Below, piece after piece: positions 1-64,000 of a stretch of 64,000 nucleotides of DNA. The notes under the pieces were generated by a model, which worked only from the letters and a program-made list of their open reading frames with translations, searched no databases and was not told where the DNA came from. This stretch comes from Acidobacteriaceae bacterium. Its GTDB lineage: Bacteria; Acidobacteriota; Terriglobia; Terriglobales; Acidobacteriaceae. The position numbers were made by a program, and so were the translations under genes. The DNA lies in NCBI GenBank assembly GCA_003131315.1, contig PKUV01000160.1:59804-123803 (forward strand), written 5' to 3'. How positions within the stretch are numbered: position 1 is the first letter of the stretch; each line of letters begins with the position of its first letter.

Positions 1-201
1 GCCGTTCATCTCCAGGATGTGGACGTGGTGGGTAAGCCGGTCCAACAGCGCGCCGGTCAGCCGTTCCGATCCGAGGACTTCGGTCCACTCCTGGAATGGA
101 AGATTGCTGGTCACCAGGGTGGAGCCGCGTTCGTAGCGTTGGCTAAAGACCTCGAACAGTAACTCGGCGCCGGACTTGGAGAGCGGCACGAAGCCCAGTG
201 A
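1..201 (-). pseudogene. IS21-family IstB (ATP-binding helper) fragment; 5'-truncated and running off the left edge
   Basis: The minus-strand translation reads SLGFVPLSKSGAELLFEVFSQRYERGSTLVTSNLPFQEWTEVLGSERLTGALLDRLTHHVHILEMNG, which is the conserved C-terminal block of IstB. An in-frame stop lies upstream at 232-234 and there is no Walker A part. Confidence 0.8.
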
Positions 202-509
202 CTGCTGCTCAGATCTAAGCCAGCCGGTGGCTCAGCCGAGTCCCCGTTTGCTAGCTGGAAGAAGCAATGGGAAGCGGGGTGGGAACGCTCGTGCTGAACG
301 ACACAGCCCCGAGCGCCTTGAAGGGTGGGAACGTTTGGGAGGAATCGCGACAAGGGAGCGACATGGGCCGGAGTTCTTCCGCAAGATCCGCGCTCTGCGT
401 CGCCATTATAAAAAAGGGTATCGGACACATAAGACGAAGGAACGGCTGAAACAGCAGGCGGATCAAGTCATCCAGCGATTGACGAAGAAAATCTTGAGCG
501 CGGTGGGGG

Positions 510-797
510 ATGCGTTTCGTGCCGGGCGGACCGCTGAAAAGCATCGGGGAAGTGAGCGAGCTCTTGGAAGAAACAATTAACCGAGTCCGCCAAGGCCCAT
601 TCGATCTTCGTGCCGCCAATGCAATTGGGTTTCTGGCCGGGATTCTTCTGAAGGCTCTCGACCAACGGTTTGAAGAGCGTCTCGCGCATTTGGAAGCAGT
701 ATCCGGCAAGACAGGAACCGACACCGAGGTATTTGAGTTCCGGTCGGCCAAGGAGTCGACATATGAACAGTCGTCAACGACGCGTCCGAGCGATTGA
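510..797 (+). CDS. hypothetical protein, possibly mobile-element cargo; may be a frameshifted continuation of the 176-580 frame
   Basis: A 95-aa ORF with plausible, non-repetitive composition (GPLKSIGEVSELLEETINRVRQGPFDLRAANAIGFLAGILLKALDQ). I recognised no family and the RBS is poor. Confidence 0.3.
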   Translation: MRFVPGGPLKSIGEVSELLEETINRVRQGPFDLRAANAIGFLAGILLKALDQRFEERLAHLEAVSGKTGTDTEVFEFRSAKESTYEQSSTTRPSD

Positions 798-930
798 ACT
801 CTCTCTGACACCAAAGCAGGTCGTTGTGGTATGGCTCAGAAATGCATTGCAAGCAGGGACCTTCAAAGAAGGTGCCCGACACGCGCCACCGTATCGCGGC
901 ACGATCGCGAATGCGGTATATAACACCTAA
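763..930 (+). CDS. small hypothetical protein (55 aa)
   Basis: ATG at 763 is preceded by AAGGAG (750-755). It overlaps the end of the previous ORF. I recognised no family. Confidence 0.3.
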   Translation: MNSRQRRVRAIELSLTPKQVVVVWLRNALQAGTFKEGARHAPPYRGTIANAVYNT

Positions 931-1105
931 ATTATGCATAGACTCCGGCCTCGTCTCAGGTGCCGGTTGGGTTTCGGTTCTCATTGTTGTTGCCGCTTGG
1001 TGTCTTGATCGCTAACTGATTCGTCTTCTCTCTTGGTGCTTCTGTTCCGTCTTTCTAAGTTGTTGTCGGTTAAGGGCTACGAGTGCATAGGAAATTATGC
1101 ACGGT

Positions 1106-1884
1106 TCACGATCGTAAGGGAGTGAGCAACACGGGCGCAAAGCTCGCCTCGCCCGGAGCGATGTTGCGCAAGCGATCCATGAGCCGGTGGAACAATCCCC
1201 GTTCCGCGTACTGATCGCTATAGCTGACCCCAACGCGTCCGGCGTGGCGCCAGACCTTAGCCGCCAGGAACAGAAAGCGCAAACGCGCGATCGCCAAGGT
1301 CGTATGCTTGAGCTCGGCCACCTTCGCCGTTTCCTCTCGCTGGAACAGCAGCAGCCAGCAGTTGAGGTTGTAGGCCAGCATGGCCAGCTGAAAATGAACG
1401 CAGTTGGTGGCCCAGCGCCGGGAAGGATGGGCAGCCAAGCCGGCATCATTGTTGGCTTCCTTGATCAGATTCTCGGCCCCGGCGCGCTGATTGTAGAACC
1501 ACATCAGCAGGTCGATGGGACGCTTCATGTTGGTCACGAACACCCGATAGATATACTGCGGGCTATCGAACACTTGGTACTGCTCGCGCTCGGGCGAGAG
1601 CGGGTCCTGCTTCTGGTAGCGCAAGGCAAGAAAGCGGTAGGCCTTGCCCCAACCTTCAGGTTGATAGCAGAACTCACACTGCTCATCGGCATCTGGCGCA
1701 GCATGGCGGAATTGATGACCGCGCCAGCAAAGAAAGGAATGCCCATGTTGCACAGATCGAGCAACCAAAGAACTGAAACCAATTTCCATCCGTAGAAGCC
1801 GGGAACGGATATCGATATTGCCGATTGGCCGCTCGATTGTGCATTCTTCTCTCCCAGCCAAGGTGGCATTCTGTGTTGAGTCAT
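1106..1884 (-). pseudogene. IS1380-like (DDE group 1) transposase remnant; 5'-truncated and frameshifted
   Basis: The C-terminal part reads YRVFVTNM...LMWFYNQRAGAENLIKEANNDAGLAAHPSRRWATNCVHFQLAMLAYNLNCWLLLF. The upstream part (PGFYGWKLVSVLWLLDLCNMGIPFFAGAVINSAMLR) is in another frame (ORF 1534-1884). The total is about half of a normal ~450-aa transposase. Confidence 0.7.
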
Positions 1885-1919
1885 GCTCTGTCGCCGGCAC
1901 CGAACGCAGTGATTGTCAG

Positions 1920-2396
1920 TTAGCGGTTCGCCTTTGAAGCCTGCCGCTGAGCAGTGACCATGATCTCGATGTGCGCATCGGGCACCGCCAACGCATTTAC
2001 GCCCACGGTCACACGCGCCGGCCGTGGAGCCTTGAAGACCGAAGCATAGACCCCATTCATGCGTTTAAACTGGGTCATGTCGGTGAGAAATACCTGGGCG
2101 GAGACGACGTCCGCGTAGTCCATTCCGGCCGCTTTCAGAATGATTTCTATGTTGTCGAGGCAGGCTTTAACCTCGGCGTCGAAGTCTCTGGGGATTTTCC
2201 CCGTATGCAGATCTACGCCGATTTCGCCGGAAACATACAGCGTGTCTCCCACCAGAATTCCGGGGCTGAAGGGAATGGAATCTTTGCCCTGGTTCCCGAG
2301 TTCCGGCGGTGAGATCACCTTGCGCTGCTGAGCAGACACAACTGCCACGCCAGCAACCAGCAGGAACAGCATCATCGCTACGATCCTTGGTTTCAT
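1920..2396 (-). CDS. exported RidA/YjgF-family protein with a Sec signal peptide
   Basis: N-terminal MKPRIVAMMLFLLVAGVAVVSAQQ is followed by a RidA core (LVGDTLYVSGEIG ... PARVTVGVNAL ... IEIMVTA). The canonical P-A-R arginine is retained. Confidence 0.85.
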   Translation of the reverse strand: MKPRIVAMMLFLLVAGVAVVSAQQRKVISPPELGNQGKDSIPFSPGILVGDTLYVSGEIGVDLHTGKIPRDFDAEVKACLDNIEIILKAAGMDYADVVSAQVFLTDMTQFKRMNGVYASVFKAPRPARVTVGVNALAVPDAHIEIMVTAQRQASKANR

Positions 2397-2420
2397 AGGA
2401 CTCCTCTTCTCATCAGTTCG

Positions 2421-3770
2421 CTACCTCGTTGCCAATGCCGGAGCCGCGACTTCTTTTCCATTCGTCTTGTAGACAATGCCGCCTTTCATTACGAATCCAA
2501 CTCGCTCCAGCTCAGTGATGTCCTTCAGGGGGTCTCCCGAGACAGCGATGATGTCGGCAAACTTGCCCGGCTCAATCGAACCGATGTTCTGGGAATCGCC
2601 GATCAAGTCGGCAGCATTCACCGTGGCCGCGGCAAGAGCGTCCATCGGCATCATACCGAGACGGACCATCTCGGTAAGTTCTTTCGCCGGCGTGAATCCT
2701 CCGCGAAAATTGCCGAAAGAATCGGTGCCCATGGCGATCTTGACTCCGGCTTGATTCGCGCTGGTGAACATCGCCTGAATGACTGGCTCTATGGCGTGGA
2801 TTTTGGCCACGATATGCGGCGGCAATTGTTCCGGGTGTTGTTTTGCAGTTTGGAAAAGCGAGTACGCTACATAAACGGTTGGTACAAGGTAGGTGCCGTG
2901 TTCTTTCATCAGGGCGAACGACTCCTGATCGGCGTAGGTTCCGTGCTCGATGGAATCAATGCCCAATCGGACGCAATTGTCGATTGCAGCTTTGCCGTGT
3001 GCATGAGCTGCGACCTTCATTCCGAGAGAGTGCGCAGTGTCGATGACGGCCTTGATCTCATCGTTGGCCATCAATTGCAGCTTTGGGTCGTCTCCGACAG
3101 AGCCAACTCCGCCACTCGGCACGATTTTGATCAGGTCGGTTCCGCTGCGCCGATGTTCCCGCACTACCTTGCGGGCCTGGTCGGGGCTGTCAACGATCGA
3201 TGCGCTCCACTCTGAGCTGGAAATACCTTCGGCTACGCCATTGGCGCTATCGGAATGGCCACCAGTTGGCCCAATGATTTGACCGGCGGCCCAGATTCTT
3301 GGGCCGATCACAAGTTGGCGCTCAATCGCTTTTTTGAGGGCGACGTCCACCGTGTCGCGTGCACCTACGTCGCGAACACTGGTAAAGCCATTCAGCAGCG
3401 TGGCCTTGGCGTTCGCGGCCGCATAGAAGGCGGAATCTGCAACATTTTCTGTGACCAGATCCTGAAAATAGCTACCCGTGCCCAAATGCATGGTCAGGTG
3501 CTTGTGGCAATCAATCAGACCGGGTAATACTGTCGCGCTGGATAGGTCGATGATCTCGGCATCTTTGGGAGAAACAAAACCGTCCTGGACTGCGCTGATC
3601 CTGCTTCCTTGCACAACGATCGAGATCCGATCGCGAACCTGCTTGTGGGCTGTGTCAATCATCCGCCCGGCATGAATCACTACAATCTTCTGCTGTGCAA
3701 GTCCTTGGGCGCACCAGATGCCGACCAGAAGAGATAGAAGAAAACTGCTCCGCCGCGACCCCTGCTTCAT
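2421..3770 (-). CDS. exported metal-dependent amidohydrolase (Amidohydro_1; prolidase/imidazolonepropionase-like)
   Basis: It has a signal peptide and the motifs LPGLIDCHKHL, AAHAHG, IEHGT and GTDS. It overlaps the upstream gene by 4 nt. Confidence 0.85.
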   Translation of the reverse strand: MKQGSRRSSFLLSLLVGIWCAQGLAQQKIVVIHAGRMIDTAHKQVRDRISIVVQGSRISAVQDGFVSPKDAEIIDLSSATVLPGLIDCHKHLTMHLGTGSYFQDLVTENVADSAFYAAANAKATLLNGFTSVRDVGARDTVDVALKKAIERQLVIGPRIWAAGQIIGPTGGHSDSANGVAEGISSSEWSASIVDSPDQARKVVREHRRSGTDLIKIVPSGGVGSVGDDPKLQLMANDEIKAVIDTAHSLGMKVAAHAHGKAAIDNCVRLGIDSIEHGTYADQESFALMKEHGTYLVPTVYVAYSLFQTAKQHPEQLPPHIVAKIHAIEPVIQAMFTSANQAGVKIAMGTDSFGNFRGGFTPAKELTEMVRLGMMPMDALAAATVNAADLIGDSQNIGSIEPGKFADIIAVSGDPLKDITELERVGFVMKGGIVYKTNGKEVAAPALATR

Positions 3771-5017
3771 GCCAATGCCTCCAGCAGTTTGTCGATGTCA
3801 CTCATAGCGTTAAACACAGAAGGTGAGACTCGGATGTAGCGCCGCGAGACGCGAGCATTGACCTTTGCTTTCAGCAGACGTTGCTGAACCGCCTCATAAT
3901 CCTTCACGGCAAAGCTGACGAGTGCCGAGGTGGACTCCGGAGGCGTAATCGGCGCGAAACCGAGGCGCGGCATTTCTTCATGAAGTCGTTTCAACAGCGG
4001 TTGCCGGTGCGCGTAGATATTCTCGACTCCGAGTTTGCGGATGTAGGGAAGCGACTGCGCCAGCACATGGGCCGTGCCGATTGCGGGCGTTCCGACTTCA
4101 AAATGTCCCGTGGCATTTTTCTCAAGTTCCCAGGTGTACGGGGCAGGGTTCGGCGGATCTCCGGGGAGGAAATGGGAATCGAGCGCACTTGCCTGGTAGT
4201 AGCCGTATTGCGAACGCCGGATGACTCGATCGAGCAACGCTTCCTTTACAAAAAGGAAGCCCAAACCAAAATCGGCCATCAGCCACTTGAAGCTGGAACA
4301 GGCACAGAAATCGACGCCGCTGGCGCGAACGTCGATGGGCGTGTTCCCGGCGGCTTGAACAATATCCGCATAGACATACGCTCCATGGGCGTGAGCAAGA
4401 GCGCAAACCGCCTTCAAATCGTGCTGGAAGCCGTTATCCATGGCGACCAGCGATATTTCGATCAGTTTTGTCTTCTTGTTGACGACGCGCTCCAGATCTT
4501 TCAGGTCAATCCGCCAGTCGCGCGGCATCACTACACGAAGATCAAGGCCGAATTTTTGCCGAAGGGCCTCCAGATGCAGCAGCGCGCCTTCGAAGTGCAG
4601 AGCATCGGTTACGATGTTGTCGGACCTGTAATCAATATCCAACCCATTCACGACGAGGTTCTCCCCCGTGCTGGTATTTGGGACATAACTGATCTCCGAT
4701 TCCTTGGCGTTGATGAGGGCTGCGAATTCGGCTTTGATGTTGATCAGTTTCTTGGGCTGCGACACGACTTGCGGCTGAGAGCGGAACTCCGCCCATTCGC
4801 GCAACGCCACCGCTGCAGCCACCGGCATCGGATGCGTATAGGCGGAGTTGATGTATGTCACGCCATCAGGAATGGCAAAATCCTGCTTCGCTGGCAGAAG
4901 AGATGCCGTGCTCGAAGAGGAACTAGGCTGCAAATTCGAAGCACCAGCTAGGGGGCGGGCGATTCCAGCAGCCGCCAGCATGCCAAGGCCTGCCAAAACT
5001 TCACGCCGGCTGATCAT
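3767..5017 (-). CDS. class V aminotransferase / cysteine-desulfurase-like PLP enzyme with a twin-arginine signal
   Basis: MISRREVLAGLGMLAAAGIARPLAG is Tat-like. SSFKWL is a PLP-lysine context. GGAGGA lies 10 nt upstream of the 5017 ATG. Alternative starts are 5035 and 5071. Confidence 0.8.
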   Translation of the reverse strand: MISRREVLAGLGMLAAAGIARPLAGASNLQPSSSSSTASLLPAKQDFAIPDGVTYINSAYTHPMPVAAAVALREWAEFRSQPQVVSQPKKLINIKAEFAALINAKESEISYVPNTSTGENLVVNGLDIDYRSDNIVTDALHFEGALLHLEALRQKFGLDLRVVMPRDWRIDLKDLERVVNKKTKLIEISLVAMDNGFQHDLKAVCALAHAHGAYVYADIVQAAGNTPIDVRASGVDFCACSSFKWLMADFGLGFLFVKEALLDRVIRRSQYGYYQASALDSHFLPGDPPNPAPYTWELEKNATGHFEVGTPAIGTAHVLAQSLPYIRKLGVENIYAHRQPLLKRLHEEMPRLGFAPITPPESTSALVSFAVKDYEAVQQRLLKAKVNARVSRRYIRVSPSVFNAMSDIDKLLEALA

Positions 5018-5073
5018 GAATTGGTGTTCCTCCATAAGGCCCCCGATCTTCTTTGACGGACATAATCCCAACT

Positions 5074-6633
5074 TCAGGGAGAATGGTGTCCGCCAGTTAT
5101 AAAAGCGCGAACATCACGGGCAAGCATTTGACGCGCTTTTGTGCCGAGATATGGCATGTGGCCGGACGGGTAGACGTGCATTTCGGTCGCAGCCTTTGGA
5201 AAGGCGGCGTGTGCGATGACGTATTCGGCGGAACCAAGCGGCGTTACCAGATCGTAGTATCCGGACCCAACCATCAAGCGCAAATGAGGGTTTCGGCGCA
5301 TCGCTATGCTCAGATCCTCAGCGTAGTTCGTATCGGATCCTGCGCCGGAGCCGCGGCCGTAATCCCAATGAGCATTGACGGCGCGAAAAGAGATTGCTTC
5401 GTAGGGCTCGTCAATCGAGACGCCCAGCTCGTCGTGTTGATAGGTGTTGAAGCTGGCGACAAAGCCCGGAACGTACTGGCCCATGGCCGGATCGTCAGCC
5501 ACGGGATCTTTGCCGTTCGGCGTGAGCGGCAGCGTGTAGCGTGCGTCGTAAGCTCCGACCTGTTCGCCGCGGTCTTTCAGAAGTTCCTGTTCGAAGGCTA
5601 CCGCACTGATTCTCAGATCATTCTTGCGAACGAAATCCGCGGAAAGGCCGGTTAGCGCCGCAAGCCGCGCGGCGACCGCGTCACGCTCAGTAGGTGCCAG
5701 GTTCGTTCCGGCATAGAGTGCTTTCAGATAGGCGTCAGCCGCGAACTTCTTCGCGTCCGCCACTTGCGTTTCCGCAGCACAGCCTACCGCAGCCTTGCCG
5801 TGATAGCACGCGGTAGCAGCAAATGTCGGCAGAATGTTGACGTACGCGGTATCTTCATTGGCCGAACCTTTCAGGTCCAACGCCTGGCCTAGAAGAATGA
5901 CGCCATTCAGCGTCATCCCATCCATGCTTCCGGTTTCCGTGGGTCCGCCCGCGAGCAGGCGCGAAACAACAGCCGCACGTATAGTCCCGTAGCTTTCCGA
6001 GAGCAAGTACTTTGGAGCGTTCCAACGGTTGTTCTCTCGAACCCAGCGCTCAATCAGATCTACGGTCACTTTTCCGTCCTGCATCGTGCCGTAGAATTCT
6101 TCAGGCTTGCCGTCAGGAAGTATGCGACTGAATCCCGTACCGGGCGGATCAATCAGTACGACGTCGGCAACGTCAAGCGGACTATCTTCGTTATCGACAA
6201 TATGAAAAGGTGGTACTGTTTCCGGCTTCAGAACATCCGCGAAATCGACCCGGCGCGGGCCGACAAATCCCATGTGCAGCCAGATTGACGATGATCCCGG
6301 TCCGCCGTTAAACACGAAGATTACAGGGCGTACTGCGCCTTTCGGGATGTCGGTTCGAATGTAGCTCGTTGTGAATATGCTCGCGGTGCGTTTGCCCGAA
6401 GCGTTTGTGACGAAGTTCTCAGCGACAACTGCCTTGTAATGCACCTGCTGTCCGCCAAAGACTCCCTGGTGGGATGTTTCAAAATGTCGCGGGGAAGGTA
6501 AGGTTTGCGGGGTTGGCGCAGCGTCGGCCGCCTTGACAGTATCTGGTCGCGGCGACTGGCCGGTTGACGCGGGGGCGAACAACAGGTTCAACGAGATTCC
6601 CAGGATCAAGAATGCCGTCGCCCATCGCATCAA
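5074..6633 (-). CDS. exported peptidase S10 (serine carboxypeptidase) family, paralog 1
   Basis: It has a signal peptide and the motifs FVFNGGPGSSS, SESYG (nucleophile motif, with G to S at the first position), GYYDLVT and SGHMPY. Confidence 0.85.
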   Translation of the reverse strand: MMRWATAFLILGISLNLLFAPASTGQSPRPDTVKAADAAPTPQTLPSPRHFETSHQGVFGGQQVHYKAVVAENFVTNASGKRTASIFTTSYIRTDIPKGAVRPVIFVFNGGPGSSSIWLHMGFVGPRRVDFADVLKPETVPPFHIVDNEDSPLDVADVVLIDPPGTGFSRILPDGKPEEFYGTMQDGKVTVDLIERWVRENNRWNAPKYLLSESYGTIRAAVVSRLLAGGPTETGSMDGMTLNGVILLGQALDLKGSANEDTAYVNILPTFAATACYHGKAAVGCAAETQVADAKKFAADAYLKALYAGTNLAPTERDAVAARLAALTGLSADFVRKNDLRISAVAFEQELLKDRGEQVGAYDARYTLPLTPNGKDPVADDPAMGQYVPGFVASFNTYQHDELGVSIDEPYEAISFRAVNAHWDYGRGSGAGSDTNYAEDLSIAMRRNPHLRLMVGSGYYDLVTPLGSAEYVIAHAAFPKAATEMHVYPSGHMPYLGTKARQMLARDVRAFITGGHHSP

Positions 6634-6685
6634 TCTCTCCCTCTCCGATCTCGTGAATTACTCTGCAAGAAGCTAACGGTGAAGC

Positions 6686-8197
6686 CTAATAGCGCGAGCC
6701 GACTAAAGTTCGAATATCATCGGTAAACTTCTTGGCGCTGCGCTCTACTGTGTAGGCCATGTGGCCGCCTTCATAAAAGGAAAGAGTGGCCCGGCCTTCC
6801 GGCCAACCCGCTTGCCGCTCAGCATACTCCGCAGCCCCAACTGTTGTTTGCGTGTCGTGATAGCCATTGCCGATCAGAACGTGAAAGTGCGGATTTGCTT
6901 TCATCACCTTCAGGAGGCGGTCGCTGTAGGGCCAATCGGCAAAAGGGCCACTTCCGTCCCATTTCCACTCATCCAACTCCGCCCCCTTGAAAATGATGTA
7001 TTCTTCGGGCCAGTCCACATTCAGGTCCTTGCGAACGTACTCCTGGAAAAGATGTCTGAACGGGGCCGTGATCCGGTCCGACGGATCGGCGGCGAGTCCG
7101 TTGCTCGTGATCGGCGCGACATAGCGGCCGTCGTTTCGGCCAAGCAGCAGTCCGCGATCTTTGAGCAGCACGCCGCGATATTCCTCCTTGCTGATCCGGA
7201 GGCCGTGCTCACGGTAATAAGCTACCGGAATGCCGCTCAGCTCCTCGAGCCGCTTCGCTACGCGATCTCTTTCCGCGGGCTCGATGGAATTCCCTTTGAA
7301 GAGTGCGGTCAGGTAATCGGTTTGCGCAAAGCGCCATGCTTCCCGTTCAAACTCCTCGAATGTCCTGCCCGAGCGGTCAACCTTTTGGTGATACCAGCCC
7401 AGGGCCGCCAACGTCGGCAACGAAACTGCATAACTAACTATGTTCTGCGGCCGCTGGCGATATTCGATGATGTTGATCGCCTGCCCCATCAGGACGACAC
7501 CCTGCAGCAGGATCGGCTTCGGCAATTCGGCAAGCTGGGTAGCAACTTCAGCGGCGCGAATGGTGCCGTAACTCTCGCCCAGCAGGTAAGAAGGCGATGA
7601 CAGACGGCCATGTTGTGTCAGCCATGCGGAGATGAACGCGGTTACTTGCTGTCCATCAGCGGCCACTGAAAAATAGCTCTCCGGCGCGGTTCCCGGCAGC
7701 ACGCGGCTGTAGCCCGTCGAAGCCGGATCGATGAACACAAGATCACTGACGTCGAGCGGCGAATAGGCGTTGTCCACCAACTGAAACGTATTCGGATCGG
7801 CCGTCAAGTCGTCGGGCACCGCCACACGCTTCGGCCCCATGACTCCGACGTGCAGCCACAATGACGCGGTGATGGGTCCGCCATTGAAAACGAACATCAC
7901 CGGCCGTGTTGCAGCGCCTTTGACATCATCGGCGGTATAAGCGAAGCTGACCAGCCGGGCCGCAGGTTTGCCCTTCGCATCAGGAACATCGATCGGCTCT
8001 ACGTCAGCCGTGTACCGGACCTGCTTGCCATTGAACGTCCCGCTGTGGTGGGTAATTACCGGTGCATAGGAAACGACCTGCGCTGGCGTAGCCTGCAGCG
8101 TGGCCATCTGACCGCCAGCAACTTGTCCGGCGGCATGAGACAATGCGAATATCGCAACCAATGCCGCGGTCAAGCTCGTCATTCTTATGCGTGTCAT
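6686..8197 (-). CDS. exported peptidase S10 family, paralog 2
   Basis: The start was chosen at MTRIRMTSLTAALVAIFALSHA. Motifs are FVFNGGP, GESYG, GYHDTQT and GGHMAY. Confidence 0.85.
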   Translation of the reverse strand: MTRIRMTSLTAALVAIFALSHAAGQVAGGQMATLQATPAQVVSYAPVITHHSGTFNGKQVRYTADVEPIDVPDAKGKPAARLVSFAYTADDVKGAATRPVMFVFNGGPITASLWLHVGVMGPKRVAVPDDLTADPNTFQLVDNAYSPLDVSDLVFIDPASTGYSRVLPGTAPESYFSVAADGQQVTAFISAWLTQHGRLSSPSYLLGESYGTIRAAEVATQLAELPKPILLQGVVLMGQAINIIEYRQRPQNIVSYAVSLPTLAALGWYHQKVDRSGRTFEEFEREAWRFAQTDYLTALFKGNSIEPAERDRVAKRLEELSGIPVAYYREHGLRISKEEYRGVLLKDRGLLLGRNDGRYVAPITSNGLAADPSDRITAPFRHLFQEYVRKDLNVDWPEEYIIFKGAELDEWKWDGSGPFADWPYSDRLLKVMKANPHFHVLIGNGYHDTQTTVGAAEYAERQAGWPEGRATLSFYEGGHMAYTVERSAKKFTDDIRTLVGSRY

Positions 8198-8311
8198 TGA
8201 TCCGCCGTTCCCCTGACCAGCATGAAATAGGAGCATGCTTGGTGTATCGGAATTGGCATCAATTTTCCGATGTAGCCGCAAGTGTGATTCGAGTCACGAC
8301 ACAAGCACGCC

Positions 8312-11300
8312 TCAGAAACTCAGCTTTAATGCGAGTTGTCCGACACGAGACGCTACCGATGTGCTCGTGATCTTGCCGAATGCCGGCACCCCGTCGCTGA
8401 AACTTGTATCTGGATTCCCGAATTGCGTGCTGTTGAATGCGTTGAAGAACTCGGCCCGGAACTCAAGAGCCATCCGCTCGGTTAATGCCGTCGTCTTCCT
8501 TAAAGAGAGATCAACGTTATGCTGAGATGGTCCGCGAAGCAGTCCTGGCCTGGTATTGCCAAAGCCCGTTCCTCCGTCTGAGCTGATCGCCGGCGGACCG
8601 GTAAAACAGTTGGTATTGAAATACTCGTTTAGGCGGCTTTTCACGGAGCCTCCTATGCTGAGACTTCCGTTGCAACCGGGCGCGCTGAGATCAAGATTGG
8701 CAAAGTCGCTCGACGTACCGAAAAGATTGTTCGAGTTGGTATTGAGGAATGTCAGCGGCGTTCCGGACTGGATAGTAACTACCGTGGACATGGCCCAGCC
8801 ACTGGAGATTTTTCCCGCAAAACCGGATCCGTGATTGAAACTGGGCAATTCATAAATAGCGCTCACGATCAAGCGCTGCGGACGGCTGAAATTGGCTTCT
8901 CCATAACCTGCATAGAGATTGTTCTGATCTCCGATGGTGCCGCCTCCGAAGGTGCTCCCCACGACGTTCGCTGCCCCGGTTGAGAGCGCCTTCGACCACG
9001 TGTACGCCCCGAGAAATTGCAATCCGTGGCTGAGATGTTTTTTCAGCGTGACTTCCAAGGCGTTGAAGTTTGAACGTCCCTCCGAGCCCTGTTCCTGGAA
9101 GCCGGCTGGATCCCAGCCTTGGTAGGGAACCCTCAGAGCGAGATTCGACAACGTACTGGTGGTTTCCCCGCGGATCGGGTTCTGGGGAGTAGCTAGACCC
9201 GCTTGGTTGATGGAGCGCGAGTAGATTAGATGGTTGGCATTCGATCCGACATAACCAATTTGTAGCGCCAAGGTTGGACTAATTGCAGTTTGCACATTGA
9301 CTACATACTGCTGGGTTATGGCAGGACGGATCGTCAACTGGGTGGCGATGGAGCTCAGATCGCTATTGGGTGTATAGGGATCGAAGAACGGAAATTGACT
9401 GAGCGGCGGGATGGGTTCCTGGAAGGGATGGGCCCATGAGGCGCTACCATTGAAAGGCGGAAAGAAGACGCCAATCAGTGCCCAAGGCAAGCCAGGTATG
9501 GACTGAAACTGGCTGTTGCCGGTCACCGCCGAATAGTAGATCCCATATCCGCCTCGCACCACTACGCGGTCACTCTTAGGCAGCAAACTGTATGCAAATC
9601 CAAATCGTGGACCCCATGTATTGTTTCCGCTCCCGGGTACAAACCCGTTGATTCCGGATTTCACAACGCCGGCAGGGACCGGATTGGTCCAATTGGCCGG
9701 TACCACGTAGCCCGCCAAACTGCCCTCCGGCGGAGGATTGGGATTAATCAGTGCCGGGTTGATGTTTGTTGCTCGACCACTGAGATTGGTGAACGGCGGC
9801 AACCATTCCCAGCGCAAGCCGAGGTTCAGCGTCAACCTGGAGTTGACTCGCCAGTCGTCCTGACCATAGGCCGAAATTTCCCATGTCCGAGCGTGTCCAG
9901 CGAGCACGCCCAGCAATTCGAGGGAGTACAACACATTGCTGAAACCGTCTGGTGGAAAGCCGGGTATTCCGGCGGTCCCGTTTTGTGCGCCGTTCATTCC
10001 AAGGAGGAAGTCCGGCCAACTGGGGAAGTTGACCTGACCGTAATATTCTTCTCCGCTGTTCACCAGATAAGTCCTCGTGACACCGCCGCCGAAGCGAAGA
10101 CTGTGGCGGCCACGCACCCACGCTAGGTTATCCTCCAGGGTGAAAAGGTTCTGCGCATTAGGGGAATAGATACCAGCATTAAAGTTATCGGAACCCGCGA
10201 TCGTCACGGAAGGTTTGTTGTCGTTCTGCGCGGAACTGTTCACTCCAATCCCGGAGAGAGTAAACGGCGAATGGGGCGTGGTGAGCGAACTAATCCGGTC
10301 ATAGCCCAACCGAATCTGGTTGAAAAGGTTTCCCCGGAAGACGTAATTGTCGGTGAGCGAGGCCACCAGATAGTTCAGGTTATTCGTCGATGGAGCACCC
10401 GGTAGATTCCCGCCACCTGCAAATGGATTCGTGGTGTCACTAAGCGCGGTAAAAAATCGGCCTTGGAAGGTGTTTTTCGATGACTGTAGGAAATCGAAAT
10501 TGCCCATGTATTGGTTCTCGTTGAACGTTGCTGGCACACTGAGCGAGACCAAGTCTGTCGCCGGGTTTGCAGTCGGGAAGAGATATTGTCCGTTGGGCAA
10601 TTTCTCCTGCAGAAGAGTCAGCGCCACCGGGTTAATGTTCGATCCGTCCGCGGCAATGGCTGGTCCGAACCCAGGAGGGCCGAAAATGTATTGGAGTCCC
10701 TGCTGCCCTGCAAAAAGCGCCCCGAGCGAAGCGGCGGAACGATCATTGGTAGTGAGCGGGGAAAAGAATGTTTGGCGGCCCGATACTCCATTGATCTGAC
10801 GTGTGCCCTGATACGATCCGAAGAAAAGCAATTTGTCCTTGATAATCGGCCCGCCCAGCGTGCCTCCGAACTGGTTTTGCTTCAGTTCCGGGCGTGGCGC
10901 GCCGTTCTGATTGAGAAAAAAATCGTTCGCATTGAGCACATCGTTCCGCCAAAATTCGAACACGTTGCCATGGAAAGCGTTCGAGCCCGTTTTCGTGACC
11001 AGGTTGATATTTGCGCCGGCGTCCCGGCCATATTCCGCATCGTACATTCCCGTCTGGACTTTGAACTCCTGGATTGTGTCGGGATTGGGGATGGGCACTC
11101 CAAAAGCCGCCGCATCATAATCGTTGACGTCAACTCCATCCATTCGAAAATTGACGTCGCTCGCCCGGGCTCCGTTGACGTTTTGCCCTTGTCCCTCCGT
11201 AGTAGGAATCTGTCCTCCGCTTCCGCGGCCAAGTTCAGTCGCTTGCGTGACACTAGCCACAACCCCGGCCGAGAGAGTCATGATCTGTGTGAAATTGCGG

Positions 11301-11794
11301 TTCACCAGAGGAAGAGATTCGACCTGCGCTGTGCTAACCACATCTCCGAGCGCGTTCGTGCCCGTCTCGACGACCGGAGGCGTTCCTTTGACTTCGATCG
11401 TTGTTGATTCACTACCCACCTTGAGGGTGACATTCGAAGCGTTCGTCTCGGTTACGGTGATGACCACACCTGTTATTGTGGTGCGCGCGAAGCCTTTCGC
11501 ATCAATATCGACCTGATAGGATCCAGGCGGAAGTAGCGGCACCGTGTAGGCGCCATCCGCGCCCGTCCGTACGGCGCGCACCTCATGCGTTCCCTGATTC
11601 GTCACTCGAACATCGGCATTCGACACTACTCTGCCTGAAGGATCGGTGACGGCTCCTTTGAGAAGGCCCGTCGTGGAAGTTTGGGCCCACATTGTTGGGA
11701 AGAGGCCCAGAACCGTGAGTGCCAAGAATACGGATAGCAACAACTCGGTCTGCCATAAGAAAAATCCAATTCTCGTTGACGACATACGTTCCAT
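8312..11794 (-). CDS. TonB-dependent receptor with an N-terminal carboxypeptidase-regulatory-like domain
   Basis: About 1,160 aa. It has a signal peptide and a CarboxypepD_reg-like beta-sandwich (GAVTDPSGRVVSNADVRVTN...GAYTVPLLPPGSYQVDI). It also has a plug region and a C-terminal ...LALKLSF aromatic terminus. GGAGG lies 5 nt before the ATG at 11794. Confidence 0.9.
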   Translation of the reverse strand: MERMSSTRIGFFLWQTELLLSVFLALTVLGLFPTMWAQTSTTGLLKGAVTDPSGRVVSNADVRVTNQGTHEVRAVRTGADGAYTVPLLPPGSYQVDIDAKGFARTTITGVVITVTETNASNVTLKVGSESTTIEVKGTPPVVETGTNALGDVVSTAQVESLPLVNRNFTQIMTLSAGVVASVTQATELGRGSGGQIPTTEGQGQNVNGARASDVNFRMDGVDVNDYDAAAFGVPIPNPDTIQEFKVQTGMYDAEYGRDAGANINLVTKTGSNAFHGNVFEFWRNDVLNANDFFLNQNGAPRPELKQNQFGGTLGGPIIKDKLLFFGSYQGTRQINGVSGRQTFFSPLTTNDRSAASLGALFAGQQGLQYIFGPPGFGPAIAADGSNINPVALTLLQEKLPNGQYLFPTANPATDLVSLSVPATFNENQYMGNFDFLQSSKNTFQGRFFTALSDTTNPFAGGGNLPGAPSTNNLNYLVASLTDNYVFRGNLFNQIRLGYDRISSLTTPHSPFTLSGIGVNSSAQNDNKPSVTIAGSDNFNAGIYSPNAQNLFTLEDNLAWVRGRHSLRFGGGVTRTYLVNSGEEYYGQVNFPSWPDFLLGMNGAQNGTAGIPGFPPDGFSNVLYSLELLGVLAGHARTWEISAYGQDDWRVNSRLTLNLGLRWEWLPPFTNLSGRATNINPALINPNPPPEGSLAGYVVPANWTNPVPAGVVKSGINGFVPGSGNNTWGPRFGFAYSLLPKSDRVVVRGGYGIYYSAVTGNSQFQSIPGLPWALIGVFFPPFNGSASWAHPFQEPIPPLSQFPFFDPYTPNSDLSSIATQLTIRPAITQQYVVNVQTAISPTLALQIGYVGSNANHLIYSRSINQAGLATPQNPIRGETTSTLSNLALRVPYQGWDPAGFQEQGSEGRSNFNALEVTLKKHLSHGLQFLGAYTWSKALSTGAANVVGSTFGGGTIGDQNNLYAGYGEANFSRPQRLIVSAIYELPSFNHGSGFAGKISSGWAMSTVVTIQSGTPLTFLNTNSNNLFGTSSDFANLDLSAPGCNGSLSIGGSVKSRLNEYFNTNCFTGPPAISSDGGTGFGNTRPGLLRGPSQHNVDLSLRKTTALTERMALEFRAEFFNAFNSTQFGNPDTSFSDGVPAFGKITSTSVASRVGQLALKLSF

Positions 11795-11827
11795 GGCTAC
11801 CTCCAAAGGTGCCCAGCCTCAATCAAG

Positions 11828-11841
11828 TTGACTGCTGTCAA
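11828..11841. promoter_or_regulatory. inverted repeat TTGAC-TGCT-GTCAA upstream of the receptor gene
   Basis: Read directly from the sequence, 34 nt upstream of the 11794 start in the divergent intergenic region. Confidence 0.3.
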
Positions 11842-12103
11842 GTGCGACAGGGCGATAAGGGCGAAACCATCCCCACATTGGATACATGCTGCGAATATGC
11901 CCTCGAAACGAGGGCGACTCTATATCAACAAATTGTATAAGTCAAGCCCATAATTTACAAATATATTTGACGCGCCGACCGACTTGGGATATTGTTGCCA
12001 GTCCGGAGTTCCAAAACGCCCCCGTCGCGCTCAGAGCGCTTCGAATCTAATGGCAGGTCTGCGATGTTCAGCCTTGAACAAGAGAGAAACAGGTGATGCC
12101 AAC

Positions 12104-12547
12104 GTGACCAATACACCGAGACCCGCGGAACTTCGATCGCCCGGTGACGAGGGTGCCGGGAAGGCCGCGGCGAGAAATCGTCGCCAGTACGTCCAAATCA
12201 CCCCCCAGGGCCCATTCAGCGATGGCGTCCTCGTAGGGAATACCTTTTATTTATCGGGGCGCATCGGGCTCGATGCTTCGGGCAAGCAAGTGCCAGATGA
12301 CGTTAAGTCCGAAGCTCGTAACGTTATGAATGGCATTCGGCTTGTTTTGCAGAAGGCCGGCATGCAGATGGACGACCTGGTCTACGTCCAGGTCTTCTGT
12401 CCAGACGTCTCGCTATGGGAGCGCTTCAACGCAATTTACTGCTCGTATTTCAACGGCAAATTGCCAGCGCGTGCCTTTGTCGGATCCGGCAAATTGCTTT
12501 TCAACGCCCGTTTCGAAGTACAAGCGATTGCAGTGCGGGCATTCTGA
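12104..12547 (+). CDS. RidA/YjgF-family protein (cytoplasmic)
   Basis: FSDGVLVGNTFYLSGRIG ... PARAFVGSG ... FEVQAIA, with the canonical Arg retained. The start is ambiguous: GTG at 12104 with AGGTGA upstream, while the open frame extends to 11984. Confidence 0.8.
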   Translation: MTNTPRPAELRSPGDEGAGKAAARNRRQYVQITPQGPFSDGVLVGNTFYLSGRIGLDASGKQVPDDVKSEARNVMNGIRLVLQKAGMQMDDLVYVQVFCPDVSLWERFNAIYCSYFNGKLPARAFVGSGKLLFNARFEVQAIAVRAF

Positions 12548-12658
12548 GGAATCTTTGTCGTGGCGATGACCACAAAATGTGGAATACTACCAATCTGCCG
12601 TCCGATGGCGGAACATTGCTTGGCGGCTGCGAGCCCGAATCCGATAAGGAGAATCAGA

Positions 12659-13333
12659 GTGAAACCAAGTGAGAAAGAATACCTTCTCAATTTCGTTTCC
12701 CGGCTAAGTGATGCATTGGGGCAAACCTTTGGGAAATTCAGCGAAATCGTAGTTCATGATCTTAGTTCTCCTGAGAGCTCCATCATTGCGATCGCCAATG
12801 GCAGCCTGACTGGTCGAAAGGTTGGCGACACGCTGGATGCACTCGGATTCCAATTGCTAAAGACCCACCCTGCGTCCGATCTCCTGAACTACAGTACGAA
12901 AACGAAAGACGGTAAGGAGTTGCGGTCTTCCAGCATTTTCCTGCGCGATGAAAAGGGGAAAATTTTTGGAGCACTGTGTGTAAACGTTGATATTTCTGGT
13001 CTGCGCAAGGCGCAGGAATGGATACAGGAGGCTCTAGGCTCAGCCAGCACTGCAATCGACGAGAGATTCGAACGCTCAGTGGACGAGGTATTGGAGAACT
13101 TGATTCAGAATGCCATCGCCAGCATCGGCAAAAAAACGGCCGACATGACTCGCGAAGACAAGGTCGCGATCGTTGCCTACTTGGAGGCCAAGGGCGCATT
13201 TCTCATCCGTTACTCCGTCGAGCGCGTAGCCGAATTGCTCGGTATGACGAAATACACCATCTACAACTACTTGGATGAGATCAGAAAAACGCAGGAAGAC
13301 GACGAGATCCAAACGGCAAAGACATCGCGATGA
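12659..13333 (+). CDS. YheO/DauR-like transcriptional regulator (YheO-type PAS domain plus C-terminal HTH)
   Basis: EIVVHDLSSPESSIIAIANGSLTGRKVGD, and C-terminal VAELLGMTKYTIYNYL. AAGGAG lies 7 nt upstream of the GTG at 12659. Confidence 0.8.
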   Translation: MKPSEKEYLLNFVSRLSDALGQTFGKFSEIVVHDLSSPESSIIAIANGSLTGRKVGDTLDALGFQLLKTHPASDLLNYSTKTKDGKELRSSSIFLRDEKGKIFGALCVNVDISGLRKAQEWIQEALGSASTAIDERFERSVDEVLENLIQNAIASIGKKTADMTREDKVAIVAYLEAKGAFLIRYSVERVAELLGMTKYTIYNYLDEIRKTQEDDEIQTAKTSR

Positions 13334-13413
13334 AGAAATCGCCTCTATTCGTCTCCCCCGCGCCCGCTCCCAACGAACCAGTGGAACTGTTCTGAAAGTC
13401 AGTGTCGAAATGA

Positions 13414-14979
13414 TTACTTCATCGTCGGCACATTCGTGCCCGCGGCAATGAAATCATGCAGTTCCTTCGAGGCGCCCGTGCGCGCGTCGTTGTCCTCGTA
13501 GACCGAATGTCCCGCGGCAAAAGCAACCATGCGAGTTCGATCGAGCGGTATGCCCGCATGCGTCAGCGCGTAACGCTGATACAACACTGTAGCCGCCAGG
13601 TCGTAGTAGCCGCTTATGAGAAGCAGGCGCGATGCGGGTCTTTCTTTCATAAGTTTTGCGAGATTGGGCGTCGGATTCAAGTTGCGCAGAGTGTCCTCGA
13701 GGTTGTGGGACCCTGAGTTCCAGTCCCAGGCGAAGTTAACGTTAAGCGTGAGCGAGAGATAGTCGAGGTCAGTCTTCACCCCGATCTCGTTGCGCAGGTA
13801 ATCGCGCACCCATATGTTCTTGATCACGTTGGAAGCACCCAGGTGGAGTGCCGGGTCATCCGCTGCTTTTGGCCGTCCGGCGACGAGCGGCCTGTCGGGC
13901 CTGGGCGCGGTGACCCGTGTGTCGATGCGTCCCACGACTTTTCCTGGCACAAGCTGTTCGAGAAAATCCTGATCATCGATCCGTAGATTGGCGGCGGCGA
14001 TGGTCGATGCTGGAAGGCCGATCAGCTTTGCCATGCGCTCCGCCAGTCGGTCGCGATCCTGGGCGGAGAGTTCGGATCCCTGCTGCAAAGCAACGATGTA
14101 GTCGCTCTGAGCGAAAGTGCGTGCTTCCTCGAAAACCTGCTCTAGGCTGCGACCATCGCCTCCAACTTTGCCCTGCGCGTACGCTGCCGCAGCCATGGAC
14201 GGCAGAGTGAGCACGAAATGCTGATCATTTCCGGCCGCACCGGAGAGGTCGGTTCCTGGCGAAATCAGCACTAGCCCGGCCACGTTCAAATCGCTAATGT
14301 CTTTCGCCATCTCCGCGAGCCGGTACCCGCCATAACTCTCGCCGACGATGTAGATGGGTGACTTGGTTCGGGTGTTCTCGCGCAGCCAATCGCGAATAAG
14401 TGTCTGGACCGCTTTGGAATCTCCTGACGGGCTCCAGTACGCATTCCCGCCTCCCAGTCTCAGTTCGCGACTAAACCCGGTTCCGACCGGATCGATCATG
14501 ACCAGGTCCGACACGTCAAGCAACGTTTGCGGGTTATCGACAAGAGTTCGCGTCCCCTTTGCATCTGGGTTGGTCAAGCGGCTGGGCCCAAGAATGCCGA
14601 AATGCAGTGGAGAACTGGACGCGCCCGGCCCTCCATTAAAAGCGAAGAGCACCGGTCGCTGCGCGCGGTCGTGCACGTCTTCGCGCACGTAGCTCGTCGC
14701 CGACATTGTTGCTTGTGGAACACCGGCCGGATCTTTCAATAGTATCGACGACCACGTTGCGACATACGGAATCGCGATATCTCCAAGGTGAAGCACGTGA
14801 CGCGACGAAGCCGATGGGATAGGCCGTGGCCAGAGCGCAGAAGAATCGACGGCGATAATCGCACTGCCTGCGACCGTCTGTGTCGCAGGCGGATTTGTTT
14901 GCTGCGTGTGTAGCGCTGGTGCACCCGCCAGTACCAATGCCAAGACCGAACCAGCGGTCAGAAATGCGAACAATCGCAT
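13414..14979 (-). CDS. exported peptidase S10 family, paralog 3
   Basis: Signal peptide MRLFAFLTAGSVLALVLAGAPA. Motifs are FAFNGGPGASS, GESYG, GYYDLAA and AGHSVY. Confidence 0.85.
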   Translation of the reverse strand: MRLFAFLTAGSVLALVLAGAPALHTQQTNPPATQTVAGSAIIAVDSSALWPRPIPSASSRHVLHLGDIAIPYVATWSSILLKDPAGVPQATMSATSYVREDVHDRAQRPVLFAFNGGPGASSSPLHFGILGPSRLTNPDAKGTRTLVDNPQTLLDVSDLVMIDPVGTGFSRELRLGGGNAYWSPSGDSKAVQTLIRDWLRENTRTKSPIYIVGESYGGYRLAEMAKDISDLNVAGLVLISPGTDLSGAAGNDQHFVLTLPSMAAAAYAQGKVGGDGRSLEQVFEEARTFAQSDYIVALQQGSELSAQDRDRLAERMAKLIGLPASTIAAANLRIDDQDFLEQLVPGKVVGRIDTRVTAPRPDRPLVAGRPKAADDPALHLGASNVIKNIWVRDYLRNEIGVKTDLDYLSLTLNVNFAWDWNSGSHNLEDTLRNLNPTPNLAKLMKERPASRLLLISGYYDLAATVLYQRYALTHAGIPLDRTRMVAFAAGHSVYEDNDARTGASKELHDFIAAGTNVPTMK

Positions 14980-15076
14980 TGATTCTTTCCGCTTGCGCTT
15001 CGCCGTGAAGTTCGCATGTTTAATCATTATTTTTCCCGTAACTGAGGCCACCCTACGTATCAACAAAACGTTGAAC

Positions 15077-16603
15077 TCAAGGAGCGTAGTCCTGTCCTAT
15101 CTTATTCGCCTCGATCAGCGTCTTGACATCGCGGCTGAACTCGGCGCGTGTCGACGCATCCCTGTACATCGCATGTCCGCCGACATAGCACTTGAATGTA
15201 ATCGACTCCCGCAACTTCTGCGGAAGTTGGCGCTCGATTTCGTCGCCGACGGCGCAAGGCATGAAGGAATCGTACATCCCCCCTGCAACCAGCACCTTCA
15301 TGCGCGGATTGAGCGCCAGGGCTTCCTCGGTTCCCGGCAACGGCGGACCGAGACGTGGCGGGCCCTCTCCACGCTTGCTCGCCTCTTCGATGGCCGCCTT
15401 CAATTCTTCGGGCGTGACCTTGGCGGTGGCATAGTTCCAGCGTTCGTTCACCGGTTCGGGGTAAGTTCCGCTCGGCGCGAAACCCTGCTCCATTCCTTCT
15501 AACCCAATGTAAGGCAGGCTGGTGTGATAGCCCAGTTCGTGACGAAAATAGTGAAGGATCACGGGAGCATCGTCGTTTCTCGGCGCAGTAGTGCGGCGCA
15601 TGTCAAAGATGTACGGCTCCTTGTCTTGGTCCTTCAACAGTCCAGTCCGAAATTGGCGCGGCGTAATCGTGAGCGTCTTGCGGTCAATCTGTTCTTGCGC
15701 GAGACGAGTGAAGCGTGACAATTGCGTCACGATCGCGGTTCGCTTCGCATCCGATAGTTTCTCGATCCGGTCTAGCGCAGGAGCGTAACTTTCGCGTACC
15801 CACTTCTCGGCAGCCCGCCGCACCCCTTCCGGATCGTTGCCGAGGTCGGGCGCCGTTTTGTGGTAGTAGAGAGCAGTGCTGGCCATGTCGACAGTTTGCA
15901 GCGCGGAACGCAATTCGGGAGAGACGTATTCCTTATTCAGTCCCCACCCCCCTGAAATCAGAACTAGCCCATTGACGGTGATGCCACGCTTCTCCAGCGC
16001 ATAACCCACATGGGCCGCGCGCCCTGCACCCCAACTCTCGCCGGCGAGGAATACAGACGCCTCCTCCGCGCCATGCAGCAAGCGCCACGCGCGAATGAAC
16101 TCGGTCACCGACTCGACATCGCCGACCGTGCCATAGAATTCGGCACTGTACTCCCCCTTCACCGGCCGGCTGAAACCGGTGCCGATCGGGTCAACCAACA
16201 CGAGATCGGTCGTGGGCAGCCAGCTGTTAGGATTGTCGACGAGGTGTCCACCCTCGACCAGCTTCGGGCCGACGATGGAGAAGTGCAACAAAGAAGAATC
16301 AGCGCCCGGGCCGCCATTCCATACGAAAGTTACCGGCCGCAGCCCGTGCGCTGAGGGAATGCGATAGGCGGTGTAAAACATGTATCCATGAGGCTCGCCG
16401 GTCTCAACGTCGCAGATCGCGATCCGGCCGGCTTCCGCCGTGTACTGCAGCAGCTTGCCGCCGATGTGCGCCTCGTGTTGGGTGACAACCGGCGCCTCTT
16501 CGTCGCGCGCGGTTGCGGGGAGAGAGAAAAAGGCGAGAACGGTCGCGCAGGCGACGACGATCAGATTCGTTTTGTTACGCTCTCTCCAGCTCACGAGCTT
16601 CAT
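15077..16603 (-). CDS. exported peptidase S10 family, paralog 4
   Basis: The start at MKLVSWRERNK has GGAGAGGGAG upstream. Motifs are FVWNGGPGADS, GESWG, GGMYDSF and GGHAMY. Confidence 0.85.
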   Translation of the reverse strand: MKLVSWRERNKTNLIVVACATVLAFFSLPATARDEEAPVVTQHEAHIGGKLLQYTAEAGRIAICDVETGEPHGYMFYTAYRIPSAHGLRPVTFVWNGGPGADSSLLHFSIVGPKLVEGGHLVDNPNSWLPTTDLVLVDPIGTGFSRPVKGEYSAEFYGTVGDVESVTEFIRAWRLLHGAEEASVFLAGESWGAGRAAHVGYALEKRGITVNGLVLISGGWGLNKEYVSPELRSALQTVDMASTALYYHKTAPDLGNDPEGVRRAAEKWVRESYAPALDRIEKLSDAKRTAIVTQLSRFTRLAQEQIDRKTLTITPRQFRTGLLKDQDKEPYIFDMRRTTAPRNDDAPVILHYFRHELGYHTSLPYIGLEGMEQGFAPSGTYPEPVNERWNYATAKVTPEELKAAIEEASKRGEGPPRLGPPLPGTEEALALNPRMKVLVAGGMYDSFMPCAVGDEIERQLPQKLRESITFKCYVGGHAMYRDASTRAEFSRDVKTLIEANKIGQDYAP

Positions 16604-16796
16604 TCTCCCTCTCCTTGAAGAGCAGTGTCTGAGCTGCGTTGCAGGCTTGGCCGTGGGTGTACATGCGGGCTGACAATATCCAAAGACTGCCCTGGAGTCA
16701 ACTAATTTTAGAATCATGCCTCGCGTGTGTTAAAGTTTTGTTGATTTCTACTCTCAAAACGGGATATCGGAACGTGAGAGGAAATGTGCGCGGTTT

Positions 16797-18539
16797 ATGA
16801 GCACCAGCCTACGGTCCTTGACCGCATTTTTGTTCTTCGCTGTTGTTCTCTTCGCAGGAGCGAGCGTTGCCTCTACCTCTGTTCCTCTCACGATTACTCT
16901 GCGGCCAGCTGTCCCTGACTCCGCGCAGCGTGTGCCATACGTAGACGTCACTTTGACCTACTCGACACCGCCAATCGTCGCGAGCCAGTCGTTTCTGAAA
17001 ATGCCACTGGTCACTTCCAATGTCGAGACCGTCGCCAAGACAATCCAGGCTCTTTCCGTGAACGATGCGAGCGGGCCAGTTCCCGTGACCGTCAAGGATG
17101 ATCCCGAAGGCGGCGAGGTTAGGTATCGTCACTGGCTTTCTTCCCGCGCTACCAGAGGCACTCTAACCGTTGATTACCGTGCCCCCATTTCAAACGTCGC
17201 CGCTCCGCGGGGCGCTGCCCCGCCGCTAGAACTCCGGTCGGATAGCGCCGCATTTTCGGGCGCCGGCGAAACTTTTCTGCTTCTACCCGAGGCAGATTCA
17301 TCGCAGATAACCTTCCAGCCAGTCAATATTCGGTGGAATCTCAGCGACATGGGCCCGGGAGCAGTGGCAATCTCCAGCTTCGGAAAGGGCGATGTCACTA
17401 CGTCTGGTTCGAAGGACCTCCAATCGCTGCAATCCTGTTTTTTCATGGCAGGCAAGGTGGAGCTTTATCCCCAAACTCCTCCCGCGACCGGATTCTTTTC
17501 AGCCTGGCATGGAAGCGCGCCCTTCGATCTGCGTGAGTTGATGATCTCTGAGGAGAAGCTCTACGCTTTCTACCGCAAATTCTTCAAACGACCGGCGACG
17601 GCTCCGTATGGCGTCTTCCTGCGTGCGAATCCCGTGAATGCGGGCGGCGGCGTGGAGCTTGCGGGTTCTTTCGTGGCGACTTTTGGGCCGAAGACAGAGC
17701 TCGATGACCTGAAAATTACCCTCGCGCACGAGATGCTGCATACGTTTGTGGGTGCACTCGACAAGCCCGCCGGATTGTTGAGCTCCTGGTTCTCGGAAGG
17801 GATGGCCGTTTACTACGCTCGGATGTTGGCGCTGCGTGCCGGCCAGATAACTCCCGCCCAGTTGCTGAAAGATCTGAACACGACAGCGGGACGCTATTAC
17901 ACTGACGCTCTGATCGCAACGCCAAACGACGAAATTCCCGCACACTTCTGGGCTGATACCCGAATTCGCGTGTTGCCCTACGACAGAGGATCGATGTATT
18001 TCGCAGTTGTCGACGGCGAAGTGCGCGCTGCTTCCGGTGGAAAGCGCTCGCTCGACTATTTGCTCCTCGCCCTGCTCGAACGCCCACGGCAGAAACTGCC
18101 AGTTGACGAGGACGCGTGGGTTAAGCAGGTAACGAAAGACTTGGGGGAAAAAGGAAAAACAGAGTTTGAGGCGATGCTGTCGGGCGCAATCCAGCTTCCA
18201 ACGGCTGGCGGCTTCGGCCCATGCTTCACCCGCACAACGAAAATGCTGCGGCGATATGAGCTTGGATTCGAACCGAAGGTATTGACCGAGCCCCAACGGG
18301 TCATCCGCGGTCTGCTTCCCGGTTCAGCCGCTGAGCGCGCCGGCATTCGAAATGGAGACGAAATCACCCAACCGGTGCCTCAGGACGCTATACAAGGTGA
18401 TCAAGATGGCGTGCTGACGCTCAAATTGCTGCGCGAGGGAAAGCCGCTTGAGATCAGTTACATTCCCCGCGGCGAGACGGTCGAAGCCTACCAATGGATC
18501 AGAGTCGGGAATGTGCCGGACACTGCCTGCGTCTACTGA
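16797..18539 (+). CDS. exported M61-like zinc metallopeptidase with a C-terminal PDZ domain
   Basis: It has a signal peptide, the HEMLH zincin motif with a downstream FSEGMAVYY, and a C-terminal GLLPGSAAERAGIRNGDEI PDZ-like segment. Confidence 0.75.
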   Translation: MSTSLRSLTAFLFFAVVLFAGASVASTSVPLTITLRPAVPDSAQRVPYVDVTLTYSTPPIVASQSFLKMPLVTSNVETVAKTIQALSVNDASGPVPVTVKDDPEGGEVRYRHWLSSRATRGTLTVDYRAPISNVAAPRGAAPPLELRSDSAAFSGAGETFLLLPEADSSQITFQPVNIRWNLSDMGPGAVAISSFGKGDVTTSGSKDLQSLQSCFFMAGKVELYPQTPPATGFFSAWHGSAPFDLRELMISEEKLYAFYRKFFKRPATAPYGVFLRANPVNAGGGVELAGSFVATFGPKTELDDLKITLAHEMLHTFVGALDKPAGLLSSWFSEGMAVYYARMLALRAGQITPAQLLKDLNTTAGRYYTDALIATPNDEIPAHFWADTRIRVLPYDRGSMYFAVVDGEVRAASGGKRSLDYLLLALLERPRQKLPVDEDAWVKQVTKDLGEKGKTEFEAMLSGAIQLPTAGGFGPCFTRTTKMLRRYELGFEPKVLTEPQRVIRGLLPGSAAERAGIRNGDEITQPVPQDAIQGDQDGVLTLKLLREGKPLEISYIPRGETVEAYQWIRVGNVPDTACVY

Positions 18540-19046
18540 GGGCCAGATCAACCTTCCCTGTGCTTAGGAATACTGGTTCATCTTTAGAGTCTCCAAAAAG
18601 CCAACCACACCTCCCGAATCTTGCTCGTCAGACGGCGACCTGGCTCCTTGGATTTCGCGCTCAATTACGAACTGCGCCATTGTTGCGTAGTGTATACCAA
18701 CTTTTGGCGAGGCTGGTCATGTCTGCACAGCGAGAAGTCGGAGCTGAAACAACGCTATCGACACGCAACCGGACTCCTTCGACGTGGTGTGGTTCGCATC
18801 TGAGATTGTGACGACCGTGAAACTGCTCCAGGAATAAGCGGAGTTCAGGCTCCTCGATGCGAGATATATTCACGTTGTCTCAGGCGTGTTTACGCCCGTG
18901 CTCGCGAAACACTCGAAGTCGTTCTCGCTCATCGACTGCATCTCGGTCGGCGTTGATCGAATGCAGCGAAACTTCGAGCCGATGCGAAAGCAGGTAGAGG
19001 CCTGGCAGAGAAGTGACCTGACGGACGTCACCGCCAAGGTGGTCAT

Positions 19047-19352
19047 CTACGAGGCATTTATCGAGGGCAGGAAGTCAGCGAGTCCTGCCCTGTATAGGTC
19101 ATTCGCGAGATTGACGGCAAGTTGGCTTTGCTCGACCGATTCGGACAGTCGGTCGCGGCGTTCTTGTTCCTGCGAGTAGTTCACCAGAGAGTCCTGGACA
19201 TCTTCCAGAGCCTTGAGGATTACCGAGCGGTATGTAATCACCGCCTGCCGCTCCCGCGATGTTTGCACCGCGACGTTGGAACGAATTCGTCCGGCGGTAA
19301 ACACGGGCAGGCTGATTCCTGGACCAGCCGAAAAGAAATTGCCCAGCCCTAG
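19047..19352 (-). pseudogene. NodT/TolC-family outer-membrane efflux protein fragment
   Basis: GLGNFFSAGPGISLPVFTAGRIRSNVAVQTSRERQAVITYRSVILKALEDVQDSLVNYSQEQERRDRLSESVEQSQLAVNLANDLYRAGLADFLP. Only ~100 aa of a ~470-aa family are present. Confidence 0.7.
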
Positions 19353-19354
19353 GG

Positions 19355-19582
19355 TCAGATCGTGAAGTTGAGTGGCTTGGCGAACGCATGCGTTTTCACC
19401 AGTTCATCGCGCAATTGCCGCCCCGTGTAATGGACAAACACATCGTCCAAATTAGTGTTCTGCACTGTAAGTGTCTTCAGTCCCACCCCCGCCACCATCG
19501 CCATCTCCACCAGATCCCTCGTCGTGCCTGACCTATTCGCGTCAGCAACCGGAATGTCCCCACGCTCTCGTTCTGCACGCAA
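19355..19582 (-). pseudogene. ABC-transporter ATPase C-terminal fragment
   Basis: LTVQNTNLDDVFVHYTGRQLRDE is the typical C-terminal tail of ABC-2/DrrA-like ATPases. There are no Walker motifs. Confidence 0.6.
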
Positions 19583-19669
19583 CCGATGGACCTCCCCTGT
19601 ACCGCCAGCGCCGACCTCCGCAACGATGCAGTAGTTCGTTCAGGGTACCCGGCCGGCAGGCTCCGCCGG

Positions 19670-21232
19670 CTACCCTGTTTGGAACACAGTGTCGAGCACC
19701 GTGCCATCCACCCACTTCACCACCGCCACCGGACGATCCCCCAACTTCGGCCGGGCCGGCTTGCCGCCGCAAATCTTCTCCACTTCTGCCTTGATGTCCT
19801 GAATGGGCCTAATCGACAGGCTTGATCCCTTCACCACATCCAGCAAGTCCGGGCGATTGGGATTGATCGAAATCCCTCGCTCCGTGACCACCACGTCAAT
19901 CATCTCCCCCGGGCCTGTCAGCGTGGTTACTTCATCCACAATCACGGGAATGCGGTTGCGAAACGAAGGCAACGCCAGGATCGTGCAGCCTGCTTCCAGG
20001 CAGTTCTGCCAACCGCCAATGCCGTGCATCAGTCGCCCATCTGAGTGTGTGACCACATTAGCGTTGAAGTTCACGTCCACTTCTGTAGCGCCCAACACCA
20101 CGGCATCCACCAGAGAAGCAAAGGAGCCTTTGCCGTGATAGTTGTATGACGTAAACGGCGAGGTCGCCACGTGCCGCGGATCATTCCCAATCGACTTCAC
20201 TCCATCGAGATCAATTGTCTGGCCATCGAGAATATAGTCGGTCAAGCCTTCCTGCAAGAGATCCACCAGATATTTCGTTGATCCGCCACGCACGAAGCGC
20301 GCCTTAACGCCATCTTCCTTCATCATGCGCCGCAGATAATCAACGAATGCAAGCGAAATCCCTCCTGCGCCGGCCTGGAACGAAAAGCCATTGCGCATAA
20401 TTCCGGATTCCCGCAGGAACCGCGCTACAAACTCTGCAATGCGCAATCGGTCGGGAGCGCGTGTGATCTGCGTCGTTCCCGAGACGATCTTCGCCGGATT
20501 GCCGATAGACTCGACTTCCACCACGCAATCCACATTGTTGCCCTGGATCTGCCATGGAATACACGGAAAAGGCACGAGCGTGTCAGTCACCACGATTACG
20601 GCGTCGGCATAAATGGAATCCGCTAAAGCAAACCCCAGCGACCCGCAAGCCGACTTCCCATGCGAGCCATCGGCATTGCCGAACGCGTCTGCCATGGGTG
20701 CAGCGATTACCGCAATATCAATATGAACTTCACCATCTTGCACCGCCTGCCAGCGCCCCCCATGAGAACGCAGTACGCCCATCCCACGCATTTTCCCCTG
20801 TGTGCAGTAATCGCCCAGGGGGCCGTTCATGGAACCTTCAATGTGATGAATCACGCCCTTTTCCATGAGTTCAATTGCGCCCTGTTGGGACGGAAACGAC
20901 GCGCTGGGAAACCACATCAAGTCCTTCACTCCGACTTTTTCTGCAGCGGCGAGCGCCATGAGCGCGACGCGGTCACCGTCACGCAGATGATGGTGGTTCG
21001 AGATGACCATCCCATCGCGCAGCCCACATTTGCGCAATGCGGTCTCAATGTCCACAACTCGTTTGTCACCATTTTGGGGATAGTCCTTGTTCGAGCGCAC
21101 CAGCGGGGCAGCCTTGCGCCCGCGGGGCTGATATTTGCCCACGCCAAGATAAGGAATCTGCGGCTTGCCATTCACCATGGTGGGAACCATCCGTCCCGCC
21201 GCGTTCTGCACCATATCGATTCGATCACTCAT
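19670..21232 (-). CDS. citF: citrate lyase alpha-subunit-like CoA-transferase (CitF family)
   Basis: 520 aa. N-terminus reads ...AGRMVPTMVNGKPQIPYLG...VVDIETALRKCGLRDGMVISNHHHLRDGD. Both length and motifs are typical of CitF. Confidence 0.8.
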   Translation of the reverse strand: MSDRIDMVQNAAGRMVPTMVNGKPQIPYLGVGKYQPRGRKAAPLVRSNKDYPQNGDKRVVDIETALRKCGLRDGMVISNHHHLRDGDRVALMALAAAEKVGVKDLMWFPSASFPSQQGAIELMEKGVIHHIEGSMNGPLGDYCTQGKMRGMGVLRSHGGRWQAVQDGEVHIDIAVIAAPMADAFGNADGSHGKSACGSLGFALADSIYADAVIVVTDTLVPFPCIPWQIQGNNVDCVVEVESIGNPAKIVSGTTQITRAPDRLRIAEFVARFLRESGIMRNGFSFQAGAGGISLAFVDYLRRMMKEDGVKARFVRGGSTKYLVDLLQEGLTDYILDGQTIDLDGVKSIGNDPRHVATSPFTSYNYHGKGSFASLVDAVVLGATEVDVNFNANVVTHSDGRLMHGIGGWQNCLEAGCTILALPSFRNRIPVIVDEVTTLTGPGEMIDVVVTERGISINPNRPDLLDVVKGSSLSIRPIQDIKAEVEKICGGKPARPKLGDRPVAVVKWVDGTVLDTVFQTG

Positions 21233-21544
21233 TCATTTTCCCTAAGTTTCTCCGATGGCACGTGGGAACTGGCACCTCGCCCGTGCAGTCGAGTCAAGAT
21301 CACCCCACTGGACTACAATTTCCCCACCGTAGTCATTTCTCCACCCGTTTGCGACGCTCCCTCCAATACCCGCGAGCTTTCATGATCTCTGCCTGCGTGG
21401 GGGTAAAACACCCCCATGAATTACCCAAATCTGTTCGAGATGAATGCGCCCGCGCCCTCAAATCCCATGACACGGGAATTTTTTTCCCTCGCTGGATGTC
21501 CGCCACATCGCCCGAGACCGACGGCGGAGCAAAGCTAAGCCGGT

Positions 21545-22201
21545 TTACTTCAGCCGAGATTGGTGCATTTCACTACACTCGGGGACCCTTCCCAGTCGGT
21601 GCATGGTGTCAACAATCATTTCCACAACTTGGTCGTCACCTATTGTGGTGTTGACCATCAGGTGGTAAAGGACGCGAGTAGGCCAGTCCGATCGGAAATA
21701 ATATTTCACGAAGGCCATCCTTTCGCGATCAACGATGTCAATTAATTGCCTCGCTTCCGTTTCATTTCTTCCATCTGCAACGATGCGGCGGACTTTTTCC
21801 AAGTGTGGAGCATAAAGAAAGATATGAAACGTGTCGCTTCGGTGCCTTAAGAAGTATGGCGCACCGCGGCCAACTATGACGCTATTGCCCTCTTCGGCCA
21901 CTTTCAGCGCAAGCCTTTCCATCAGGGATACCATGCAGTCGGCATCGAATATCTGAGACTCGGCAAGTGAAGTGCCACGTTCATGACTCCCCCGAAAAAA
22001 CATTTTGGCGAGGCGGTACAATCGGCCATCCAGTTTTTCATCACGGCTGTCCACGACTGCACAGTCAACCTGAGCCATCTTCGCTATTTCTTGACTCAAC
22101 AGATGATCCCAGAGCTTCCAGCCCAACCGAGCAGCTAACTTCCTCGCAATAGCCCCGCCGCCGCAGCCGTATTCGCGTTCTATAGTGATGACCCTAAACA
22201 C
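21545..22201 (-). CDS. cytidylate-kinase-like family (P-loop) protein
   Basis: VFRVITIEREYGCGGGAIARKLAARLGW. AGGAGGGG lies 8 nt upstream of the GTG at 22201. The ORF track starts at 22231. Confidence 0.7.
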   Translation of the reverse strand: MFRVITIEREYGCGGGAIARKLAARLGWKLWDHLLSQEIAKMAQVDCAVVDSRDEKLDGRLYRLAKMFFRGSHERGTSLAESQIFDADCMVSLMERLALKVAEEGNSVIVGRGAPYFLRHRSDTFHIFLYAPHLEKVRRIVADGRNETEARQLIDIVDRERMAFVKYYFRSDWPTRVLYHLMVNTTIGDDQVVEMIVDTMHRLGRVPECSEMHQSRLK

Positions 22202-22232
22202 AGTTGTGGCCCCTCCTGAGAACTGCGTCACT

Positions 22233-22298
22233 GTTCGTACATCAAAATAGTGCAGAAGCAGAAAGGTTCGTACATCAAAATAGTGCAGAAGCAGAAAG
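22233..22298. repeat. perfect 33-bp tandem duplication (2 copies)
   Basis: GTTCGTACATCAAAATAGTGCAGAAGCAGAAAG occurs at 22233-22265 and again at 22266-22298, just upstream of the cytidylate-kinase-like gene. Confidence 0.95.
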
Positions 22299-22542
22299 GC
22301 CGCTCAGTTCAGTGGGTTTGAAAACCCTCTCCCAAGCCGCACCCGCATTGGGGCCGACCGCCCGACCTTGCCCTTTTTGGGTCACTGACGTCCTCGGCAG
22401 CTCCTAGCATCGTAAATTTGATTTTCTACCCGTTCATCCTGACTGATGGAAGCGAGTGTTGTGACTCTGTCAACCGCAAAGCGCCTTCCTTGTCGGGGGA
22501 ATGCAATTACATGGCTGTCGCAACGCGGTTAGTGTAGACCGT

Positions 22543-22572
22543 TTGTCAACTGTTTGACAACTACGACAGTTG
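22543..22572. promoter_or_regulatory. nested inverted repeats (candidate operator)
   Basis: TTGTCAA-CTGT-TTGACAA lies at 22543-22560. It overlaps CAACTGT (22547-22553) ... ACAGTTG (22566-22572). TGTTTG occurs three times nearby. Confidence 0.45.
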
Positions 22573-22766
22573 TTTGTATGCTGTGTCGGCGTCGAATCAG
22601 TGTAGGCAACGCTGCAGATTTCTACGCCAAACGACTGGATCGGCAAGAACCGCTCGCAACGCTTAAGTTGCGCTGCGGAGCGCCGAACGGGTATTTTGCG
22701 ATCGCGAAGCAAGATGGCGTTCGGCTGTGTGTCGCGCAGATCGCTCCTGTGGTTAGTTCGTTCTTT

Positions 22767-23588
22767 ATGAAGGGCTCTCCCCGCAAAACGGCAATCTCGT
22801 GGGTCGAATCGGATCGTATTCTGCTGCGAGGGTATCCGATCGATGCGCTCGTGGGAAATGTATCGTGGGCAGCAGCAGTTTACCTTGCGCTGGTCGGGGA
22901 AATACCGAATCCACGGATAGCGCGGCTTCTGGAGGGCATTCTGGTCTCAGTCATCGATCATGGCCCAACCCCCGCATCCACTCTCGCAGCGTGTACAGTG
23001 GCTAGCACCGGGTCGCCGTTAGCTAGTTCTGTGGCAGCCGGGCTCCTTGCGATAGCGAAGTCTCACGGCGGGGCAATTGAAGATTGCATGAGCGTGCTGG
23101 AGCGTTGTGTGGGCCTGAAACAAGATCCGGCTACGGCCGCTGCCAAAGTGGCACGCGAGTACCGGGAACAGGCGATTAGGGTTCCCGGGTTTGGTCATCG
23201 GCAACATTCGGCGGATCCTCGTAGTATCCGATTGCTCGACCTGGCTCGCGAGCTCGATTTGTTCGGAAACTATGTCGCCCATGCACAAGCCATGGAGGAT
23301 GTTCTGTCTAGAATTGCAGGCAAGCGATTACCGCTCAATGCAGACGGAGCGATAGCTGCTCTGCTCTGCGAGATTGCATTCCCGAAAACAGCCGCGAACG
23401 GAATCTTTATGATCGCCAGGATTCCGGGCTTGGTAGCGCACTGCCTTGAAGAGCAGGCGCGTAACCTTCCGCTGCGCGCCATCGATCCGGCTGCCTATGA
23501 ATATGATGGCCCCCCCGAGCGCAGTCTCGGTGGACAGAAGCACACACCAGAAAATGCGGTCGGAGAGTCCAAGGGAATGCAACCGTGA
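22767..23588 (+). CDS. citrate-synthase-family protein, short citryl-CoA-lyase-like form
   Basis: 273 aa. ILLRGYPIDALVG...VIDHGPTPAS...VPGFGHRQHSADPR...IARIPGLVAHCLEEQ. The start at MKGSPRK was chosen over the longer 22554 frame. Confidence 0.75.
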   Translation: MKGSPRKTAISWVESDRILLRGYPIDALVGNVSWAAAVYLALVGEIPNPRIARLLEGILVSVIDHGPTPASTLAACTVASTGSPLASSVAAGLLAIAKSHGGAIEDCMSVLERCVGLKQDPATAAAKVAREYREQAIRVPGFGHRQHSADPRSIRLLDLARELDLFGNYVAHAQAMEDVLSRIAGKRLPLNADGAIAALLCEIAFPKTAANGIFMIARIPGLVAHCLEEQARNLPLRAIDPAAYEYDGPPERSLGGQKHTPENAVGESKGMQP

Positions 23589-25036
23589 GTCGCTTCGACC
23601 TGGTCATAAAAAACGGCACTCTGGTGATCCCATACACCGGCCTGGTACAAGCAGATGTTGGCGTTAAAGATGGGCGCATTGCAGCGATAGGAGAAAGCAT
23701 AGCCGCAAATGAGGCGGAGACGCTCGTTCAAGCTCGCGGCAAGATGGTGTTTCCGGGCGCGGTGGATTCCCACTATCACGTCGGCATCTACCGCCCATTT
23801 TCAAAGGACGCGGAATCCGAATCTCGATCTTCTTTGGTTGGTGGCGTCACCACGCTTCTCAGCTATTTCAGAACCGGCCACCACTACCTCGATAAGTCCG
23901 GTCCATATCGCGAAATTTTTCCACAAGTGCTCGAACTCTCTGAAGGGCACTTCTATACGGACTATGGATTTCATCTGGCGATCATGACTGCGGAGCAGTT
24001 GCTCGAGGTCGATGATCTCATCGATACATTTGGCGTCGGCTCTTTTAAGTTTTACATGTTCTACAAAGGCTTGAATTTATCCGCGGACTCGACGCGCGGA
24101 AACGATTACACCATGGCCGACAATTACGATCTTGGCCACCTCTACTTGCTCATGGAGAGAGTTTCCGCCGCTTCCCGTAAGCACGCGGACAAGGGGAGGA
24201 TTGCGCTTAGTCTTCATTGCGAAAATCCTGAATTAATCCGCGTTTTTATTGAAAGAGTCAAACGGGAGGGTAGGCGAGGGCTGGAAGCCTACAGCGAAGC
24301 GCGCCCTCCGTTGAGTGAGCGCTTATCCATTGTGGAGGCGGTATTGCTAGCCGAGGCTACGAGATGCCCGATCAATCTCCTGCACCTGAGCAGCAGGCAG
24401 GCACTCGAAGCTGGCATCAGGTCGCGCCGGGAACATCCCGAGCTCGACATTGTCTTGGAAACTACACTTCATCACCTAACTCTGACCTGCGAAACCGCAG
24501 GCGGCATGATCGGTAAAGTTAATCCCCCGATTCGGGGGCAAGAGGATATCAATTATTTATGGGAAGGTATTGCCAACGGGGAAATCGATACTGTGGTCAG
24601 CGATCACGCGTGTTGCATGGAAGAAGATAAACGAGAAGACGATCTGTGGGGCTCGCTGCCCGGCTTTGGTGGATCGTCTCTCCTGTATCCGACGCTGATC
24701 TCCGAGGGATTCCATAAGCGCAATGTCCCTCTTACGCGCATCAGCGAAATCGCTTCGGCCAACCCGGCCCGCCATTTTGGATTATTTCCTCGCAAAGGAA
24801 CGTTGGCGGTGGGCGCCGACGCCGACTTTGCAGTCATTGATCTGCACCAGACTCAGGCGGTGAATGCTGATTTGCTGCAGTCAGCACAGGATTTCACGCC
24901 GTTTGCCGGAATAAAGATCAAAGGCTGGCCAACGGAAACCATATTGCGGGGTGAAATAATGATGAAGGATGCGAAAGTTACGGCGAAACCCCGCGGACGG
25001 TACCTTCGCCGCCCTATCGAACTGCACAAGGGCTAG
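23585..25036 (+). CDS. cyclic amidohydrolase (D-hydantoinase/dihydropyrimidinase/allantoinase-like)
   Basis: GAVDSHYHVG (HxH), SFKFYMFYKG (carbamylated-Lys context), LHCEN, LLHLSS and VSDHACC. The GTGA start/stop overlaps the previous gene. Confidence 0.85.
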   Translation: MSRFDLVIKNGTLVIPYTGLVQADVGVKDGRIAAIGESIAANEAETLVQARGKMVFPGAVDSHYHVGIYRPFSKDAESESRSSLVGGVTTLLSYFRTGHHYLDKSGPYREIFPQVLELSEGHFYTDYGFHLAIMTAEQLLEVDDLIDTFGVGSFKFYMFYKGLNLSADSTRGNDYTMADNYDLGHLYLLMERVSAASRKHADKGRIALSLHCENPELIRVFIERVKREGRRGLEAYSEARPPLSERLSIVEAVLLAEATRCPINLLHLSSRQALEAGIRSRREHPELDIVLETTLHHLTLTCETAGGMIGKVNPPIRGQEDINYLWEGIANGEIDTVVSDHACCMEEDKREDDLWGSLPGFGGSSLLYPTLISEGFHKRNVPLTRISEIASANPARHFGLFPRKGTLAVGADADFAVIDLHQTQAVNADLLQSAQDFTPFAGIKIKGWPTETILRGEIMMKDAKVTAKPRGRYLRRPIELHKG

Positions 25037-25087
25037 CGTCAGCGGATTTCAGTTCAGCGGCATCGGGAAGATTCATGAAACTTTTTC

Positions 25088-25163
25088 TTGACAAAGGGCG
25101 CCTCTCCCATGAAAATCAGCACCTAGTGACAAGTGTTTGAAACAGAAAACAGTGGAAAACAGT
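25088..25163 (+). promoter_or_regulatory. candidate promoter and operator of duplicated module A
   Basis: TTGACA (25088-25093), then 17 nt, then GAAAAT (25111-25116). Next come the palindrome TGTTTgAAACA (25134-25144) and GAAAACAGT twice (25145, 25155). Confidence 0.35.
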
Positions 25164-25229
25164 CTAGGCACCAGGAAATCCAGAGGTATTTGGACAACAG
25201 AGATGTCTTCACGAGTACAGGGGGATCCA

Positions 25230-26660
25230 ATGGCAGGCGAAAAGATAACCGCGATTGAAGCCACGTATGTGATGGTGCCAGACAACGGTTCGCAGACGAT
25301 ACTGCGCGACAAGACGGTAGTGGTGGAAGGGGACCGGATCAAGGAAGTGAGCGATCACTACGACGGTCCCGTGGATCGCCGGATCAAAGCGGAGGGCCGC
25401 CTGCTCTCTCCCGGTTTCATTAATTGTCATACACATGTGGGGTGCGCCACGTACTCACGTGGGATGGCCGAGGATCGCGACCTGGTCGAAGGCAGTGCCT
25501 TCTACCATTATTTCGTCCCGTTGCTGACAATTGGCTATAAGCATTTCACGCCTGACGAAATGTCGGCTCTCCTGGAATGGGACATTCTGGAGATGATCAA
25601 GAAGGGTTCTACCACAATTCTGGAAGAGAATTTTGGTGGTTACGACAGCGTCATCGAAATTGTGAACCGACTGGGGAACCGAGCCTACATTAGCTACAGC
25701 TATCCCAACCAAGTCAGCAAGATCGGCTACCTCAAAGACGGTAAGCTGTGCTATGACAAGCCGGATCCGATTGAGGTGGGCAAGGGTCTGAGACGGGGCC
25801 TGGAAATGTATGACAAATACAATGGGTCTGCTTCGGATCGAATCCGCGTGCGACTGAGTCCCACGGGTCCGGACACGTGTCCCCCAGAGGTCTTGAGGGA
25901 CACGCGAAAAGCCGCTGACCGACTCGGTTGTGGCATCAGTATCCACGCCGCACACCATTCCACTGAGGTGAATTTTTGCAGGAACGTCTTCAATGCCAGT
26001 CCGATCGAGCATTTGGCGAATACGGGCATTTTAGGTCCGGATACGATCATTACTCACGTTACCTACACTGACGAAAAAGACCGAAACCTGCTCGCAGCGT
26101 CGAATTCCACTGTAGTCCACTGTTCCTACCGTAAGGCGCGCGAGGCAGTCATCAGCCCCTATCATGAGTACGTTGAGAAAGGGATCAACGTCGCGCTCGG
26201 GACAGACTCTTTTTCGAGTGATATCACCGAGACCATCAAAATGGCCGGGGTACTGGGCAAGATCCGCATGGAGCGTGTTGGAGTCCCCACGGCCGTGGAA
26301 GTCATGGGCTCGGCTACATTGTCGGGGGCAAAAGGGTTGGGCCGCGATGATATCGGTCAAATCAAGGCTGGCGCGAAAGCCGATATGGTGCTGATCGACC
26401 TCACTAAGACCCACAACTTTCCTGTGATAGAGCCAATCAAGAACTTTGTCTACTATTCCTTCGGCACCGACGTGGAGACCGTCATGATCAACGGCAAAAT
26501 CGTCATCGAAAACGGCATCGCACTGACCACCGACGAGTCGGCACTTCGCAAGCGAGTGCAGGCAGCCGCGGACCGCATTTGGGCGATTGCTGCCCGCGAA
26601 GGGGCGCTGCCGGGTGTTTCGTTTGTCCCGAGTAAGAAAACAGAGCCGGTGACCGTATAG
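25230..26660 (+). CDS. Amidohydro_1 deaminase/chlorohydrolase-like amidohydrolase (module A)
   Basis: GFINCHTHVG (HxH), ISIHAAHH and ALGTDS. It resembles the cytosine/guanine/MTA-deaminase and TrzA/AtzA group, and is roughly 60% identical by eye to 32221-33660. Confidence 0.85.
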   Translation: MAGEKITAIEATYVMVPDNGSQTILRDKTVVVEGDRIKEVSDHYDGPVDRRIKAEGRLLSPGFINCHTHVGCATYSRGMAEDRDLVEGSAFYHYFVPLLTIGYKHFTPDEMSALLEWDILEMIKKGSTTILEENFGGYDSVIEIVNRLGNRAYISYSYPNQVSKIGYLKDGKLCYDKPDPIEVGKGLRRGLEMYDKYNGSASDRIRVRLSPTGPDTCPPEVLRDTRKAADRLGCGISIHAAHHSTEVNFCRNVFNASPIEHLANTGILGPDTIITHVTYTDEKDRNLLAASNSTVVHCSYRKAREAVISPYHEYVEKGINVALGTDSFSSDITETIKMAGVLGKIRMERVGVPTAVEVMGSATLSGAKGLGRDDIGQIKAGAKADMVLIDLTKTHNFPVIEPIKNFVYYSFGTDVETVMINGKIVIENGIALTTDESALRKRVQAAADRIWAIAAREGALPGVSFVPSKKTEPVTV

Positions 26661-26690
26661 ATCGAGAGTCTGGGCAGGAAGGATGAAAAG

Positions 26691-27863
26691 ATGCCGTATG
26701 AGCGGCTTGTGATCAGGCCGGAGAAATGGAAGGCTTCCAACAACGAGGCAACCTCGCCAGCCGTCAGAGCGGGTGACCTTTTATTTGTCGCAGCCCAACA
26801 TTCGATCGAAGGAAATGTACGCGAGCAGGCCCGCGTTGCGCTGGAACGCATACGCGAGATAGTAACCGCAGCGGGTGGCACGATGGACGACGTTGTGGAT
26901 GTCGTAGCTTTCTTTCTTGACATCCGAGATGCGGAAGACGTGCTTGAGGTCAGCCGCGAGTTTTTCTCCAAAGACTATCCGGCCTGGACTTTTATGGGAA
27001 CTCAGGGTCTTCCCCAGCGCGGGTCAGCCGTACATATTCATGCGGTAGCTCATCTCGGGAAGGCCAAGAAACAGTGCTTTACGCCAGACAGTCTTCGATG
27101 GTGGCATAAGTACCCCATGTCCGGTGCCTGCCGCAAGGGCGAGTACCTTTTTATATCGGGGCAAATGGCGGCCGACTTGGATGGCAACATTACGAACCCT
27201 GGCGATCATGCAGCGCAATCCCGCTACATCTTCCATCGGCTCGAAGAGCTGGCCGAACTCGCGGGTGGAAACTTTCGAAGCGATGTTCTCGATCTCCTTT
27301 CTTTCAGTATCGACCCCCGCAGCTTCAATCCCATGTGCATCGACGTCGGATGCAAGGAATTCCTCACCATGCCGTTGTCGCAGGCTCCGTCATGGTCGGT
27401 GATTGGCAGCACCGGATTGTTTAAGCACCTCGCCTTCCATACTGTGAGGGCCATTTGCGAGATTGGAAATGGCAAGGCCGTCGCTTTTACGCCCAGCAGT
27501 ATTTTTTGGAAATATTTGCCTGTCTCCGGGGCCACCAAGAAAGAGCACGGCCATCTGTTGTGCATCGCCGGCGAAGTGGGAATGGACATGGATGGCCAGA
27601 TCGTCTCTCCTGGAAATCCAGCAGCACAAGGTCGCTACGCGTTTAACCGAATCAAAGAGGTAGTGGAGATGGCAGGCGGCACAATGTCCAATATCGTGGA
27701 CATTATCTCCTTTCACAAGGATGTCCGTGCCATACCCACAATTCAGGAAGTCTCGAAGGAATTCTTCAAGGGGCAGCCGCCCGCTTGGACTGCTGTTGGC
27801 TATCCAGGGGGATATTTCGAGGGGCACCTACACGAGATCTGTGCGAGAGCCTGGCTGCCATAA
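26691..27863 (+). CDS. triple RidA/YjgF-domain fusion protein (module A)
   Basis: 390 aa, made of 3 x ~130-aa repeats. Each has RidA-like blocks (AGDLLFVAAQ / KGEYLFISGQ / GHLLCIAGE; ...AGGTMDDVVDVVAF / AGGNFRSDVLDLLSF / AGGTMSNIVDIISF). PAWT/PSWS/PAWT replace the canonical PAR. Confidence 0.8.
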   Translation: MPYERLVIRPEKWKASNNEATSPAVRAGDLLFVAAQHSIEGNVREQARVALERIREIVTAAGGTMDDVVDVVAFFLDIRDAEDVLEVSREFFSKDYPAWTFMGTQGLPQRGSAVHIHAVAHLGKAKKQCFTPDSLRWWHKYPMSGACRKGEYLFISGQMAADLDGNITNPGDHAAQSRYIFHRLEELAELAGGNFRSDVLDLLSFSIDPRSFNPMCIDVGCKEFLTMPLSQAPSWSVIGSTGLFKHLAFHTVRAICEIGNGKAVAFTPSSIFWKYLPVSGATKKEHGHLLCIAGEVGMDMDGQIVSPGNPAAQGRYAFNRIKEVVEMAGGTMSNIVDIISFHKDVRAIPTIQEVSKEFFKGQPPAWTAVGYPGGYFEGHLHEICARAWLP

Positions 27864-27912
27864 AGCAGGATCGCGGCGGCAGGATTATTTGGGTTCATAA
27901 CGGGAGCGGGAA

Positions 27913-28797
27913 ATGTCTGATACCAACTACAAAGCGGTAGATATTTCTATTAATGCGTTTCTGCCTGAGAGTTCCTACAAACATCTGTCACTCGGCTTGT
28001 GGAAGGCGTCCGGGCCATCGTACGAAGAGAAAATCCGCAAAGGCTGGACCGCCGAGTACATGGTTGAGATGATGGACCGAGGAAACGTGGAGTTGTCTTG
28101 CCTGATTTCATTGTGCTCGGCGAACGGCGTAGGCGGGGAGGAATTGATCGTCCCTATTGAAGAAATCATTCCAGTCATCCAGAAATATCCCAAGCGGTTC
28201 GTCGGGCTGGTGGGACTTTCGCCACTGCAGAAATGGGGAAGTCCTTACTATCCACCCACCTACATTGAACGTGCGGTGAAGGAACACGGCTTCAAAGGGG
28301 TACACATGTATCCCCACTGGTTCGGAATCAGGGTTAACGATCGGCGCATGTATCCCATTTATGAGAAGTGTGCGGAGCTTGATGTCCCTATTTCATTCCA
28401 GACCGGACAAGGGACGATGCGTTCGAATTCGCGAGTCGTGGCCCGTCCAATTTGGATCGACGAAATTGTGCGGGATTTTCCGACGCTGAAAGTGATTGCG
28501 CTGCACAGCGGATATCCGTGGGAAGACGAGTTAGTTGCGCTCGCGATCACGAATGAGCACGTCTACATTTGTCCTGACGTTCCGCCACCACGACTGTGGC
28601 ATGCGTCCATATTGTCCTACTTGAAAGAAGAAGGGCGTTTCGAGGGCATGAGTGGAAGCGACAAGGTCTTGTGGGCTACTGACTTCCCGTTACAAGAGCC
28701 CGACAAATCCTTGAAAGAGGTGGATGCGCTCGGATTGACTCCGGAAATTCGTCGGAAACTGGTGCGAGACAATGCAATAAAGCTGTTCAAGCTGTAA
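27913..28797 (+). CDS. Amidohydro_2 (ACMSD/LigI-like TIM-barrel) protein (module A)
   Basis: HMYPHWFG, ALHSGYPWEDE and LWATDFP. The N-terminal site reads VDISIN instead of D-x-H-x-H. Confidence 0.8.
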   Translation: MSDTNYKAVDISINAFLPESSYKHLSLGLWKASGPSYEEKIRKGWTAEYMVEMMDRGNVELSCLISLCSANGVGGEELIVPIEEIIPVIQKYPKRFVGLVGLSPLQKWGSPYYPPTYIERAVKEHGFKGVHMYPHWFGIRVNDRRMYPIYEKCAELDVPISFQTGQGTMRSNSRVVARPIWIDEIVRDFPTLKVIALHSGYPWEDELVALAITNEHVYICPDVPPPRLWHASILSYLKEEGRFEGMSGSDKVLWATDFPLQEPDKSLKEVDALGLTPEIRRKLVRDNAIKLFKL

Positions 28798-28845
28798 GAG
28801 TTGACGAGCCCGCGGCAAGGTGATGGGAGAACGTCGGGAGAGGCA

Positions 28846-29727
28846 ATGATTCAGGCGATAGATGTTTGTGTTAATCCGTTTTTCCCGGAATTCAGCGGCA
28901 AGTATGCCCGCTTGGGGTATTGGAATTTCCTCGGTGGCAACATGCTGCGTAGAGCCAAAAACGGCTGGACAGTCGAGGAACTTCTCCGTTCGATGAACGA
29001 GGCGAAGGTGGAAATGGCGGGATTGGTTGCCTTTTGCGCTGCAAGCCCAAGCAATGGAGCCGACTGTTTTATCCCGGCAGAGAAGCTAAAACCGATTCTT
29101 GATTCCCATCCGCAACGTTTTTTCGGCCTAGTTGGGGTTAACCCTCTCGCCCCAATTCAAGACGACTATTACGCTCCGCGGTATCTTGAGCGCGCAGTGA
29201 AGGAGTTTGGCTTTAAGGCCGCCCATCTTGCCTTACACTGGTTTGGCATGCAGCCAAATGACAAGCGCCTGTATCCGATTTATGAGAAGTGCCTGGAGCT
29301 GGGCGTGCCTGTCGTGATGCCGCTCGGGGCTGCGCCTCCACGCTCCGGGGCGCGCAACGTGGCGGAACCGCATTTGCTTGATCCGGTCATCGGTGATTTT
29401 CTGGAACTAAGTATCGTCGGACAATCCATTGGATATCCGTGGGAGCGGGAATCGGTCTATCTAGCGCGGAATAATGCCAACTTCAGTGTGCTAGCCGATT
29501 CGCCAGCCCCCGAGCACTGGATTGCAGATTTTGTCGGGTTCATCAAACAAGGACGCTTTCCCAAGCATGATGCCGGAAGCGATCAAGTGATGTGGGGGTC
29601 AGGGTTCCCCTTTAAGGATCCCGCTCAATCTCGCAGTCAATTTGATGCGATCGCGTTCACAGACGTCATTGCCTCTCAGCTACTTCGGGAAAATGCACTA
29701 CGGATTTTCAAACTTGGCATTCGCTAA
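28846..29727 (+). CDS. Amidohydro_2 protein, divergent paralog (module A only)
   Basis: IDVCVNPFFPEF, HLALHWFG, IGYPWERE and MWGSGFP. GGGAGAGG lies upstream of the ATG at 28846. Confidence 0.8.
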   Translation: MIQAIDVCVNPFFPEFSGKYARLGYWNFLGGNMLRRAKNGWTVEELLRSMNEAKVEMAGLVAFCAASPSNGADCFIPAEKLKPILDSHPQRFFGLVGVNPLAPIQDDYYAPRYLERAVKEFGFKAAHLALHWFGMQPNDKRLYPIYEKCLELGVPVVMPLGAAPPRSGARNVAEPHLLDPVIGDFLELSIVGQSIGYPWERESVYLARNNANFSVLADSPAPEHWIADFVGFIKQGRFPKHDAGSDQVMWGSGFPFKDPAQSRSQFDAIAFTDVIASQLLRENALRIFKLGIR

Positions 29728-29743
29728 GGGATAGGCTCGCTCT

Positions 29744-30985
29744 ATGGCACCCAGTATGCGTGGCTGGAAACTTCTTCTGTTGTTGTGCCTGACCAATGTC
29801 ATGGCTTACATCGGAGTCTTTGAGTTGCCTCCGATTATTGGCAATCTGGTTCACGAATTCCATATCAGTTATGCGCAAGCGGGCTTGTTTATGAGCGTTT
29901 ACGCATTGGTGCGCATGATTGGCAGTCTGATGGCGGGGACGTTCAGCGACCGGTATGGTGTAAAGTACTTTATCCTCGCGGGGCTCGTGCTGATTGCGCT
30001 GGGCGGATTTCTTTGCGCTCATAGCCACGGATACGCGTCCATGTTGGCTTATCGCACAATCATCGGTATCGGTGCGACTTTGATTTTCATCCCCGGCCTG
30101 GCGGCGGCAATGTATCTGGTCCCGCCACATCAGGTCAATCTTGCAACCGGAACGTATTTCACGTCCATGAACCTGGGCCTGACTGTCGCCCTCCTGGTCA
30201 CTCCCATCATGGCCTCGTCGTTTACCTGGCGTACTCCACTCAATCTTTTTGCCGGTCTTAGCATACTCGTGGCACTTGTGTTCTTTGTCGTAACTCGCGG
30301 GCAAACTCTGCAGGCATCAGGCGACCTCCAGGTGACAGGACGGAATAGTGAGCGTGCAGCCGGTACGTACTCGATTCGGAATGTGCCTCTTGTCCTGGTT
30401 TGCATCGGCTATTTTCTGATGTTATTTCACACTTACGGGATGATTACGTGGCTGCCGGAATATTTGAAAGTCGCCCGAGGTTACTCCCCTGCTGTGGTGG
30501 GAGCGGTATCAATGCTACTCGGACTCGTCATGATACCTGGGACCTTTATTTCAGGATGGCTGGGAGACCGCATTGGAGCCTGGGGAATTGGCATGATTGG
30601 CGTGGTTCTTTGCGGCGGCTGTCCGGCGGCATTTATTTTATTCCCAAGAATCCCGCTGTGGGGTGTTTTTGCTGGAGTATGTTTCCTGGCATTCGGCATT
30701 TGTTTATTTGTTGTGCCTCTCACTAGCATTCTCAGTTACCTTGTGCCAGCCAAGGACAACGGAAAGGCGGTTGGCCTGGTCCATACCACAGGATATGCGG
30801 GCTCGATTGCATCCACTTATCTTGGCGGTTACCTGCTTACCCTCACCGGGAATTATTCGTGGCCGTTTGCGTTATATGTCGGTTCAATGGTTGTCAGTCT
30901 TTTTCTGCTGTTAGCGATGCACCGATACTATGCCGAGGCCGAAACGGGTCGACGTGCGCCTGCGGTTGAGGCCCAACCCGCGTAG
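29744..30985 (+). CDS. MFS transporter (module A)
   Basis: 413 aa with ~12 hydrophobic segments and a GTFSDRYG loop 2-3 motif. Confidence 0.85.
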   Translation: MAPSMRGWKLLLLLCLTNVMAYIGVFELPPIIGNLVHEFHISYAQAGLFMSVYALVRMIGSLMAGTFSDRYGVKYFILAGLVLIALGGFLCAHSHGYASMLAYRTIIGIGATLIFIPGLAAAMYLVPPHQVNLATGTYFTSMNLGLTVALLVTPIMASSFTWRTPLNLFAGLSILVALVFFVVTRGQTLQASGDLQVTGRNSERAAGTYSIRNVPLVLVCIGYFLMLFHTYGMITWLPEYLKVARGYSPAVVGAVSMLLGLVMIPGTFISGWLGDRIGAWGIGMIGVVLCGGCPAAFILFPRIPLWGVFAGVCFLAFGICLFVVPLTSILSYLVPAKDNGKAVGLVHTTGYAGSIASTYLGGYLLTLTGNYSWPFALYVGSMVVSLFLLLAMHRYYAEAETGRRAPAVEAQPA

Positions 30986-31064
30986 ACATCACGATTCGCT
31001 CAGGCTGGACCAAGCCGCCATAGAGGAACAACTTTGCTAGCGCGCACTATTTCGGGGAGACGCA

Positions 31065-32201
31065 ATGCCAACAGCTTCATCGGCTAATCGCTCAGCAGCG
31101 AACAAAGCCATCGAAAATGGGGACCTGATGCGGGGGGCCCGCAACTGTGTTAACGGATATTGCGCGATCCAGCGCGACGAGCGCGTCCTCTTGTGGCTGG
31201 ATCGCAACGACACCGTCGACCCAACCGTCGTGAATGCTCTGGTGACGGCAATTGATGAAACTGGCGCCCCACTTAGTGTATTGCGAACGAAGGCCCCGAT
31301 TTTCCGGTATGGACAAAGGCTGTCTCCCGTAGAGGAAGCAGCAATATCCAATGCAAATGTCCTGATGCATGTCTTCGACCTGGAGAACGCAGCTTCGGTG
31401 GACAACGCTGACATCTATCGGTGCATGTGGGAGCACGAGTTGCGGGTCACGTCGGTGATCGCAACCACTCCCCGCATCATGAACTCTGATTGGGCCCATT
31501 ACCCGCCTGAACTGCATTACTACATGTGGATTAAATCAGCCCGACTGCTTTGCGACACCGAAGCGCATCTGACCGATGATCTCGGTACCGATCTCCACAT
31601 GAAGTTGTTCCCGTGGCCTAAAGGCGATCCCCTCTCGTCGTCTTGGGCGAGCGTAGACAAGAAGGCCAAAGTGCACCGCCCGGCAGGAACATGGGAATTT
31701 TTCCCAGGTGGCACGATCGCGCTTTGTCCCAAGGCCGTGGAAGGTACCTTGGTGTTCGAACTCCTTGAGGGATTTGCGGGCTACTTGAGCGAGCCGATTC
31801 GGTTGACGATCAAGGATCACTGGGTGACGAAAGTTGAAGGCGGAACGGAAGCTAAGTGGCTGAAGGAGCGCATGCGTCGTTATAACAACGGGTCTTACTT
31901 CTGCGAATTCGCCTGGGGAATCAATCCGCGTTCCCCCTTGCAGGAGGGTTTGAAGGTAAAAGCTCCGGATAGTCTTCTGTTTCGTCGGGCAGGGAGCTTT
32001 CATTGCGCCGTGGGGCTCTGGCCCGGAATGGGTGTGCCCAGTCCTTTCCACTGGGATGGCGGCGGGCTAAAGCCGACGCTGACACTGGGTAAGAAGACTG
32101 TCATTGACCGGGGATATTTCACCATGCTGGATGACCCGGACGTGCGGGAGTTGGCTTCAAAGTATGGGAATCCAGAGGAATTCTTGTCGTACGAAAGTTG
32201 A
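31065..32201 (+). CDS. M29 (thermophilic metalloprotease) / NicX-superfamily protein
   Basis: CEFAWGINPRS and SPFHWDGGG resemble the GEFgIGtN and H-x-D metal motifs of M29 aminopeptidases and 2,5-dihydroxypyridine dioxygenase. The assignment is by eye. Confidence 0.55.
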   Translation: MPTASSANRSAANKAIENGDLMRGARNCVNGYCAIQRDERVLLWLDRNDTVDPTVVNALVTAIDETGAPLSVLRTKAPIFRYGQRLSPVEEAAISNANVLMHVFDLENAASVDNADIYRCMWEHELRVTSVIATTPRIMNSDWAHYPPELHYYMWIKSARLLCDTEAHLTDDLGTDLHMKLFPWPKGDPLSSSWASVDKKAKVHRPAGTWEFFPGGTIALCPKAVEGTLVFELLEGFAGYLSEPIRLTIKDHWVTKVEGGTEAKWLKERMRRYNNGSYFCEFAWGINPRSPLQEGLKVKAPDSLLFRRAGSFHCAVGLWPGMGVPSPFHWDGGGLKPTLTLGKKTVIDRGYFTMLDDPDVRELASKYGNPEEFLSYES

Positions 32202-32220
32202 AAGAAAGAGCTGAGGGGGC

Positions 32221-33660
32221 TTGGTCTTGAAGGAGAACGAATCGACAGAAGGGCCGATCACAGCGATTCACGCCAGCTATGTGGTGGTGCCTGAGAAAAA
32301 TAGCCACGACGTTCTGCGAGATAAGACGGTGGTCGTCCGCGGCAATCGCATCTGGCAGATTTGTGACAGCTATGCGGGTCCTGCGGACATAAGTATCCAT
32401 GCCGCTGGCAGACTGCTCGCGCCTGGATTTATCAACGCACACGTACACGTGGGAGCCGCCACTTACGTACGGGGTTTGTGCGAGGATCGCGACCTGCTTC
32501 CGGGAAGCGCCTTTTATCACTACGTGGTTCCGCTGATCGCAGTGGGCGCGGCAAATTTCAGTCTTGAAGAGTTCGGCGCTGTGATCGAGTGGGATATGTT
32601 GGAAATGCTTAAGAAAGGTTCGACAACTATTCTGGAAGAGAATTTCGATCACTATGAGATCCTGGTAAAAGTGGCCGAGCGCCTGGGAAATCGGGCTTAT
32701 CTGAGCCCCACATATCCTTCCGGTCATGGGAACATTGGTTACATCAAGGATGGAAAACTCCAGTACGATCGTCCGGCAGAAGGCGCTGTTAGCGCTGGGT
32801 TACAACGAAACATCGACCTGCACGCCCAGTTCAATGGGTGTGCCAACGATCGTATTCGTGTGCGCCTGAGCCCTACGGGGCCAGATACCTGCCCGCCCGA
32901 TGTTCTACGGGAGACCCGGAACGCAGCCGACCGGTTGGGCTGTGGCATCAGCATTCACGCGGCGCATCACCAGAGGGAGTTCGAAATATGCCGGACCAAA
33001 TTCAATGCGACGCCCATCGAGCACCTGGCTAATACCGGGATCCTGGGCCCGGACGCGGTCGTCACGCACTGCACTTTCACCGATGAAAACGATCGGAAAC
33101 TGCTGGCCGAGAGCAAATCCACCGTGGCCCATTGTTCTTACCGCAAAGCCCGAGAGGCGGTAATCGGACCCTTCTGGGAGTATCTGCAAAAAGGGATTAA
33201 TGTCGCGCTGGGAACGGACTCGTACTCCAGTGACATTACAGAGACGATCCGAATGGCCGCCGTGCTGGGCAAGATCAAGGCCGGCCGTGTAGGCGCGCCC
33301 ACGGCCGCGGATGCATTCGATGCGGCAACTCTCGGCGGGGCAAGGGGATTGGGGCGAGATGATCTGGGCCAAATCAAGCCCGGTGCCAAAGCTGACCTTG
33401 TGCTGATCGACTTGACCAAGCCGCACAACTGTCCCGTCATCGATCCCATCAAGAATTTTGTCTACTACTCGTCGGGCACCGATGTGGAAACCGTGATGGT
33501 GGATGGGAAGATCGTTGTCGATCGGGGACGCGCGGTGAATACCGATGAAGATGACTTGCGGGAGCGAGTTCGTTCCGCGACCCAGCGCATTTGGCGTCTG
33601 GCGGATGAAAAGGGCGTTGTCGATGGGTTACGGCCCGCGCTCACCTCGGGAAACTCATGA
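32221..33660 (+). CDS. Amidohydro_1 deaminase-like amidohydrolase (module B)
   Basis: GFINAHVHVG, ISIHAAHH and ALGTDS. It is a paralog of 25230-26660. The TTG start is uncertain. Confidence 0.85.
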   Translation: MVLKENESTEGPITAIHASYVVVPEKNSHDVLRDKTVVVRGNRIWQICDSYAGPADISIHAAGRLLAPGFINAHVHVGAATYVRGLCEDRDLLPGSAFYHYVVPLIAVGAANFSLEEFGAVIEWDMLEMLKKGSTTILEENFDHYEILVKVAERLGNRAYLSPTYPSGHGNIGYIKDGKLQYDRPAEGAVSAGLQRNIDLHAQFNGCANDRIRVRLSPTGPDTCPPDVLRETRNAADRLGCGISIHAAHHQREFEICRTKFNATPIEHLANTGILGPDAVVTHCTFTDENDRKLLAESKSTVAHCSYRKAREAVIGPFWEYLQKGINVALGTDSYSSDITETIRMAAVLGKIKAGRVGAPTAADAFDAATLGGARGLGRDDLGQIKPGAKADLVLIDLTKPHNCPVIDPIKNFVYYSSGTDVETVMVDGKIVVDRGRAVNTDEDDLRERVRSATQRIWRLADEKGVVDGLRPALTSGNS

Positions 33661-34835
33661 CCACCTTTCAGCGAGTGGGACTCCAGATTGAAGGCTCGTC
33701 AGGGAAGCCATTTTCGTCGGCTGTCCGTGCCGGAGATCTGCTATTCATCAGCGGTCACACCGGAGTGCATGGAGATAACCCTAGCGGCGACGTTCGTGTC
33801 CAGGCGAGATCTTCCTTCCGCGAGATTGAGAAGGCCGTCACCATCGCGGGCGGCACAATGTCTGACGTGGTGGACATACTTGCCGCGTTTGTCGATATCC
33901 GCGACGCCGATGACGTTCTCGAAGTAGCCCGGGAGTTTTTCCCTAGAGACTATCCTGCTTGGACTGCGATGGGCACCCAAGGCTTGCAGCATCGGGGATC
34001 TAAGCTTCTGATTCATGCCGTGGCTCACCTTGGCCCTGAGAGAAAGCAGTGTTTCACTCCCGACAGTTTGCGCTGGTGGCGCAAGTACCCGATTTCAGGG
34101 GCGTGCCGCAAGGGACCATATGTGTTTATCTCGGGGCAGATGCCTATCGATATTGACGGAAATGTGGTGAACGCCGGAGATCATGGTGCCCAGGCCCGAT
34201 ATCTGTTCAGTCGGATGAAAGAACTCGCGGAGTTTGCTGGCGGCAAACTGGAAGATGACCTGCTCGATATCCTCTCCTTTAGTATTGATCCTCGATCCTT
34301 TGCGCCGATGTGCGCAGTGAAGAACAGTGAGTTCCTTACGATGCCATTCGCGCAGGCACCGTGCTCATCCATTATTGGCGCAACGAGTCTCTATCGACAC
34401 CTGGTGTTTCACACGGTACGCGCACTGTGTGAGGTCGGTAACGGTAAGGCTGTGGCCTACACACCCAAGAGCGTTTTCTGGCGCTACTTGCCAGTGTCGG
34501 GGGGGACGAAGAAAGAAAAAGGGCATCTTCTTTGCGTGGCGGGTGAAGTCGGCATGGATATGGATGGGCAGATCGTAACTCCCGGCGATGCGGTAGCGCA
34601 GGCGCGCTATGCGTTCAATCGCATTCGTGATGTGGTTGAAATGGCGGGAGGTAGCATGGATAGTGTCGTAGACCTCATTTCGTTCCACAAGGATGCACGC
34701 GAGATCGAACCCGTCATGGAAGTCGCTCGTGAGTATTTCCGCGGTGACCCTCCGGCTTGGACTGCAATTGGATATCCTGGCGGCTATTTTGAGGGACATC
34801 TACATGAGATCCTAGCGCGGGCGTGGATTTCCTGA
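33657..34835 (+). CDS. triple RidA/YjgF-domain fusion protein (module B)
   Basis: 392 aa, collinear with 26691-27863. PAWT/PCSS/PAWT occupy the canonical Arg position. It has an ATGA overlap with the upstream gene. Confidence 0.8.
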   Translation: MTTFQRVGLQIEGSSGKPFSSAVRAGDLLFISGHTGVHGDNPSGDVRVQARSSFREIEKAVTIAGGTMSDVVDILAAFVDIRDADDVLEVAREFFPRDYPAWTAMGTQGLQHRGSKLLIHAVAHLGPERKQCFTPDSLRWWRKYPISGACRKGPYVFISGQMPIDIDGNVVNAGDHGAQARYLFSRMKELAEFAGGKLEDDLLDILSFSIDPRSFAPMCAVKNSEFLTMPFAQAPCSSIIGATSLYRHLVFHTVRALCEVGNGKAVAYTPKSVFWRYLPVSGGTKKEKGHLLCVAGEVGMDMDGQIVTPGDAVAQARYAFNRIRDVVEMAGGSMDSVVDLISFHKDAREIEPVMEVAREYFRGDPPAWTAIGYPGGYFEGHLHEILARAWIS

Positions 34836-34854
34836 CTTAGGGACAGAACCGTAA

Positions 34855-35817
34855 ATGGATACGCCGGAAAAAGAGCAACCGAGCTACCAGGCAATCGACG
34901 TTTCGGTCAACATACACTTACCGGAGCATTCGCACCGGTTGTTGCCCCTTGGTCTTTATAAAGCGGCAGGGCCGACTTGGGTCGAGAAAATTCGGGCGGG
35001 TTGGCCCCCAGAATACATGCTGGAGATGATGGATCGGTCTAAGGTTCAGCTTTCGCTAGTAATCTCCCTTTGGTGCGCGAACGGGGTAGGTGGGGAAGAG
35101 CTTTATGTCGCTGCTGAGGAAATGTTGCCTATGTTTGCAGCGCACCCGACTAAGTTCCTTGGCTTGGTTGGGATCTCACCGATCAGAGCCTGGACCGACA
35201 AATACTATGCCCCCAGATATATCGATCGCATGGTTCGGCAGTATGGATTCAAGGGGGCCCATATGTATCCCCACTGGTTCGGCATACGCATCGACGATTC
35301 CCGCATGTATCCGATCTTCGAAAAGTGCGTGGAGCTGGATGTTCCCATTTCCTTTCAGACAGGTCAGGGCACTATGCGCTCAAATTCACGCATTGCGGCC
35401 AGGCCTATTTGGATTGATAAGATCGTCCGTGATTTTCCCGAGCTGAGAATCGTCGCTTTGCACAGCGGATATCCGTGGGAGGAGGAATTGGTCGCCTTGG
35501 CCATCAACAATGAGAACATTTTCATCTGCCCGGATGTCCCTCCGCCGCGTTTGTGGCACACCGCCATACTCGAGTATTTGAAAGAAGAAGGACGATTTGA
35601 GGGTTTGGGTGGCAGCAACAAAGTTGTCTGGGCAACAGATTGGCCCTTGCAGGATCAGGAAACCTCTCTGAAGGAAATCGATGCTCTTGCTTTGGCGCCC
35701 CAAGTTCGGAAGAAGTTGGTGCGGGACAACGCGATCCGCATCTTCAAACTGGAAACTGAATCGCAAGACTCGAAAAGCTCAATGAGCGAATCCGAAAATG
35801 GGAAGTGCGAGAAATGA
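34855..35817 (+). CDS. Amidohydro_2 protein (module B)
   Basis: IDVSVNIHLPEH, HMYPHWFG, ALHSGYPWEEE and VWATDWP. It is roughly 80% identical by eye to 27913-28797 over the C-terminal half and shares the 22-nt run tgcacagcggatatccgtggga. Confidence 0.85.
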   Translation: MDTPEKEQPSYQAIDVSVNIHLPEHSHRLLPLGLYKAAGPTWVEKIRAGWPPEYMLEMMDRSKVQLSLVISLWCANGVGGEELYVAAEEMLPMFAAHPTKFLGLVGISPIRAWTDKYYAPRYIDRMVRQYGFKGAHMYPHWFGIRIDDSRMYPIFEKCVELDVPISFQTGQGTMRSNSRIAARPIWIDKIVRDFPELRIVALHSGYPWEEELVALAINNENIFICPDVPPPRLWHTAILEYLKEEGRFEGLGGSNKVVWATDWPLQDQETSLKEIDALALAPQVRKKLVRDNAIRIFKLETESQDSKSSMSESENGKCEK

Positions 35818-37037
35818 ACGCACCGTCCAGATCGTGGTTCGCTCTGTTATTGATCTGTTCGGCTGTGTTTTGCGCATTCGTTGCTGTGTTTGCGATCCCT
35901 CCGTTAATGGGTATGCTCACTCGTCAGTTTCAAATCAGCTACGCCAGAGCGGGACTCTTCATGACGGCGTATACCATGATCCCGACCTTTGGAAGTCTGC
36001 TGATTGGCTTTTACAGTGATCGTATTGGCGTGCGGCGCGCTGTTCTCAACGGTTTGACGCTCCTGGGTGCGGCTGGGATTCTCTCGTCTCTGACTCAGAC
36101 CTTCTGGCAAATGCTGGCTTGCCGAATCCTGATTGGAATTGGCGCAACTAGCATTTTTGTGCCGGGGCTAGCCACAGTGCTACACCTGCTTCCTCCGGCG
36201 AGGGTCAATTTGGCTACCGGCGCATTCTTTAGTTCACTGAATCTCGGTTTGTCCGTTGCCATGCTTTCGACCCCGACCATCGCCAAATCCCTGGGATGGC
36301 GGGTTCCGTTGTCTTTATTCGGAGCATTGGCAATGATTTTGGCGGCAATCATATTATGTTTCACAAACGCGGACTTTTTCCGGCGATCCTGGAATGCAAC
36401 CAGTGAAAGCACGAAGGCATCCACCCGGGAGAGTTCAGGATGGCCGCTCGTACTGGTGAGTGCAGGCAATTTCCTTCTGTTCTTTCAGTCCTTTGCCATG
36501 ATCACGTGGCTTCCGGAATATCTTTCGCAACAGCGCCAATTCCCACCGGGCCAAGTAGGAGCTATCTCAATGTTGCTTGGGCTCGTAGTCATTCCTGGAT
36601 CGGTGCTAGCCGGCTGGCTGGCAGATCGTGTCGGAGCATGGCTAGTCGCAGTCGCGGGTGCCGTCTTGTGTGCGATCTGTCCAGCCGTGCTGGTCCTGGC
36701 TACAGAACTCAGGTCGTCCCGAGTTTCAATCGCGATCTGTCTACTTTCGCTCGGGACCAGTTTACTAGCCGTCCCGCTAACCAGCGTGCTAGCCAAGCTA
36801 GTTGCTCAAGAACACGGCGGAAAAGCCGTTGGACTCATTCTTACCACCGGCTACGGGGGAGCAATTGTTTCCACCTATTTGGGTGGATACCTGTTAACCG
36901 CCAGCGGCAGCTCTCGGTGGACCTTTTTCATGTGCTCTCTTTCCATGTTATTGACTGTCGTAGTCCTGGCTTTTCTACGCGAGACCTATCGCCTTCTGGA
37001 AACGCGGCCGGATCTATCGGCAGAGGCATTAAGATAA
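35814..37037 (+). CDS. MFS transporter (module B)
   Basis: It has an ATGA overlap with the previous gene and is a paralog of 29744-30985 (GFYSDRIG loop). Confidence 0.85.
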   Translation: MNAPSRSWFALLLICSAVFCAFVAVFAIPPLMGMLTRQFQISYARAGLFMTAYTMIPTFGSLLIGFYSDRIGVRRAVLNGLTLLGAAGILSSLTQTFWQMLACRILIGIGATSIFVPGLATVLHLLPPARVNLATGAFFSSLNLGLSVAMLSTPTIAKSLGWRVPLSLFGALAMILAAIILCFTNADFFRRSWNATSESTKASTRESSGWPLVLVSAGNFLLFFQSFAMITWLPEYLSQQRQFPPGQVGAISMLLGLVVIPGSVLAGWLADRVGAWLVAVAGAVLCAICPAVLVLATELRSSRVSIAICLLSLGTSLLAVPLTSVLAKLVAQEHGGKAVGLILTTGYGGAIVSTYLGGYLLTASGSSRWTFFMCSLSMLLTVVVLAFLRETYRLLETRPDLSAEALR

Positions 37038-37038
37038 C

Positions 37039-37056
37039 TGTTTATTTATGTAAACA
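37039..37056. promoter_or_regulatory. 18-bp palindrome TGTTTA-N6-TAAACA upstream of hyuA
   Basis: Read directly. It is followed by CAATTG and a TATTAT -10-like box (37064-37069). The same architecture occurs at 45335-45352. Confidence 0.45.
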
Positions 37057-37115
37057 ATTGATGTATTATGTGCAACGTAAACTGGTGGCGGTCATGAACC
37101 AGGAGACAATTACAA

Positions 37116-39245
37116 GTGGCATACAGACTAGCGATTGACGTAGGGGGAACGTTTACCGATCTTTTGCTGTTCAATGAAAGCTCGGGTGAGTTGGTACTGG
37201 CAAAAACCCCTTCCACAAGCGACGATCCCTCCATTGGAGTGCTTACCGGGATTCACAAGGTAGCATCACTGGCGGGCATCGATCCTAACCGAGTCTCGTT
37301 GATTCTGCATGGCACAACGGTTGCCACCAACGCGGTGCTGGAAGGTAAAGGTGCCCGCGTCGGCCTGATTACCACCCGTGGCTTCGAGCAGGTCCTTCAC
37401 GTTGCGCGCGGGCAAACTCCGGGTCCCTTGGCTGGCTGGATCATCATGATCAAACCTGAGCCTATGGCCCCTCTGGAGTTGACTCTTGGCATCAGTGCGC
37501 GAATGAGCGCTACGGGTAAAGTGCTGGTGCCGTTGGATGAAAACGAAGCGCGGGGCGTGGTACGAGAGTTGTGCGCCCGTGGAATTCAAGCGCTCACGAT
37601 TTCCTTGCTCAACTCGTACGCCAATTCCGAACACGAGAGGAAACTGAAGCAGATCGCCGAAGAGATTACCGGCGACGTGGCGGTTACAGCTTCGTATGAA
37701 ATTCTGCCCGAATTTCGTGAGTATGAGAGGACCCTGACGACGGTGATGAATTCCTACGTCCGTCCTCGCATGCACTTATATCTTGACGGCATGCAGCGGA
37801 GGCTGAAGCAGGACAACCTTACCGCTCGTATGGAAATCGTGCGTTCCGATGGCGGCGTTATGAGCCTGAAAGCTGCATCGGAGTACCCTGTAACGACATT
37901 GCTGTCAGGGCCCTCCGGCGGGGCGGTGGCGTCTGCCTATATTGGTGAGCTGTCAGGATTCGCAAATGTTCTGTCGTTCGACATGGGCGGTACCTCGACT
38001 GATGTGGCATTGTCGCGAGATGGAATGCCGTCTGTCATTCGCGAAACGCGGGTTGGTCAGTATCCCGTGAAAGTGGCCAGCGTCGATGTTCATTCGGTTG
38101 GTGCCGGAGGGGGTTCAATCGCGCATGTGCCGATCACAGGCGCTTTGCGCGTAGGTCCGATGTCGGCTGGGGCGGAGCCCGGCCCGGCCTGTTATGGACG
38201 GGGGGGTAGCGAACCCACCGTGACCGATGCCAACGTTGTGTTGGGTTACTTACCGCCGGAGCTGCTCGCCGGCGAAATGAAATTGAATGAGGCACAGGCG
38301 GCCACAGCGGTTCAGAAGATTGCGGACGCCATGGGCCTGTCGCTTCTCGATGCTGCACAAGGAATCTACGACATTGTCAACGAGAACATGTTTGGGGCCC
38401 TGCGGCTAGTTTCGGTGCAGCGCGGCTATGATCCGAGGGATTTTGCGCTTCTCGCTTTGGGAGGCGCTGGCCCCCTTCATGCGAACGCACTCTCGTGTCT
38501 GATCAACTCGTGGCCGGCAATCATCCCTACCGTGCCCGGAGTGTTGTCGGCGCTTGGATTCCTGCATGCTGATATCAGAACTGAGTTTTCGCGCACTCTC
38601 ATACGCCCCGTGGCGCGAATTGACTTGGCTACAATCCGGAAGAGTATGGATGAGCTTGGATCCCAGGCTCGCGCATGGCTGAAGAGCGAAAACATTGCTG
38701 CTGCCCGTCAACGAGTCCAATTTCAATTCGATATGCGCTATTACCGCCAAGGCTATGAGTTTGCCATTGATGTGCAACCTGAATGGTTCAAAAACCAATC
38801 GGGGATGGAGCGAGTAGTAGAAAGGTTCAAGAATGTTCATCATCGCAACTACGCTTTCAACATCGACTACGAAGTCGAGATCGTAAACCTGCGAGCGATT
38901 GCGATCGGAGAAGTGCCGAAGGTTGAATTGAAGCGCCACGCAGTAACAAAGAGTGGCTCGGAGTCCGCACAGACCGGCAAGCGGAAGCTATATCACCATG
39001 GTCAATTCACCATTGCGACCGTATACGAGCGTTCGAGATTGAAAGCAGGTCATCGCATTCCGGGCCCTGCCGTCATCACACAAGCCGATTCCACTACTCT
39101 GATTGTGCCTGGGCACTACGGCGAAGTTGATCCCTATCTCAACATCTTGATTTGGCCGAATGATCGGCGTGGAACTACAGAGAAAAAAGTTTCGGCGGTC
39201 GGGACGAAGTCCGGCCATAGGAAGGGTAGCAAGCGTAGTCGATGA
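37116..39245 (+). CDS. hyuA: hydantoinase A / oxoprolinase-family ATP-dependent (lact)amidase, A subunit
   Basis: MAYRLAIDVGGTFTDLLLF... 709 aa. AGGAGA lies 9 nt upstream of the GTG. Confidence 0.85.
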   Translation: MAYRLAIDVGGTFTDLLLFNESSGELVLAKTPSTSDDPSIGVLTGIHKVASLAGIDPNRVSLILHGTTVATNAVLEGKGARVGLITTRGFEQVLHVARGQTPGPLAGWIIMIKPEPMAPLELTLGISARMSATGKVLVPLDENEARGVVRELCARGIQALTISLLNSYANSEHERKLKQIAEEITGDVAVTASYEILPEFREYERTLTTVMNSYVRPRMHLYLDGMQRRLKQDNLTARMEIVRSDGGVMSLKAASEYPVTTLLSGPSGGAVASAYIGELSGFANVLSFDMGGTSTDVALSRDGMPSVIRETRVGQYPVKVASVDVHSVGAGGGSIAHVPITGALRVGPMSAGAEPGPACYGRGGSEPTVTDANVVLGYLPPELLAGEMKLNEAQAATAVQKIADAMGLSLLDAAQGIYDIVNENMFGALRLVSVQRGYDPRDFALLALGGAGPLHANALSCLINSWPAIIPTVPGVLSALGFLHADIRTEFSRTLIRPVARIDLATIRKSMDELGSQARAWLKSENIAAARQRVQFQFDMRYYRQGYEFAIDVQPEWFKNQSGMERVVERFKNVHHRNYAFNIDYEVEIVNLRAIAIGEVPKVELKRHAVTKSGSESAQTGKRKLYHHGQFTIATVYERSRLKAGHRIPGPAVITQADSTTLIVPGHYGEVDPYLNILIWPNDRRGTTEKKVSAVGTKSGHRKGSKRSR

Positions 39246-39289
39246 CCGGAGACAGTTGTTGTACGCACAGCATTTAGGTCCGAAGAGTT

Positions 39290-41149
39290 ATGGCTAACAA
39301 TACAGTCGCGCGACAAAAAGAGAACCGATCCGCCGCCAAAAGCAGTGCGGCGCCACGCACGAGGCCTGCCACAGCAACCAATAAGGTAACGCTGGACATT
39401 ATTGAGAACGCGCTCCGCAATGCGAGACATGAAATGGATACCGTGCTATTCCGTTCCGCGATGTCTCCTGTGATCCGCGAGCAACATGACGGCTTCCCCA
39501 TGATATGCATGCCAGACGGGCGCATGGTAGTGGGACAGTTTGGCTCGTACGTGAGCGGCTTTATCTCTACCTGGAAGCGTGGGATTGACGAAGGCGACGT
39601 GTTCTTGATGAGCGATCCTTATAAGTGCAGGGGTGCTATTTCTCATATCAACGATTGGATGGTGCTCATTCCCATCTTTCATGAAGGCGAGCTTGCGGGT
39701 TGGGCCTCACAGTTCGGGCACACGATTGATGTCGGCGGTCCGGTCTCCGGGAGCCTTCCGACGGATGCGACGACGATATTCGGCGAAGGCACGCGCATCC
39801 CTCCTGTCAAACTGTTTGCCAAGGGAAAGCTGAATGATGACTTGCTAGACCTGATCCTTAATAACTCGCGCATGCCCACGATGAACTACTTTGATCTTAT
39901 GGCCATTGTGGCAGCCTGCCGGACCGCGGAAAAAAGGGTAAGCGAACTTTGCGAGCGCTTCGGACGTGAAGTGTACCTGAGTTCTTGCCGAGCGTTGCTC
40001 GACCGAACTTACCGGGCCATGGCTAAGCTGATCCAGCAAAATCTTCCCGAACACAAAGTCAGCTTTGAGGATTACGTCGACGACGACGGCCGAGGTAATG
40101 GTCCTTACAAGATGAAGCTGACGATTTGGCGCGAGGGCGAACACGGGTATTTCGATTGGACAGGAACTGACCCGCAGGCGCCTGGCCCCATCAATTTCTT
40201 TCTTAATGAAGAAATGTTCAAGATGTTTATCGGGGTGTATTTGATCATGGTGTTCGACCCCCAAATTCTGTTTAACGATGGGTTCTATCCTTTGTTGCAC
40301 GTATCACAGCCGGAAGGTTCCCTCATTTTGCCGAAGTTTCCCGCGGCACTTGGTTGCCGGACGCACGCGTTGACTCGACTGTTTGACGTGCTGGGAGGGG
40401 CGCTTGGCAATCAGGCTCCAGATCTGACAACGGCTGCTGGCTATGGCACATCTCCCTATCTTCTTTACAACGGCTATGACCAGAACGGCGAATTCTTTCA
40501 TTTAATGGAGATCAGTTTTGGCGGTATCCCGGGACGACCAATCGGCGATGGCATGGACGCTCATTCCTGGTGGCCGCTCTTTGAAAATATCCCCAGTGAA
40601 TATCTAGAGACCTATTACCCGCTGACGGTTCTGGAATACGGATCGCGCAAAGACGCTGGCGGAGCAGGTTTTCATCGGGGTGGAAACGGTGTGCACAAGG
40701 TTTATCGCTTTGAGGCGGACGGTGAAATCGCAATTCATGACGACCGCGAACGGTCGCAACCCTGGGGCATTCTGGGTGGATTGCCGGGGAGCACCAGCAG
40801 CAAGACGCTGGTGCGAACGACGGGAGAATCCGTTTCGCTGCCATCCAAGATTTCAGGCGTAAAAGTGCAGCGCGGAGACGTGCTCATCTACGACACAGCG
40901 GGGGGTGGCGGCTGGAAGAATCCGCTCGATCGGCCGGTCGAATCGGTACAAGCGGATGTACGACGCAAATTGGTTTCCGTTGAGAAGGCACGGTCTGACT
41001 ACGGTGTCGTTCTATCTCCGGAGACTCTGGAGGTTGATACGGCGGCGACCAATCAGTTGCGGAAGCGTATTCGGCAAGATCGTGGGGAAATAGGCAAGTT
41101 CACCTTTGGACCGATTCCGCAAGCGATTGGCGTGCAGCGGCGGGACTAG
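39290..41149 (+). CDS. hyuB: hydantoinase B / oxoprolinase-family, B subunit
   Basis: VTLDIIENALRNARHEMD... 619 aa, immediately downstream of hyuA. Confidence 0.85.
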   Translation: MANNTVARQKENRSAAKSSAAPRTRPATATNKVTLDIIENALRNARHEMDTVLFRSAMSPVIREQHDGFPMICMPDGRMVVGQFGSYVSGFISTWKRGIDEGDVFLMSDPYKCRGAISHINDWMVLIPIFHEGELAGWASQFGHTIDVGGPVSGSLPTDATTIFGEGTRIPPVKLFAKGKLNDDLLDLILNNSRMPTMNYFDLMAIVAACRTAEKRVSELCERFGREVYLSSCRALLDRTYRAMAKLIQQNLPEHKVSFEDYVDDDGRGNGPYKMKLTIWREGEHGYFDWTGTDPQAPGPINFFLNEEMFKMFIGVYLIMVFDPQILFNDGFYPLLHVSQPEGSLILPKFPAALGCRTHALTRLFDVLGGALGNQAPDLTTAAGYGTSPYLLYNGYDQNGEFFHLMEISFGGIPGRPIGDGMDAHSWWPLFENIPSEYLETYYPLTVLEYGSRKDAGGAGFHRGGNGVHKVYRFEADGEIAIHDDRERSQPWGILGGLPGSTSSKTLVRTTGESVSLPSKISGVKVQRGDVLIYDTAGGGGWKNPLDRPVESVQADVRRKLVSVEKARSDYGVVLSPETLEVDTAATNQLRKRIRQDRGEIGKFTFGPIPQAIGVQRRD

Positions 41150-41192
41150 GTCAACTCGCGAGTTGAGTAGCACTACTTCGGGCGGCGGGTTC

Positions 41193-41202
41193 AACAATTG
41201 TT
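41193..41202. promoter_or_regulatory. perfect 10-bp palindrome AACAATTGTT upstream of the CoA-transferase gene
   Basis: Read directly, 29 nt upstream of the 41231 ATG. It shares the ACAATTGT core with 45330-45337. Confidence 0.3.
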
Positions 41203-41230
41203 TACAACCCGCTGCGTAAGGGCAATCTGA

Positions 41231-42484
41231 ATGACAAAAACCGTGGACACGAATAGTCCTCGAAAACCACTTGAAGGTTTGCGTGTCCTCGAAATGGGAC
41301 AACTGCTTGCAGGCCCTTTTGCTTCGGTCTTGCTGGCGTGGTTTGGGGCAGAAGTAATCAAGATTGAACCGCCGGTTGAAGGTGATCCTTTGCGCACATG
41401 GCGCAGCCTGTACAAGGGCACCTCATTGTGGTGGTACATACTCGGACGAAACAAAAAGTCGGTGACAGTGAATCTCCGAACGCCCGAGGGGCAGTCGATC
41501 GTGCGCCGCCTGGTCGATAAGGTCGATGTGGTGCTCGAGAACTTCAAGCCCGGTACGATGGAGAAATGGGGCTTGGGATATGAGGAACTGAAGAAGATCA
41601 ACCCTCGGATCATCATGGCGCGGGTCTCCGGTTGGGGGCAAGATGGTCCATACAGCGCCAAACCTGGCTTTGCCTCAGTAGCGGAAGCAGTAGGTGGTTT
41701 GCGCTTTGTCACCGGATATCCGGATGGTCCACCCGTCCGTCCCAATCTTAGTCTCGGGGATACTCTCGCGGGCTTGCACGCTGCGCTCGGCATTCTCGTG
41801 GCGGTCTACCATAGAGACGTGGTAGGGAGCGGGGTGGGACAAGTGGTAGACGTTGCACTCTACGAATCTGTCTTCAATGTAATGGAGGGAATTGTCCCCG
41901 ACTTCGACAAATTAGGCATCGTCCGCCAGCGCGAGGGCAACCGACTGTCGGGGATAGTGCCCACTGGTACTTGGCGGTGCAGTGACGATAAGTACGTAGT
42001 TATCGGCGGCAATGGCGACAGCATCTTCAGGCGTCTCATGTTGGCGATCGGACGACCTGACCTGGCTGACGATCCTACGTTGGAACGCAACAGTGGACGG
42101 GTTCAACATGCTGAATTGATTGATGACGCGATCTCGGCCTGGACGCGTCAACACTCTCTGCAAGAGGTCATTAATACTCTAGAAAAGGCCGAAGTTCCAG
42201 TCGGGCCAATCTACTCGGTCTCGGAAATGATCGAGGATCCGCACTTCATCGCGCGCGGACTCTTTGAGACCCACACACTGCCCGACGGTACTACGGTGAA
42301 ACTTCCAGCCCTTGCTCCGAAACTTACTGAAACGCCCGGGAAAACACAGTGGATCGGGCCAGAACTCGGGGCGCACAACGCCGAAATCCTGGGCACGTTG
42401 TTGGGCATTTCAGGAGAAGAATTGCGCCGGTTGGTGCAGCAAGGCGTGGTCGGGTCGACGAGAAGTACGGCCGACGTCTCGTGA
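41231..42484 (+). CDS. family III CoA-transferase (CaiB/BaiF/Frc type)
   Basis: LEGLRVLEMGQLLAGPFASVLLAWFGAEVIKIEPP... 417 aa. Confidence 0.85.
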   Translation: MTKTVDTNSPRKPLEGLRVLEMGQLLAGPFASVLLAWFGAEVIKIEPPVEGDPLRTWRSLYKGTSLWWYILGRNKKSVTVNLRTPEGQSIVRRLVDKVDVVLENFKPGTMEKWGLGYEELKKINPRIIMARVSGWGQDGPYSAKPGFASVAEAVGGLRFVTGYPDGPPVRPNLSLGDTLAGLHAALGILVAVYHRDVVGSGVGQVVDVALYESVFNVMEGIVPDFDKLGIVRQREGNRLSGIVPTGTWRCSDDKYVVIGGNGDSIFRRLMLAIGRPDLADDPTLERNSGRVQHAELIDDAISAWTRQHSLQEVINTLEKAEVPVGPIYSVSEMIEDPHFIARGLFETHTLPDGTTVKLPALAPKLTETPGKTQWIGPELGAHNAEILGTLLGISGEELRRLVQQGVVGSTRSTADVS

Positions 42485-42489
42485 CACAG

Positions 42490-43446
42490 CTAAATAATAA
42501 CTCCCGCATGGATGCGTGCGCTCTCTAGCGATGAAAGATCGACTTCCATGTACGGGCGAGTCACTTTGGGAATTTTCTTCAAGCCTTCCGGAATGCTGTC
42601 CCAGATCCGGTTGCTGAAGATGATTTTGTCGTACTTGGTCGATTTTACGAACTTGCGAAGATCTTTAATCTTGGTAAACGGTAACGCGCTGATGTTGGTC
42701 CCGGGTTTGATTACGAGTTTGCGGTACAAATCGATCAAAAGGCTTAAAGAAGGATAGTCCTCGTCATCGAGGACAAGGACCAGTTTAGCGGTAGAGGGTA
42801 AGCGGCCGAGCTCTTTTACAGTTTGCTCGGCAAAGGTGAGGCCAAGCGGGATTACTTCGGCATGACGTCCGACGATGCGGCGCACCTGGTCAAAGCGAAT
42901 GTAGTTGGTGAGAACTTTACGAATTGTTCGCAGTTCCTGTTTGGGCAGAGCCGCCAACTCGTCTAGAGAATATCCAGGAACATTGACTTGCCAGATCACC
43001 GAAATATTATTGGCACGCTCGATTGCTTGAGACTTGGTTGCGTCCACAAATATGATGAAGGGAGATTGAGTCTCGTGTTCTCTCGCCCGCTGGTACAAAT
43101 AGCGTGCGAAGGCCGAGGGAGAAACGCTAACTTGTCGCAAACGGGTCAGAATGTACCGGGAAAGCGCTTCGCATTTCTCATGTATGCTATCGCGACCTCC
43201 GTAGCACAGTTGTTTCTGTACCAGAACACCTTTGCCGTGACGAAGATTCAAAATGCCCAAAGTTTGCAGTTCAAGGTATGCCTTGCGAACGATATTGCGG
43301 CTGACTCCGACTTCTTGTTCCACTTCGCGGATCGATGGGAGCGTATCACCGGGCCGCAATCGTCCGAGCAGGAGCGCGAGTTTGATTTTCTCTTGTATCT
43401 GCGCATGAGGAGGAAGCGGACTGTGCTTATCCACCGTGAAATCCAT
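42490..43446 (-). CDS. GntR-family transcriptional regulator with a ~250-aa C-terminal effector domain
   Basis: It has an N-terminal wHTH (GDTLPSIREVEQEVGVSRNIVRKAYLELQTLGIL) and is divergent from the lyase gene. Confidence 0.8.
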   Translation of the reverse strand: MDFTVDKHSPLPPHAQIQEKIKLALLLGRLRPGDTLPSIREVEQEVGVSRNIVRKAYLELQTLGILNLRHGKGVLVQKQLCYGGRDSIHEKCEALSRYILTRLRQVSVSPSAFARYLYQRAREHETQSPFIIFVDATKSQAIERANNISVIWQVNVPGYSLDELAALPKQELRTIRKVLTNYIRFDQVRRIVGRHAEVIPLGLTFAEQTVKELGRLPSTAKLVLVLDDEDYPSLSLLIDLYRKLVIKPGTNISALPFTKIKDLRKFVKSTKYDKIIFSNRIWDSIPEGLKKIPKVTRPYMEVDLSSLESARIHAGVII

Positions 43447-43610
43447 TCTCACACCATCCCATTCTGCAATCGGTTGCTTTAAAGTGCCCAACGCGGCTAA
43501 TCATATACGAATAGCCGCCTGTTTCGCTACGCAGTCAAAAGTTGTTTCAGAATCGGAGGCTCGGACGTCGGGACCGAGCTTGAGAATCAGTTGAGGTGGA
43601 AAGAGCAACA

Positions 43611-44549
43611 ATGTCGCTTACCCAAATCCATGTGGTAGAGGTCGGACCACGCGACGGATTTCAGATGGAAGCAACCTTTATACCGACTGACCTCAAGGTT
43701 GAAGTCATAGATTTACTGGGAAGAGCCGGTATAGAGAAAATTGAGGCCACGTCATTTGTGAGTCCGAAATTGATTCCTCAAATGCGGGATGCCGACGAAG
43801 TAATGTCCCGCATTCGACGCTTTCCCGGGATTCGACATACAGCGCTGGTGCCAAATGTCAAAGGCGCACAGCGTGCAATTGAAGCAGGCGCAGAGGCCGT
43901 GCGGGTGGTGATCTGCCTCAGCGAGAGCTACAACCGCCGCAATGTGGGCCTGGGGATATCTGAATCTCTGGAGAACTGTCGGCGCATCTGCGAAATGACC
44001 AAAAACCACGACATTGGCTGCGAAGCGATTCTTGCACTGGCCTTCGGCTGCCCACTGGAGGGCGTTATTTCCGAAGAAAGAGTCGTTGGGATCGCAAATC
44101 AACTGATAGGCATGGGCTTTGGCGAACTCTCAATCGCCGACTCAATTGGAGTCGCAAACCCTGCACACGTGAGGCGCCTGATAAGAAAGCTAGCGAAGGA
44201 AGCTGCTCTGGCCCATTACTCTTTGCATTTCCACAACACCCGTGGGTTGGGGCTGGCAAATGTCCTCGCGGGAATTGAGGAAGGCGTGGATACCTTTGAT
44301 TCTTCATGCGGGGGACTCGGAGGCTGTCCTGTGGTCCCGGGTGGTAGCGGCAACATACCCACGGAAGATCTGGTTAACATGCTGGAAGAAATGGGGATCA
44401 GCACAGGGGTTGAGCTGGCGCTGGTCATGACGGCGGCAAATAAGCTTCAGCAATTTCTTCGCCGTCCTTTAGCCAGCTATGTACTGGCGTCGGGAACGCG
44501 CAAGCAACTATTCGAAGGCGCTGCGGCGGGACCTCCGGCGCCGGCTTGA
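43611..44549 (+). CDS. HMG-CoA-lyase-like (HMGL/DRE-TIM) acyl-CoA lyase
   Basis: EVGPRDGFQME, SFVSPKLIPQM, HFHNTRGLGLAN and GLGGCPVVPGGSGNIPTEDL. Confidence 0.85.
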   Translation: MSLTQIHVVEVGPRDGFQMEATFIPTDLKVEVIDLLGRAGIEKIEATSFVSPKLIPQMRDADEVMSRIRRFPGIRHTALVPNVKGAQRAIEAGAEAVRVVICLSESYNRRNVGLGISESLENCRRICEMTKNHDIGCEAILALAFGCPLEGVISEERVVGIANQLIGMGFGELSIADSIGVANPAHVRRLIRKLAKEAALAHYSLHFHNTRGLGLANVLAGIEEGVDTFDSSCGGLGGCPVVPGGSGNIPTEDLVNMLEEMGISTGVELALVMTAANKLQQFLRRPLASYVLASGTRKQLFEGAAAGPPAPA

Positions 44550-44608
44550 CGAATGAACGACTAGAACTCTCATGTCGAAATGTTAGATTACATGAAGGCA
44601 CGAAATAA

Positions 44609-45280
44609 ATGACGAATCGTAAGACTACGAAAAAACTCTACGTGGCGCGTGGGTTTGCCGGCCGGGTCGGATTCGGACGGCGGCCAGCGATTCTAATCAT
44701 CGATCTTATCAAGGCATTCACCGAGGCAGGCTCGCCGCTGGCTGCAGATCTCGGTTCACAGATAACGGCCGCGGCAGAACTACTCCGGGTTGCCCGTAAA
44801 GCAGGTGTCCCCATTGTCTTCACTACCGTGGAGTATGACCCAAGCCTCAAGGATGCCGGCCTTTTCGTGCGAAAAGTGAGTGGCCTGAAATGGCTCGTCA
44901 CGGGATCTCCATGGGTGGAGCTGCACCCGGCCTTGAAGAGAAAGAAGGGGGAACTGGTCATCAAGAAAAAATATGCTTCTGCCTTTTTCGGGACCGAATT
45001 GGCTTCATTTCTGGCCACCCAAAGAGTGGACACAGTGATTGTGGGTGGATGCACGACCAGTGGGTGCGTGCGGGCAACCGTTGTCGACGCTCTTCAGTAC
45101 GGGCTGCACGCCATCGTCCCGCGCGAAGCCGTGGGAGACCGAGCACAACAGCCACATGAGGCCAGCTTGTTCGATATCGACATGAAGTACGGCGACGTTG
45201 TCGGCCTGCAGAAAGCGTTGGATTACTTGCGCCGCCAAGTCCGTCAGCGGCGTCTCTCGCCGGATCGCCGGCACAAATAG
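44609..45280 (+). CDS. isochorismatase-family cysteine hydrolase (N-carbamoylsarcosine amidase / maleamate amidase / biuret hydrolase-like)
   Basis: AILIIDLIKAF..., KKKYASAFFGT and VIVGGCTTSGCVRATVVDA (catalytic Cys context). Confidence 0.8.
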   Translation: MTNRKTTKKLYVARGFAGRVGFGRRPAILIIDLIKAFTEAGSPLAADLGSQITAAAELLRVARKAGVPIVFTTVEYDPSLKDAGLFVRKVSGLKWLVTGSPWVELHPALKRKKGELVIKKKYASAFFGTELASFLATQRVDTVIVGGCTTSGCVRATVVDALQYGLHAIVPREAVGDRAQQPHEASLFDIDMKYGDVVGLQKALDYLRRQVRQRRLSPDRRHK

Positions 45281-45292
45281 CGCGTTTTGGTC

Positions 45293-45352
45293 TTGACATT
45301 TGATCTTGACAAGTGATAACAAGTTGAGCACAATTGTTTGGTTTGGCAAACA
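45293..45352 (+). promoter_or_regulatory. candidate promoter and operator of the second receptor operon
   Basis: TCTTGACA occurs twice (45291-45298 and 45304-45311). TTGACA (45306-45311) is followed by 17 nt, then CACAAT (45329-45334), then the palindrome TGTTTG-N6-CAAACA (45335-45352). Confidence 0.45.
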
Positions 45353-45371
45353 CTCAAGTGTAGGAGGGGAT

Positions 45372-48300
45372 ATGAAGACGATTCGGCAAACTCCGCGGTA
45401 CCAGGTGGTTCGGGCATTTCTGCCGAATGTAGCGCACGCCCCAGCCTCGTTGGCAATTGTGGTATGCCTCTTAATGATGACTGGTTATAGTAGCGCTCAG
45501 GCCACGGCTTCGGTGGAAGGGCTGGTCACCGACTCCACTGGCGCGGTACTGCCACATGCGGAAGTTAATGCCACCAGCCTTTCGATGGGTTTGGCGCGAA
45601 CTGGGGCTGCAGATGCGGATGGCTATTACCACATCGCGAGCTTGCCAGTCGGCACTTATGACATAACGGCCACATTGGCGGGGTTCAAGAAAACACTGTT
45701 GAATGGGGTAACCCTCACGGTAGGTCAGGCCGCGCGCATCAATATAACGATGCAGGTCGGTGATGTTCAGCAAGCGATCGAAGTGCAAGGCATTGCTCCC
45801 TTGGTGGATACCACTACCACGGAGGTGGGTGGAGTTGTGGAGAACAAGCAGATTATGTCCATGCCGCTCAATGGCCGGCACTTCCTGCAGTTGGGTCTGT
45901 TGATTCCCGGAGTGAGTGAACCACAGACCGGAAGCACGCAGGCCCAATGGGGGACCGCAGGCGGTAACATTGGCTTTTCCGTAGCTGGCCAACGCGACTC
46001 CTATAACAACTTCACGTTGGACGGTGTCAACGTTATGGACACCAATTACAATACGTTGACCGTGAGCCCATCAGTAGATGCGGTCCAAGAATTCAGGATC
46101 ATAGCTGATGGCTATTCTGCGAAGTACGGCATCGTGCCCGGCGCACAAGTTGACATTGTTACTCGCTCGGGCACAAATGGCTTCCATGGTTCCGCATACG
46201 AGTACTTCCGAAATTCAGTGCTGGACGCTAAGAACTATTTTGATGATCCCACCCGTTCCACTCCACCGTACAAGCAAAACCAGTTCGGCGGGACACTGGG
46301 TGGCCCCATCAAGAAAGATAGAGCTTTCTTTTTCCTTTCTTTAGAGGGACTGCGCATACGACAGTCTTTGACGCAAACAACTACGGTGCCTACGTTGGCG
46401 ATGCACAATGGGGACTTGTCGGGGATCAATCCTGGCACGGGGCAGCCCTTTCCGCAGATTACAGACGTCAACGGTGTCCCCTATCCCGACAATCAGGTTC
46501 CTTTGACTGCGATCAGCCCACTCGCGGCGGGGATTCTCGCGATGACGCCCCTCCCCAATATTCCTAACGCGGCACCCGGTCAGTCGAACTATCTCGCGGT
46601 GGCATCCCGTTACGATAACAGTACGGTTTATCAAGGCCGGATTGACTACCAACTCACACCAAAGAACCTAGCGTCTGTTCGCTATACACAGCAACAGGAC
46701 GATTCAAGTTCACCCTTCGTTCACCGCTTCTCTCCGGTGTTGCCTGGCTCAAACGGATTCGGCGATGTTGGGAACTCGATGGGTCATAACGTGGGCATCT
46801 CGGTAACCAGTGTTGTGACTCCTTCGCTGGTTAATACGTTTCGATTTGGATACAACGGTCTCCATGCGATTGTTGAATCACAGAACATAGACTCTGACTT
46901 CATTCAAAAGCTCGGATACACGCGATACGGGAATACACAAAATTACGGAATCCCGTACATCAGCATACCGGGACTTGGGGGCCTAGGAGATAGTGACACG
47001 CTGCAGCCTAACATCCGGCGCAATAATGGTTTCGAGCTACGTAACGACGTGAGCTGGACTCGGGGTAGATTCACCCATGATTTTGGGGCAGATTACTGGT
47101 TATATCATCTCGCAGGTGTCACCGACACGTTTTCGAATGGCCAATTCCAGTTTGGATCAGATACAGGCTTTGGACAGAACGCCACCGGCTCGGGCTTCTC
47201 AGATTTTCTGCTTGATCGTCCGCGCGTCAGCTTAATTCAGCTAGGAGTCGGTTATGGTTACTTTAGATACAAGTACTTTGGCACGTACTACGCTGGCCAA
47301 TTCCGGGCTACTCCACATTTAACAGTGAATTTTGGACTGCGTTGGGAGTTCTCTACGAGTCCGACTCCCATCAACGGGACCGTGATGTCGGTGCTGGACA
47401 TGGCTGCCGGGGCGATTGTGCTCGGTTCTCAGTCGGGACAGATGCCCTCATTATCCGATCCCCTCACGCAGTACTTTATTAACAATTTCGGTACGACTTT
47501 CAAGACTAACCGCCAGCTGGGCCTACCTGCTTCTATTAATCCGACCCACTATCTCAATCTCGCGCCGCGGTTTGGGTTTACGTGGGATGCTCTGGGAGAC
47601 TCCCGTCTCGTGGTCCGCAGTTCCGCGGGTCTGTTCAACAGCTTTCAGGAACGTGGATACAGCGTAGAGTCCGGGGTTCTGGGGCCTCCGTTTGCTCCCA
47701 CGATTGCGACTTTTCAAGATTCGCTCTACTTTCCCACTACACCAAATACCTATGAGACCACCTATGCTTTCGGTGGGCCTTCCGACCGGACTTCGGATAA
47801 TGGAGGACCGTCGACCGCGGGGGTTCCGCCGGGAGTTCGTCCCGGCTATGTCGAAGAGTGGACTCTAAGCCTGCAGTCGCAGGTGAGAAAGAATACAGTC
47901 GCAGAACTTTCCTACGCTGGAAACCATGGCGTACACTTGAACGGTTTCTATCTCGCCGATCAGAATTTCCCCAATACACCGGAGGCGCGAGGCGGTTTCC
48001 CTCCCAACACTCGGTTCGGCGAATCTTTTCAGGAGCACAGCGCGGGGATGTCCTGGTATCATGGGTTATCGGGGCGAATTCAGCAGCGGGTGCAGCAGGG
48101 GTTGACGTTCACTGTGGGCTATACGTGGGCAAGATCTGAAGATACCGTATCCACCTTTACGGGAGGACCTACTGACTCTCCTGTTCCTCAAAACTCGTAC
48201 GATCTGGCTGGAAATAAGGGGTTATCTAATTTTGACCGTCGCAATCGCTTTATTGTGAACTACCTTTGGGACTTGCCATTTGGGCACGGCAAGAAATTCC

Positions 48301-48800
48301 TGAACCAAACGGGAGTGGCTGACGCGATTCTAGGGGGCTGGCAGTGGGGCGGGCTGGCCACTATTGAATCTGGAACTCCATTCACAGTGCAATTGACAGG
48401 CAATGTAAGCGGGATTGCGAGTTCCAGCGCAGATCGCCCGAATTGCGTGGCGGATCCAAACGTGGGCGCTCCTCAGACGGTGGAAGAGTGGTTTAATGTA
48501 GATGCTTTTGCGCCGAATACTAAGATTGTTCCACCGACTGGCTCCCCTTACAAACTCCTGGGAAACTGCGGGCGAAACATTGTGCAAGGCCCTCCCGTTC
48601 GTAATTACGACATGACTCTCGCTAAGGTGTTCAGTCTCACAGAGCGCGCACACCTGGAGTTCCGGACAGACTTCTTCGACGTCTTGAACCATCCGAACTT
48701 TAATACACCGAATCGTTATTTCGGGACTGCGACGTTTGGACAAATCACTTCGGCGCAGCTCCCACGATTAATCCAATTTGGATTGCGTCTTTCATTTTAA
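45372..48800 (+). CDS. TonB-dependent receptor with a carboxypeptidase-regulatory-like domain (second copy)
   Basis: AGGAGGGG lies before the ATG at 45372. It has a signal peptide, GLVTDSTGAVLPHAEVNATS...DGYYHIASLPVGTYDI, and a C-terminal ...FGLRLSF. Confidence 0.9.
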   Translation: MKTIRQTPRYQVVRAFLPNVAHAPASLAIVVCLLMMTGYSSAQATASVEGLVTDSTGAVLPHAEVNATSLSMGLARTGAADADGYYHIASLPVGTYDITATLAGFKKTLLNGVTLTVGQAARINITMQVGDVQQAIEVQGIAPLVDTTTTEVGGVVENKQIMSMPLNGRHFLQLGLLIPGVSEPQTGSTQAQWGTAGGNIGFSVAGQRDSYNNFTLDGVNVMDTNYNTLTVSPSVDAVQEFRIIADGYSAKYGIVPGAQVDIVTRSGTNGFHGSAYEYFRNSVLDAKNYFDDPTRSTPPYKQNQFGGTLGGPIKKDRAFFFLSLEGLRIRQSLTQTTTVPTLAMHNGDLSGINPGTGQPFPQITDVNGVPYPDNQVPLTAISPLAAGILAMTPLPNIPNAAPGQSNYLAVASRYDNSTVYQGRIDYQLTPKNLASVRYTQQQDDSSSPFVHRFSPVLPGSNGFGDVGNSMGHNVGISVTSVVTPSLVNTFRFGYNGLHAIVESQNIDSDFIQKLGYTRYGNTQNYGIPYISIPGLGGLGDSDTLQPNIRRNNGFELRNDVSWTRGRFTHDFGADYWLYHLAGVTDTFSNGQFQFGSDTGFGQNATGSGFSDFLLDRPRVSLIQLGVGYGYFRYKYFGTYYAGQFRATPHLTVNFGLRWEFSTSPTPINGTVMSVLDMAAGAIVLGSQSGQMPSLSDPLTQYFINNFGTTFKTNRQLGLPASINPTHYLNLAPRFGFTWDALGDSRLVVRSSAGLFNSFQERGYSVESGVLGPPFAPTIATFQDSLYFPTTPNTYETTYAFGGPSDRTSDNGGPSTAGVPPGVRPGYVEEWTLSLQSQVRKNTVAELSYAGNHGVHLNGFYLADQNFPNTPEARGGFPPNTRFGESFQEHSAGMSWYHGLSGRIQQRVQQGLTFTVGYTWARSEDTVSTFTGGPTDSPVPQNSYDLAGNKGLSNFDRRNRFIVNYLWDLPFGHGKKFLNQTGVADAILGGWQWGGLATIESGTPFTVQLTGNVSGIASSSADRPNCVADPNVGAPQTVEEWFNVDAFAPNTKIVPPTGSPYKLLGNCGRNIVQGPPVRNYDMTLAKVFSLTERAHLEFRTDFFDVLNHPNFNTPNRYFGTATFGQITSAQLPRLIQFGLRLSF

Positions 48801-48804
48801 CAAA

Positions 48805-50118
48805 ATGGCATACCGGCCAACTCGAAGGCAGCTGCTAGGCGCCTTATCCGCGGGTGGACTGATGTGGGGGACGGTCAGAAACATTGTGGGAATGCCCATT
48901 TCGGCCGCACCGCTAACGTCGGAGCCATCCGCGCCGCCGAGTGGGAGCTCTGCTTTTCCGACTCCACCTATCTCCGTTGCCGCATTTACTAAACGAATTG
49001 CCAGAATTCGCGAGCAGATGCGAGCAGATAAGTTAGATTGCTTGCTTGTTTCCTCGGTCCTGAACCATGCGGTTCGATATTTGGGTTTTTTTGACCCGGA
49101 ACTGCAGGGCCGCGGGTCCGGTTCGTCCCAGCTGGTCTCCGTTCTCCTGCCGATCGAGGGCGATCCGGTACTGTTTCTGCAGACTTTTACGGCCGCGGGG
49201 TATATGCGTCCGCGAGCCGAGGCATCGAGCCATATAAAGGATATAAGGCTGGTGGGGGGTGATAACCAGCAGGTGCTTCAGTTAGTAGTGGATCAGATAC
49301 ACTCCTGGAAGTTGGACGGCGGCCGGCTTGGCTTGGCCGGTGGAGAGATTGACTGGGCTGAGCGGTTATTCTTTGCGCAGTTTTTGCCGCGGGTCAACCT
49401 GGTTGACGCTAACGCGATGCTGAGTCTCTTGCGCATAGTCAAGGATGCGGAAGAGATTGAATTGATGAGACATTCCGCCGCCATCGGCGATACGGCCATG
49501 GCTGAAGTTGAAAGAAGTATCGCGCCGGGTGTGACGGATTTCGAACTCTATGCGCGAGGTCAAGCCAGTATGCTGTCGGCGGGAGGCGAAGAGGATACTT
49601 TTGTCCTAATGGGCATCGGACCGAATCAAAATACTATGCTCATGGAACTGCTGAACGGACGGAGGCTCAGCAGAGGCAATGTGGTAGTTTACGAAACATT
49701 GCCATTTTACCGTTTGTATAACACGGAACTGGCGGTCACATTCTCATTAGGACCTGCCTCTGCAATGCAAAAGCGAGCGGCAGATGCTTGTCAGGCGGCC
49801 TACGAGGCCGGCGTGGCCGAAGCCAGGCCAGGAGTTCCGGCCTCCAAGGTCGTGGATGCTTCGTTAGCGGTATTCCAAGCCCACGGCTTTGATTCTTTCA
49901 CGCATACACCAGGTCACTTCATAGGTCTGGATAACTACGAAGGGCCATCTTTGCGCTCACGCGATATCGTTCTTGAGACCGGTATGATCTTCAGCTTTCA
50001 CCCGAACGTCGTGATTCCAGAGCAGGTTAAGGAAGAAATCTGCGGGATTCTGCTGGTGACGGACAAAGGAGTGGAGAATCTTTCGAAGTATCCACCCCGG
50101 GGTATGCGGGTCGTGTAG
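48805..50118 (+). CDS. M24-family (creatinase/prolidase fold) protein with a Tat signal, paralog A
   Basis: It has [19 protein letters not shown], a creatinase/prolidase-type N-domain and a pita-bread C-domain. By eye the metal positions read E,E,H,(Y)E,H,L rather than D,D,H,E,E. Confidence 0.75.
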   Translation: MAYRPTRRQLLGALSAGGLMWGTVRNIVGMPISAAPLTSEPSAPPSGSSAFPTPPISVAAFTKRIARIREQMRADKLDCLLVSSVLNHAVRYLGFFDPELQGRGSGSSQLVSVLLPIEGDPVLFLQTFTAAGYMRPRAEASSHIKDIRLVGGDNQQVLQLVVDQIHSWKLDGGRLGLAGGEIDWAERLFFAQFLPRVNLVDANAMLSLLRIVKDAEEIELMRHSAAIGDTAMAEVERSIAPGVTDFELYARGQASMLSAGGEEDTFVLMGIGPNQNTMLMELLNGRRLSRGNVVVYETLPFYRLYNTELAVTFSLGPASAMQKRAADACQAAYEAGVAEARPGVPASKVVDASLAVFQAHGFDSFTHTPGHFIGLDNYEGPSLRSRDIVLETGMIFSFHPNVVIPEQVKEEICGILLVTDKGVENLSKYPPRGMRVV

Positions 50119-50134
50119 TTAAGGGGAGATTGGG

Positions 50135-51493
50135 GTGCATGACTGGGACCTGAATCGTCGCGAGCTCCTGAAGCTTGCTGCTCTAGCAGCCGGCGGGGCA
50201 GTTTCGCTTCATCCCGATGCCTTGGGGCAAAACCAAGATCCTTCCGCTAAAGGCTCTGGAGCACAAAGCGAGGAAGGTCGTGGCAAAGCTAAGAGTGCTG
50301 TTTCCCTGCATCCGTCAGTCGAAATGGCGACCTTGTATTCGAAGGAATATGGACGCCGGCGCATCCAGAAAATTCAGGCCGCTGTAAGACAGGCCAATCT
50401 CGACGCTCTGATCGTAACCAATCGCGGACTAGATTACATCGGGTACGTGAGCAATTTCCATCCTTATCCCCTGGAACCAGGGATGGCTCTCGTGTTAGCT
50501 GACGGGCCATCGACTCTGTTCGTGAACACATACAGCAGTGCCCATACCCGCGCCCTCATTCCGATTGTTTGGACGGACGAATTGGTGGATGTTCCGCGTG
50601 ATTCGGTGTCGGAAGGTAGCAATCAGAATCTGGTAGACGCATGTATTCAGAAATTGCAGGACCGGAAACTGCAGCGAGGCAGGATCGGACTGGCGGGCGA
50701 TGAGATTGATTGGCTTCTTCCGTTTTACTTTCGAAATCGCCTGCCGGACGCGAAGGCAGAGGATGCGAATCGCACTCTGACGCAAGTCATTGTAGTAAAA
50801 GATGAAGTCGAATTGGCGCTCATCCGGTTTGCGCAGGGACTTATCGACGAAGTCGCCTATCCGGTTTTTCGAGAGGTTCTGCGTCCCGGGGCGATGGATC
50901 AAGCGGTATACGCACGGGTGCTGGCCAGCATGCTGGAGCGGGGCGCGAACCCGGCCACGGTCCTGCTCTTCGATGCTGGCCCCGCGGGTTCGGGCACATG
51001 GGCCAGCGGAACGCGTGGACGCCGGCTGGAAAAGGGCGACATCATCCTCTCTGAACCTACCCCGAATATCGCCGGGTATCAATCCGAAAAAATGTACACA
51101 TTTGCGCTTGGCCGCGAAATACCAGAGTCGCAAAAACACGGATCAGAAGTCATCTACGAAGCCTACCAATTGCTGATGAGCGAATTGAAAGTGGGTCAGG
51201 AATTGACGCCGATCGTCCAGAGAGTCGAGGCGTTTATTCGGAGCCATGGATACGATGGCTCAACGGTCCCGGTCGGGCATTGGATCGGGACTCAGAACCA
51301 TGAAGGGCCGCGTTTCACCGTAGAAGGAACGCGCGGCTGGGTGTTGCAGAAAGATATGGTCATGAGTTGGCACCCCAATATCGTGGTACCGGGCAAGGTG
51401 CGTACAACGTGCTCAACTTGTGTCCTGCTCACTGAGAAGGGGGCGGAGGATCTGTCCACGATTAAGATGGAGCCGATCTATTATCTGGAATAG
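50135..51493 (+). CDS. M24-family protein with a Tat signal, paralog B
   Basis: VHDWDLNRRELLKLAALAAGGA, GDIILSE, GYQSE, VGHWIG, NHEGP, SWHPN and VLLTEKG. Confidence 0.75.
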   Translation: MHDWDLNRRELLKLAALAAGGAVSLHPDALGQNQDPSAKGSGAQSEEGRGKAKSAVSLHPSVEMATLYSKEYGRRRIQKIQAAVRQANLDALIVTNRGLDYIGYVSNFHPYPLEPGMALVLADGPSTLFVNTYSSAHTRALIPIVWTDELVDVPRDSVSEGSNQNLVDACIQKLQDRKLQRGRIGLAGDEIDWLLPFYFRNRLPDAKAEDANRTLTQVIVVKDEVELALIRFAQGLIDEVAYPVFREVLRPGAMDQAVYARVLASMLERGANPATVLLFDAGPAGSGTWASGTRGRRLEKGDIILSEPTPNIAGYQSEKMYTFALGREIPESQKHGSEVIYEAYQLLMSELKVGQELTPIVQRVEAFIRSHGYDGSTVPVGHWIGTQNHEGPRFTVEGTRGWVLQKDMVMSWHPNIVVPGKVRTTCSTCVLLTEKGAEDLSTIKMEPIYYLE

Positions 51494-51501
51494 CGGGCTG
51501 G

Positions 51502-52488
51502 ATGCCTCTCACCATGATTCGAAAAATGCTACTGCAGTTGTTGTTTCTCTCGGGCCTGTGCGTAGTTAGCCAGAGCCAGCAATCCCAGCCGATCATTGAT
51601 GTGCATGTGCACGCCTATCCCGCGGATTGGGTGAGGAATGTGCTGGGACCGCTCGCGACGGAAAGCGATAAGCTGCCTGATCCTCCGAATCCCATCACCG
51701 GCACGCGTTCCGGGGCCATCACCAACGAGCAACTGCGTAACGCGATGTTGGCGGCAATGAGGCGTTACAACATAGTTAAAGCCGTTGCGAGCGGTCCACT
51801 CGATATCGTCTCACAGTGGAAGACTGCGGATCCTGATCGGATCATCGGCTCCCCTTTATTTCCCATTCCTAAGATGGCGCCCTATCCGACGATTGAGGAG
51901 CTTCGCCAGGGCTACACATCCGGGCGCCTCGGCGCATTAGGCGAGGTTACGGCGATCTACGACGGGCTATCCCCCAGCGACCCCAAGATGGACGGGTACT
52001 ACACTTTGGCTGAGGAGATGGACATCCCTGTCGGAATCCATACGGGGATTGGAATCCCGGAGGCTTCGTATAGCTGCTGCCCAGGTTTTCGAATCGGCTT
52101 AGCTAACCCGCTGAATCTGGAAGAACTGCTGGTCCGGCATCCGCGATTACGGGTTTACGTCATGCACGCCGGGTATCCCTATCTGGACGCAACGCTGGCA
52201 CTGATGAACGCCTACCCGAAGATCTACGCCGACCTGGCAGCCATTGATTGGCTTCTTCCCCGGGATGAGTTTCAGCAATATTGTTCGAGGCTCATCCAAG
52301 CGGGCATGGGGAAGCGCTTGATGTTTGGGACGGACGAAATCGTCTGGCCCGATGCCTTCGGAGTTGCAATCGATAACATTAACTCCATGAGCGCTCTCAC
52401 TCCCGAGGAAAAGGCCGACATTTTTTATAACAATGCAGCACGTTTCTTCCATCTGGACCGCGCCAAACCCCAGTCGTCCAGGAGGTAA
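51502..52488 (+). CDS. exported Amidohydro_2 protein
   Basis: It has a signal peptide and the motifs IIDVHVHAYP (HxH present), VMHAGYPYLD and FGTDE. Confidence 0.8.
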   Translation: MPLTMIRKMLLQLLFLSGLCVVSQSQQSQPIIDVHVHAYPADWVRNVLGPLATESDKLPDPPNPITGTRSGAITNEQLRNAMLAAMRRYNIVKAVASGPLDIVSQWKTADPDRIIGSPLFPIPKMAPYPTIEELRQGYTSGRLGALGEVTAIYDGLSPSDPKMDGYYTLAEEMDIPVGIHTGIGIPEASYSCCPGFRIGLANPLNLEELLVRHPRLRVYVMHAGYPYLDATLALMNAYPKIYADLAAIDWLLPRDEFQQYCSRLIQAGMGKRLMFGTDEIVWPDAFGVAIDNINSMSALTPEEKADIFYNNAARFFHLDRAKPQSSRR

Positions 52489-52492
52489 TCAA

Positions 52493-52939
52493 TTGCCCGC
52501 ACGCCGGATAGCCACAAAGAAACGCAGATCATCTACAATTGCTCTGCAAGATCGCGCCTCAGCCTTTTTTGGAGTCCTCGCGAAGGATGCAGATGGACGC
52601 CGGCTGTTGGCGGAGCAAAACCATCGTATCGAATTTGATCTCACCGATGATGATCCGTTCTGCGTGCAAATAAAGAACGGGCGCGTTGGAACGAGGGCGA
52701 GCGTCACCGAACCGCAGCGTTACGATGTCAACGATCTCATACATTTTCAGCTCTCCGAGGTGACATTGGCGCGACTGTTCGACGGTAAGATCCGATTCAC
52801 CGACGCGCTGATTCCGATTCGGCAGGACGGCAGTGATGCCATGCTTCTGTTGGAATGCACCTTGTTCAAATGGAGTGTCCTGAGCTGGGTAGGCCGTCTT
52901 TTTCGGGGCGCTCAGCTCCGAATTGGTGGGCAGGCATGA
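52493..52939 (+). CDS. SCP2/sterol-carrier-like small protein
   Basis: IEFDLTDDDPFCVQIKNGRV...DVNDLIHFQLSEVTLARLFDGKIRFTDALI resembles the SCP2 fold pattern. The TTG at 52493 has AGGAGG 8 nt upstream. There is an ATGA overlap with the next gene. Confidence 0.5.
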   Translation: MPARRIATKKRRSSTIALQDRASAFFGVLAKDADGRRLLAEQNHRIEFDLTDDDPFCVQIKNGRVGTRASVTEPQRYDVNDLIHFQLSEVTLARLFDGKIRFTDALIPIRQDGSDAMLLLECTLFKWSVLSWVGRLFRGAQLRIGGQA

Positions 52940-54060
52940 GTACATTTCAAGCAGGGCTAACCAGGAGAAACCTGTTGCTGCTCGGTGCGCTTGCGTATCC
53001 CGGTAAGGTTCTCATGAACTGGAATTCTGATCGTAAAGCGGCCTCGTCCATGAATATCGATATCTATACGCATTTCTTCCCCCCCGCGTACGCAAGAGAA
53101 ATTACCCGGCGCGCAACACGCACCCACCCGGACGTCCCCAATATCGAAATGCTGATGCGCTTGTTTCCTAATTTGTGCGAGTTCGAAACACGTCTAGCGC
53201 ATATGGATCGATATGAAACGTCGCTCCAGGTATTGACTCCTCTTCCGATCCCGGCAGACCTGTTCGTCGGTGATTCGTCGGCCGCCGCGGCTTTGGTTCG
53301 GGTTGCCAATGATGCGATGGCCGAGGCGATCGCGAAGCGGCAGGATCGTTTTGCCGGTGTGGCATTGTTGTGTTTCTTGAACCCGGAGGAAGCTGCGAAC
53401 GAGTTGGAACGGGCAGTAAAGCACCTTGGACTGAAAGGGGCGATGCTCTTTACCAACATTGCCGGCCGACCCGTCGACATGCCTCAACTCTTTCCAGTCT
53501 ACGAGAGAGCGCAGGGCCTGGACGTGCCCCTCTGGATCCATCCGATTTCGTGGAATTATTATGATTGGGTCCGTGACTACTTAATTTGGCAGGTCTTTGG
53601 CTGGCCGATGGACACGACTTTGGCAATGGCTCGTCTGGTTTATGGCGGAGTACTGGAGAAATTCCCCAAGTTGAAATTCATTACTCACCATGCAGGTGGC
53701 ACCACGCCGTATCTCATTGGGCGGGTGATCGACACCTATGATCAAAATGAGGAATTGACGCGGCTCTCGGAATCTGGTCCGAGTGCCCCTCGGCCGGCAG
53801 CAAAGAAGCCTATTGATTACTATCGAATGTTTTATGGCGACACCGCTCTTTCGGGAATTGCTACCGCGATGGGCTGCGCTTATGAGATGTTCGGATCGGA
53901 GCACATGGTGTTTGGCTCTGATTACCCGTTTGGACCAGATAGCGGACAGCGCTTTATCCATTCGAACCTGGCGGCGATTGACACCCTGAAGCTGCCGGGC
54001 CGCGATCAAAGAAGGATCCTGGTCGAAAATGCTCGGTCCCTGCTCAGAATGAAGGCTTGA
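52936..54060 (+). CDS. Amidohydro_2 protein with a Tat-like signal
   Basis: MSTFQAGLTRRNLLLLGAL, NIDIYTHFFP, FITHHAGG and VFGSDYPF. Confidence 0.8.
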   Translation: MSTFQAGLTRRNLLLLGALAYPGKVLMNWNSDRKAASSMNIDIYTHFFPPAYAREITRRATRTHPDVPNIEMLMRLFPNLCEFETRLAHMDRYETSLQVLTPLPIPADLFVGDSSAAAALVRVANDAMAEAIAKRQDRFAGVALLCFLNPEEAANELERAVKHLGLKGAMLFTNIAGRPVDMPQLFPVYERAQGLDVPLWIHPISWNYYDWVRDYLIWQVFGWPMDTTLAMARLVYGGVLEKFPKLKFITHHAGGTTPYLIGRVIDTYDQNEELTRLSESGPSAPRPAAKKPIDYYRMFYGDTALSGIATAMGCAYEMFGSEHMVFGSDYPFGPDSGQRFIHSNLAAIDTLKLPGRDQRRILVENARSLLRMKA

Positions 54061-54261
54061 AGCCTAGGAAAAACAAAACTCCATTTCAAAGGGACGGGTG
54101 GGATGGGGTTGTCGCAGTAACGTGAATCGCCAAAGGGCCAAACGAGCTTGTTCATATCGCCCAATTCGACAATTGCAGTAGCTAATTTTCGACTGGGCAG
54201 AGTGCAGCCATAGCCCTCTTCTGGTCTTTAGAATCAGAGAGAGTTTGAAAAGGAGATGTCC

Positions 54262-54705
54262 ATGAAGAAACTGATTTCGATGTTTACTGCCCTGATCGTA
54301 TGCGCCTGCGTGGCAGCGGCGCAGGACCAAACGCAGGCCCAGCCCGAGAAAGCCATCAAGCATGTCCCCATTAAGTCCACGTCGCCTGTATCCGGCAAGG
54401 ACATGTACACGGCATACTGTGCCGTTTGCCATGGAACAGACGGCAAAGGCGGAGGTCCTGCAGCCAGCGCGCTGAAGACTCCTCCCACCGACCTTACCCT
54501 GATGAGCAAGAACAACGGAGGGAAATATCCGGCGCTGAAAGTCTCGTCCTCCATCCGCGGCGAAACCGCTCTTCCCGCGCACGGATCCAAGGAGATGCCG
54601 GTGTGGGGAGCGTTGTTTTGGAGCATGAGTAGTGGACATGAGAGCGAGGTGCAGCAACGCGTGGCGAACCTTAGCCACTACATCGAATCTCTGCAAGCGA
54701 AGTAG
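54262..54705 (+). CDS. exported monohaem class I cytochrome c
   Basis: It has a signal peptide, a single CAVCHG haem motif and a distal KEMPVWG Met. AAGGAG lies 7 nt upstream of the ATG at 54262. Confidence 0.8.
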   Translation: MKKLISMFTALIVCACVAAAQDQTQAQPEKAIKHVPIKSTSPVSGKDMYTAYCAVCHGTDGKGGGPAASALKTPPTDLTLMSKNNGGKYPALKVSSSIRGETALPAHGSKEMPVWGALFWSMSSGHESEVQQRVANLSHYIESLQAK

Positions 54706-54782
54706 ACCGTCTGCTGAGCATCTGTGGACCGGCCACAAAACCGGTTGGGGCACAAGCGCCAACTTTTGCCCTTCTATCCTCT

Positions 54783-55033
54783 TTATCGCAGCTGATTGAA
54801 ATCGGCATAGGCATCGGCCTGCAGCGCGCCCCGAAACGTGCGCAGATGTTTCTCGGGATGTTCCCCCTCGCCCCACTTGCGATCGGGCGAGTACGCGAAC
54901 CATACGCCCAGTGTCGCCGTATCGCCGGCCAGGTGATCGTCGCGAACGTATGTCCATAAGCGCCCGGTCTTCGTCTTGCCGTTTCCTGGGCCAGCAACGG
55001 CACCGGCGTGTGATCGGCGTGCAGTAGGAGGGG
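54783..55033 (-). pseudogene. IS66-family transposase internal fragment with a frameshift
   Basis: LLLHADHTPVPLLA, then a frameshift, then PGNGKTKTGRLWTYVRDDHLAGDTATLGVWFAYSPDRKWGEGEHPEKHLRTFRGALQADAYADFNQL. This is a hallmark IS66 block, with only ~80 aa present. Confidence 0.8.
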
Positions 55034-55325
55034 TTACCCAAGCGATGTGTCCTTTTTGTGTCCTTCGCAGTTAGATTCCGTTCGATTTCGCTAGCTTTTC
55101 CAACGCTTTCTGGAAACCGTCCATGCGGGCCTTTTGATCGTTAAGTTATTGTGACGGCTGCAGTTGTCAACGCCGTAGCCACATCGGGAAACATAACTCT
55201 TAATCAGAGGTCGGGGTTCTGGTACACAACACTTACACAACAATAAGGTGACCAACCGTAGCCTTACATGCCTAAAACGCACAGCCAGTGCGCTGCATGT
55301 CCTTGAATTTACGTTCTAACGTTAA

Positions 55326-55348
55326 TTCGAATCCCACTCTCTCCGCCA
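55326..55348 (+). other. tRNA-Ser 3'-end fragment (T-loop, acceptor and CCA); att-site-like scar, not a functional tRNA
   Basis: TTCGAATCCCACTCTCTCCGCCA matches the T-loop, 3' T-stem, acceptor 3' strand, G discriminator and CCA of a Ser-type tRNA. No matching 5' half lies upstream. Confidence 0.65.
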
Positions 55349-55415
55349 GTTCTTTTGTTTTGTTTAACTTGGCCTACTTATGATACCGTAGGTGATACCG
55401 AATGAGGTGGGCCAA

Positions 55416-55565
55416 GTGAACAGGCAAGTCAATCTCACCAAAAGGGTGAAGACCAAAAACGGCCTTCGCTACTGCCCCGTCGTCCTCGCGGCCAATGGCC
55501 GGATCAAGCCAAATTACGTCCTCGTCGATGGAAAACAGCCTTTTCAGTGCTACGATATGCTGTAG
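55416..55565 (+). pseudogene. tyrosine integrase N-terminal remnant (~40 aa of homology)
   Basis: VNRQVNLTKRVKTKNGLRYCPVVLAANGRIKPNYVLVDGK resembles the N-termini of tRNA-targeting site-specific integrases. The reading frame then degenerates and stops. Confidence 0.55.
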
Positions 55566-55791
55566 TCTCAACGACTTAAGCGACTCCAGGTGACCGCCTA
55601 AGTCCTTGAGAAGACGTGAGAGACATGCGAATCGTGGGTTGGAATGATGGGTTCAAAGCCGACTCAGAAAAAAGCCCCAACCCATTTCGCTGTGACGTCC
55701 CAATTGAACTCCTCAGAATTTGCGAGGACGACGGGGACCCTCATGCCGCAAATGCTGGATAGCGACCAGAAGCTCCATCATCGCGGTCTGT

Positions 55792-55980
55792 CTAACGATT
55801 CATCCCAAGCTTACGTAGGAATGTCATCATCGGGCACCAGTTGGTGAATGCCGACTGGAACAGGTTCAGACCCACAAAAGCGGTGAAAAGATACCAGTAC
55901 GGGCTCGCCCAGTGGCCAAGTGCCAGTGAAGCCAGAATGAACGCGCCTGCGATTAGTCTCAAGTAACGCTCGATTGTCAT
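55792..55980 (-). CDS. DUF2892 (YgaP-like) small membrane protein
   Basis: MTIERYLRLIAGAFILASLALG...FVGLNLFQSAFTNWCPMMTFLRKLG. GGAGG lies 7 nt upstream of the ATG. Confidence 0.75.
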   Translation of the reverse strand: MTIERYLRLIAGAFILASLALGHWASPYWYLFTAFVGLNLFQSAFTNWCPMMTFLRKLGMNR

Positions 55981-56003
55981 AGTCGCGCCTCCAAATTGAA
56001 TCT

Positions 56004-59000
56004 TCAATCTGTTGCCGTCGCCAGTTCGCCGTCGGGCGAAGGCTTCGAGCCGCGACCGCGCTGGCTCAGGTAGTACAGGACGGGAACGGCCATTCGGGAC
56101 AGGACGGTGGACGCGACTTCACCCGCCATCAGCGAGATAGCCAGCCCTTGGAAAATCGGATCGAACAGGATCACGCTTGCTCCCACCACTACAGCTGCTG
56201 CGGTCAGCAGCATTGGTCGGAAGCGCACCGCGCCCGCATCCACAACGGCGTCCTCCAATGACATGCCTTGGGAGCGGCGCAGTTCGATGAAATCCACGAG
56301 GATGATGGAATTCCGAACGATGATTCCGGCGCCAGCGATGAATCCGATCATCGACGTAGCTGTGAAAAACGCACCCATCAATGCGTGCGCGGGGAGGATG
56401 CCGACCAACGTGAGCGGAATCGGCGCCATGATGACTAACGGCGTTATGAATGAGCGAAACCAGCCCACGACCAGCACGTAGATCAGCACCAACACAGCAG
56501 CGAACGCCAGCCCCAAATCGCGAAACACTTCCACCGTGATGTACCACTCACCATCCCACTTCATGGATAGACGGTCGGTGCGCTCGGGCATGGTCGTGCC
56601 CTTGTACTGCTTTACTGCGTAGCCATCAGGCAACTTGATCTTGTCGATGGCGTCACTCATCTTCATGATGGCGTAGACGGGGCTCTCTTCCCCGCCTGCC
56701 ACGTCGCCGGTCACGTAGACCACTGGTTGCAGATTCTTGCGATAGACACTGGTATCGATCGTCGTTTCCTGGAGGTTGGTTACTTCTTGCAGGGCTATTT
56801 GGCCACCCGAAGGCGTGGGCAGCCTCAGGTTGCCGAGGTCTTCGATTCCGGAACGATCGGACCGTGCCAACCGAACTTCGATCGGAACGTCCTCGCGCGA
56901 GTTCGGATCGTGCAAAAGCCCGGCGCTTGCACCACTCAGTCCCACTTGCAGCGTGCGCGTGACATCGGCGGGCGAGATTCCGTGGAGTGCTGCCTTATCG
57001 AGATCCACTTTCAGGTCGTACTTGGTCTGCGGATCCTCAACGTACCAGTCCACATCCACCACTCCCGGAGTCTGCTGGAAGATTTTCTTGATCTGCGCCG
57101 CCAATTCGATTTGGCTTTTGTAATCAGGCCCGTAGACTTCCGCGACAAGAGTCTGCAGCACCGGCGGGCCGGGAGGAACTTCCGCGACCTTGATACGTGC
57201 CCCGAAAGGCTCGGCGATCTTGTCTAGCTGCGGACGCAGCCGCCGCGCGATTTCGTGGCTCTGCGCTTTGCGGTCGTGTCGCGACAGCAGGTTTACCTGG
57301 ATGTCGGCCTGATTGGGTTGACGGCGCAAGAAGTAATGCCGCACCAGTCCGTTGAAGTTGTAGGGGCCGGACGTACCGGCGTAAATCTGATAATTCGTGA
57401 CTTCGGGCTGCTGGCCAAGATAACCGCCGAGTGCCTGCGCGACGCGGGTGGTTTGCTCAAGCGGAGTTCCGTCCGGCATGTCAATGATGACCTGAAACTC
57501 GCTCTTGTTGTCGAAGGGTAGCATCTTCACCCGCACCCATTTCAATGGCACGAACGCAACGGCCGCCAGCAGCAGCACCACCACTCCGCCCAAAAACATC
57601 CAGCGGCGACGGGCGTTCAGAATGAGCGGGTTCATCACGCGACGATACAGACGCGTTGTCCAGCTCTCGGCGTCATGTTTGTCGTGGCCGCCCTCAACCG
57701 CATACTTACGCAGCAGTCGCAGAGCTGCCCAGGGGGAAACCACCAAGGCCACCATCAAGGAAAACAGCATGGCTGCCGATGCTCCCACCGGGATCGGGCG
57801 CATGTAGGGGCCCATCAGGCCGCGCACGAAGGCCATGGGCAGGATGGCGCCGATGACGGCGAAGGTCGCAAGAATCGTGGGATTGCCGACCTCATCCACT
57901 GCCTCGACCGCCACGTCCGCGAGAGGACGACCGCGGCTTGCTGGCAATCGGAAATGGCGCACGATGTTCTCGACCACCACAATGGCGTCGTCCACCAGAA
58001 TGCCGATCGAGAAGATCAGCGCAAACAGAGTGACTCGGTTGAGCGTGTAGCCATAGAAATAAAAGACGGCCAAGGTGAGCGCCAGCGTGACGGGTACGGC
58101 CAGCAGCACTACGCCGGATTCGCGCCAACCCAGCGCCAAAGCGATCAATAAGGTGACCGACAGCGTCGCGATCAGCAGGTGTTTCAGCAGTTCATTCGAC
58201 TTGTCTTTCGCGGTCTCGCCATAGTTACGCGTGACGGTGACGTTTAAGTCATTGGGTAGAACATACCCGCGCAGGGAGTTGACCTTTTCCAGAACATGTT
58301 CGGAGATGATTGTGGCGTTGGTGCCTTTGCGCTTGGCAAGCGTGATCGTAACTGCGGGATATTCCGCGCCGGCTGTCTGGCCCGTACCATCGGCTGTACC
58401 GCCGCGGGCGTTGGCAAACATGACATAGGTGTCCGGCTCAGCGGGGCCGTCTTCCAACTTCTCGACCACATCGCGCAAGTAAACCGGGCGTCCCGAGTGG
58501 ACTCCGACTACGACCTGCTGCAGATCTTCCGGACGCGTGAAGAATCTCCCCGCCTCGACCTTGAACTCACGGTTGTCGCGACTGAAGCTACCCACCTCGC
58601 CACGGCTGTTCGCGCTCTGGAGTTGACCCGCGACTGCCGCTGGCGTGAGGCCATATGCGGCCAGCCGCTGTGTATCCAAAACCACTCGTACCTGACGAGG
58701 CTGTCCTCCGATGATCGTGGTTTCAGAAACATCGTCAAGCTGTTTGAGGGAGTTTTCCAGTTCGCCCGCGATGCGCCGCAAGCGGTAAGGGTCATAGTTC
58801 TTGCCCCATAACGTGAGCGCAACGATGGGGACGTCATTGATCGAGCGGATCTTGATAATCGGCTGTGAGACTCCCGGCGGGATGCGGTCGAAGTTGGAGT
58901 AGAGCTTGTTGTACGTCTGTACGATGGCGTCTTCTTCCTTTGAGCCAACGTAGAAGCGCACGATCAGCATGCTCATGCCGGGCTGGCTGATGGAGTAGAT

Positions 59001-59294
59001 ATATTCGACACCCGGAACTTCGCGCAGCAGCTTCTCCATGGGGAGGCTGACCCGTTGCGAAATTTCTTCAGGCGATGCGCCCGGCATCTGCACGAACACG
59101 TCGAGCATGGGGACAACGATCTGCGGTTCTTCCTCCCGCGGAGTCTCAAGGATGCTGAAAGCACCCAAAAGCAATGCGGCTACGATCACCAGCGGAGTCA
59201 GCTTCGAGTCGATGAAGCTGTGGGCGATGCGTCCCGCCAGGCCTAGACTCTGCGCGGGCGGGTTTGACGATTTGAAGTCTTCTTCTGTCATCAC
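56004..59294 (-). CDS. RND efflux transporter permease (AcrB/AcrD/AcrF family)
   Basis: 1,096 aa with the typical N-terminus [25 protein letters not shown] and 12-TM architecture. It has an ATGA overlap with the MFP gene. Confidence 0.9.
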
Positions 59295-60409
59295 TGGGCC
59301 TCGATGCGCTTGCCATTCAGGTCGAGGTTGCCGGGGTTCGCCACGAGGCGCTCGCCTTCCTGAAGACCCGCGAGCACTTCCACTTCGGCCCCGGTGGTTT
59401 TTCCCAGCGTGACGTAGCGCAGGCTTGCGACCTTATTCAGGTCCAGGATGTAAACACCCTGCAGTTGGCCCCGCTCCACTACCGCGGTTTGTGGAATCAA
59501 CAATGACGACCGCTTGCCGCGAGAGAATTGTGCTCGACCAAACAGACCCGAACGCAGCCGCGCATCCGCAGGCAGTTCGATCTTCACCAGGAAACTGCGG
59601 CTGCCTGCATCCGCGGCGGGTACGATTTGTACCACTTTTCCTTTCAGCTCCGCGTTTTCCAATGCATCCACTACCACCGGCACCTGCTCTCCCATACGGA
59701 CGTATCGCAGATCGTTTTCGTTGACCGTGGCCTCCAGCCGATAGTGCCCCAAGCCTTCGATTGCGAAGATCGGAACGCCAGGACTGGCCAACGTGCCAGG
59801 ATCGGCTCTCTTCTCGGTGATCATTCCGTCGAATGGCGCCAAAATCCGCGTGTACGAGAACGATGTGTGCGCCTGGGCCAATGCTGCTTTGGCCTGCGCC
59901 TGCCCTGCACGCGTCATATCGCGATGGGCGAGCGCTGCCTGGTAGCGAGCCTTCACTTCATCGAATTCCTGCGGGCTGACCGACTTCTTGTCGTAGAGAT
60001 TCTGGTAACGCTTTAGTGTCGATTCGGCGAGAGCCAGGTCGGAATCCGATGCGGCTACTTCCTGTCCGGCTGCGCTCTCGGCCGCCGTGGCACGATCGAC
60101 GGCAGCCCGAGGCTGGGCATCATCGATTACCGCCAGCACCTGCCCACGCTGCACGCGATCCCCTTCATGTACGCGGAGCTCCACGATGTTCCCCATCATC
60201 TGGCTTGCGAGCTGGCTGGTTTGCGCCGCGCGTACCGTTCCCACCGCTTCCAACAAATCGGGTACGTCGGCCCGCTGTACCGGAAGGACGGAGACATTGC
60301 GCACGGTTTCCGGCGCTGTGGGCGTTTGCTGCCGCTCGTTGGAGCAACCAACGGAGCCGAACGCCACCATCGCACTCAGAAGAAGGAGAGTTGCTGCGGG
60401 GAAGGGCAC
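59291..60409 (-). CDS. RND periplasmic adaptor (membrane-fusion protein, HlyD-like)
   Basis: [54 protein letters not shown]... The start is ambiguous. GTG at 60409 gives a typical 372 aa, while ATG at 60655 (ATGA overlap with the TolC stop) adds 82 atypical residues. Confidence 0.8.
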
Positions 60410-60424
60410 GGCTTCAGCCGTGCC
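60405..60424 (-). other. 8-bp stem / 4-nt loop hairpin covering the alternative MFP start codon
   Basis: GGCACGGC-TTCA-GCCGTGCC, read directly. The GTG at 60409-60407 lies in the stem. Confidence 0.5.
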
Positions 60425-60651
60425 GAAAGAGCCAGAAAAGATGCGGGCTTTAGAGACTGTGTCGCGACTTGGTGCCGTCCCTGACGGGACTTCGGTTTGT
60501 TCCACCTTGCATTCCCGGCACTCACGTGCCGGGCTTTCCTCTATCGCCGCTTCGCGGCTGGAGTAACAGTTTGTCCTACTTTGTTGTGGACCTCGGAGTT
60601 GCGACACAGACTCTTTAGCCAATGATGTCGTTTTTCTCAAGTTATGGGTAT

Positions 60652-62028
60652 TCATGGCGTCACCACAGGGGATTGAAGATTCAGAGTTCCGCTGGCCAAC
60701 TCCAGGTTGGCGTAGCTGGCATGAAAGCGATAGACAGCTTCCCAATAATCGGTCTGGCTGCGGCGCGTCGCTTCTTCGGCGCCCAACAGGTCGGTAACGG
60801 TAGTCAGCCCACCGTCGTATCGATTTTGGTTGATGCGGAGACTTTCCTGGGCTTGGGCGATTGCAGCTCGTGCCACCTCTATCTCCTGCCGGGCAGAGTC
60901 CAGGTTGTAATAAGCGCGGCGAACCTCAAGGCGTACTCCGTCACTGGCCGCCTGCTTCATGGCTGACACTCTCTCCTGCAGCGCGCGTTCACGCGAGAGT
61001 CCCGCCCGTTTTGCGCCACCTTGGAAGATGTCAAACTGCACTTCGACTCCGCCCAGCCAGTTGTTGCCGCCGCCACCCGCAACAAACGTTGGGTTGTCCA
61101 TCTCCCAGCCAGCGAAGGCATTCACGCGCGGGCCAAAGGATGACTTCGCAATCGCAACGCTCTGCCGCTGGGCGGCTTCTTCGGATTGAATGCGCTTCAA
61201 GTCCGGTCGATTCGTCAGTGCTTGTTTCTCGACTTCCGCGAGAACGGGGACAGGAAGCCCGCGTTCCGCCAAGGCTTCAGCCGGCTGGAACAAGGAGTCC
61301 ACCGGCACACCCATCGCGGTGCTTAACTGGGCCCGCGCCAGATCCAGATTGTTCCTGGCCCGGATGAGTTCCTGCTTTCGCGCTGCCATGCGCACCTTCC
61401 CGGTTAGCAAGTCGGACTCCACTACCAACCCGCTGTCGAACCTCGCTTGACTACGATCCAGGATGGACTGGGACGTTTTCACCGCCTGCTCGGAGACCTC
61501 CAGTTGCTTGGTCGCCAGCAACACTGCGTAGTAGGAATCCGCAACCCGGAAGACGATCTCCTGCTCGGTGCGCTCCAACTGATGCCCGGCAGCCTCGTTC
61601 ATCTCTTTTGCTCGATTCATGCCGTGCCAACTGGCAAACGAATCAAACAGATTCCAGGTTCCGCCAAAACGCGTGCTGAAGTTTCCGATGGGCGAGGGAG
61701 TGTTCAGCTTAGGCAGCGTGAGATCGGCATTCGTGAAACGTCGCTGTCGCAATTCGCTGCCAAACACGTAAACCGGGTCGTTGCCGCGGGTCGCGGTCTC
61801 GGAGAACGCTAGCCGCGGCATGAGGACGGATCGCGCTGCGCCAATATCCGCGGAGGCTACCTTCGTGTCCGCAAGAGCGGCCTTGCGCAGCGGGTTCTTG
61901 TCCAGCGCGATCTTTACCGCCTGCTGAAGCGTAAGGGGGGAGGGCTCCGTTGCTTGTTGAGCCGGGGCTGCTCTCAAAAGCCACAATACGGCTAGAGCAG
62001 CCAGGACGAACTTGAGGCGAGTTCTCAA
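60652..62028 (-). CDS. TolC-family outer-membrane efflux protein
   Basis: The chosen TTG start at 62028 overlaps the OsmC stop (TTGA) and gives the signal peptide (M)RTRLKFVLAALAVLWLLRAAPA. It has two OEP repeats. Confidence 0.85.
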   Translation of the reverse strand: MRTRLKFVLAALAVLWLLRAAPAQQATEPSPLTLQQAVKIALDKNPLRKAALADTKVASADIGAARSVLMPRLAFSETATRGNDPVYVFGSELRQRRFTNADLTLPKLNTPSPIGNFSTRFGGTWNLFDSFASWHGMNRAKEMNEAAGHQLERTEQEIVFRVADSYYAVLLATKQLEVSEQAVKTSQSILDRSQARFDSGLVVESDLLTGKVRMAARKQELIRARNNLDLARAQLSTAMGVPVDSLFQPAEALAERGLPVPVLAEVEKQALTNRPDLKRIQSEEAAQRQSVAIAKSSFGPRVNAFAGWEMDNPTFVAGGGGNNWLGGVEVQFDIFQGGAKRAGLSRERALQERVSAMKQAASDGVRLEVRRAYYNLDSARQEIEVARAAIAQAQESLRINQNRYDGGLTTVTDLLGAEEATRRSQTDYWEAVYRFHASYANLELASGTLNLQSPVVTP

Positions 62029-62492
62029 CTCTGGACTCCGGCAGCCTGGGTCGGCTTCATCCACTCTGTTTTCTCTTCGACGATCTCGTAGGTTGTGTGC
62101 AAGCTTGCTGTCTTCTGCACCATGGCCCCTATGGAGCAGTACTTTTCTTCGGAGAGACGAATGGCTTCCTCCAGCGCTGCCGTATCAATTTCGTATCCCG
62201 TCACCACATGATGGATTCTGACTGCCGTAAACACCTGCGGCGGACGGTCCGCCTGATCGGCTTCAACCCGAACTTCATATCCGGTGATTTTCTGGTGGTA
62301 CTTCTGGCGCAGAACCGTGATGACATCGAATGCTGTACAGCCGGCCAGTCCTGCGGCAACCAGTTCGATTGGTTTGGGACCCGTGCCGCCAGCGGTATCG
62401 TCCAGCAGCAAATTGTGTCCGCTGCCGGTCTGGGCCACGAACTGCCTCTGCTGTCCAAGTGGTTGAGCCAGCTCAACTTTGGCGCTGATCAT
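62025..62492 (-). CDS. OsmC/Ohr-family protein
   Basis: GTGPKPIELVAAGLAGCTAFDVITVLRQK...EKYCSIGAMV, with two conserved Cys. AGGAGG lies upstream of the ATG at 62492. Confidence 0.8.
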   Translation of the reverse strand: MISAKVELAQPLGQQRQFVAQTGSGHNLLLDDTAGGTGPKPIELVAAGLAGCTAFDVITVLRQKYHQKITGYEVRVEADQADRPPQVFTAVRIHHVVTGYEIDTAALEEAIRLSEEKYCSIGAMVQKTASLHTTYEIVEEKTEWMKPTQAAGVQS

Positions 62493-62690
62493 GATTGCCT
62501 CCTGCGGATTCTTTTTGAGAACCACACGAATAAATGCAGGAACATGGATTTTGTTACAGAGAAAATCGGGTCGCAGTTTTACGGACGCGAAACTTTCGAC
62601 AGGCGTCTGCGTTTAGTTGGGAACCGGCCGAGGCTTGCTTCTTCCTTGCGGGTCAGGCAATCAACCGCTGATAATGCCGAAGGAGCTCAA

Positions 62691-63227
62691 ATGAAACGTC
62701 TATCTCTATCAATGAAACGCGCAATTACGATTGTTCTTGTTGGGACTGCGGCAAGCATGGCAGCATCGGTTTGGGCCGTTCGCGCGAATACACAAACCCG
62801 CTTGGGCGGCGCGACCGGGGCGATGTTTCCCGCCTATCGGGCAACATCTTTATCCAACTCGCAGCCGATCAACCCGGAAGAACTAGTCAAGATCCTTCAG
62901 TCCCCCAAGGGCGAAAAGCCACTCATGATCCAGGTGGGGTCCCACGTTCTTTACGAGCAGGCACATATTCCCAGTTCCGAGTACATCGGCCCTGCTTCCA
63001 GCGAGAGCGGCATACAGCAGCTGCGTAAACGTGTGGAGGCTCTGCCCCGAAGCAAGTTCATCGTTATCTATTGCGGATGTTGCCCGTGGAGCCATTGTCC
63101 GAACGTCAAACCTGCCGACGACGCATTGCACGCGCTGGGTTTTACCAACGTGAAGGTGCTTTATATTCCTGACAATTTCGGCGCGAACTGGGTGGATAAA
63201 GGCTATCCCGTTGCCAAGGGAGAATAG
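62691..63227 (+). CDS. exported rhodanese-like domain protein with a Cys-rich active-site loop
   Basis: It has a signal peptide, then LMIQVGSHVLYEQAHIPSSEYI...FIVIYCGCCPWSHCPNV. AGGAG lies 5 nt upstream. Confidence 0.7.
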   Translation: MKRLSLSMKRAITIVLVGTAASMAASVWAVRANTQTRLGGATGAMFPAYRATSLSNSQPINPEELVKILQSPKGEKPLMIQVGSHVLYEQAHIPSSEYIGPASSESGIQQLRKRVEALPRSKFIVIYCGCCPWSHCPNVKPADDALHALGFTNVKVLYIPDNFGANWVDKGYPVAKGE

Positions 63228-63255
63228 GGCCGACGTGGTTCCTCGATTAAGGACA

Positions 63256-63792
63256 ATGCATTGGGGGAAGAAGCTCCTGATCGGCATCGCGGCGATCGCT
63301 GTGGTAGTGGCACTCTATTTCCTGAACCAGCATCGCGCCGTGCCCGCTGGTGACAGGGTTACAAATATCGCCAAGCATCCTCTCGCTCCGGAATTCTCGC
63401 TTCCCGAATTGACGGGACAAACGCTCGATCTCTCCGCCTACCGGGGCAAAGTAGTTCTCCTCGACTTCTGGGCAACCTGGTGTGACCCGTGCCGGGAGGA
63501 AATTCCGCATTTCGTGGAATTGCAAAACAAATACCGGGATCAGGGCTTGCAGATCATTGGCATTTCCATGGACGACGGACCGGAGCCCGTCCGCGACTTC
63601 TACCAGCGATTCCACATGAGCTATCCGGTTGCCATGGGCAACGCGAAGATTGGCGAGCTATACGGGGGAGTGCTCGGCTTGCCGATCGCTTTTCTGATAG
63701 ACCGCAATGGCCGCATCGAAGCCAAACACATTGGCGCGACCGATATATCGGTTTTTGAGCGGGAGATCAAAGCTCTTCTGCAACCTCAATGA
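63256..63792 (+). CDS. TlpA/ResA-like membrane-anchored thiol:disulfide oxidoreductase
   Basis: It has an N-terminal TM segment, then VVLLDFWATWCDPCREEIPHF (CxxC). Confidence 0.85.
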   Translation: MHWGKKLLIGIAAIAVVVALYFLNQHRAVPAGDRVTNIAKHPLAPEFSLPELTGQTLDLSAYRGKVVLLDFWATWCDPCREEIPHFVELQNKYRDQGLQIIGISMDDGPEPVRDFYQRFHMSYPVAMGNAKIGELYGGVLGLPIAFLIDRNGRIEAKHIGATDISVFEREIKALLQPQ

Positions 63793-63833
63793 ACATCCCG
63801 ATGAGTCTGCAAGAGCGAGACTGAGTTTCGCTC

Positions 63834-64000
63834 TTAGTCTGCCCTCTTCCTCAGCGCCCTTTCATAGCGCCCCATCACTTCCTTTCGCAGCTTTACTGCC
63901 TTGGCGCGATCCGGAACGTGACTCGGCATTCGCCGACACTCCCGGATGGTGGCTTCTAAACCCGCGAGAAATGCTTGGCACGGGTCGCAACCCTCTAAAT
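63834..64000 (-). CDS. putative zf-HC2 anti-sigma factor, C-terminal part; N-terminus lies off the window
   Basis: The minus-strand frame, open to the window edge, reads LEGCDPCQAFLAGLEATIRECRRMPSHVPDRAKAVKLRKEVMGRYERALRKRAD followed by a stop. It has a CxxC context. Confidence 0.4.
   Translation of the reverse strand, partial: LEGCDPCQAFLAGLEATIRECRRMPSHVPDRAKAVKLRKEVMGRYERALRKRAD

Follow-up and report, generated by a model that had tools for sequence, protein, structure and literature searches.

Gene organization of the cluster

The window analysed here is a stretch of 64,000 nt from an Acidobacteriaceae bacterium (GCA_003131315.1 PKUV01000160.1:59804-123803). On its minus strand, a TonB-type outer-membrane protein, two S10-like peptidases, a class V PLP enzyme, an amidohydrolase peptidase and a RidA-family protein are encoded in one tight co-directional cluster (Table 1), with the receptor-like gene first in the cluster and conserved at the head of related loci. 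Successive genes are separated by 52, 56/38, -4 and 24 nt, the amidohydrolase ATG overlapping the stop of the PLP gene as ATGA, and the PLP gene has an alternative ATG at 5035 that would give a protein of 422 aa. Terminator-like sites within the cluster were not in excess, with 9 found and 11.1 expected, and we infer that all six genes on this strand (11806 to 1920) are co-transcribed. A preliminary description of this DNA had reported the RidA, the amidohydrolase and the PLP enzyme, the 4-nt overlap with an exported amidohydrolase in between, and a setting of neighbouring carboxypeptidases. All three genes were confirmed in position on the minus strand, the overlap was seen as described, and the three lie in the same tight cluster downstream of the exported S10-like peptidases.

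Table 1 Features of the cluster and of the adjoining divergent gene pair
Feature	Position	Strand	Length	Remarks
RidA-family protein	1920..2396	-	158 aa	Predicted Sec signal, residues 1-22 (2331-2396); mature part 1920-2330
Amidohydrolase-superfamily peptidase, exported (predicted)	2421..3770	-	449 aa	COG1228 carboxypeptidase/prolidase type; predicted signal, residues 1-25
Class V-fold PLP enzyme	3767..5017	-	416 aa	Twin-arginine signal, residues 1-26 (4940-5017)
First S10-like serine peptidase	5074..6633	-		Signal peptide; PF00450 E 3e-8, partial match
Second S10-like serine peptidase	6686..8281	-		PF00450 E 5e-11; orthologs in related loci
TonB-dependent-receptor-like outer-membrane protein	8312..11806	-		PF25183 E 4e-180, PF13620, weak Plug match
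Two overlapping sigma-70-like promoter matches	11917..11960	-		Upstream of receptor gene; consensus matches only
Divergent pair: cytoplasmic RidA and YheO-like PAS_6/HTH_22 regulator	11984..13333	+		Regulator at 12560-13333

The probable start of the second S10-like peptidase is at 8197 (MTRIRMTSLTAALVAIF...), and a sequence search returned no solved relative of the first. The amidohydrolase (PF01979, E 2.7e-50) scores 370 bits against NF051886, under the cut-off of 500, and its nearest solved structures are the Xaa-Pro dipeptidase 2qs8 (E 7e-79), the L-Arg carboxypeptidase Cc2672, 3mtw (E 1e-75), and the ochratoxinase 4c5y. Its N-terminus reads MKQGSRRSSFLLSLLVGIWCAQGLA up to the predicted cleavage site before QQ, and signal-like N-termini are retained in seven orthologs. 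The RidA of the divergent pair (PF01042, E 1.3e-24) has no hydrophobic N-terminus, the regulator beside it matches PF08348 and PF13309, and the same pair is also found in related loci.

The RidA of the cluster carries a conserved export signal

The Rid domain of the minus-strand RidA spans residues 42-149 (PF01042, E 1.7e-31), and the protein scores 96.9 bits against NCBIfam TIGR00004, just under the cut-off of 106.25. In alignment with E. coli RidA, residues R128, S56, N114 and E144, equivalent to Arg105, Ser30, Asn88 and Glu120, are invariant, while Tyr17 is replaced by Phe43 and Cys107 by Thr130. As judged from these residues the active site is intact, and both enamine/imine deaminase function and a homotrimeric assembly are predicted as family traits.

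The N-terminus consists of a positive n-region, MKPR, a hydrophobic h-region, IVAMMLFLLVAGVAVV, and a segment with small residues at -3 and -1, VSA, before the mature QQ. Signal peptides were called by inspection and by conservation among homologs, and export is predicted. The start codon is fixed by a strong ribosome-binding site, GAGGAG, 6 nt upstream of the ATG. An n/h/c signal of variable sequence was present in about 100 RidA homologs of the 120 matches listed (55-92% identity), with a mean pairwise identity of 24% in the signal versus 66% in the mature part, and Ala occupies position -1 in 36 of 43. These observations support the export signals of both the RidA and the PLP enzyme as traits of their families; a start-codon artefact was ruled out by the ribosome-binding site and by the conservation among homologs. 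The canonical-Arg RidA with a Sec signal that had been described from the DNA alone is borne out.

The PLP enzyme has a SufS-like fold and a twin-arginine signal

The PLP enzyme (PF00266, E 3e-38) begins with MISRREVLAGLGMLAAAGIARPLAGA, predicted to be cleaved before SN, in which the motif S-R-R-E-V-L is followed by the h-region AGLGMLAAAGIA and then by R-P-L-A-G-A. The hydrophobicity of this h-region is 1.98, compared to 3.08 for the Sec signal. On this one protein sequence the Tat HMMs remained below threshold (PF10518, 17.4 versus 22.7 bits; TIGR01409, 13.7 versus 16.7), and a twin-arginine pattern was matched in 115 of 120 homologs, in agreement with the earlier reading of a twin-arginine signal on a class V PLP enzyme. 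The enzyme is predicted to leave the cytoplasm by the Tat route, already folded and loaded with PLP. The family of Tat-signal class V proteins is large: of 8,000 candidates that were scored, 2,800 were hits at E <= 1e-20.

An AlphaFold model of the enzyme, built from 81 sequences and with a pLDDT of 90, was closest to the type II cysteine desulfurases SufS and CsdA (TM 0.75-0.81), which are also the best sequence matches (E 1e-24 to 1e-30). The PLP-binding K244 aligns with SufS Lys226, and D218, Q221, H141 and the carboxylate-binding R396 are also retained. In contrast to SufS and CsdA, the window enzyme bears a Tat signal, has no Suf or Csd partner gene, and carries a 13-residue deletion in place of GHHCAMPLMAYYNVPAM, the loop of SufS Cys364. 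The deletion was found in all eight aligned family members, no Cys beyond residue 240 is conserved in the family, and the enzyme falls far under the cut-off of every NCBIfam desulfurase model. Sequence and model together indicate that the enzyme is SufS-like in fold and not a classical desulfurase. The name of cysteine desulfurase or selenocysteine lyase that JGI gives to many homologs was rejected for the window enzyme on the loss of this loop, and the suggestion of a desulfuration made for this locus, at least in its classical form, is unlikely because the loop is missing throughout the family. Membership of the PvdN family was likewise rejected, as the enzyme scores 20.6 bits against NF051467 with a cut-off of 650 and PvdN does not appear among its best matches by sequence or fold.

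Linkage of exported RidA and PLP genes in related loci

In about ten related loci the PLP gene is followed by an exported RidA, either directly (L006, L016, L019, L023, L129, L143 and L147) or one gene further, as in the window, L091 and L022. Seen from the PLP family, an exported RidA accompanies the enzyme in only about 7 of 80 genome loci; about 40 lack any conserved neighbour, and the most frequent conserved neighbour is an S10-like peptidase (26 of 69 loci). Seen from the RidA, only 3-4 of 80 loci from metagenomes have a PLP gene nearby. S10 and amidohydrolase genes neighbour it as often as the PLP gene does, and many exported RidAs stand alone. An S10 gene, an amidohydrolase gene or both lie beside the RidA without a PLP gene in L001, L010, L119, L120 and L121. 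Of 401 genomes sampled from the phylum, only 5 had the clade of exported RidAs, which indicates that RidA is dispensable for the peptide locus.

A tree of the RidA proteins placed all those from peptide loci in one supported clade of 47 rows, in which the PLP-linked RidAs form a grade with a stand-alone lineage nested within it. This topology is consistent with an old linkage of PLP enzyme and RidA that was lost once. The basal members of the peptide-locus clade are linked to S10 or amidohydrolase genes and not to PLP genes. A naive count of metagenome neighbours, by which RidA would be mostly unlinked, was discarded since a separate clade and a single nested stand-alone lineage, which was heavily sampled, inflate it. 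Some RidAs (L118, L120, L178-L202) have neighbours of the proline-racemase and OCD/mu-crystallin families, and these neighbours are without export signals.

The survey of signal-bearing RidA homologs that had been proposed for this locus returned conserved signals and a recurrent PLP neighbour, together with many RidAs that are PLP-less or stand alone. The claim of a periplasmic RidA dedicated to the PLP enzyme is weakened. The adjacency recurs, but a dedication is not demonstrable, given that few PLP loci have the RidA and that S10 and amidohydrolase neighbours are equally common.

Independent pairs of Tat-signal lyases and exported Rid proteins

Outside the cluster, Tat-signal DgaE-like PLP ammonia-lyases adjoin exported Rid proteins at two other sites in the same genome. 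Across the phylum, a DgaE-like lyase was found beside an exported Rid in 13 of 30 loci, with an RR motif in all 30 lyases. In two other Acidobacteriota genomes (G383 and G279), a Tat-signal Fe-S L-serine dehydratase lies immediately beside an exported RidA of the same clade as the window RidA. L-serine dehydratase makes 2-aminoacrylate. By analogy, these independent pairs give strong support to periplasmic enamine/imine quenching in general, stronger than that of the window pair, and they back this part of the preliminary description.

The Tat-signal DgaE-like lyase with its exported Rid is the best analogue of the window pair. The DgaE family (TIGR01437), which includes the D-glucosaminate-6-phosphate ammonia-lyase of Salmonella, comprises PLP lyases whose enamine/imine needs hydrolysis. 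It differs from the window enzyme in belonging to the SelA-like PLP subfamily, and characterised DgaE is cytoplasmic.

Comparison with known systems

The window RidA has the PF01042 fold and the catalytic-residue equivalents of the cytoplasmic RidA proteins of Salmonella enterica and E. coli (RidA/YjgF, TdcF), which act with PLP-dependent serine/threonine dehydratases and other PLP enzymes, and like them it neighbours a class of enzyme able to release enamines or imines. Unlike them, it has a conserved Sec signal, its mature part carries a short N-terminal insertion, and its partner enzyme bears a Tat signal; the Phe and Thr at the positions of Tyr17 and Cys107 and the score just below the TIGR00004 cut-off further set it apart. 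A 2015 survey of the Rid family did not mention a signal peptide or the periplasm (PMC4433059), and our searches of the literature turned up nothing relevant on a periplasmic RidA in bacteria, on signal peptides of Rid proteins, or on a serine dehydratase or glucosaminate lyase of the periplasm.

In the alga Chlamydomonas reinhardtii, the L-amino-acid oxidase LAO1 is periplasmic and is paired with LAO2/RIDA (PMC10805672; PMC5053998 cites it too). As the window pair may do, this system joins an extracytoplasmic amino-acid-deaminating enzyme to a RidA-family subunit and scavenges nitrogen from external amino acids and peptides. It differs in being eukaryotic, in having an FAD oxidase rather than a PLP enzyme as the partner, and in that the LAO1 and LAO2 proteins form a complex, whereas the window genes are separate.

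In fluorescent Pseudomonas, PvdN and PtaA are PLP-loaded periplasmic enzymes exported by Tat (PMC6206403). They share with the window enzyme fold-type I and a twin-arginine signal, and export in a folded, cofactor-loaded state is predicted for the latter. The context of the enzyme studied here is one of peptide catabolism and not of siderophore tailoring, and no RidA partner has been described for PvdN or PtaA. The cystine C-S lyase C-DES (PDB 1elq), in which the persulfide cysteine is also absent, releases 2-aminoacrylate; its match to the window enzyme is weaker (E 2.5e-15), and a lyase activity of the latter is only a guess.

Proposed function and alternative explanations

With confidence and doubt about equally weighted, we read the region 11806-1920 as a unit by which a Terriglobales acidobacterium salvages peptides and amino acids in its periplasm. 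The TonB-type outer-membrane protein would let peptides in, and amino acids would be released from them by the exported S10-like peptidases and by the exported amidohydrolase-type carboxypeptidase or dipeptidase. The class V PLP enzyme, having folded with its cofactor in the cytoplasm before Tat export, would act on a free alpha-amino acid, most likely by an elimination releasing an enamine/imine, and our preferred guess is a beta-lyase reaction like that of C-DES, with cystine or an S-substituted cysteine as substrate. The Sec-exported RidA would then hydrolyse the enamine/imine to a 2-oxo acid and ammonium, which would speed the release of nitrogen and protect the exported PLP enzyme. That an enamine/imine made by the PLP enzyme is quenched by the exported RidA within such a unit is, on the sequence evidence, an evenly balanced proposition. 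The gene order and spacing, the conserved export signals, the RidA active site, the PLP- and carboxylate-binding residues and the loss of the desulfurase cysteine are seen in the sequence itself. We infer from them the export of the proteins, what the PLP enzyme acts on and by which type of reaction, and the origin of the RidA substrate in that enzyme rather than in another periplasmic source. The interpretation first put forward for this locus is partly supported: the export signals, the cluster and the general idea of quenching have stood, classical desulfuration is unlikely, and a dedication of the RidA to the PLP enzyme is not demonstrable.

The RidA could also be exported to serve the whole peptide locus, or the periplasm generally, with its adjacency to the PLP gene reflecting shared regulation, an explanation that we consider doubtful. 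Candidate substrates would then be dehydro-amino acids from the cleavage of dehydropeptides by the S10 peptidases or the amidohydrolase, or the products of periplasmic oxidases or lyases encoded elsewhere. This would fit the S10 and amidohydrolase genes that flank exported RidAs in PLP-less loci and at the base of the peptide-locus clade, the lack of a RidA in most PLP loci, and the many RidAs that stand alone; against it, at least seven loci show direct adjacency of PLP and RidA genes, which persists through rearrangement, and the partners of known chemistry, L-serine dehydratase and the DgaE-like lyases, are enamine-forming.

An improbable alternative is that the PLP enzyme works as a transaminase, epimerase or decarboxylase in the periplasm, in the manner of PvdN or PtaA, and releases no enamine; the RidA would then have a separate function, such as that of a stress chaperone or one on other imines. 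Neither PvdN nor PtaA, the known PLP enzymes exported by Tat, is indeed a lyase, the PvdN NCBIfam match is full-length though weak (E 1.5e-4), the catalytic cysteine is absent, and E. coli RidA is also annotated as a redox-regulated chaperone. That match is nevertheless far below the family cut-off and PvdN is missing from the top matches, the conserved neighbours are peptidases with no siderophore or natural-product context, and a periplasmic transaminase would need a keto-acid acceptor. It is very improbable that the hydrophobic N-termini are uncleaved membrane anchors or annotation artefacts, with the proteins at or inside the cytoplasmic membrane, in view of the RidA start fixed by its ribosome-binding site, the small -1 residues, an h-region of only about 16 residues after a positive n-region, and a signal that diverges in sequence but retains its character; an anchor would in any case still put the domain outside the cytoplasm.

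Implications

RidA has so far been framed as guarding cytoplasmic or organellar PLP enzymes against 2-aminoacrylate. What is new here is that a pairing of RidA and PLP enzyme, of a known kind, appears to be placed in the bacterial periplasm by predicted export signals, which suggests that a protective step described for bacteria only intracellularly so far also runs in the periplasm. If so, the conserved exported RidA beside Tat-exported lyases would extend the damage-control concept to this compartment, would enlarge the handful of PLP enzymes known from the periplasm (PvdN, PtaA and some racemases), and would give the large, uncharacterised Tat-signal class V family a testable functional context.

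Taken with the analogue pairs, we suggest tentatively, with slightly more doubt than confidence, that Acidobacteriota, and probably other soil bacteria, have a periplasmic deamination metabolism in which at least three unrelated Tat-exported, enamine-forming lyases (the SufS-like class V PLP enzyme, the DgaE-like PLP ammonia-lyases and the Fe-S L-serine dehydratase) are each repeatedly paired with an exported Rid, which may be a single-domain Sec-type, a single-domain Tat-type or a triple-domain protein. Reactive-enamine control would then be a compartment-wide function of the periplasm, and peptides, amino acids and amino sugars would be stripped of their nitrogen outside the cytoplasm, before crossing the inner membrane, in the abundant and poorly studied Acidobacteriota of soil.

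The predicted exported RidA and its gene cluster

Open-reading frames and domain profiles place the exported RidA in a series of six head-to-tail genes running on the minus strand from 11806 down to 1920. From the two S10-like serine peptidase genes onward, the intergenic gaps are 52 nt, 56 nt, −4 nt (an ATGA overlap), and 24 nt, the 56-nt gap shrinking to 38 nt if the alternative ATG of the PLP gene at 5035 is used. Promoter-like matches were found solely 5′ of the first gene, which encodes the TonB-type receptor, and terminator-like sites showed no enrichment within the cluster. An IS remnant follows the RidA gene, and a cytoplasmic RidA and a YheO-like regulator lie divergent from the receptor gene. 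The nearest relatives with a name are Terriglobales MAGs of soil and peat origin. Four S10-like peptidases occur in the window (5074–8281 and 13414–16717), with weak, partial Pfam S10 matches; the only one tested (5074–6633) had no solved-structure relative by sequence.

Genes of the RidA cluster in the window
Product	Position	Strand	Profile
TonB-type outer-membrane protein	8312-11806	-	PF25183
S10-like peptidase	6686-8281	-	PF00450
S10-like peptidase	5074-6633	-	PF00450
Class V-fold PLP enzyme	3767-5017	-	PF00266
Amidohydrolase	2421-3770	-	PF01979
RidA-family protein	1920-2396	-	PF01042

Export signals

The preliminary description had read a Sec signal on the RidA, a twin-arginine signal on the PLP enzyme, and an exported amidohydrolase between the two with a 4-nt overlap, and this observation was confirmed as a whole in the window sequence and in homologs. 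The RidA start is backed by a ribosome-binding site (ATG 6 nt 3′ of GAGGAG), and the N-terminus reads MKPR, IVAMMLFLLVAGVAVV, then SA with cleavage before QQ. Among the 120 best homologs (55–92% identity), essentially all full-length proteins start with positive charge, continue into a hydrophobic core, and close the signal with an A-x-A-like site; the mature part then opens with the conserved (R)KVISPPEF..PFSPGIL. Compared pairwise, the proteins average 24% identity in the signal versus 66% in the mature part, and Ala occupies position −1 in 36 of 43. The PLP enzyme begins with MISRREVLAGLGMLAAAGIARPLAGA, cleaved before SN; the twin-arginine pattern is kept by 115 of 120 homologs, although Tat HMMs gave sub-threshold scores on the single window sequence. 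Its h-region is less hydrophobic than the Sec signal, and a basic residue stands ahead of the cleavage site. Orthologs of the amidohydrolase and of both S10 proteins also retain signal-like N-termini. Judged from sequence, the signals are real features of the RidA and the PLP enzyme, and export of the cluster proteins is a well-supported prediction.

PvdN and PtaA are established examples of enzymes exported by Tat with PLP already loaded (PMC6206403). The window enzyme resembles them in pairing PLP with a Tat signal, but it was rejected as a PvdN family member on family score, sequence, and fold matches.

Identity of the encoded proteins

In an alignment, Ser30, Asn88, Arg105, and Glu120 of E. 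coli RidA all have conserved counterparts in the window RidA, with Tyr17 replaced by Phe and Cys107 by Thr; its TIGR00004 score of 96.9 bits is slightly below the cut-off of 106.25. The amidohydrolase is nearest to amidohydrolase-superfamily peptidases (2qs8 Xaa-Pro dipeptidase, 3mtw L-Arg carboxypeptidase Cc2672, and ochratoxinase).

The PLP enzyme belongs to a large family with generic names only (2,800 matches at E ≤ 1e-20 among 8,000 candidates scored). Its predicted model, a confident one (pLDDT 90), is most like SufS/CsdA (TM 0.75–0.81, 20–24% identity). Compared to E. coli SufS, it keeps the PLP lysine and the equivalents of Asp200, Gln203, His123, and the carboxylate-binding Arg379. 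The desulfuration suggested earlier is unlikely in its classical form, since a 13-residue deletion replaces the catalytic-Cys364 segment across the whole family, and the enzyme was rejected as a classical desulfurase on this ground. Retention of the Arg suggests a free alpha-amino acid as the probable substrate, and we infer that the closest guide to the mechanism is C-DES, a related cystine beta-lyase devoid of the cysteine.

Linkage of RidA to the PLP enzyme and to peptide loci

The survey of PLP-family neighborhoods covered 80 Acidobacteriota and Gemmatimonadota species genomes and, in addition, one Verrucomicrobiia MAG. In Terriglobales, the loci follow the order receptor, S10, [S10], PLP, [amidohydrolase], [exported RidA], with bracketed genes optional. 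Conserved neighbors at 69 PLP loci were S10 (26), receptor (17), amidohydrolase (8), and M61-like peptidase (8) genes; exported RidA was present at five, plus truncated cases, and approximately 40 loci lacked any conserved neighbor. S10-like genes are the most constant neighbors of the PLP family and of peptide-locus RidAs alike.

Surveying the neighbors of exported RidA homologs, as had been proposed, showed RidA directly after the PLP gene at seven loci (L006, L016, L019, L023, L129, L143, and L147), after the amidohydrolase at others (the window, L091, L022, L031, and L121), and adjoining S10 genes at loci where the PLP gene is absent (L001, L010, L119, and L120). Across 401 sampled genomes of the phylum, just five contain a close member of the window RidA clade. 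When 89 exported RidAs were placed in a tree, every peptide-locus copy grouped in one supported clade (47 rows), at whose base lie S10- or amidohydrolase-linked members. PLP-linked copies, the window's included, form a grade, within which an abundant stand-alone metagenome lineage is nested. This tree indicates that the link of RidA to peptide loci is old; its link to the PLP gene is narrower and has been lost at least once. Of the periplasmic quenching proposed earlier, a periplasmic function of the window RidA is likely; RidA may serve the PLP enzyme in particular.

Ornithine-cyclodeaminase/mu-crystallin and proline-racemase families both handle cyclic imines. Exported RidAs neighbor a gene of one or the other family at L120:2693-7141 and L118:4852-6429; no export signal was seen on these neighbors.

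Exported Rid proteins beside lyases

Chlamydomonas provides an established case of a deaminating enzyme outside the cytoplasm that has a RidA partner (LAO1 with LAO2/RIDA; PMC10805672), a likeness to the arrangement proposed here, and a similar partnership was proposed for a Gluconacetobacter Tat-signal L-amino-acid oxidase cluster (PMC5053998). A 2015 survey of the Rid family mentions neither signals nor the periplasm, and we found no paper on bacterial periplasmic RidA or on a periplasmic serine dehydratase.

In genome G383 (L097:6477-8637, G383:C5), 2 nt separate an Fe–S L-serine dehydratase (SDH_alpha and SDH_beta) with a Tat-lipoprotein signal above the TIGR01409 cut-off from the exported RidA of the window clade that comes after it. 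In G279 (L098:8612-10792, G279:C1), exported RidA and Tat-signal dehydratase share a single 726-aa reading frame, owing either to fusion or to loss of a stop. Tat-signal L-serine dehydratases, always with a GVDRRxF-type motif (GVDRRxFLxR...), occur in 14 of 401 sampled Acidobacteriota genomes, RidA being adjacent only in these two. Both loci also contain a 2OG-Fe(II)-oxygenase-like gene and porin-like genes.

The window's own genome carries export signals on 4 of 11 Rid genes. On contig C60, the gene immediately upstream of a Tat-signal DgaE-family PLP ammonia-lyase encodes a Rid whose own signal is Tat-like. With an MFS transporter and KDG-kinase-like and Eda-like aldolase genes nearby, the cluster looks like a route in which an amino-sugar acid is deaminated in the periplasm and the keto-deoxy acid is then taken up and cleaved. 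This region (C60:3415-12120, outside the window) also encodes an IclR regulator, an exported RraA-like protein, and a Sec-signal RidA. On contig C94, an exported triple-domain Rid sits between an exported SMP-30/gluconolactonase-like lactonase and a Tat-signal DgaE-like lyase, a cluster that may provide a periplasmic route of oxidation, lactone hydrolysis, and ammonia elimination by the lyase. Two Tat-signal DgaE-like lyases are present there (C94:22471-35138, outside the window), with a PQQ dehydrogenase, cytochrome c, and TonB-type receptor nearby. RR motifs are present in all 30 DgaE-like genes sampled in the phylum, 13 of which have an exported Rid within 1.5 kb. A further exported RidA (L099:1692-4593, G269:C16) lies downstream of a 471-aa protein with the Tat-like N-terminus MNRRQFQAALLAAP.

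When the window RidA was compared with its 148 best representative relatives (P0241–P0388), ~110 of these had signal-like or lipoprotein-like N-termini, including many double- and triple-Rid proteins of 260–430 aa; therefore, exported Rid proteins appear common in environmental bacteria. The case for periplasmic RidA function in general draws its strongest support from these independent analogues, and the earlier interpretation is partly supported. The arrangement would be the RidA/lyase partnership relocated to the periplasm. The main interest is that the pattern of exported Rid and lyase generalizes beyond the window locus.

Follow-up and report, generated by a model that had tools for sequence, protein, structure and literature searches.

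Gene content of the cluster

We scanned every open reading frame (ORF) of at least 100 amino acids between positions 19670 and 54705 of the window, i.e., the 64,000-nucleotide stretch of an Acidobacteriaceae contig analysed here, against Pfam and NCBIfam. The scans revealed a gene cluster spanning 35 kb with about 27 genes, and the inventory listed in an earlier note on this DNA was borne out almost item by item; it was incomplete in that it lacked a Cytidylate_kin2-like gene (g2; 21545-22201, -) and the gene of a conserved 148-aa orphan protein (g25; 52493-52939, +). According to the gene calls, several genes start downstream of the maximal ORF. An ORF at 54064-55041 (-) was rejected as a gene, being antisense to a cytochrome c gene and called by no gene caller. 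Eight of the approximately 27 genes belong to the amidohydrolase superfamily (g4; g5 and g11; g7, g8, g13, g24 and g26), which by a rough estimate, made without calculation, is very unlikely to have arisen by chance. Two CoA-transferase/lyase pairs are also encoded, a CitF-like (g1) with a citryl-CoA-lyase-like protein (g3) and a family-III CoA-transferase (g17) with an HMG-CoA-lyase-like (HMGL-like) protein (g19). Dehydrogenase, flavoprotein, Rieske and P450 domains were found by Pfam/NCBIfam in none of the ORFs of at least 100 aa, so that their claimed absence holds at the level of a domain scan. No cluster protein reached an NCBIfam equivalog cutoff, and therefore every reaction discussed below is extrapolated from superfamily chemistry.

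At the left end, g1 (19670-21232, -; PF04223, 1e-124) encodes a CoA/ACP-transferase of the citrate lyase alpha-subunit family which scored 465 bits against TIGR01584, under the cutoff of 501; neither citD nor citE is present nearby, and g1 stands alone. The P-loop of the adjacent Cytidylate_kin2-like protein g2 (PF13189, 1.3e-38) is, as judged by eye, without the usual Lys. In OZ255618.1, the homologue of g2 lies inside the operon on the plus strand, 3' of the second MFS gene, so that g2 travels with the cluster. On the opposite strand, g3 (22578-23588, +; gene-caller start) encodes a citryl-CoA lyase-like protein with the citrate-synthase C-terminal fold (243 bits against NF004869, the 'citryl-CoA lyase' subfamily, above the cutoff of 212), and its stop overlaps the start of g4 (23585-25036, +), a cyclic amidohydrolase of the D-hydantoinase/allantoinase/dihydropyrimidinase class. 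In the PDB, g4 matches 1nfg (2e-56) and 3hm7 (8e-56), and it scored under all NCBIfam equivalog cutoffs. H63 and H65 form a retained HxH pair, and FKFY is a candidate motif for a carbamylated Lys; the other ligand motifs of DHPase were matched only by eye. The arrangement g1-g2|g3-g4 is retained in two metagenome contigs (L075, L076), and g2(-)|g3-g4 in all three close metagenome contigs.

Two paralogous modules follow, A (g5-g9) and B (g11-g14), with identities of 66% (g5/g11), 67% (g6/g12), 68% (g7/g13) and 46% (g9/g14). Each begins with a COG0402-type Amidohydro_1 protein of the deaminase/chlorohydrolase class (PF01979), g5 (25230-26660, +; 277 bits against NF004801, cutoff 416) and g11 (32227-33660, +; 2.5e-41), the latter with uncharacterised amidohydrolases and purine/MTA-type deaminases as best PDB matches (about 1e-35); both retain HxH and HxxE. 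The next genes, g6 (26691-27863, +; PF01042 in three stretches) and g12 (33657-34835, +), each encode three fused Rid7/YjgH-like domains. The AF2 model of g12 had a pLDDT of 90.7 and a pTM of 0.92, its best PDB match was E. coli YjgH, and only 37 representatives among 1.84 billion were homologous at E<=1e-30. Unlike RidA, all six Rid domains lack the essential catalytic arginine: the Arg105 position is occupied by Trp in all three domains of g6 and by Trp/Ser/Trp in g12. Since proteins of the Rid7/YjgH type were assayed and showed no imine-hydrolase activity (PMC4433059), the proposal that these are RidA-type aminomuconate deaminases is not supported.

The modules further encode the Amidohydro_2 proteins (PF04909) g7 (27913-28797, +) and g13 (34855-35817, +), both with D-x-S-x-N in place of D-x-H-x-H, and, in module A only, g8 (28846-29727, +), which has D-x-C-x-N and shares about 40% identity with g7 and g13; these motifs are conserved among orthologues. 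Each module ends with an MFS transporter (PF07690), g9 (29744-30985, +; 2e-53) and g14 (35814-37037, +; 2e-61; gene-caller start). Characterised members of Amidohydro_2 are largely decarboxylases, hydratases and lactonases. The PDB matches of g13 (at best the uncharacterised BB4693, 3irs, 7e-14) and of g26 (see below) agree with this, and HxH is missing from three of the five Amidohydro_2 proteins of the cluster; thus, these five should not be counted as C-N hydrolases, as had been done previously.

Between the modules lies g10 (31065-32201, +; PF26233), a NicX/M29-fold metalloprotein with a putative E/H/H/D metal site formed by the family invariants E281, H313, H329 and D331. Its NicX-like fold is upheld by Foldseek searches with the AF2 model (pLDDT 88), which gave TM-scores of 0.68-0.73 to NicX and about 0.55 to M29 aminopeptidases. 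However, a profile alignment to 7cn3 and PepS showed that two of the four Fe ligands of NicX and two of its substrate-binding residues (PMC7910607) are missing, which rules out g10 as a NicX-type 2,5-dihydroxypyridine dioxygenase. KpiC, of the amidohydrolase superfamily, and the M29-fold NicX are themselves known ring-cleaving dioxygenases (PMC7356986). Missing oxygenase Pfam domains therefore cannot prove a 'purely hydrolytic' route, and that description was overstated.

Downstream of module B, an accessory region encodes the hydantoinase/oxoprolinase subunits HyuA (g15; 37116-39245, +; PF01968, PF05378 and PF19278), which scored 520 bits against the caprolactamase alpha model (cutoff 1000), and HyuB (g16; 39290-41149, +; PF02538, 7.5e-141), the CaiB/Frc-type family-III CoA-transferase g17 (41231-42484, +; PF02515, 1.6e-120), which is under all NCBIfam equivalog cutoffs, the HMG-CoA lyase subfamily protein g19 (43611-44549, +; NF004283, 328 bits, cutoff 246) and the isochorismatase-family amidase g20 (44609-45280, +). 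The earlier assignment of an isochorismatase-type amidase is supported by the PDB matches of g20 (26st, an N-carbamoylsarcosine amidohydrolase, 1.4e-72; 4l07, 7.5e-47; 1nba, 2e-39; 3ot4/3uao, 5e-33), which place it close to the N-carbamoylsarcosine/maleamate amidases.

The right part begins with g21 (45372-48800, +; PF25183, 4e-212; PF13620), an outer-membrane receptor with a CarboxypepD_reg domain and a large beta-barrel, resembling TonB-dependent receptors; its orthologues adjoin M24 genes in two metagenome loci (L085, L086). It is followed by two M24-fold enzymes, 32% identical to each other and predicted to be exported by twin-arginine leaders: g22 (48862-50118, +; PF00557 and PF01321; TRRQLL), whose orthologues also carry such a leader, and g23 (50135-51493, +; M24/Creatinase_N; NRRELLK). 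Where PepP has the ligands D260, D271 and E383, all 11 aligned members of the g22 subfamily have E, E and H, respectively; towards the next homologues, identity falls from 55% to 27%. The proposed creatinase/prolidase-like pair is thus confirmed as to family, but the metal site is remodelled and the leaders point to export. The third putative exported enzyme is g24 (51502-52488, +; PF04909), an Amidohydro_2 protein of an orphan subfamily with a Sec-type leader, a retained HxH (IIDVHVH) and a sole PDB match at 5e-4. It is conserved in L085 and L086, as is the gene-caller-supported g25, which had no Pfam match even at E<=1 and has orthologues of 54-61% identity at the same position. The last Amidohydro_2 protein, g26 (52936-54060, +), belongs to the ACMSD/LigW/gamma-resorcylate-decarboxylase class (PDB matches to ACMSD, 4e-32, and to gamma-resorcylate decarboxylase, LigW and IDCase), with Y-x-H replacing H-x-H; its Tat-like leader is present in this genome only and missing from the orthologues in L085 and L086, so that its localisation is uncertain. 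A small exported cytochrome c, g28 (54256-54705, +; PF00034, 3e-6), starts 196 nt 3' of g26. In OZ255618.1, the cluster is not followed by a cytochrome c domain; the membership of g28 is doubtful, and it probably lies outside the system.

Regulator and shared motif

A GntR-family protein (g18; 42490-43446, -; PF00392), with a C-terminal domain of about 220 aa that had no Pfam match, is the candidate regulator of the cluster, and its position is unchanged in all relatives. An operator-like motif, ACAATTGTTTG, precedes at least six of the transcription units, and orthologous intergenic regions have kept it. Copies are located in the divergent g2|g3 region upstream of g3 (ACAGTTGTTT; 22566-22575, +), upstream of g5 (ACAAGTGTTT; 25129-25138, +), upstream of HyuA (37052-37061, -), in the g15-g16 gap (ACAGTTGTTG; 39252-39261, +), as a palindrome upstream of g17 (AACAATTGTTT; 41192-41203, +), in the divergent g18|g19 region (AAAGTTGTTT; 43538-43547, +) and upstream of the receptor gene (ACAATTGTTT; 45330-45339, +). 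Allowing at most one mismatch, ACARTTGTTT occurs 12 times (5.3 expected), 11 times inside the cluster and with eight matches at seven distinct sites in about 1.5 kb of intergenic cluster DNA, all counts being partly circular because the motif was derived from the window. In the relatives, the motif recurs at sites outside its derivation: ACAATTGTTTG is conserved 5' of the g5 orthologue at all six loci, and the receptor orthologues are preceded by two copies in L014/L085 and by one in L086. In L010 and L015, it also occurs 5' of the orthologue of HyuA. We assume that g18 binds this motif.

Conservation across genomes

Conserved co-occurrence in other genomes, proposed earlier as a check, was found among the relatives compared, which are metagenome-assembled genomes only. 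Six Terriglobia species share the g4-g19 gene order (59-95% identity). OZ255618.1 is without HyuAB, CoA-transferase, HMGL and isochorismatase, yet g4-g14 are still linked there to the genes of the kinase-like protein, the GntR regulator, the receptor, both M24 proteins, an Amidohydro_2, the 148-aa protein and a further Amidohydro_2; the variable presence of the genes missing here shows that some of the cluster, at least, is a separable module. In the more distant GCA_041493975.1, the same families (52-80% identity) occur in a different order, the receptor operon being followed by the NicX-like, Amidohydro_1, triple-Rid and Amidohydro_2 genes. The kept order, the linkage without the accessory genes, the rearranged relative and the shared operator-like motif argue that the cluster is a single functional unit rather than a chance neighbourhood, in line with the earlier view of one apparently co-regulated cluster with uptake components. 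Judging from these sequences, it is common to a clade of uncultured soil/peat Acidobacteriaceae/Terriglobia. In other phyla, most triple-Rid genes lack cluster-like neighbours; in one locus from unrelated phyla (L017) such a gene adjoins M24, Amidohydro_2, amidase, CN-hydrolase and Mo-hydroxylase genes, in L008/L019 it adjoins Amidohydro_2 and Amidohydro_1 genes, and 11 of 47 triple-Rid loci have HyuA/HyuB nearby.

A proposed catabolic system

We found no paper describing such a cluster, which, together with the absence of any passed NCBIfam equivalog, agrees with the earlier statement that it matches no described pathway. Most of the hydrolases appear to be unusual versions of known families, and no described pathway appears to account for the cluster; several proteins deviate from their prototypes at catalytic positions, and their chemistry may therefore differ from the family names. 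The cluster is laid out much like a polysaccharide utilization locus (PUL), with an outer-membrane receptor, exported M24-like and Amidohydro_2 enzymes, two MFS importers, two paralogous cytoplasmic trios, ring-opening amidohydrolases and, finally, the two CoA-transferase/lyase pairs. With moderate confidence, we interpret the region as one GntR-controlled, PUL-like catabolic system for an organic nitrogen compound rich in amidine or amide groups, or for two closely related ones.

From the observed gene content, conservation, shared cis-motif, signal peptides and active-site residue states, we infer all chemical steps of this pathway and their order. The nitrogen compound would be imported by the outer-membrane receptor g21 and trimmed in the periplasm by the Tat-signal M24-fold enzymes g22 and g23 and the Sec-signal Amidohydro_2 protein g24, perhaps with g25 and g26. 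The paralogous MFS carriers g9 and g14 would then bring in two related products, to be processed by two cytoplasmic trios, each made up of a deaminase-like Amidohydro_1 of the COG0402 type, a triple Rid7-like protein and an Amidohydro_2 without HxH. The products of the trios would pass to the NicX-fold metalloenzyme g10 and the hydantoinase-class ring-opening amidohydrolase g4 and, in most members, to the accessory ATP-dependent HyuAB lactam/hydantoin hydrolase and the carbamoyl/half-amide amidase g20. The carbon skeleton would end as 3-hydroxy-polycarboxylates, activated and then cleaved by the two CoA-transferase/lyase pairs, g1 with g3 acting on a citrate-type acid and g17 with g19 on an HMG- or citramalate-type acid. 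That hydroxy-acids are finally activated with CoA and cleaved by lyases, as suggested earlier, is reasonable; both g3 and g19 score above the NCBIfam cutoffs of their lyase subfamilies. It is a low-confidence and rather improbable guess that the rings to be opened are formed by 3-substituted 3-hydroxy-dicarboxylic acids as their cyclic imides or amides, e.g., imides derived from citrate or HMG, 2,6-dioxygenated pyridine/piperidine carboxylates or citryl-amide natural products, the hydrolysis of which would yield citrate-like and HMG-like acids and ammonia.

Gene content of the cluster

For the region from 15 to 60 kb, ORFs of 100 aa or more were listed, their starts were corrected with the help of gene calls made on contigs of the same species, and each plausible gene was compared with Pfam and NCBIfam. 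The cluster (19670-54705) opens on the minus strand with g1 (19670-21232, a CitF-like transferase) and g2 (21545-22201, a Cytidylate_kin2-like protein), followed by g3 (citryl-CoA-lyase-like) and g4 (a cyclic amidohydrolase of the hydantoinase/allantoinase class). Next come module A, comprising g5 (Amidohydro_1), g6 (a triple Rid protein), g7 and g8 (both Amidohydro_2) and g9 (MFS), and module B, comprising g11 (Amidohydro_1), g12 (triple Rid), g13 (Amidohydro_2) and g14 (MFS), with g10, a NicX/M29-fold protein, between the two. The remaining genes are g15 (HyuA), g16 (HyuB), g17 (family-III CoA-transferase), g18 (GntR, minus strand), g19 (HMG-CoA-lyase subfamily), g20 (isochorismatase family), g21 (a CarboxypepD_reg and beta-barrel receptor), g22 and g23 (M24), g24 (Amidohydro_2), g25 (a 148-aa orphan), g26 (Amidohydro_2) and g28 (cytochrome c). 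The inventory of the earlier note, in which g2 and g25 had been overlooked, was borne out almost item by item, and, as stated there, no dehydrogenase, flavoprotein, Rieske or P450 was found in the Pfam and NCBIfam scans of the plausible cluster genes. Its reading of the region as a coherent, unassigned catabolic cluster stands as well; the specific chemistry that it had read from the protein families is not supported in several cases. An ORF at 54064-55041 (minus strand) was dismissed as a gene, being antisense to the cytochrome c gene and called by no gene caller, and g25, suspected by eye to be SCP2-like, has no Pfam match even at E<=1.

None of the cluster proteins reached an NCBIfam equivalog cutoff, and a subfamily cutoff was passed by g3 (citryl-CoA lyase subfamily model, 243 bits vs 212) and g19 (HMG-CoA lyase subfamily, 328 vs 246) only. 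No riboswitch or other RNA was detected by Rfam within the cluster. In soil bacteria, large catabolic clusters without an assigned substrate are frequent, and a literature search for combinations of RidA, NicX, hydantoinase and amidohydrolase and for citrazinic acid gene clusters found no described counterpart of this one. Proteins identical to those of the cluster occur on dead-wood, peat and soil metagenome contigs and in one MAG, GCA_003131305.1. Among the genomes of the collection, the closest at species level are MAGs as well, most of them carrying the label Acidobacteriaceae, Terriglobia or Acidobacteriota; no cultured relative with the cluster was found. The GC content is about 0.54 in the cluster and 0.58-0.60 in its immediate flanks.

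Conservation of the cluster and a shared upstream motif

Five lines of evidence indicate, at the level of sequence, that the cluster is one functional unit. Modules A and B are tandem paralogues, with gene-by-gene identities of 66% (Amidohydro_1), 67% (triple Rid), 68% (Amidohydro_2) and 46% (MFS), and contain the same set of genes apart from the second Amidohydro_2 (g8), which is present in module A only. A triple-Rid profile was scanned over one genome per species, which gave 56 loci, and all window proteins were then compared with these loci by BLAST. The co-occurrence in other genomes that the earlier note had proposed to look for was found: the order from g4 to g19 is retained in six Terriglobia species at 59-95% identity. 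The left end (g2 on the minus strand, g3-g4) is retained in metagenome contigs at identities down to 76%, and two of these three contigs (L075, L076) also carry g1. OZ255618.1 has no HyuA, HyuB, CoA-transferase, HMGL or isochorismatase gene in its cluster; here g4-g14 are still connected with genes for a kinase-like protein, GntR, the receptor, the two M24 proteins, an Amidohydro_2, the 148-aa protein and another Amidohydro_2. Because the five genes are missing as a block and the rest is still linked, the block is accessory, and both halves of the cluster form a unit even in its absence. In the more distant GCA_041493975.1, the families are the same (52-80% identity) but ordered differently: NicX-like, OsmC, Amidohydro_1, a g26-like Amidohydro_2, triple Rid and two Amidohydro_2 genes come after the receptor operon and the orthologues of g24 and g25. 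Gene content retained despite rearrangement is a classical sign of functional coupling.

The intergenic regions carry a common operator-like motif, which is partly palindromic. With at most one mismatch, ACARTTGTTT occurs 12 times in the 64-kb window vs 5.3 expected, a number reached in one out of 100 shuffles; 11 of the 12 matches lie between 22566 and 45339, and eight matches fall at seven distinct sites within about 1.5 kb of intergenic DNA (upstream of g3, g5, g15, g16, g17, g19 and g21). The motif was derived from the same window, and its independent test is conservation in relatives: upstream of the g5 orthologue, ACAATTGTTTG is present in all six relatives (ACAAGTGTTTG in L015), the surrounding sequence having diverged. 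It is also found upstream of HyuA in two relatives and upstream of the receptor gene in OZ255618.1 (two copies) and GCA_041493975.1 (one copy). The divergently placed GntR regulator g18 would be the obvious candidate to bind it. Promoter and terminator scans returned fewer sites than in shuffled sequence and therefore say nothing on operon boundaries. Two repeats were seen in these intergenic regions, namely a perfect 33-nt tandem duplication (GTTCGTACATCAAAATAGTGCAGAAGCAGAAAG, two copies) at 22233-22299, between the divergent g2 and g3, and a 13-nt unit (TCTTGACA.., two copies) at 45286-45317, just upstream of g21 and adjoining the ACAATTGTTT motif, which may be a duplicated -35-like element.

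The trio of Amidohydro_1, triple Rid and Amidohydro_2

Both Amidohydro_1 proteins carry the HxH metal and HxxE catalytic motifs of the COG0402 group (H98-x-H100 and H274-STE in g5; H74-x-H76 and H250-QRE in g11). Their best NCBIfam model is the subfamily model NF004801 (277 and 300 bits vs a cutoff of 416), all equivalog models are below cutoff, and the top PDB matches are uncharacterised amidohydrolases (about 1e-35), the nearest solved relatives with a name being MTA/SAH deaminase, 8-oxoguanine deaminase and atrazine chlorohydrolase (1e-27 to 1e-30). We rejected g5 and g11 as KpiC-like dioxygenases, because KpiC groups with enamidase-like proteins and not with COG0402. The contexts of plasmid homologues of g11 (about 32% identity) were uninformative.

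The triple Rid proteins g6 and g12 had been taken for RidA-type deaminases, a role that the alignment to E. coli RidA and YjgH argues against: the position of Arg105 is occupied by W, W, W in g6 and by W, S, W in g12, so that the arginine is replaced by Trp or Ser in all six domains. The same replacement by Trp is found in E. coli YjgH, W102 and W368 do not vary within the triple-Rid family, and the best PDB match of domain 1 is YjgH (1pf5, 4.7e-13). According to Niehaus et al. 2015 (PMC4433059), imine hydrolysis depends on the arginine, Trp is present in Rid4 and Rid7, S. enterica Rid7 has no imine-hydrolase activity, the functions of Rid4-Rid7 "remain mysterious", and 3x-RidA fusions are known from within the arginine-bearing RidA subfamily. 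The proteins of the cluster resemble these in having three fused Rid domains, presumably a covalent trimer, and resemble Rid4 and Rid7 in having Trp for the catalytic Arg. In contrast to the described 3x-RidA, however, all of their domains are Rid7/YjgH-like, and the fusion is duplicated and, in this clade, always located between Amidohydro_1 and Amidohydro_2 genes. We thus describe g6 and g12 as triple fusions of Rid7 (YjgH-like) type, an assignment that does not separate Rid7 from Rid4, which also has Trp. No PLP-dependent or FAD amine-oxidase gene was found beside them in the Pfam scans of the cluster. The AF2 model of g12 has a pLDDT of 90.7 and a pTM of 0.92, and a PDB search returned no solved structure with a triple-Rid fusion. 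Only 37 representatives at E<=1e-30 were counted among 1.84 billion, which makes this family a rare one. In the Amidohydro_2 proteins of the modules (g7, g8, g13), D-x-S/C-x-N takes the place of the D-x-H-x-H usual for this family and is kept in every orthologue; their best solved relative is the uncharacterised BB4693.

Outside the Terriglobia, the triple-Rid gene is mostly found in unrelated neighbourhoods without cluster genes (Amycolatopsis, Chloroflexi, most Alphaproteobacteria), and the family is therefore no universal marker of the pathway. HyuA or HyuB lies at most 10 kb from a triple Rid in 11 of 47 loci, M24 and Amidohydro_2 accompany it in L016 and L032, and in two Dehalococcoidia loci (L008, L019) it is followed by Amidohydro_2 and Amidohydro_1. 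In an unclassified bacterium (OZ244653.1, L017, 3410-20049), it is divergent from PNPOx-like, Amidohydro_2, M24, SDR, amidase and CN-hydrolase genes, with a Mo-hydroxylase of the xanthine-dehydrogenase family nearby; this compact locus may be a simpler system for studying triple-Rid function. Taken together, these contexts would be consistent with a role in the catabolism of organic nitrogen compounds and name no substrate.

The NicX/M29-fold protein

The AF2 model of g10 (pLDDT 88) matched NicX (7cn3) in Foldseek with an E-value of 7e-22 and a TM of 0.68-0.73, compared with about 0.55 for M29 aminopeptidases. In NicX, Fe(II) is bound by His265, Ser302, His318 and Asp320, and alanine mutants of these residues showed complete loss of activity (PMC7910607). 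In the profile alignment of g10, H265 corresponds to an invariant E281 and S302 to Ala, H318 and D320 are retained (H329, D331), a further invariant residue, H313, aligns with NicX L300, and the substrate-positioning Glu177 and His189 are Gly and Phe in the family profile. Pathway partners (6-hydroxynicotinate monooxygenase, N-formylmaleamate deformylase, maleate isomerase) were not found in the cluster by the Pfam and NCBIfam scans. The earlier description of g10 as NicX-like hence applies to the fold, and neither to the iron site, of which two out of four ligands are replaced, nor to the substrate residues or the partner genes; with these ligands and substrate residues replaced, g10 falls outside the NicX dioxygenase family. 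E281 and H313 align with the conserved Glu and His of the M29 aminopeptidase PepS, and the g10 site, judged from its residues, looks more like that of a metallohydrolase. KpiC (PF01979) and NicX are both hydrolase-fold dioxygenases (PMC7356986), so that missing canonical oxygenase domains do not prove an O2-independent route. The OsmC-family gene of GCA_041493975.1 (L086, 15370-15981), flanked within the cluster by the NicX-like gene and Amidohydro_1, may be a hint of a peroxide-related step.

The receptor and the predicted exported proteins

The receptor g21 (PF25183, 4e-212; PF13620) is a large outer-membrane beta-barrel with an N-terminal extension and a Sec-type leader, in which no plug domain was matched by Pfam at E<=0.001. 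Signal peptides were judged by eye: twin-arginine leaders are present in g22 (TRRQLL) and g23 (NRRELLK), and the motif recurs in the g22 orthologues P0331, P0335, P0336, P0338 and P0340; the orphan g24 has a Sec leader that is kept in GCA_041493975.1, and the remaining cluster enzymes have none. We did not count g26 among the exported proteins, because its Tat-like leader is found in this genome only and is absent from two orthologues. This protein matches ACMSD (4e-32), would by sequence similarity belong to the ACMSD/LigW/gamma-resorcylate (gamma-RSD)/IDCase decarboxylase class, and has Tyr at the first position of the metal motif (IDIYTH), which is kept in orthologues.

Both g22 and g23 combine the pita-bread catalytic domain (PF00557) with Creatinase_N (PF01321). 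The dinuclear-metal ligands of E. coli PepP we take to be D260, D271, H354, E383 and E406; the first four correspond to E, E, H and H in 11 of 11 subfamily members, in a low-identity, moderately reliable alignment, and the fifth position is C/S or unalignable. The creatinase/prolidase-like M24 identity proposed earlier is thus retained for the domains and not supported for the five-ligand metal site. Identity to the next homologues drops from 55% to 27%, so that this M24 subfamily is confined to the clade.

With an outer-membrane receptor and predicted exported hydrolases, two MFS proteins as inner-membrane importers, further enzymes in the cytoplasm and its own local regulator, the cluster is laid out like a polysaccharide utilization locus (PUL). 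The same kinds of components make up the TonB-dependent-receptor-linked loci of Bacteroidota and Acidobacteriota. However, the cargo of the cluster consists of amidohydrolase, M24 and Rid-type proteins instead of glycoside hydrolases, and a SusD-like partner is absent from it.

Putative ring-opening enzyme, amidase and CoA-transferase/lyase pairs

The sequence of g4 contains H63-x-H65 and the Lys motif FKFY, whereas HCE, LHLSS and SDHA were matched to the other ligand positions by eye only. It matches D-hydantoinase and allantoinase at about 1e-56, and its best score among the equivalog models (allantoinase, dihydropyrimidinase, dihydroorotase, ErtD) is 261 bits vs a cutoff of 631. For the amidase g20, PDB matches include a chain that bears the name N-carbamoylsarcosine amidohydrolase (1.4e-72), the CSHase of Arthrobacter (1nba, 2e-39), and the isochorismatase-family hydrolases 4l07 and 3ot4/3uao, which we take to be maleamate amidases. 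Distant homologues of g3 (40-47% identity, L078-L081) have no cluster genes nearby. In Chloroflexus, a succinyl-CoA:citramalate CoA-transferase operates with an R-citramalyl-CoA lyase of the HMGL family; there, as in citrate lyase/citryl-CoA lyase and in the cluster, a CoA-transferase is paired with a lyase for the cleavage of a 2- or 3-hydroxy-polycarboxyl-CoA. The cluster differs from citrate lyase in that g1 is a stand-alone CitF-like protein without ACP or beta subunit, and from both systems in that its pairs, with substrates that are only predicted, sit in a nitrogen-compound cluster.

Similar to the cyclic-imide and hydantoin routes (imidase/D-hydantoinase and half-amidase; late Aspergillus nidulans nicotinate catabolism, PMC9304392), ring opening by g4 and subsequent hydrolysis by g20 would give a dicarboxylate, and D-hydantoinases that open 3-substituted glutarimides are known (PMC13098106). 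Unlike in those routes, the presumed products would feed CoA-transferase/lyase pairs, uptake and periplasmic parts are included, and the imide activity of g4 is only presumed.

Proposed pathway and alternative explanations

Judging from domains, residues and gene order, we consider it rather probable that the cluster is a coherent receptor-linked catabolic locus with unusual cargo enzymes. An amide- or amidine-rich compound would be imported and then trimmed in the periplasm; two related products would enter the cell, where nitrogen would be removed hydrolytically in deaminase-type, ring-opening and amidase steps, and the remaining hydroxy-polycarboxylates would be cleaved via the two CoA-transferase/lyase pairs, g1 and g3 acting on a citrate-type acid and g17 and g19 on an HMG- or citramalate-type acid. 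Because both pairs would point to 3-hydroxy-3-substituted dicarboxylates, the ring substrates might be cyclic imides or amides of such acids, a substrate class that we name as a speculative guess with a small chance of being right. Doubtful, too, is the more far-reaching proposal that the duplicated trio forms a new catalytic unit and that the whole cluster is an O2-independent, purely hydrolytic route from a natural N-heterocycle or cyclic imide/amide (e.g., citrate-/HMG-derived imides, citryl-amides) to citrate-/HMG-type acids and ammonia. If true, the trio would give Rid7-type proteins, whose function has been reported as unknown since 2015, their first biochemical role, and the Rid4-Rid7 question is testable here, since the Amidohydro_1 upstream and the Amidohydro_2 downstream suggest a coupled assay. 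If the model of a receptor-linked locus holds, it would represent an uncharacterised organic-nitrogen route in the abundant uncultured Acidobacteria of peat, soil and dead wood. The cluster also provides a conserved genomic context for subfamilies to which no function has been assigned: Rid7-like proteins of three fused domains, Amidohydro_2 proteins that lack the metal motif, exported M24-fold proteins whose site is remodelled, and a NicX-fold protein with an M29-like site.

The cluster might instead be a mosaic of small, independent nitrogen-scavenging operons side by side (peptide uptake and trimming, hydantoin/creatinine-type hydrolysis, citrate/HMG use) without a shared pathway, as the absence of HyuAB, CoA-transferase, HMGL and isochorismatase as a block from OZ255618.1, the many unrelated contexts of the triple-Rid family, the flanking peptidase genes (two S10, one M61) and the presence of at least six putative transcription units could suggest. 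This is unlikely, however, given that gene content is retained under rearrangement in GCA_041493975.1, that order is conserved in six species, that units of both halves, the accessory genes among them, are preceded by a shared motif with phylogenetic conservation, and that the g22 M24 subfamily is found solely in cluster-bearing genomes. Least likely of all is the degradation of peptides or peptidomimetics (proline-rich or cyclic peptides, diketopiperazines, peptide siderophores), in which the receptor would import, the M24 and M29-like proteins trim, and the hydantoinase-class enzyme open cyclic dipeptides. A TonB-type receptor adjoining two M24-fold proteins, the PepS-like Glu and His of g10, and the S10 and M61 peptidases immediately upstream would fit, but the whole subfamily has other residues at three of the four canonical M24 metal ligands that can be aligned, the flanking peptidases were not seen beside the cluster in the relatives examined, and COG0402-type enzymes, HyuAB and CoA-transferase/lyase pairs are not families with peptide-degrading functions.

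Two known pathways share several components with the cluster. Assimilation of creatinine/N-methylhydantoin (or guanidino compounds) would have Amidohydro_1 produce N-methylhydantoin, HyuAB open its ring with ATP, g20 hydrolyse N-carbamoylsarcosine, and the M24 proteins act as creatinase-like enzymes. Shared at family level, which for HyuAB and the amidase does not give the specificity, are a deaminase-type Amidohydro_1, HyuA and HyuB, the very CSHase-like amidase (1.4e-72; 1nba, 2e-39), and M24 proteins with Creatinase_N that match creatinase (1chm) at 4.5e-16. This route is nevertheless very unlikely: Pfam scans found neither sarcosine oxidase/dehydrogenase nor creatininase in the cluster, HyuAB and g20 are accessory, dispensable for the conserved core and missing in one relative, g20 is also near the presumed maleamate amidases, the M24 proteins have predicted export leaders, and the pathway from creatinine to sarcosine would seem to leave the receptor, two CoA-transferase/lyase pairs, triple Rid and five Amidohydro_2 proteins without a role or counterpart. 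In its favour, CshA and HyuB have been tied to the conversion of N-methylhydantoin to sarcosine in Corynebacterium (PMC8864220). An oxidative, nicotinate- or picolinate-like pyridine pathway with hidden oxygenases is quite unlikely; here the O2-dependent cleavage of a dihydroxypyridine ring would fall to g10 or to a protein of the amidohydrolase fold, Amidohydro_2 would decarboxylate (PicC-like), and g20 would be a NicF-type maleamate amidase. The nic and pic clusters of Pseudomonas and Alcaligenes (NicX/PicD, NicF/PicF, PicC) indeed share a NicX-fold protein (g10, TM 0.68-0.73 and PF26233), an amidase of the maleamate/carbamoylsarcosine clade (g20, similar to 4l07 and 3ot4/3uao, presumably maleamate amidases) and a putative decarboxylase-class Amidohydro_2 (g26); a Mo-hydroxylase lies near triple Rid in L017, and KpiC and NicX set a precedent for hydrolase-fold dioxygenases (PMC7356986). 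In contrast to NicX, g10 does not conserve H265, S302, E177 and H189, i.e., two of the four Fe ligands and the dihydroxypyridine-binding residues, and its site resembles that of an M29 hydrolase (PMC7910607). Furthermore, KpiC belongs to the enamidase-like branch and not to COG0402, Pfam scans detected no Mo-/flavin-hydroxylase, N-formylmaleamate deformylase or maleate isomerase in the cluster, and, compared with nic/pic, the cluster has many extra families and an outer-membrane receptor.

Genes flanking the cluster

Directly upstream of the cluster are three peptidase genes, two of them for S10-like serine carboxypeptidases (minus strand; 13414-15066, 15077-16717) and one for an M61-like peptidase (16797-18539). 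In the gene-poor left flank (18540-19669), a fragment of 85 aa that includes an OEP (outer-membrane efflux) domain is called on same-species contigs and is probably a pseudogene remnant. On the other side, about 1.1 kb (54706-55790) is without a credible gene; by eye, it includes a string resembling a tRNA 3' end (TTCGAATCCCACTCTCTCCGCCA) and, at 55392-55565, a 57-aa ORF resembling an integrase N-terminus. A genomic-island boundary at 55.3-55.6 kb, suspected from this tRNA fragment and integrase remnant, was rejected, as ARAGORN, Rfam and Pfam gave no support. Further downstream (55792-60745, minus strand) are a gene for a YgaP-like small membrane protein and an RND efflux operon with an AcrB-type gene (56004-59294) and a membrane-fusion protein gene (59291-60745); same-species contigs have OEP and OsmC genes beyond this operon. 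An Acido-Lenti-1 sRNA (RF01687; 53.5 bits vs a gathering score of 37, E 2.9e-9) was matched on the plus strand at 60514-60559, within and antisense to the membrane-fusion protein gene.

Follow-up and report, generated by a model that had tools for sequence, protein, structure and literature searches.

The window, the whole stretch of 64,000 nucleotides analysed here from an Acidobacteriaceae genome (G000), carries a gene of the citrate lyase alpha-subunit family (CitF) on one strand and, on the other, an operon that begins with a gene for a citryl-CoA lyase-type protein (CCL). The features considered are listed below.

19670..21232, minus strand: CitF paralog, a class II CoA-transferase of the citrate lyase alpha-subunit family (520 aa; PF04223, TIGR01584, and PDB matches)
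21545..22231, minus strand: Cytidylate_kin2-family P-loop protein, CK2 (228 aa; PF13189, 133 bits)
22232..22766, no strand: control region separating the CK2-CitF unit from the divergent CCL operon (direct sequence reading)
22547..22572, no strand: inverted repeat CAACTGT-TTGACA-N6-ACAGTTG, candidate operator over the -35 box (conserved among related operons)
22767..23588, plus strand: citryl-CoA lyase CCL, 273 aa, a short member of the citrate synthase family, first gene of the operon (NF004869, 6HXP)
23585..25036, plus strand: cyclic amidohydrolase HYD (hydantoinase/allantoinase/dihydropyrimidinase-like), coupled to CCL (Amidohydro_1, GTGA)
25137..30985, plus strand: TRZ/ATZ-type aminohydrolase, triple-Rid protein, two Amidohydro_2 proteins, and MFS transporter (Pfam/NCBIfam)
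41231..42484, plus strand: family III CoA-transferase of the same supercluster (PF02515, 403 bits)

A preliminary description of this DNA had claimed a full-length CitF homolog, which is borne out by the 520-aa open reading frame: PF04223 spans it from end to end in a Pfam profile search (417.6 bits). In the NCBIfam profile search, TIGR01584 scores 465.3 bits and thus stays under its equivalog cut-off of 501.45, and the PDB entries 2HJ0 and 1XR4 both match with E<=1e-102. The nearest database relatives are P0001 (92% identity) and P0003 (88%), two CitFs that both adjoin a CitD::CitE fusion.

The short citryl-CoA-lyase-type protein named in the same description is likewise supported. CCL scores 244.1 bits against NF004869 (‘citryl-CoA lyase’), over the curated cut-off of 212, and the solved structure of the Hydrogenobacter thermophilus enzyme (6HXP) matches residues 15-255 with E=8.6e-56. 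Its 273 aa lie in the size range expected of such short proteins (about 260-275 aa), and PF00285 matches only over profile positions 148-351 of 357, the catalytic C-terminal portion of citrate synthase. The catalytic His/His/Asp residues lie in the motifs H100-G-G-A, G-F-G-H144-R, and N191-A-D193, aligned with 6HXP, and HGGA, GFGHR, and NADGA are invariant or nearly so in 24 CCL homologs. As a bona fide CCL-type protein with these motifs, it needs an acyl-CoA substrate; CCL and Si-citrate synthase share the same (3S)-citryl-CoA. The ATG start is backed by orthologs of 273 aa. The TGA stop codon of CCL and the GTG start codon of the hydantoinase/allantoinase-like gene overlap at 23585-23588, so the proposed GTGA coupling is present, and this coupling is kept in the related loci of G052, L035, L036, and L037.

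HYD itself matches Amidohydro_1 and the NCBIfam allantoinase and dihydropyrimidinase families, every one under cut-off. The genes at 25137-30985 are syntenic in the same four relatives. The operon is an N-heterocycle catabolic operon. Further along in the supercluster, the family III CoA-transferase is probably paired with an HMGL-like lyase at 43596-44549 (PF00682, 144 bits).

The gene order given in the preliminary description has to be corrected. CitF and CCL were said to be separated only by a regulatory region, but CK2 intervenes, located 312 bp upstream of CitF and in the same orientation, and it is CK2 that the long region 22232-22766 parts from CCL. In Terriglobia, CK2 is conserved as the divergently oriented neighbour of the CCL operon, being found in that orientation in L036, L039, L040, L041, L122, L123, and L124 as well. 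The control region contains a promoter-like TTGACA-17-TATGCT at 22554-22582, a type of match that is no commoner than expected by chance. The CAACTGT..ACAGTTG motif recurs upstream of the operon in L122, L123, L035, L036, L039, L040, L041, L038 (the G052 locus), and L124. CitF may be co-transcribed with the control region, from which CK2 and the 312-bp gap part it, a point against the pairing with CCL; in a promoter and terminator scan of 19300-22900, matches were no more frequent than chance.

The linkage of CitF and CCL, with or without CK2, recurs on three other contigs. L122 shows the order CitF-CK2<>CCL with an intact CitF that is 99% identical to the window copy, and L123 has the same gene order (CitF 94%, CCL 92%), while in L035 no gene intervenes between the two (CitF<>CCL; CitF 91%, CCL 89%). 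The two genes thus co-occur in related DNA, and they do so independently in Calditrichota. Of similar interest is what other relatives carry in this place. In L037/L042, L055, and L097, the two genes of the citryl-CoA synthetase that depends on ATP (CCS), CCSA and CCSB, lie on the same strand as CCL-HYD and directly upstream of it, behind a CAACTGT..ACAGTTG operator, which in L037 precedes CCSA in a degenerate form. CCS is present in 84 of about 160 CCL loci tallied. Since relatives hold the CCS pair in the same operon slot, the CCL of the window needs a CoA-activating partner. CCS is absent from the window and from G000, in which the best matches are SucC/SucD at 30-37% identity.

An adjacent CitF is not universal in this operon family. 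L036, L039, L040, and L041 carry CK2 beside the CCL operon but no adjacent CitF, and in G084, the genome of one such locus, no CitF was found at all. G052 is the only sampled congener with the operon, and its sole CitF lies 1.56 Mb away. The possibility that the true partner is a family III CoA-transferase encoded upstream of CCL in G052 was rejected: the gene is reduced to a C-terminal fragment, and nothing in G000 matches it at E<1e-5.

CitF had been thought to stand alone. This holds for the window, which lacks citD, citE, citC, citG, and citX; it does not hold for the genome, where contig C83 encodes a 404-aa CitD::CitE fusion and, after it, another CitF (523 aa, 86% identical to the window copy), both within a PrpD-aconitase-IsoDH module. 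This fusion is the only CitD/CitE of the genome. The whole-genome search therefore recovered citD and citE in fused form, whereas searches of the 99.7%-complete G000 with TIGR00124, PF01874, and PF03802 found no citC, citG, or citX; a complete citCDEFXG set elsewhere in the genome is absent, CitD::CitE plus CitF being all that is encoded. Across the genus, citX occurs in 0 of 61 genomes and citG in two of 61, both low-quality metagenome-assembled genomes, and its CitFs may therefore already use free CoA esters. In the Terriglobales CitD::CitE fusions, RSD is aligned to the SGD of E. coli CitD, at the site of the prosthetic-group serine Ser14, with a serine one column away. The CitF of G082 at first resembled an orphan, but that genome has a CitD::CitE 30 kb from it, the two having been separated by a rearrangement beside an IS200-type transposase.

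Regarding its ancestry, the window CitF forms one clade with the L035 copy and P0001 (support 100/98), and the C83 CitF clusters with the genus orthologs, apart from it. The window copy hence falls among the CitDE-linked CitFs of another Terriglobales lineage. A recent in-genome duplication of the C83 gene was dismissed in view of the differing tree placements and a nucleotide identity of 78%, confined to the coding sequence. Transfer of CitF-CCL-HYD alone as a mosaic was also discarded, because the identity between the window and L035 is even across the operon (86-91%). The proposed recruitment of CitF in this small Terriglobales clade looks recent.

The window CitF is under strong purifying selection, with dN/dS of 0.035-0.059 over dS of 0.9-1.5 against its relatives. 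For the window and L035 copies, dS=0.86 and dN/dS=0.05, and the CCL-linked CitF has therefore stayed under strong constraint. It shows 12 departures from columns conserved at >=95%, the most among 122 Terriglobales CitFs (median 3.5), and all 12 are conservative. Substitutions specific to the CCL-linked CitFs, as a sign of a functional shift, were not found; an adaptive signature was rejected because the sole two shared departures also occur in the CitDE-linked P0001. The L035 copy bears two frameshifting insertions of 1 nt, which reflect either assembly error or recent decay. The flank downstream of the window CitF is a rearranged patch rich in repeat elements.

Outside the Terriglobales, the arrangement CitF<>TrmB-CCL-X178-IsoDH-PrpD is found in at least 14 Calditrichota-type loci. 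Five of the Calditrichota/Caldisericaceae genomes with this conserved module were searched for CitD and CitE, and all five proved free of both, unlike G000 with its C83 fusion. The Calditrichota pairing is an independent case. In other phyla (L134, L144, L167, L168, and L201), the same CCL-X178-IsoDH-PrpD module is accompanied by CCS, and in Terriglobales by CitD::CitE and CitF.

Based on these comparisons, the CitF and CCL of this soil acidobacterium probably split citrate or a close analogue via free CoA thioesters, a reading that is probable because CitF sits where related operons carry the citryl-CoA synthetase that depends on ATP. Of the original suggestion of such a pair, the joint action on free CoA thioesters is strengthened by the recurring linkage, the CCS slot, and the Calditrichota, and it remains the reading with the best support. 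It is weakened in that CitF is no orphan in the genome and closely resembles CitDE-linked copies, that CK2 stands between the two genes, and that G052 and four other Terriglobia loci lack a CitF beside CCL. In the proposed scheme, CitF is an acetyl-CoA:citrate CoA-transferase that feeds CCL by making (3S)-citryl-CoA or, from a close analogue, the corresponding CoA ester. CCL (EC 4.1.3.34 type) would then split citryl-CoA into acetyl-CoA and oxaloacetate, or a related 2-oxoacid. Acetyl-CoA would be regenerated, and the net reaction would be citrate to acetate plus oxaloacetate without carrier protein and without ATP. CitF would thereby assume the role of the CCS pair in more distant versions of the operon. 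The two proteins would presumably exchange CoA thioesters, with citrate or its analogue as the likely acid. The one support for the use of free acetyl-CoA and the hand-over of citryl-CoA by CitF is the definition of EC 2.8.3.10, which uses free CoA esters (PMC8085960). Class II transferases form no covalent enzyme intermediate (PMC9196870). The 86-92% identity to CitDE-linked copies suggests that little or no change is needed to serve a different lyase. We give even chances to the specific proposal that the window CitF derives from the alpha subunit of Terriglobales citrate lyase, was recruited as a copy, and supplies citryl-CoA to CCL.

The same identity values, together with the CitD::CitE of the genome, also allow a simpler view, in which CitF is possibly just a second alpha subunit, horizontally acquired or retained, that serves the C83 CitD::CitE, its proximity to CCL being a historical accident. 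This view, which we regard as rather unlikely though the strongest competitor, gains from the CitD::CitE neighbours of P0001 and P0003, from a dN/dS equal to that of CitDE-linked copies without any CCL-linked signature, from the rearranged repeat-bearing flank, and from G052 and four other Terriglobia loci that have the operon without adjacent CitF. It has difficulty accounting for a CCL linkage retained in four sequences diverged to dS of about 0.9, for a CitF at the very slot where relatives have CCS, and for a Calditrichota pairing that exists without any CitD or CitE; moreover, one CitF suffices in 24 congeners, which have a single copy. That the gene is a decaying, non-functional remnant is very improbable: the high count of conserved-column departures, the frameshifts in L035, and the disturbed flank would fit, but the reading frame is intact in the window and in L122, dN/dS is low, and every departure is conservative. 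Decay was accordingly set aside as the main reading.

Another explanation is that the thioester for CCL comes from a different enzyme, for instance an unlinked ligase or the family III CoA-transferase (41231-42484), with CitF acting on a different acid or in a different pathway. CCL homologs in other bacteria are often located near family III transferases, and the complete CoA_transf_3 gene in the same supercluster speaks against the pairing of CitF with CCL, as do, for this alternative, the CK2-only and G052 loci that have neither CitF nor CCS beside CCL. Nevertheless, L037 contains both a family III transferase adjoining an HMGL-like lyase and a CCS adjoining CCL, so the family III transferase seems to have a lyase partner of its own. 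The window contains the same transferase/HMGL pair, its transferase being 70% identical to that of L037. Furthermore, in none of the roughly 160 loci tallied does CCL have a family III transferase as its direct neighbour. This alternative is thus considered distinctly doubtful. Somewhat short of even is our confidence in the broader view that CitF plus CCL is a third way of splitting citrate, without ATP or carrier, that has arisen more than once by part-swapping between two known systems. In Calditrichota, CitF plus CCL would have replaced CCS (or CitD::CitE) in the CCL-X178-IsoDH-PrpD module; in the Terriglobales clade, CCS would have been lost from the N-heterocycle operon, and a CitDE-linked CitF copy would have been captured beside CCL and retained.

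A published description of the CitF and CCL pairing was not found in a literature search of incomplete coverage. In genome surveys, which address the reductive TCA cycle, citrate fermentation, and the supply of acetyl-CoA, the markers for citrate cleavage come in three sets: ATP-citrate lyase, CCS/CCL, and CitDEF. If the proposal is true, the hybrid would be a fourth route beside these three that is missed by surveys using those markers, ATP-free like CitDEF and with no need for ACP or prosthetic-group genes. The locus is also a bacterial example where CCS, CitD::CitE, or CitF fill interchangeable slots in orthologous modules.

The classical citrate (pro-3S)-lyase of E. coli and Klebsiella (EC 4.1.3.6) consists of CitDEF with CitC, CitX, and CitG. 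It shares with the proposed system the alpha subunit family as well as the net conversion of citrate into acetate plus oxaloacetate via a (3S)-citryl thioester. In contrast, the window locus has neither the ACP (CitD) nor the TIM-barrel lyase (CitE), and the genome yielded no citC, citG, or citX; the lyase partner would instead be the citrate-synthase-fold CCL, and free CoA the thiol carrier. In Ignavibacterium album, CitF is accompanied by a fused CitE-CitD (IALB_1146/1147; PMC3362086). C83 and most Terriglobales share this two-gene form, as a CitD::CitE fusion followed by CitF, so that the ACP and CitE domains are kept there, whereas the window CitF is without both. The CCS/CCL system of Hydrogenobacter thermophilus, reportedly described by Aoshima et al. 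in 2004, has the same CCL family and a two-enzyme route through free citryl-CoA, and orthologous operons of other Acidobacteriota put CCS-CCL in exactly this position. Here, CCS is missing, and activation would proceed by CoA transfer from acetyl-CoA without ATP, with acetate released instead of net acetyl-CoA formation, in the context of an N-heterocycle catabolic operon and not of the reductive TCA cycle.

Both genes named in the preliminary description are real, but its picture of a CitF gene (citrate lyase alpha-subunit family, a class II CoA-transferase) and a citryl-CoA lyase (CCL) gene facing each other across a 565-bp regulatory region needed redrawing, as 19670-23588 holds three genes, with a Cytidylate_kin2-family gene (CK2) intervening, and the control region between CK2 and CCL measures 535 bp:

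19670-21232, minus strand: CitF, a 520-aa ORF matched end to end by Pfam CitF (417.6 bits)
21545-22231, minus strand, upstream of CitF on the same strand: CK2, 228 aa (PF13189)
22547-22572: inverted repeat CAACTGT-TTGACA-N6-ACAGTTG around a TTGACA box, ahead of the operon's first gene
22767-23588, plus strand: CCL, a 273-aa ORF matching NCBIfam NF004869 'citryl-CoA lyase' at 244 bits, above the curated cut-off of 212

CK2 and CitF are 312 bp apart. Among solved proteins, the window CitF is closest to 2HJ0 and 1XR4, two CitF structures from structural genomics, and its score falls narrowly under the NCBI citF equivalog cut-off (465 versus 501 bits). CCL matches 6HXP, the structure of the Hydrogenobacter thermophilus CCL, at E=8.6e-56. 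The CCL motifs HGGA, GFGHR, and NADGA, which contain the catalytic residues known from citrate synthase (His, His, and Asp), align with 6HXP and are invariant or almost invariant among 24 homologs. The described translational coupling of CCL was borne out: its stop codon overlaps, within GTGA, the start codon (GTG) of the gene for a hydantoinase/allantoinase-like amidohydrolase (HYD), which is followed by a TRZ/ATZ aminohydrolase, a triple-Rid protein, two Amidohydro_2 proteins, and an MFS transporter. Directly downstream of CitF lie two copies (18870-19070 and 19386-19578) of a MITE-like repeat of ~200 bp; the genome contains over 20 others at 86-92% identity, dispersed among 12 or more contigs.

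At the genome level, CitF is no orphan, contrary to what had been proposed. A search of the whole genome (6.0 Mb, 99.7% complete; the window lies on contig C125) revealed a second CitF on contig C83, directly behind a 404-aa CitD::CitE fusion, whereas citC, citG, and citX were not found in it, so that there is no classical citCDEFXG set. The C83 module reads unknown 185-aa protein, PrpD-like, aconitase, IsoDH-like, CitD::CitE, CitF, and is conserved in Terriglobales (C83, compared as locus L005 2451-11447, and loci L033 and L034). Within the genus, the module, with CitF adjoining CitD::CitE, occurs in ~20 of 24 genomes, CitX occurs in none of 61, and CitG occurs in two of 61, both low-quality MAGs. 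In the CitD domain of the Terriglobales fusions, RSD aligns with the SGD of E. coli CitD and a serine stands one column off, which leaves the serine position ambiguous. Because CitG and CitX are absent, the CitFs of the genus may already be using free CoA esters. A complete Acidobacteriaceae chromosome (G085) encodes a CitD::CitE fusion (C1:4157506-4157739) with no detectable CitF; its N-heterocycle operon carries citryl-CoA synthetase (CCS) with CCL.

The window CitF and the C83 CitF share 86% protein and 78% DNA identity, with the similarity confined to the coding sequence. The CitDE-linked CitF is the sole copy in all 24 sampled congeners and in G052, the other congener with the CCL operon, and these copies are 92-97% identical to that of C83. 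The best database match to the window CitF (P0001, 92%) and the next one examined (P0003, 88%) both lie within a PrpD-aconitase-IsoDH-CitD::CitE-CitF module. In a maximum-likelihood tree, the window CitF, that of metagenome locus L035, and P0001 form one clade (support 100/98), nested in a Terriglobales clade without the genus's own orthologs, with which the C83 CitF clusters. This placement rules out a recent duplication within the genome. Together, the tree grouping, the similarity limited to the coding sequence, and the context of P0001 and P0003 show the window copy to derive from a CitDE-linked CitF of another lineage.

The CCL operon is rare in the genus (2 of 61 genomes), and in G052 the syntenic operon has no CitF nearby, the sole CitF being 1.56 Mb distant. 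From the genus alone, the pairing would have been rejected; wider sampling altered the picture, as the two genes are linked in three related loci. Metagenome contig L122 (97% DNA identity to the window) retains the order CitF-CK2<>CCL-HYD (<> marking divergence), its CitF being intact; this order recurs in L123 (CitF 94%, CK2 77%, CCL 92%), and in L035 CitF is directly divergent from CCL (91% and 89%). Compared with the window and P0001 copies, the L035 CitF carries two 1-nt insertions 43 nt apart (about 9100-9160). One of them falls in an A run, and the pair reflects either errors of (long-read) assembly or an inactivation that is very recent. More distant operons (L036, L039-L041, L124; CCL 73-77%) have CK2 and no CitF beside CCL. 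In the most distant ones (CCL 57-61% for L037/L042 and L055, roughly 50% for L097), CCL is immediately preceded, and overlapped, by a SucCD-like CCS pair of the same orientation. CCS is absent from the window's genome, where the top matches are its own SucC/SucD at 30-37% identity. The inverted repeat, a candidate operator, is kept upstream of all versions of the N-heterocycle operon (L035-L041 and L122-L124), whether the first gene is CCL or the CCS subunit gene CCSA (L037, where its form is degenerate). The CCS pair of the distant versions and this shared repeat indicate that the operon family of the window CCL ancestrally had a dedicated CoA-activating enzyme; judged from gene order, CitF occupies the place where that enzyme is missing in the window's subclade. 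CK2, which has no recognizable DNA-binding domain, is the most constant divergent neighbor of the operon in Terriglobia (window, L036, L039-L041, L123, L124; 64-95% identity), and TetR, IclR, and GntR genes lie near differing operon versions.

Among ~160 CCL loci tallied from genomes and metagenomes (related genomes being non-independent samples and MAG taxon labels taken as deposited), CCS lies directly upstream of CCL in 84 and a divergent CitF in 17. Fourteen of these 17 are labeled Calditrichota or Caldisericaceae and share the order CitF<>TrmB-CCL-X178-IsoDH-PrpD, X178 being a 178-185-aa protein; CitD and CitE were each found in none of five genomes with this locus, and the Caldithrix CitF exceeds the equivalog cut-off (517 bits). 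In other phyla, CCS accompanies the CCL-X178-IsoDH-PrpD module (L134, L144, L167, L168, L201), and the top matches of the window's genome to the Calditrichota-type X178, IsoDH, PrpD, and CitF all fall in the C83 module (42-54% identity). One conserved module thus exists in three forms, namely CCS+CCL, CitF+CCL, and CitF+CitD::CitE, the pattern expected if CitF and CCL make up a working citrate-lyase-type pair. X178 (L078 10866-11402, L033 3349-3906, C83:57450-57968) has no Pfam or NCBIfam match, stands behind CCL in most CCL loci of many phyla with either partner, also opens the Terriglobales CitDE module, and looks like an uncharacterized accessory of citrate-cleavage modules. In Pyrinomonadaceae/Blastocatellia loci (L048-L052, L059, L071), CCL is flanked upstream by hydantoinase-B/family III CoA-transferase genes of opposite orientation and, 3-6 kb downstream, by a CCS pair, so that CCL is widely associated with hydantoinase/oxoprolinase-type genes in Acidobacteriota.

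Si-citrate synthase and CCL act on the same (3S)-citryl-CoA. Class II transferases operate through a ternary complex with no covalent enzyme intermediate (PMC9196870). From these two properties we infer that the window CitF and CCL, with catalytic acetyl-CoA, would convert citrate to acetate and oxaloacetate. The closeness of the window CitF to CitDE-linked copies sited with aconitase and IsoDH suggests citrate itself as the acid, although an analogue could take its place.

That same high identity would also fit a spare alpha subunit for CitD::CitE, as would the lack of any signature of change: the 12 departures of the window CitF from columns conserved at ≥95%, the most of 122 sequences (median 3.5), are conservative throughout, and the other CCL-linked copy has none of them as a specifically shared change. 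We regard this role as rather unlikely, if worth keeping in mind. It is more doubtful still that CCL receives its CoA ester from the family III CoA-transferase at 41231-42484, which in L037 adjoins an HMGL-like lyase while CCS adjoins CCL, and so seems to have a partner of its own. Decay of the window CitF is very improbable given the intact ORFs and the low dN/dS, which is 0.035-0.059 in comparison with each relative (dS 0.86-1.5) and does not differ in range from the values between CitDE-linked copies.

The literature searched, whose coverage is incomplete, yielded no paper pairing CitF with CCL. The locus adds a bacterial instance of this pairing, an orthologous operon in which CCS is directly replaced at its own position, and a CitF hardly diverged from ACP-linked copies. 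The C83 locus has the same form as the fused CitE-CitD plus CitF known from Ignavibacterium album (PMC3362086).
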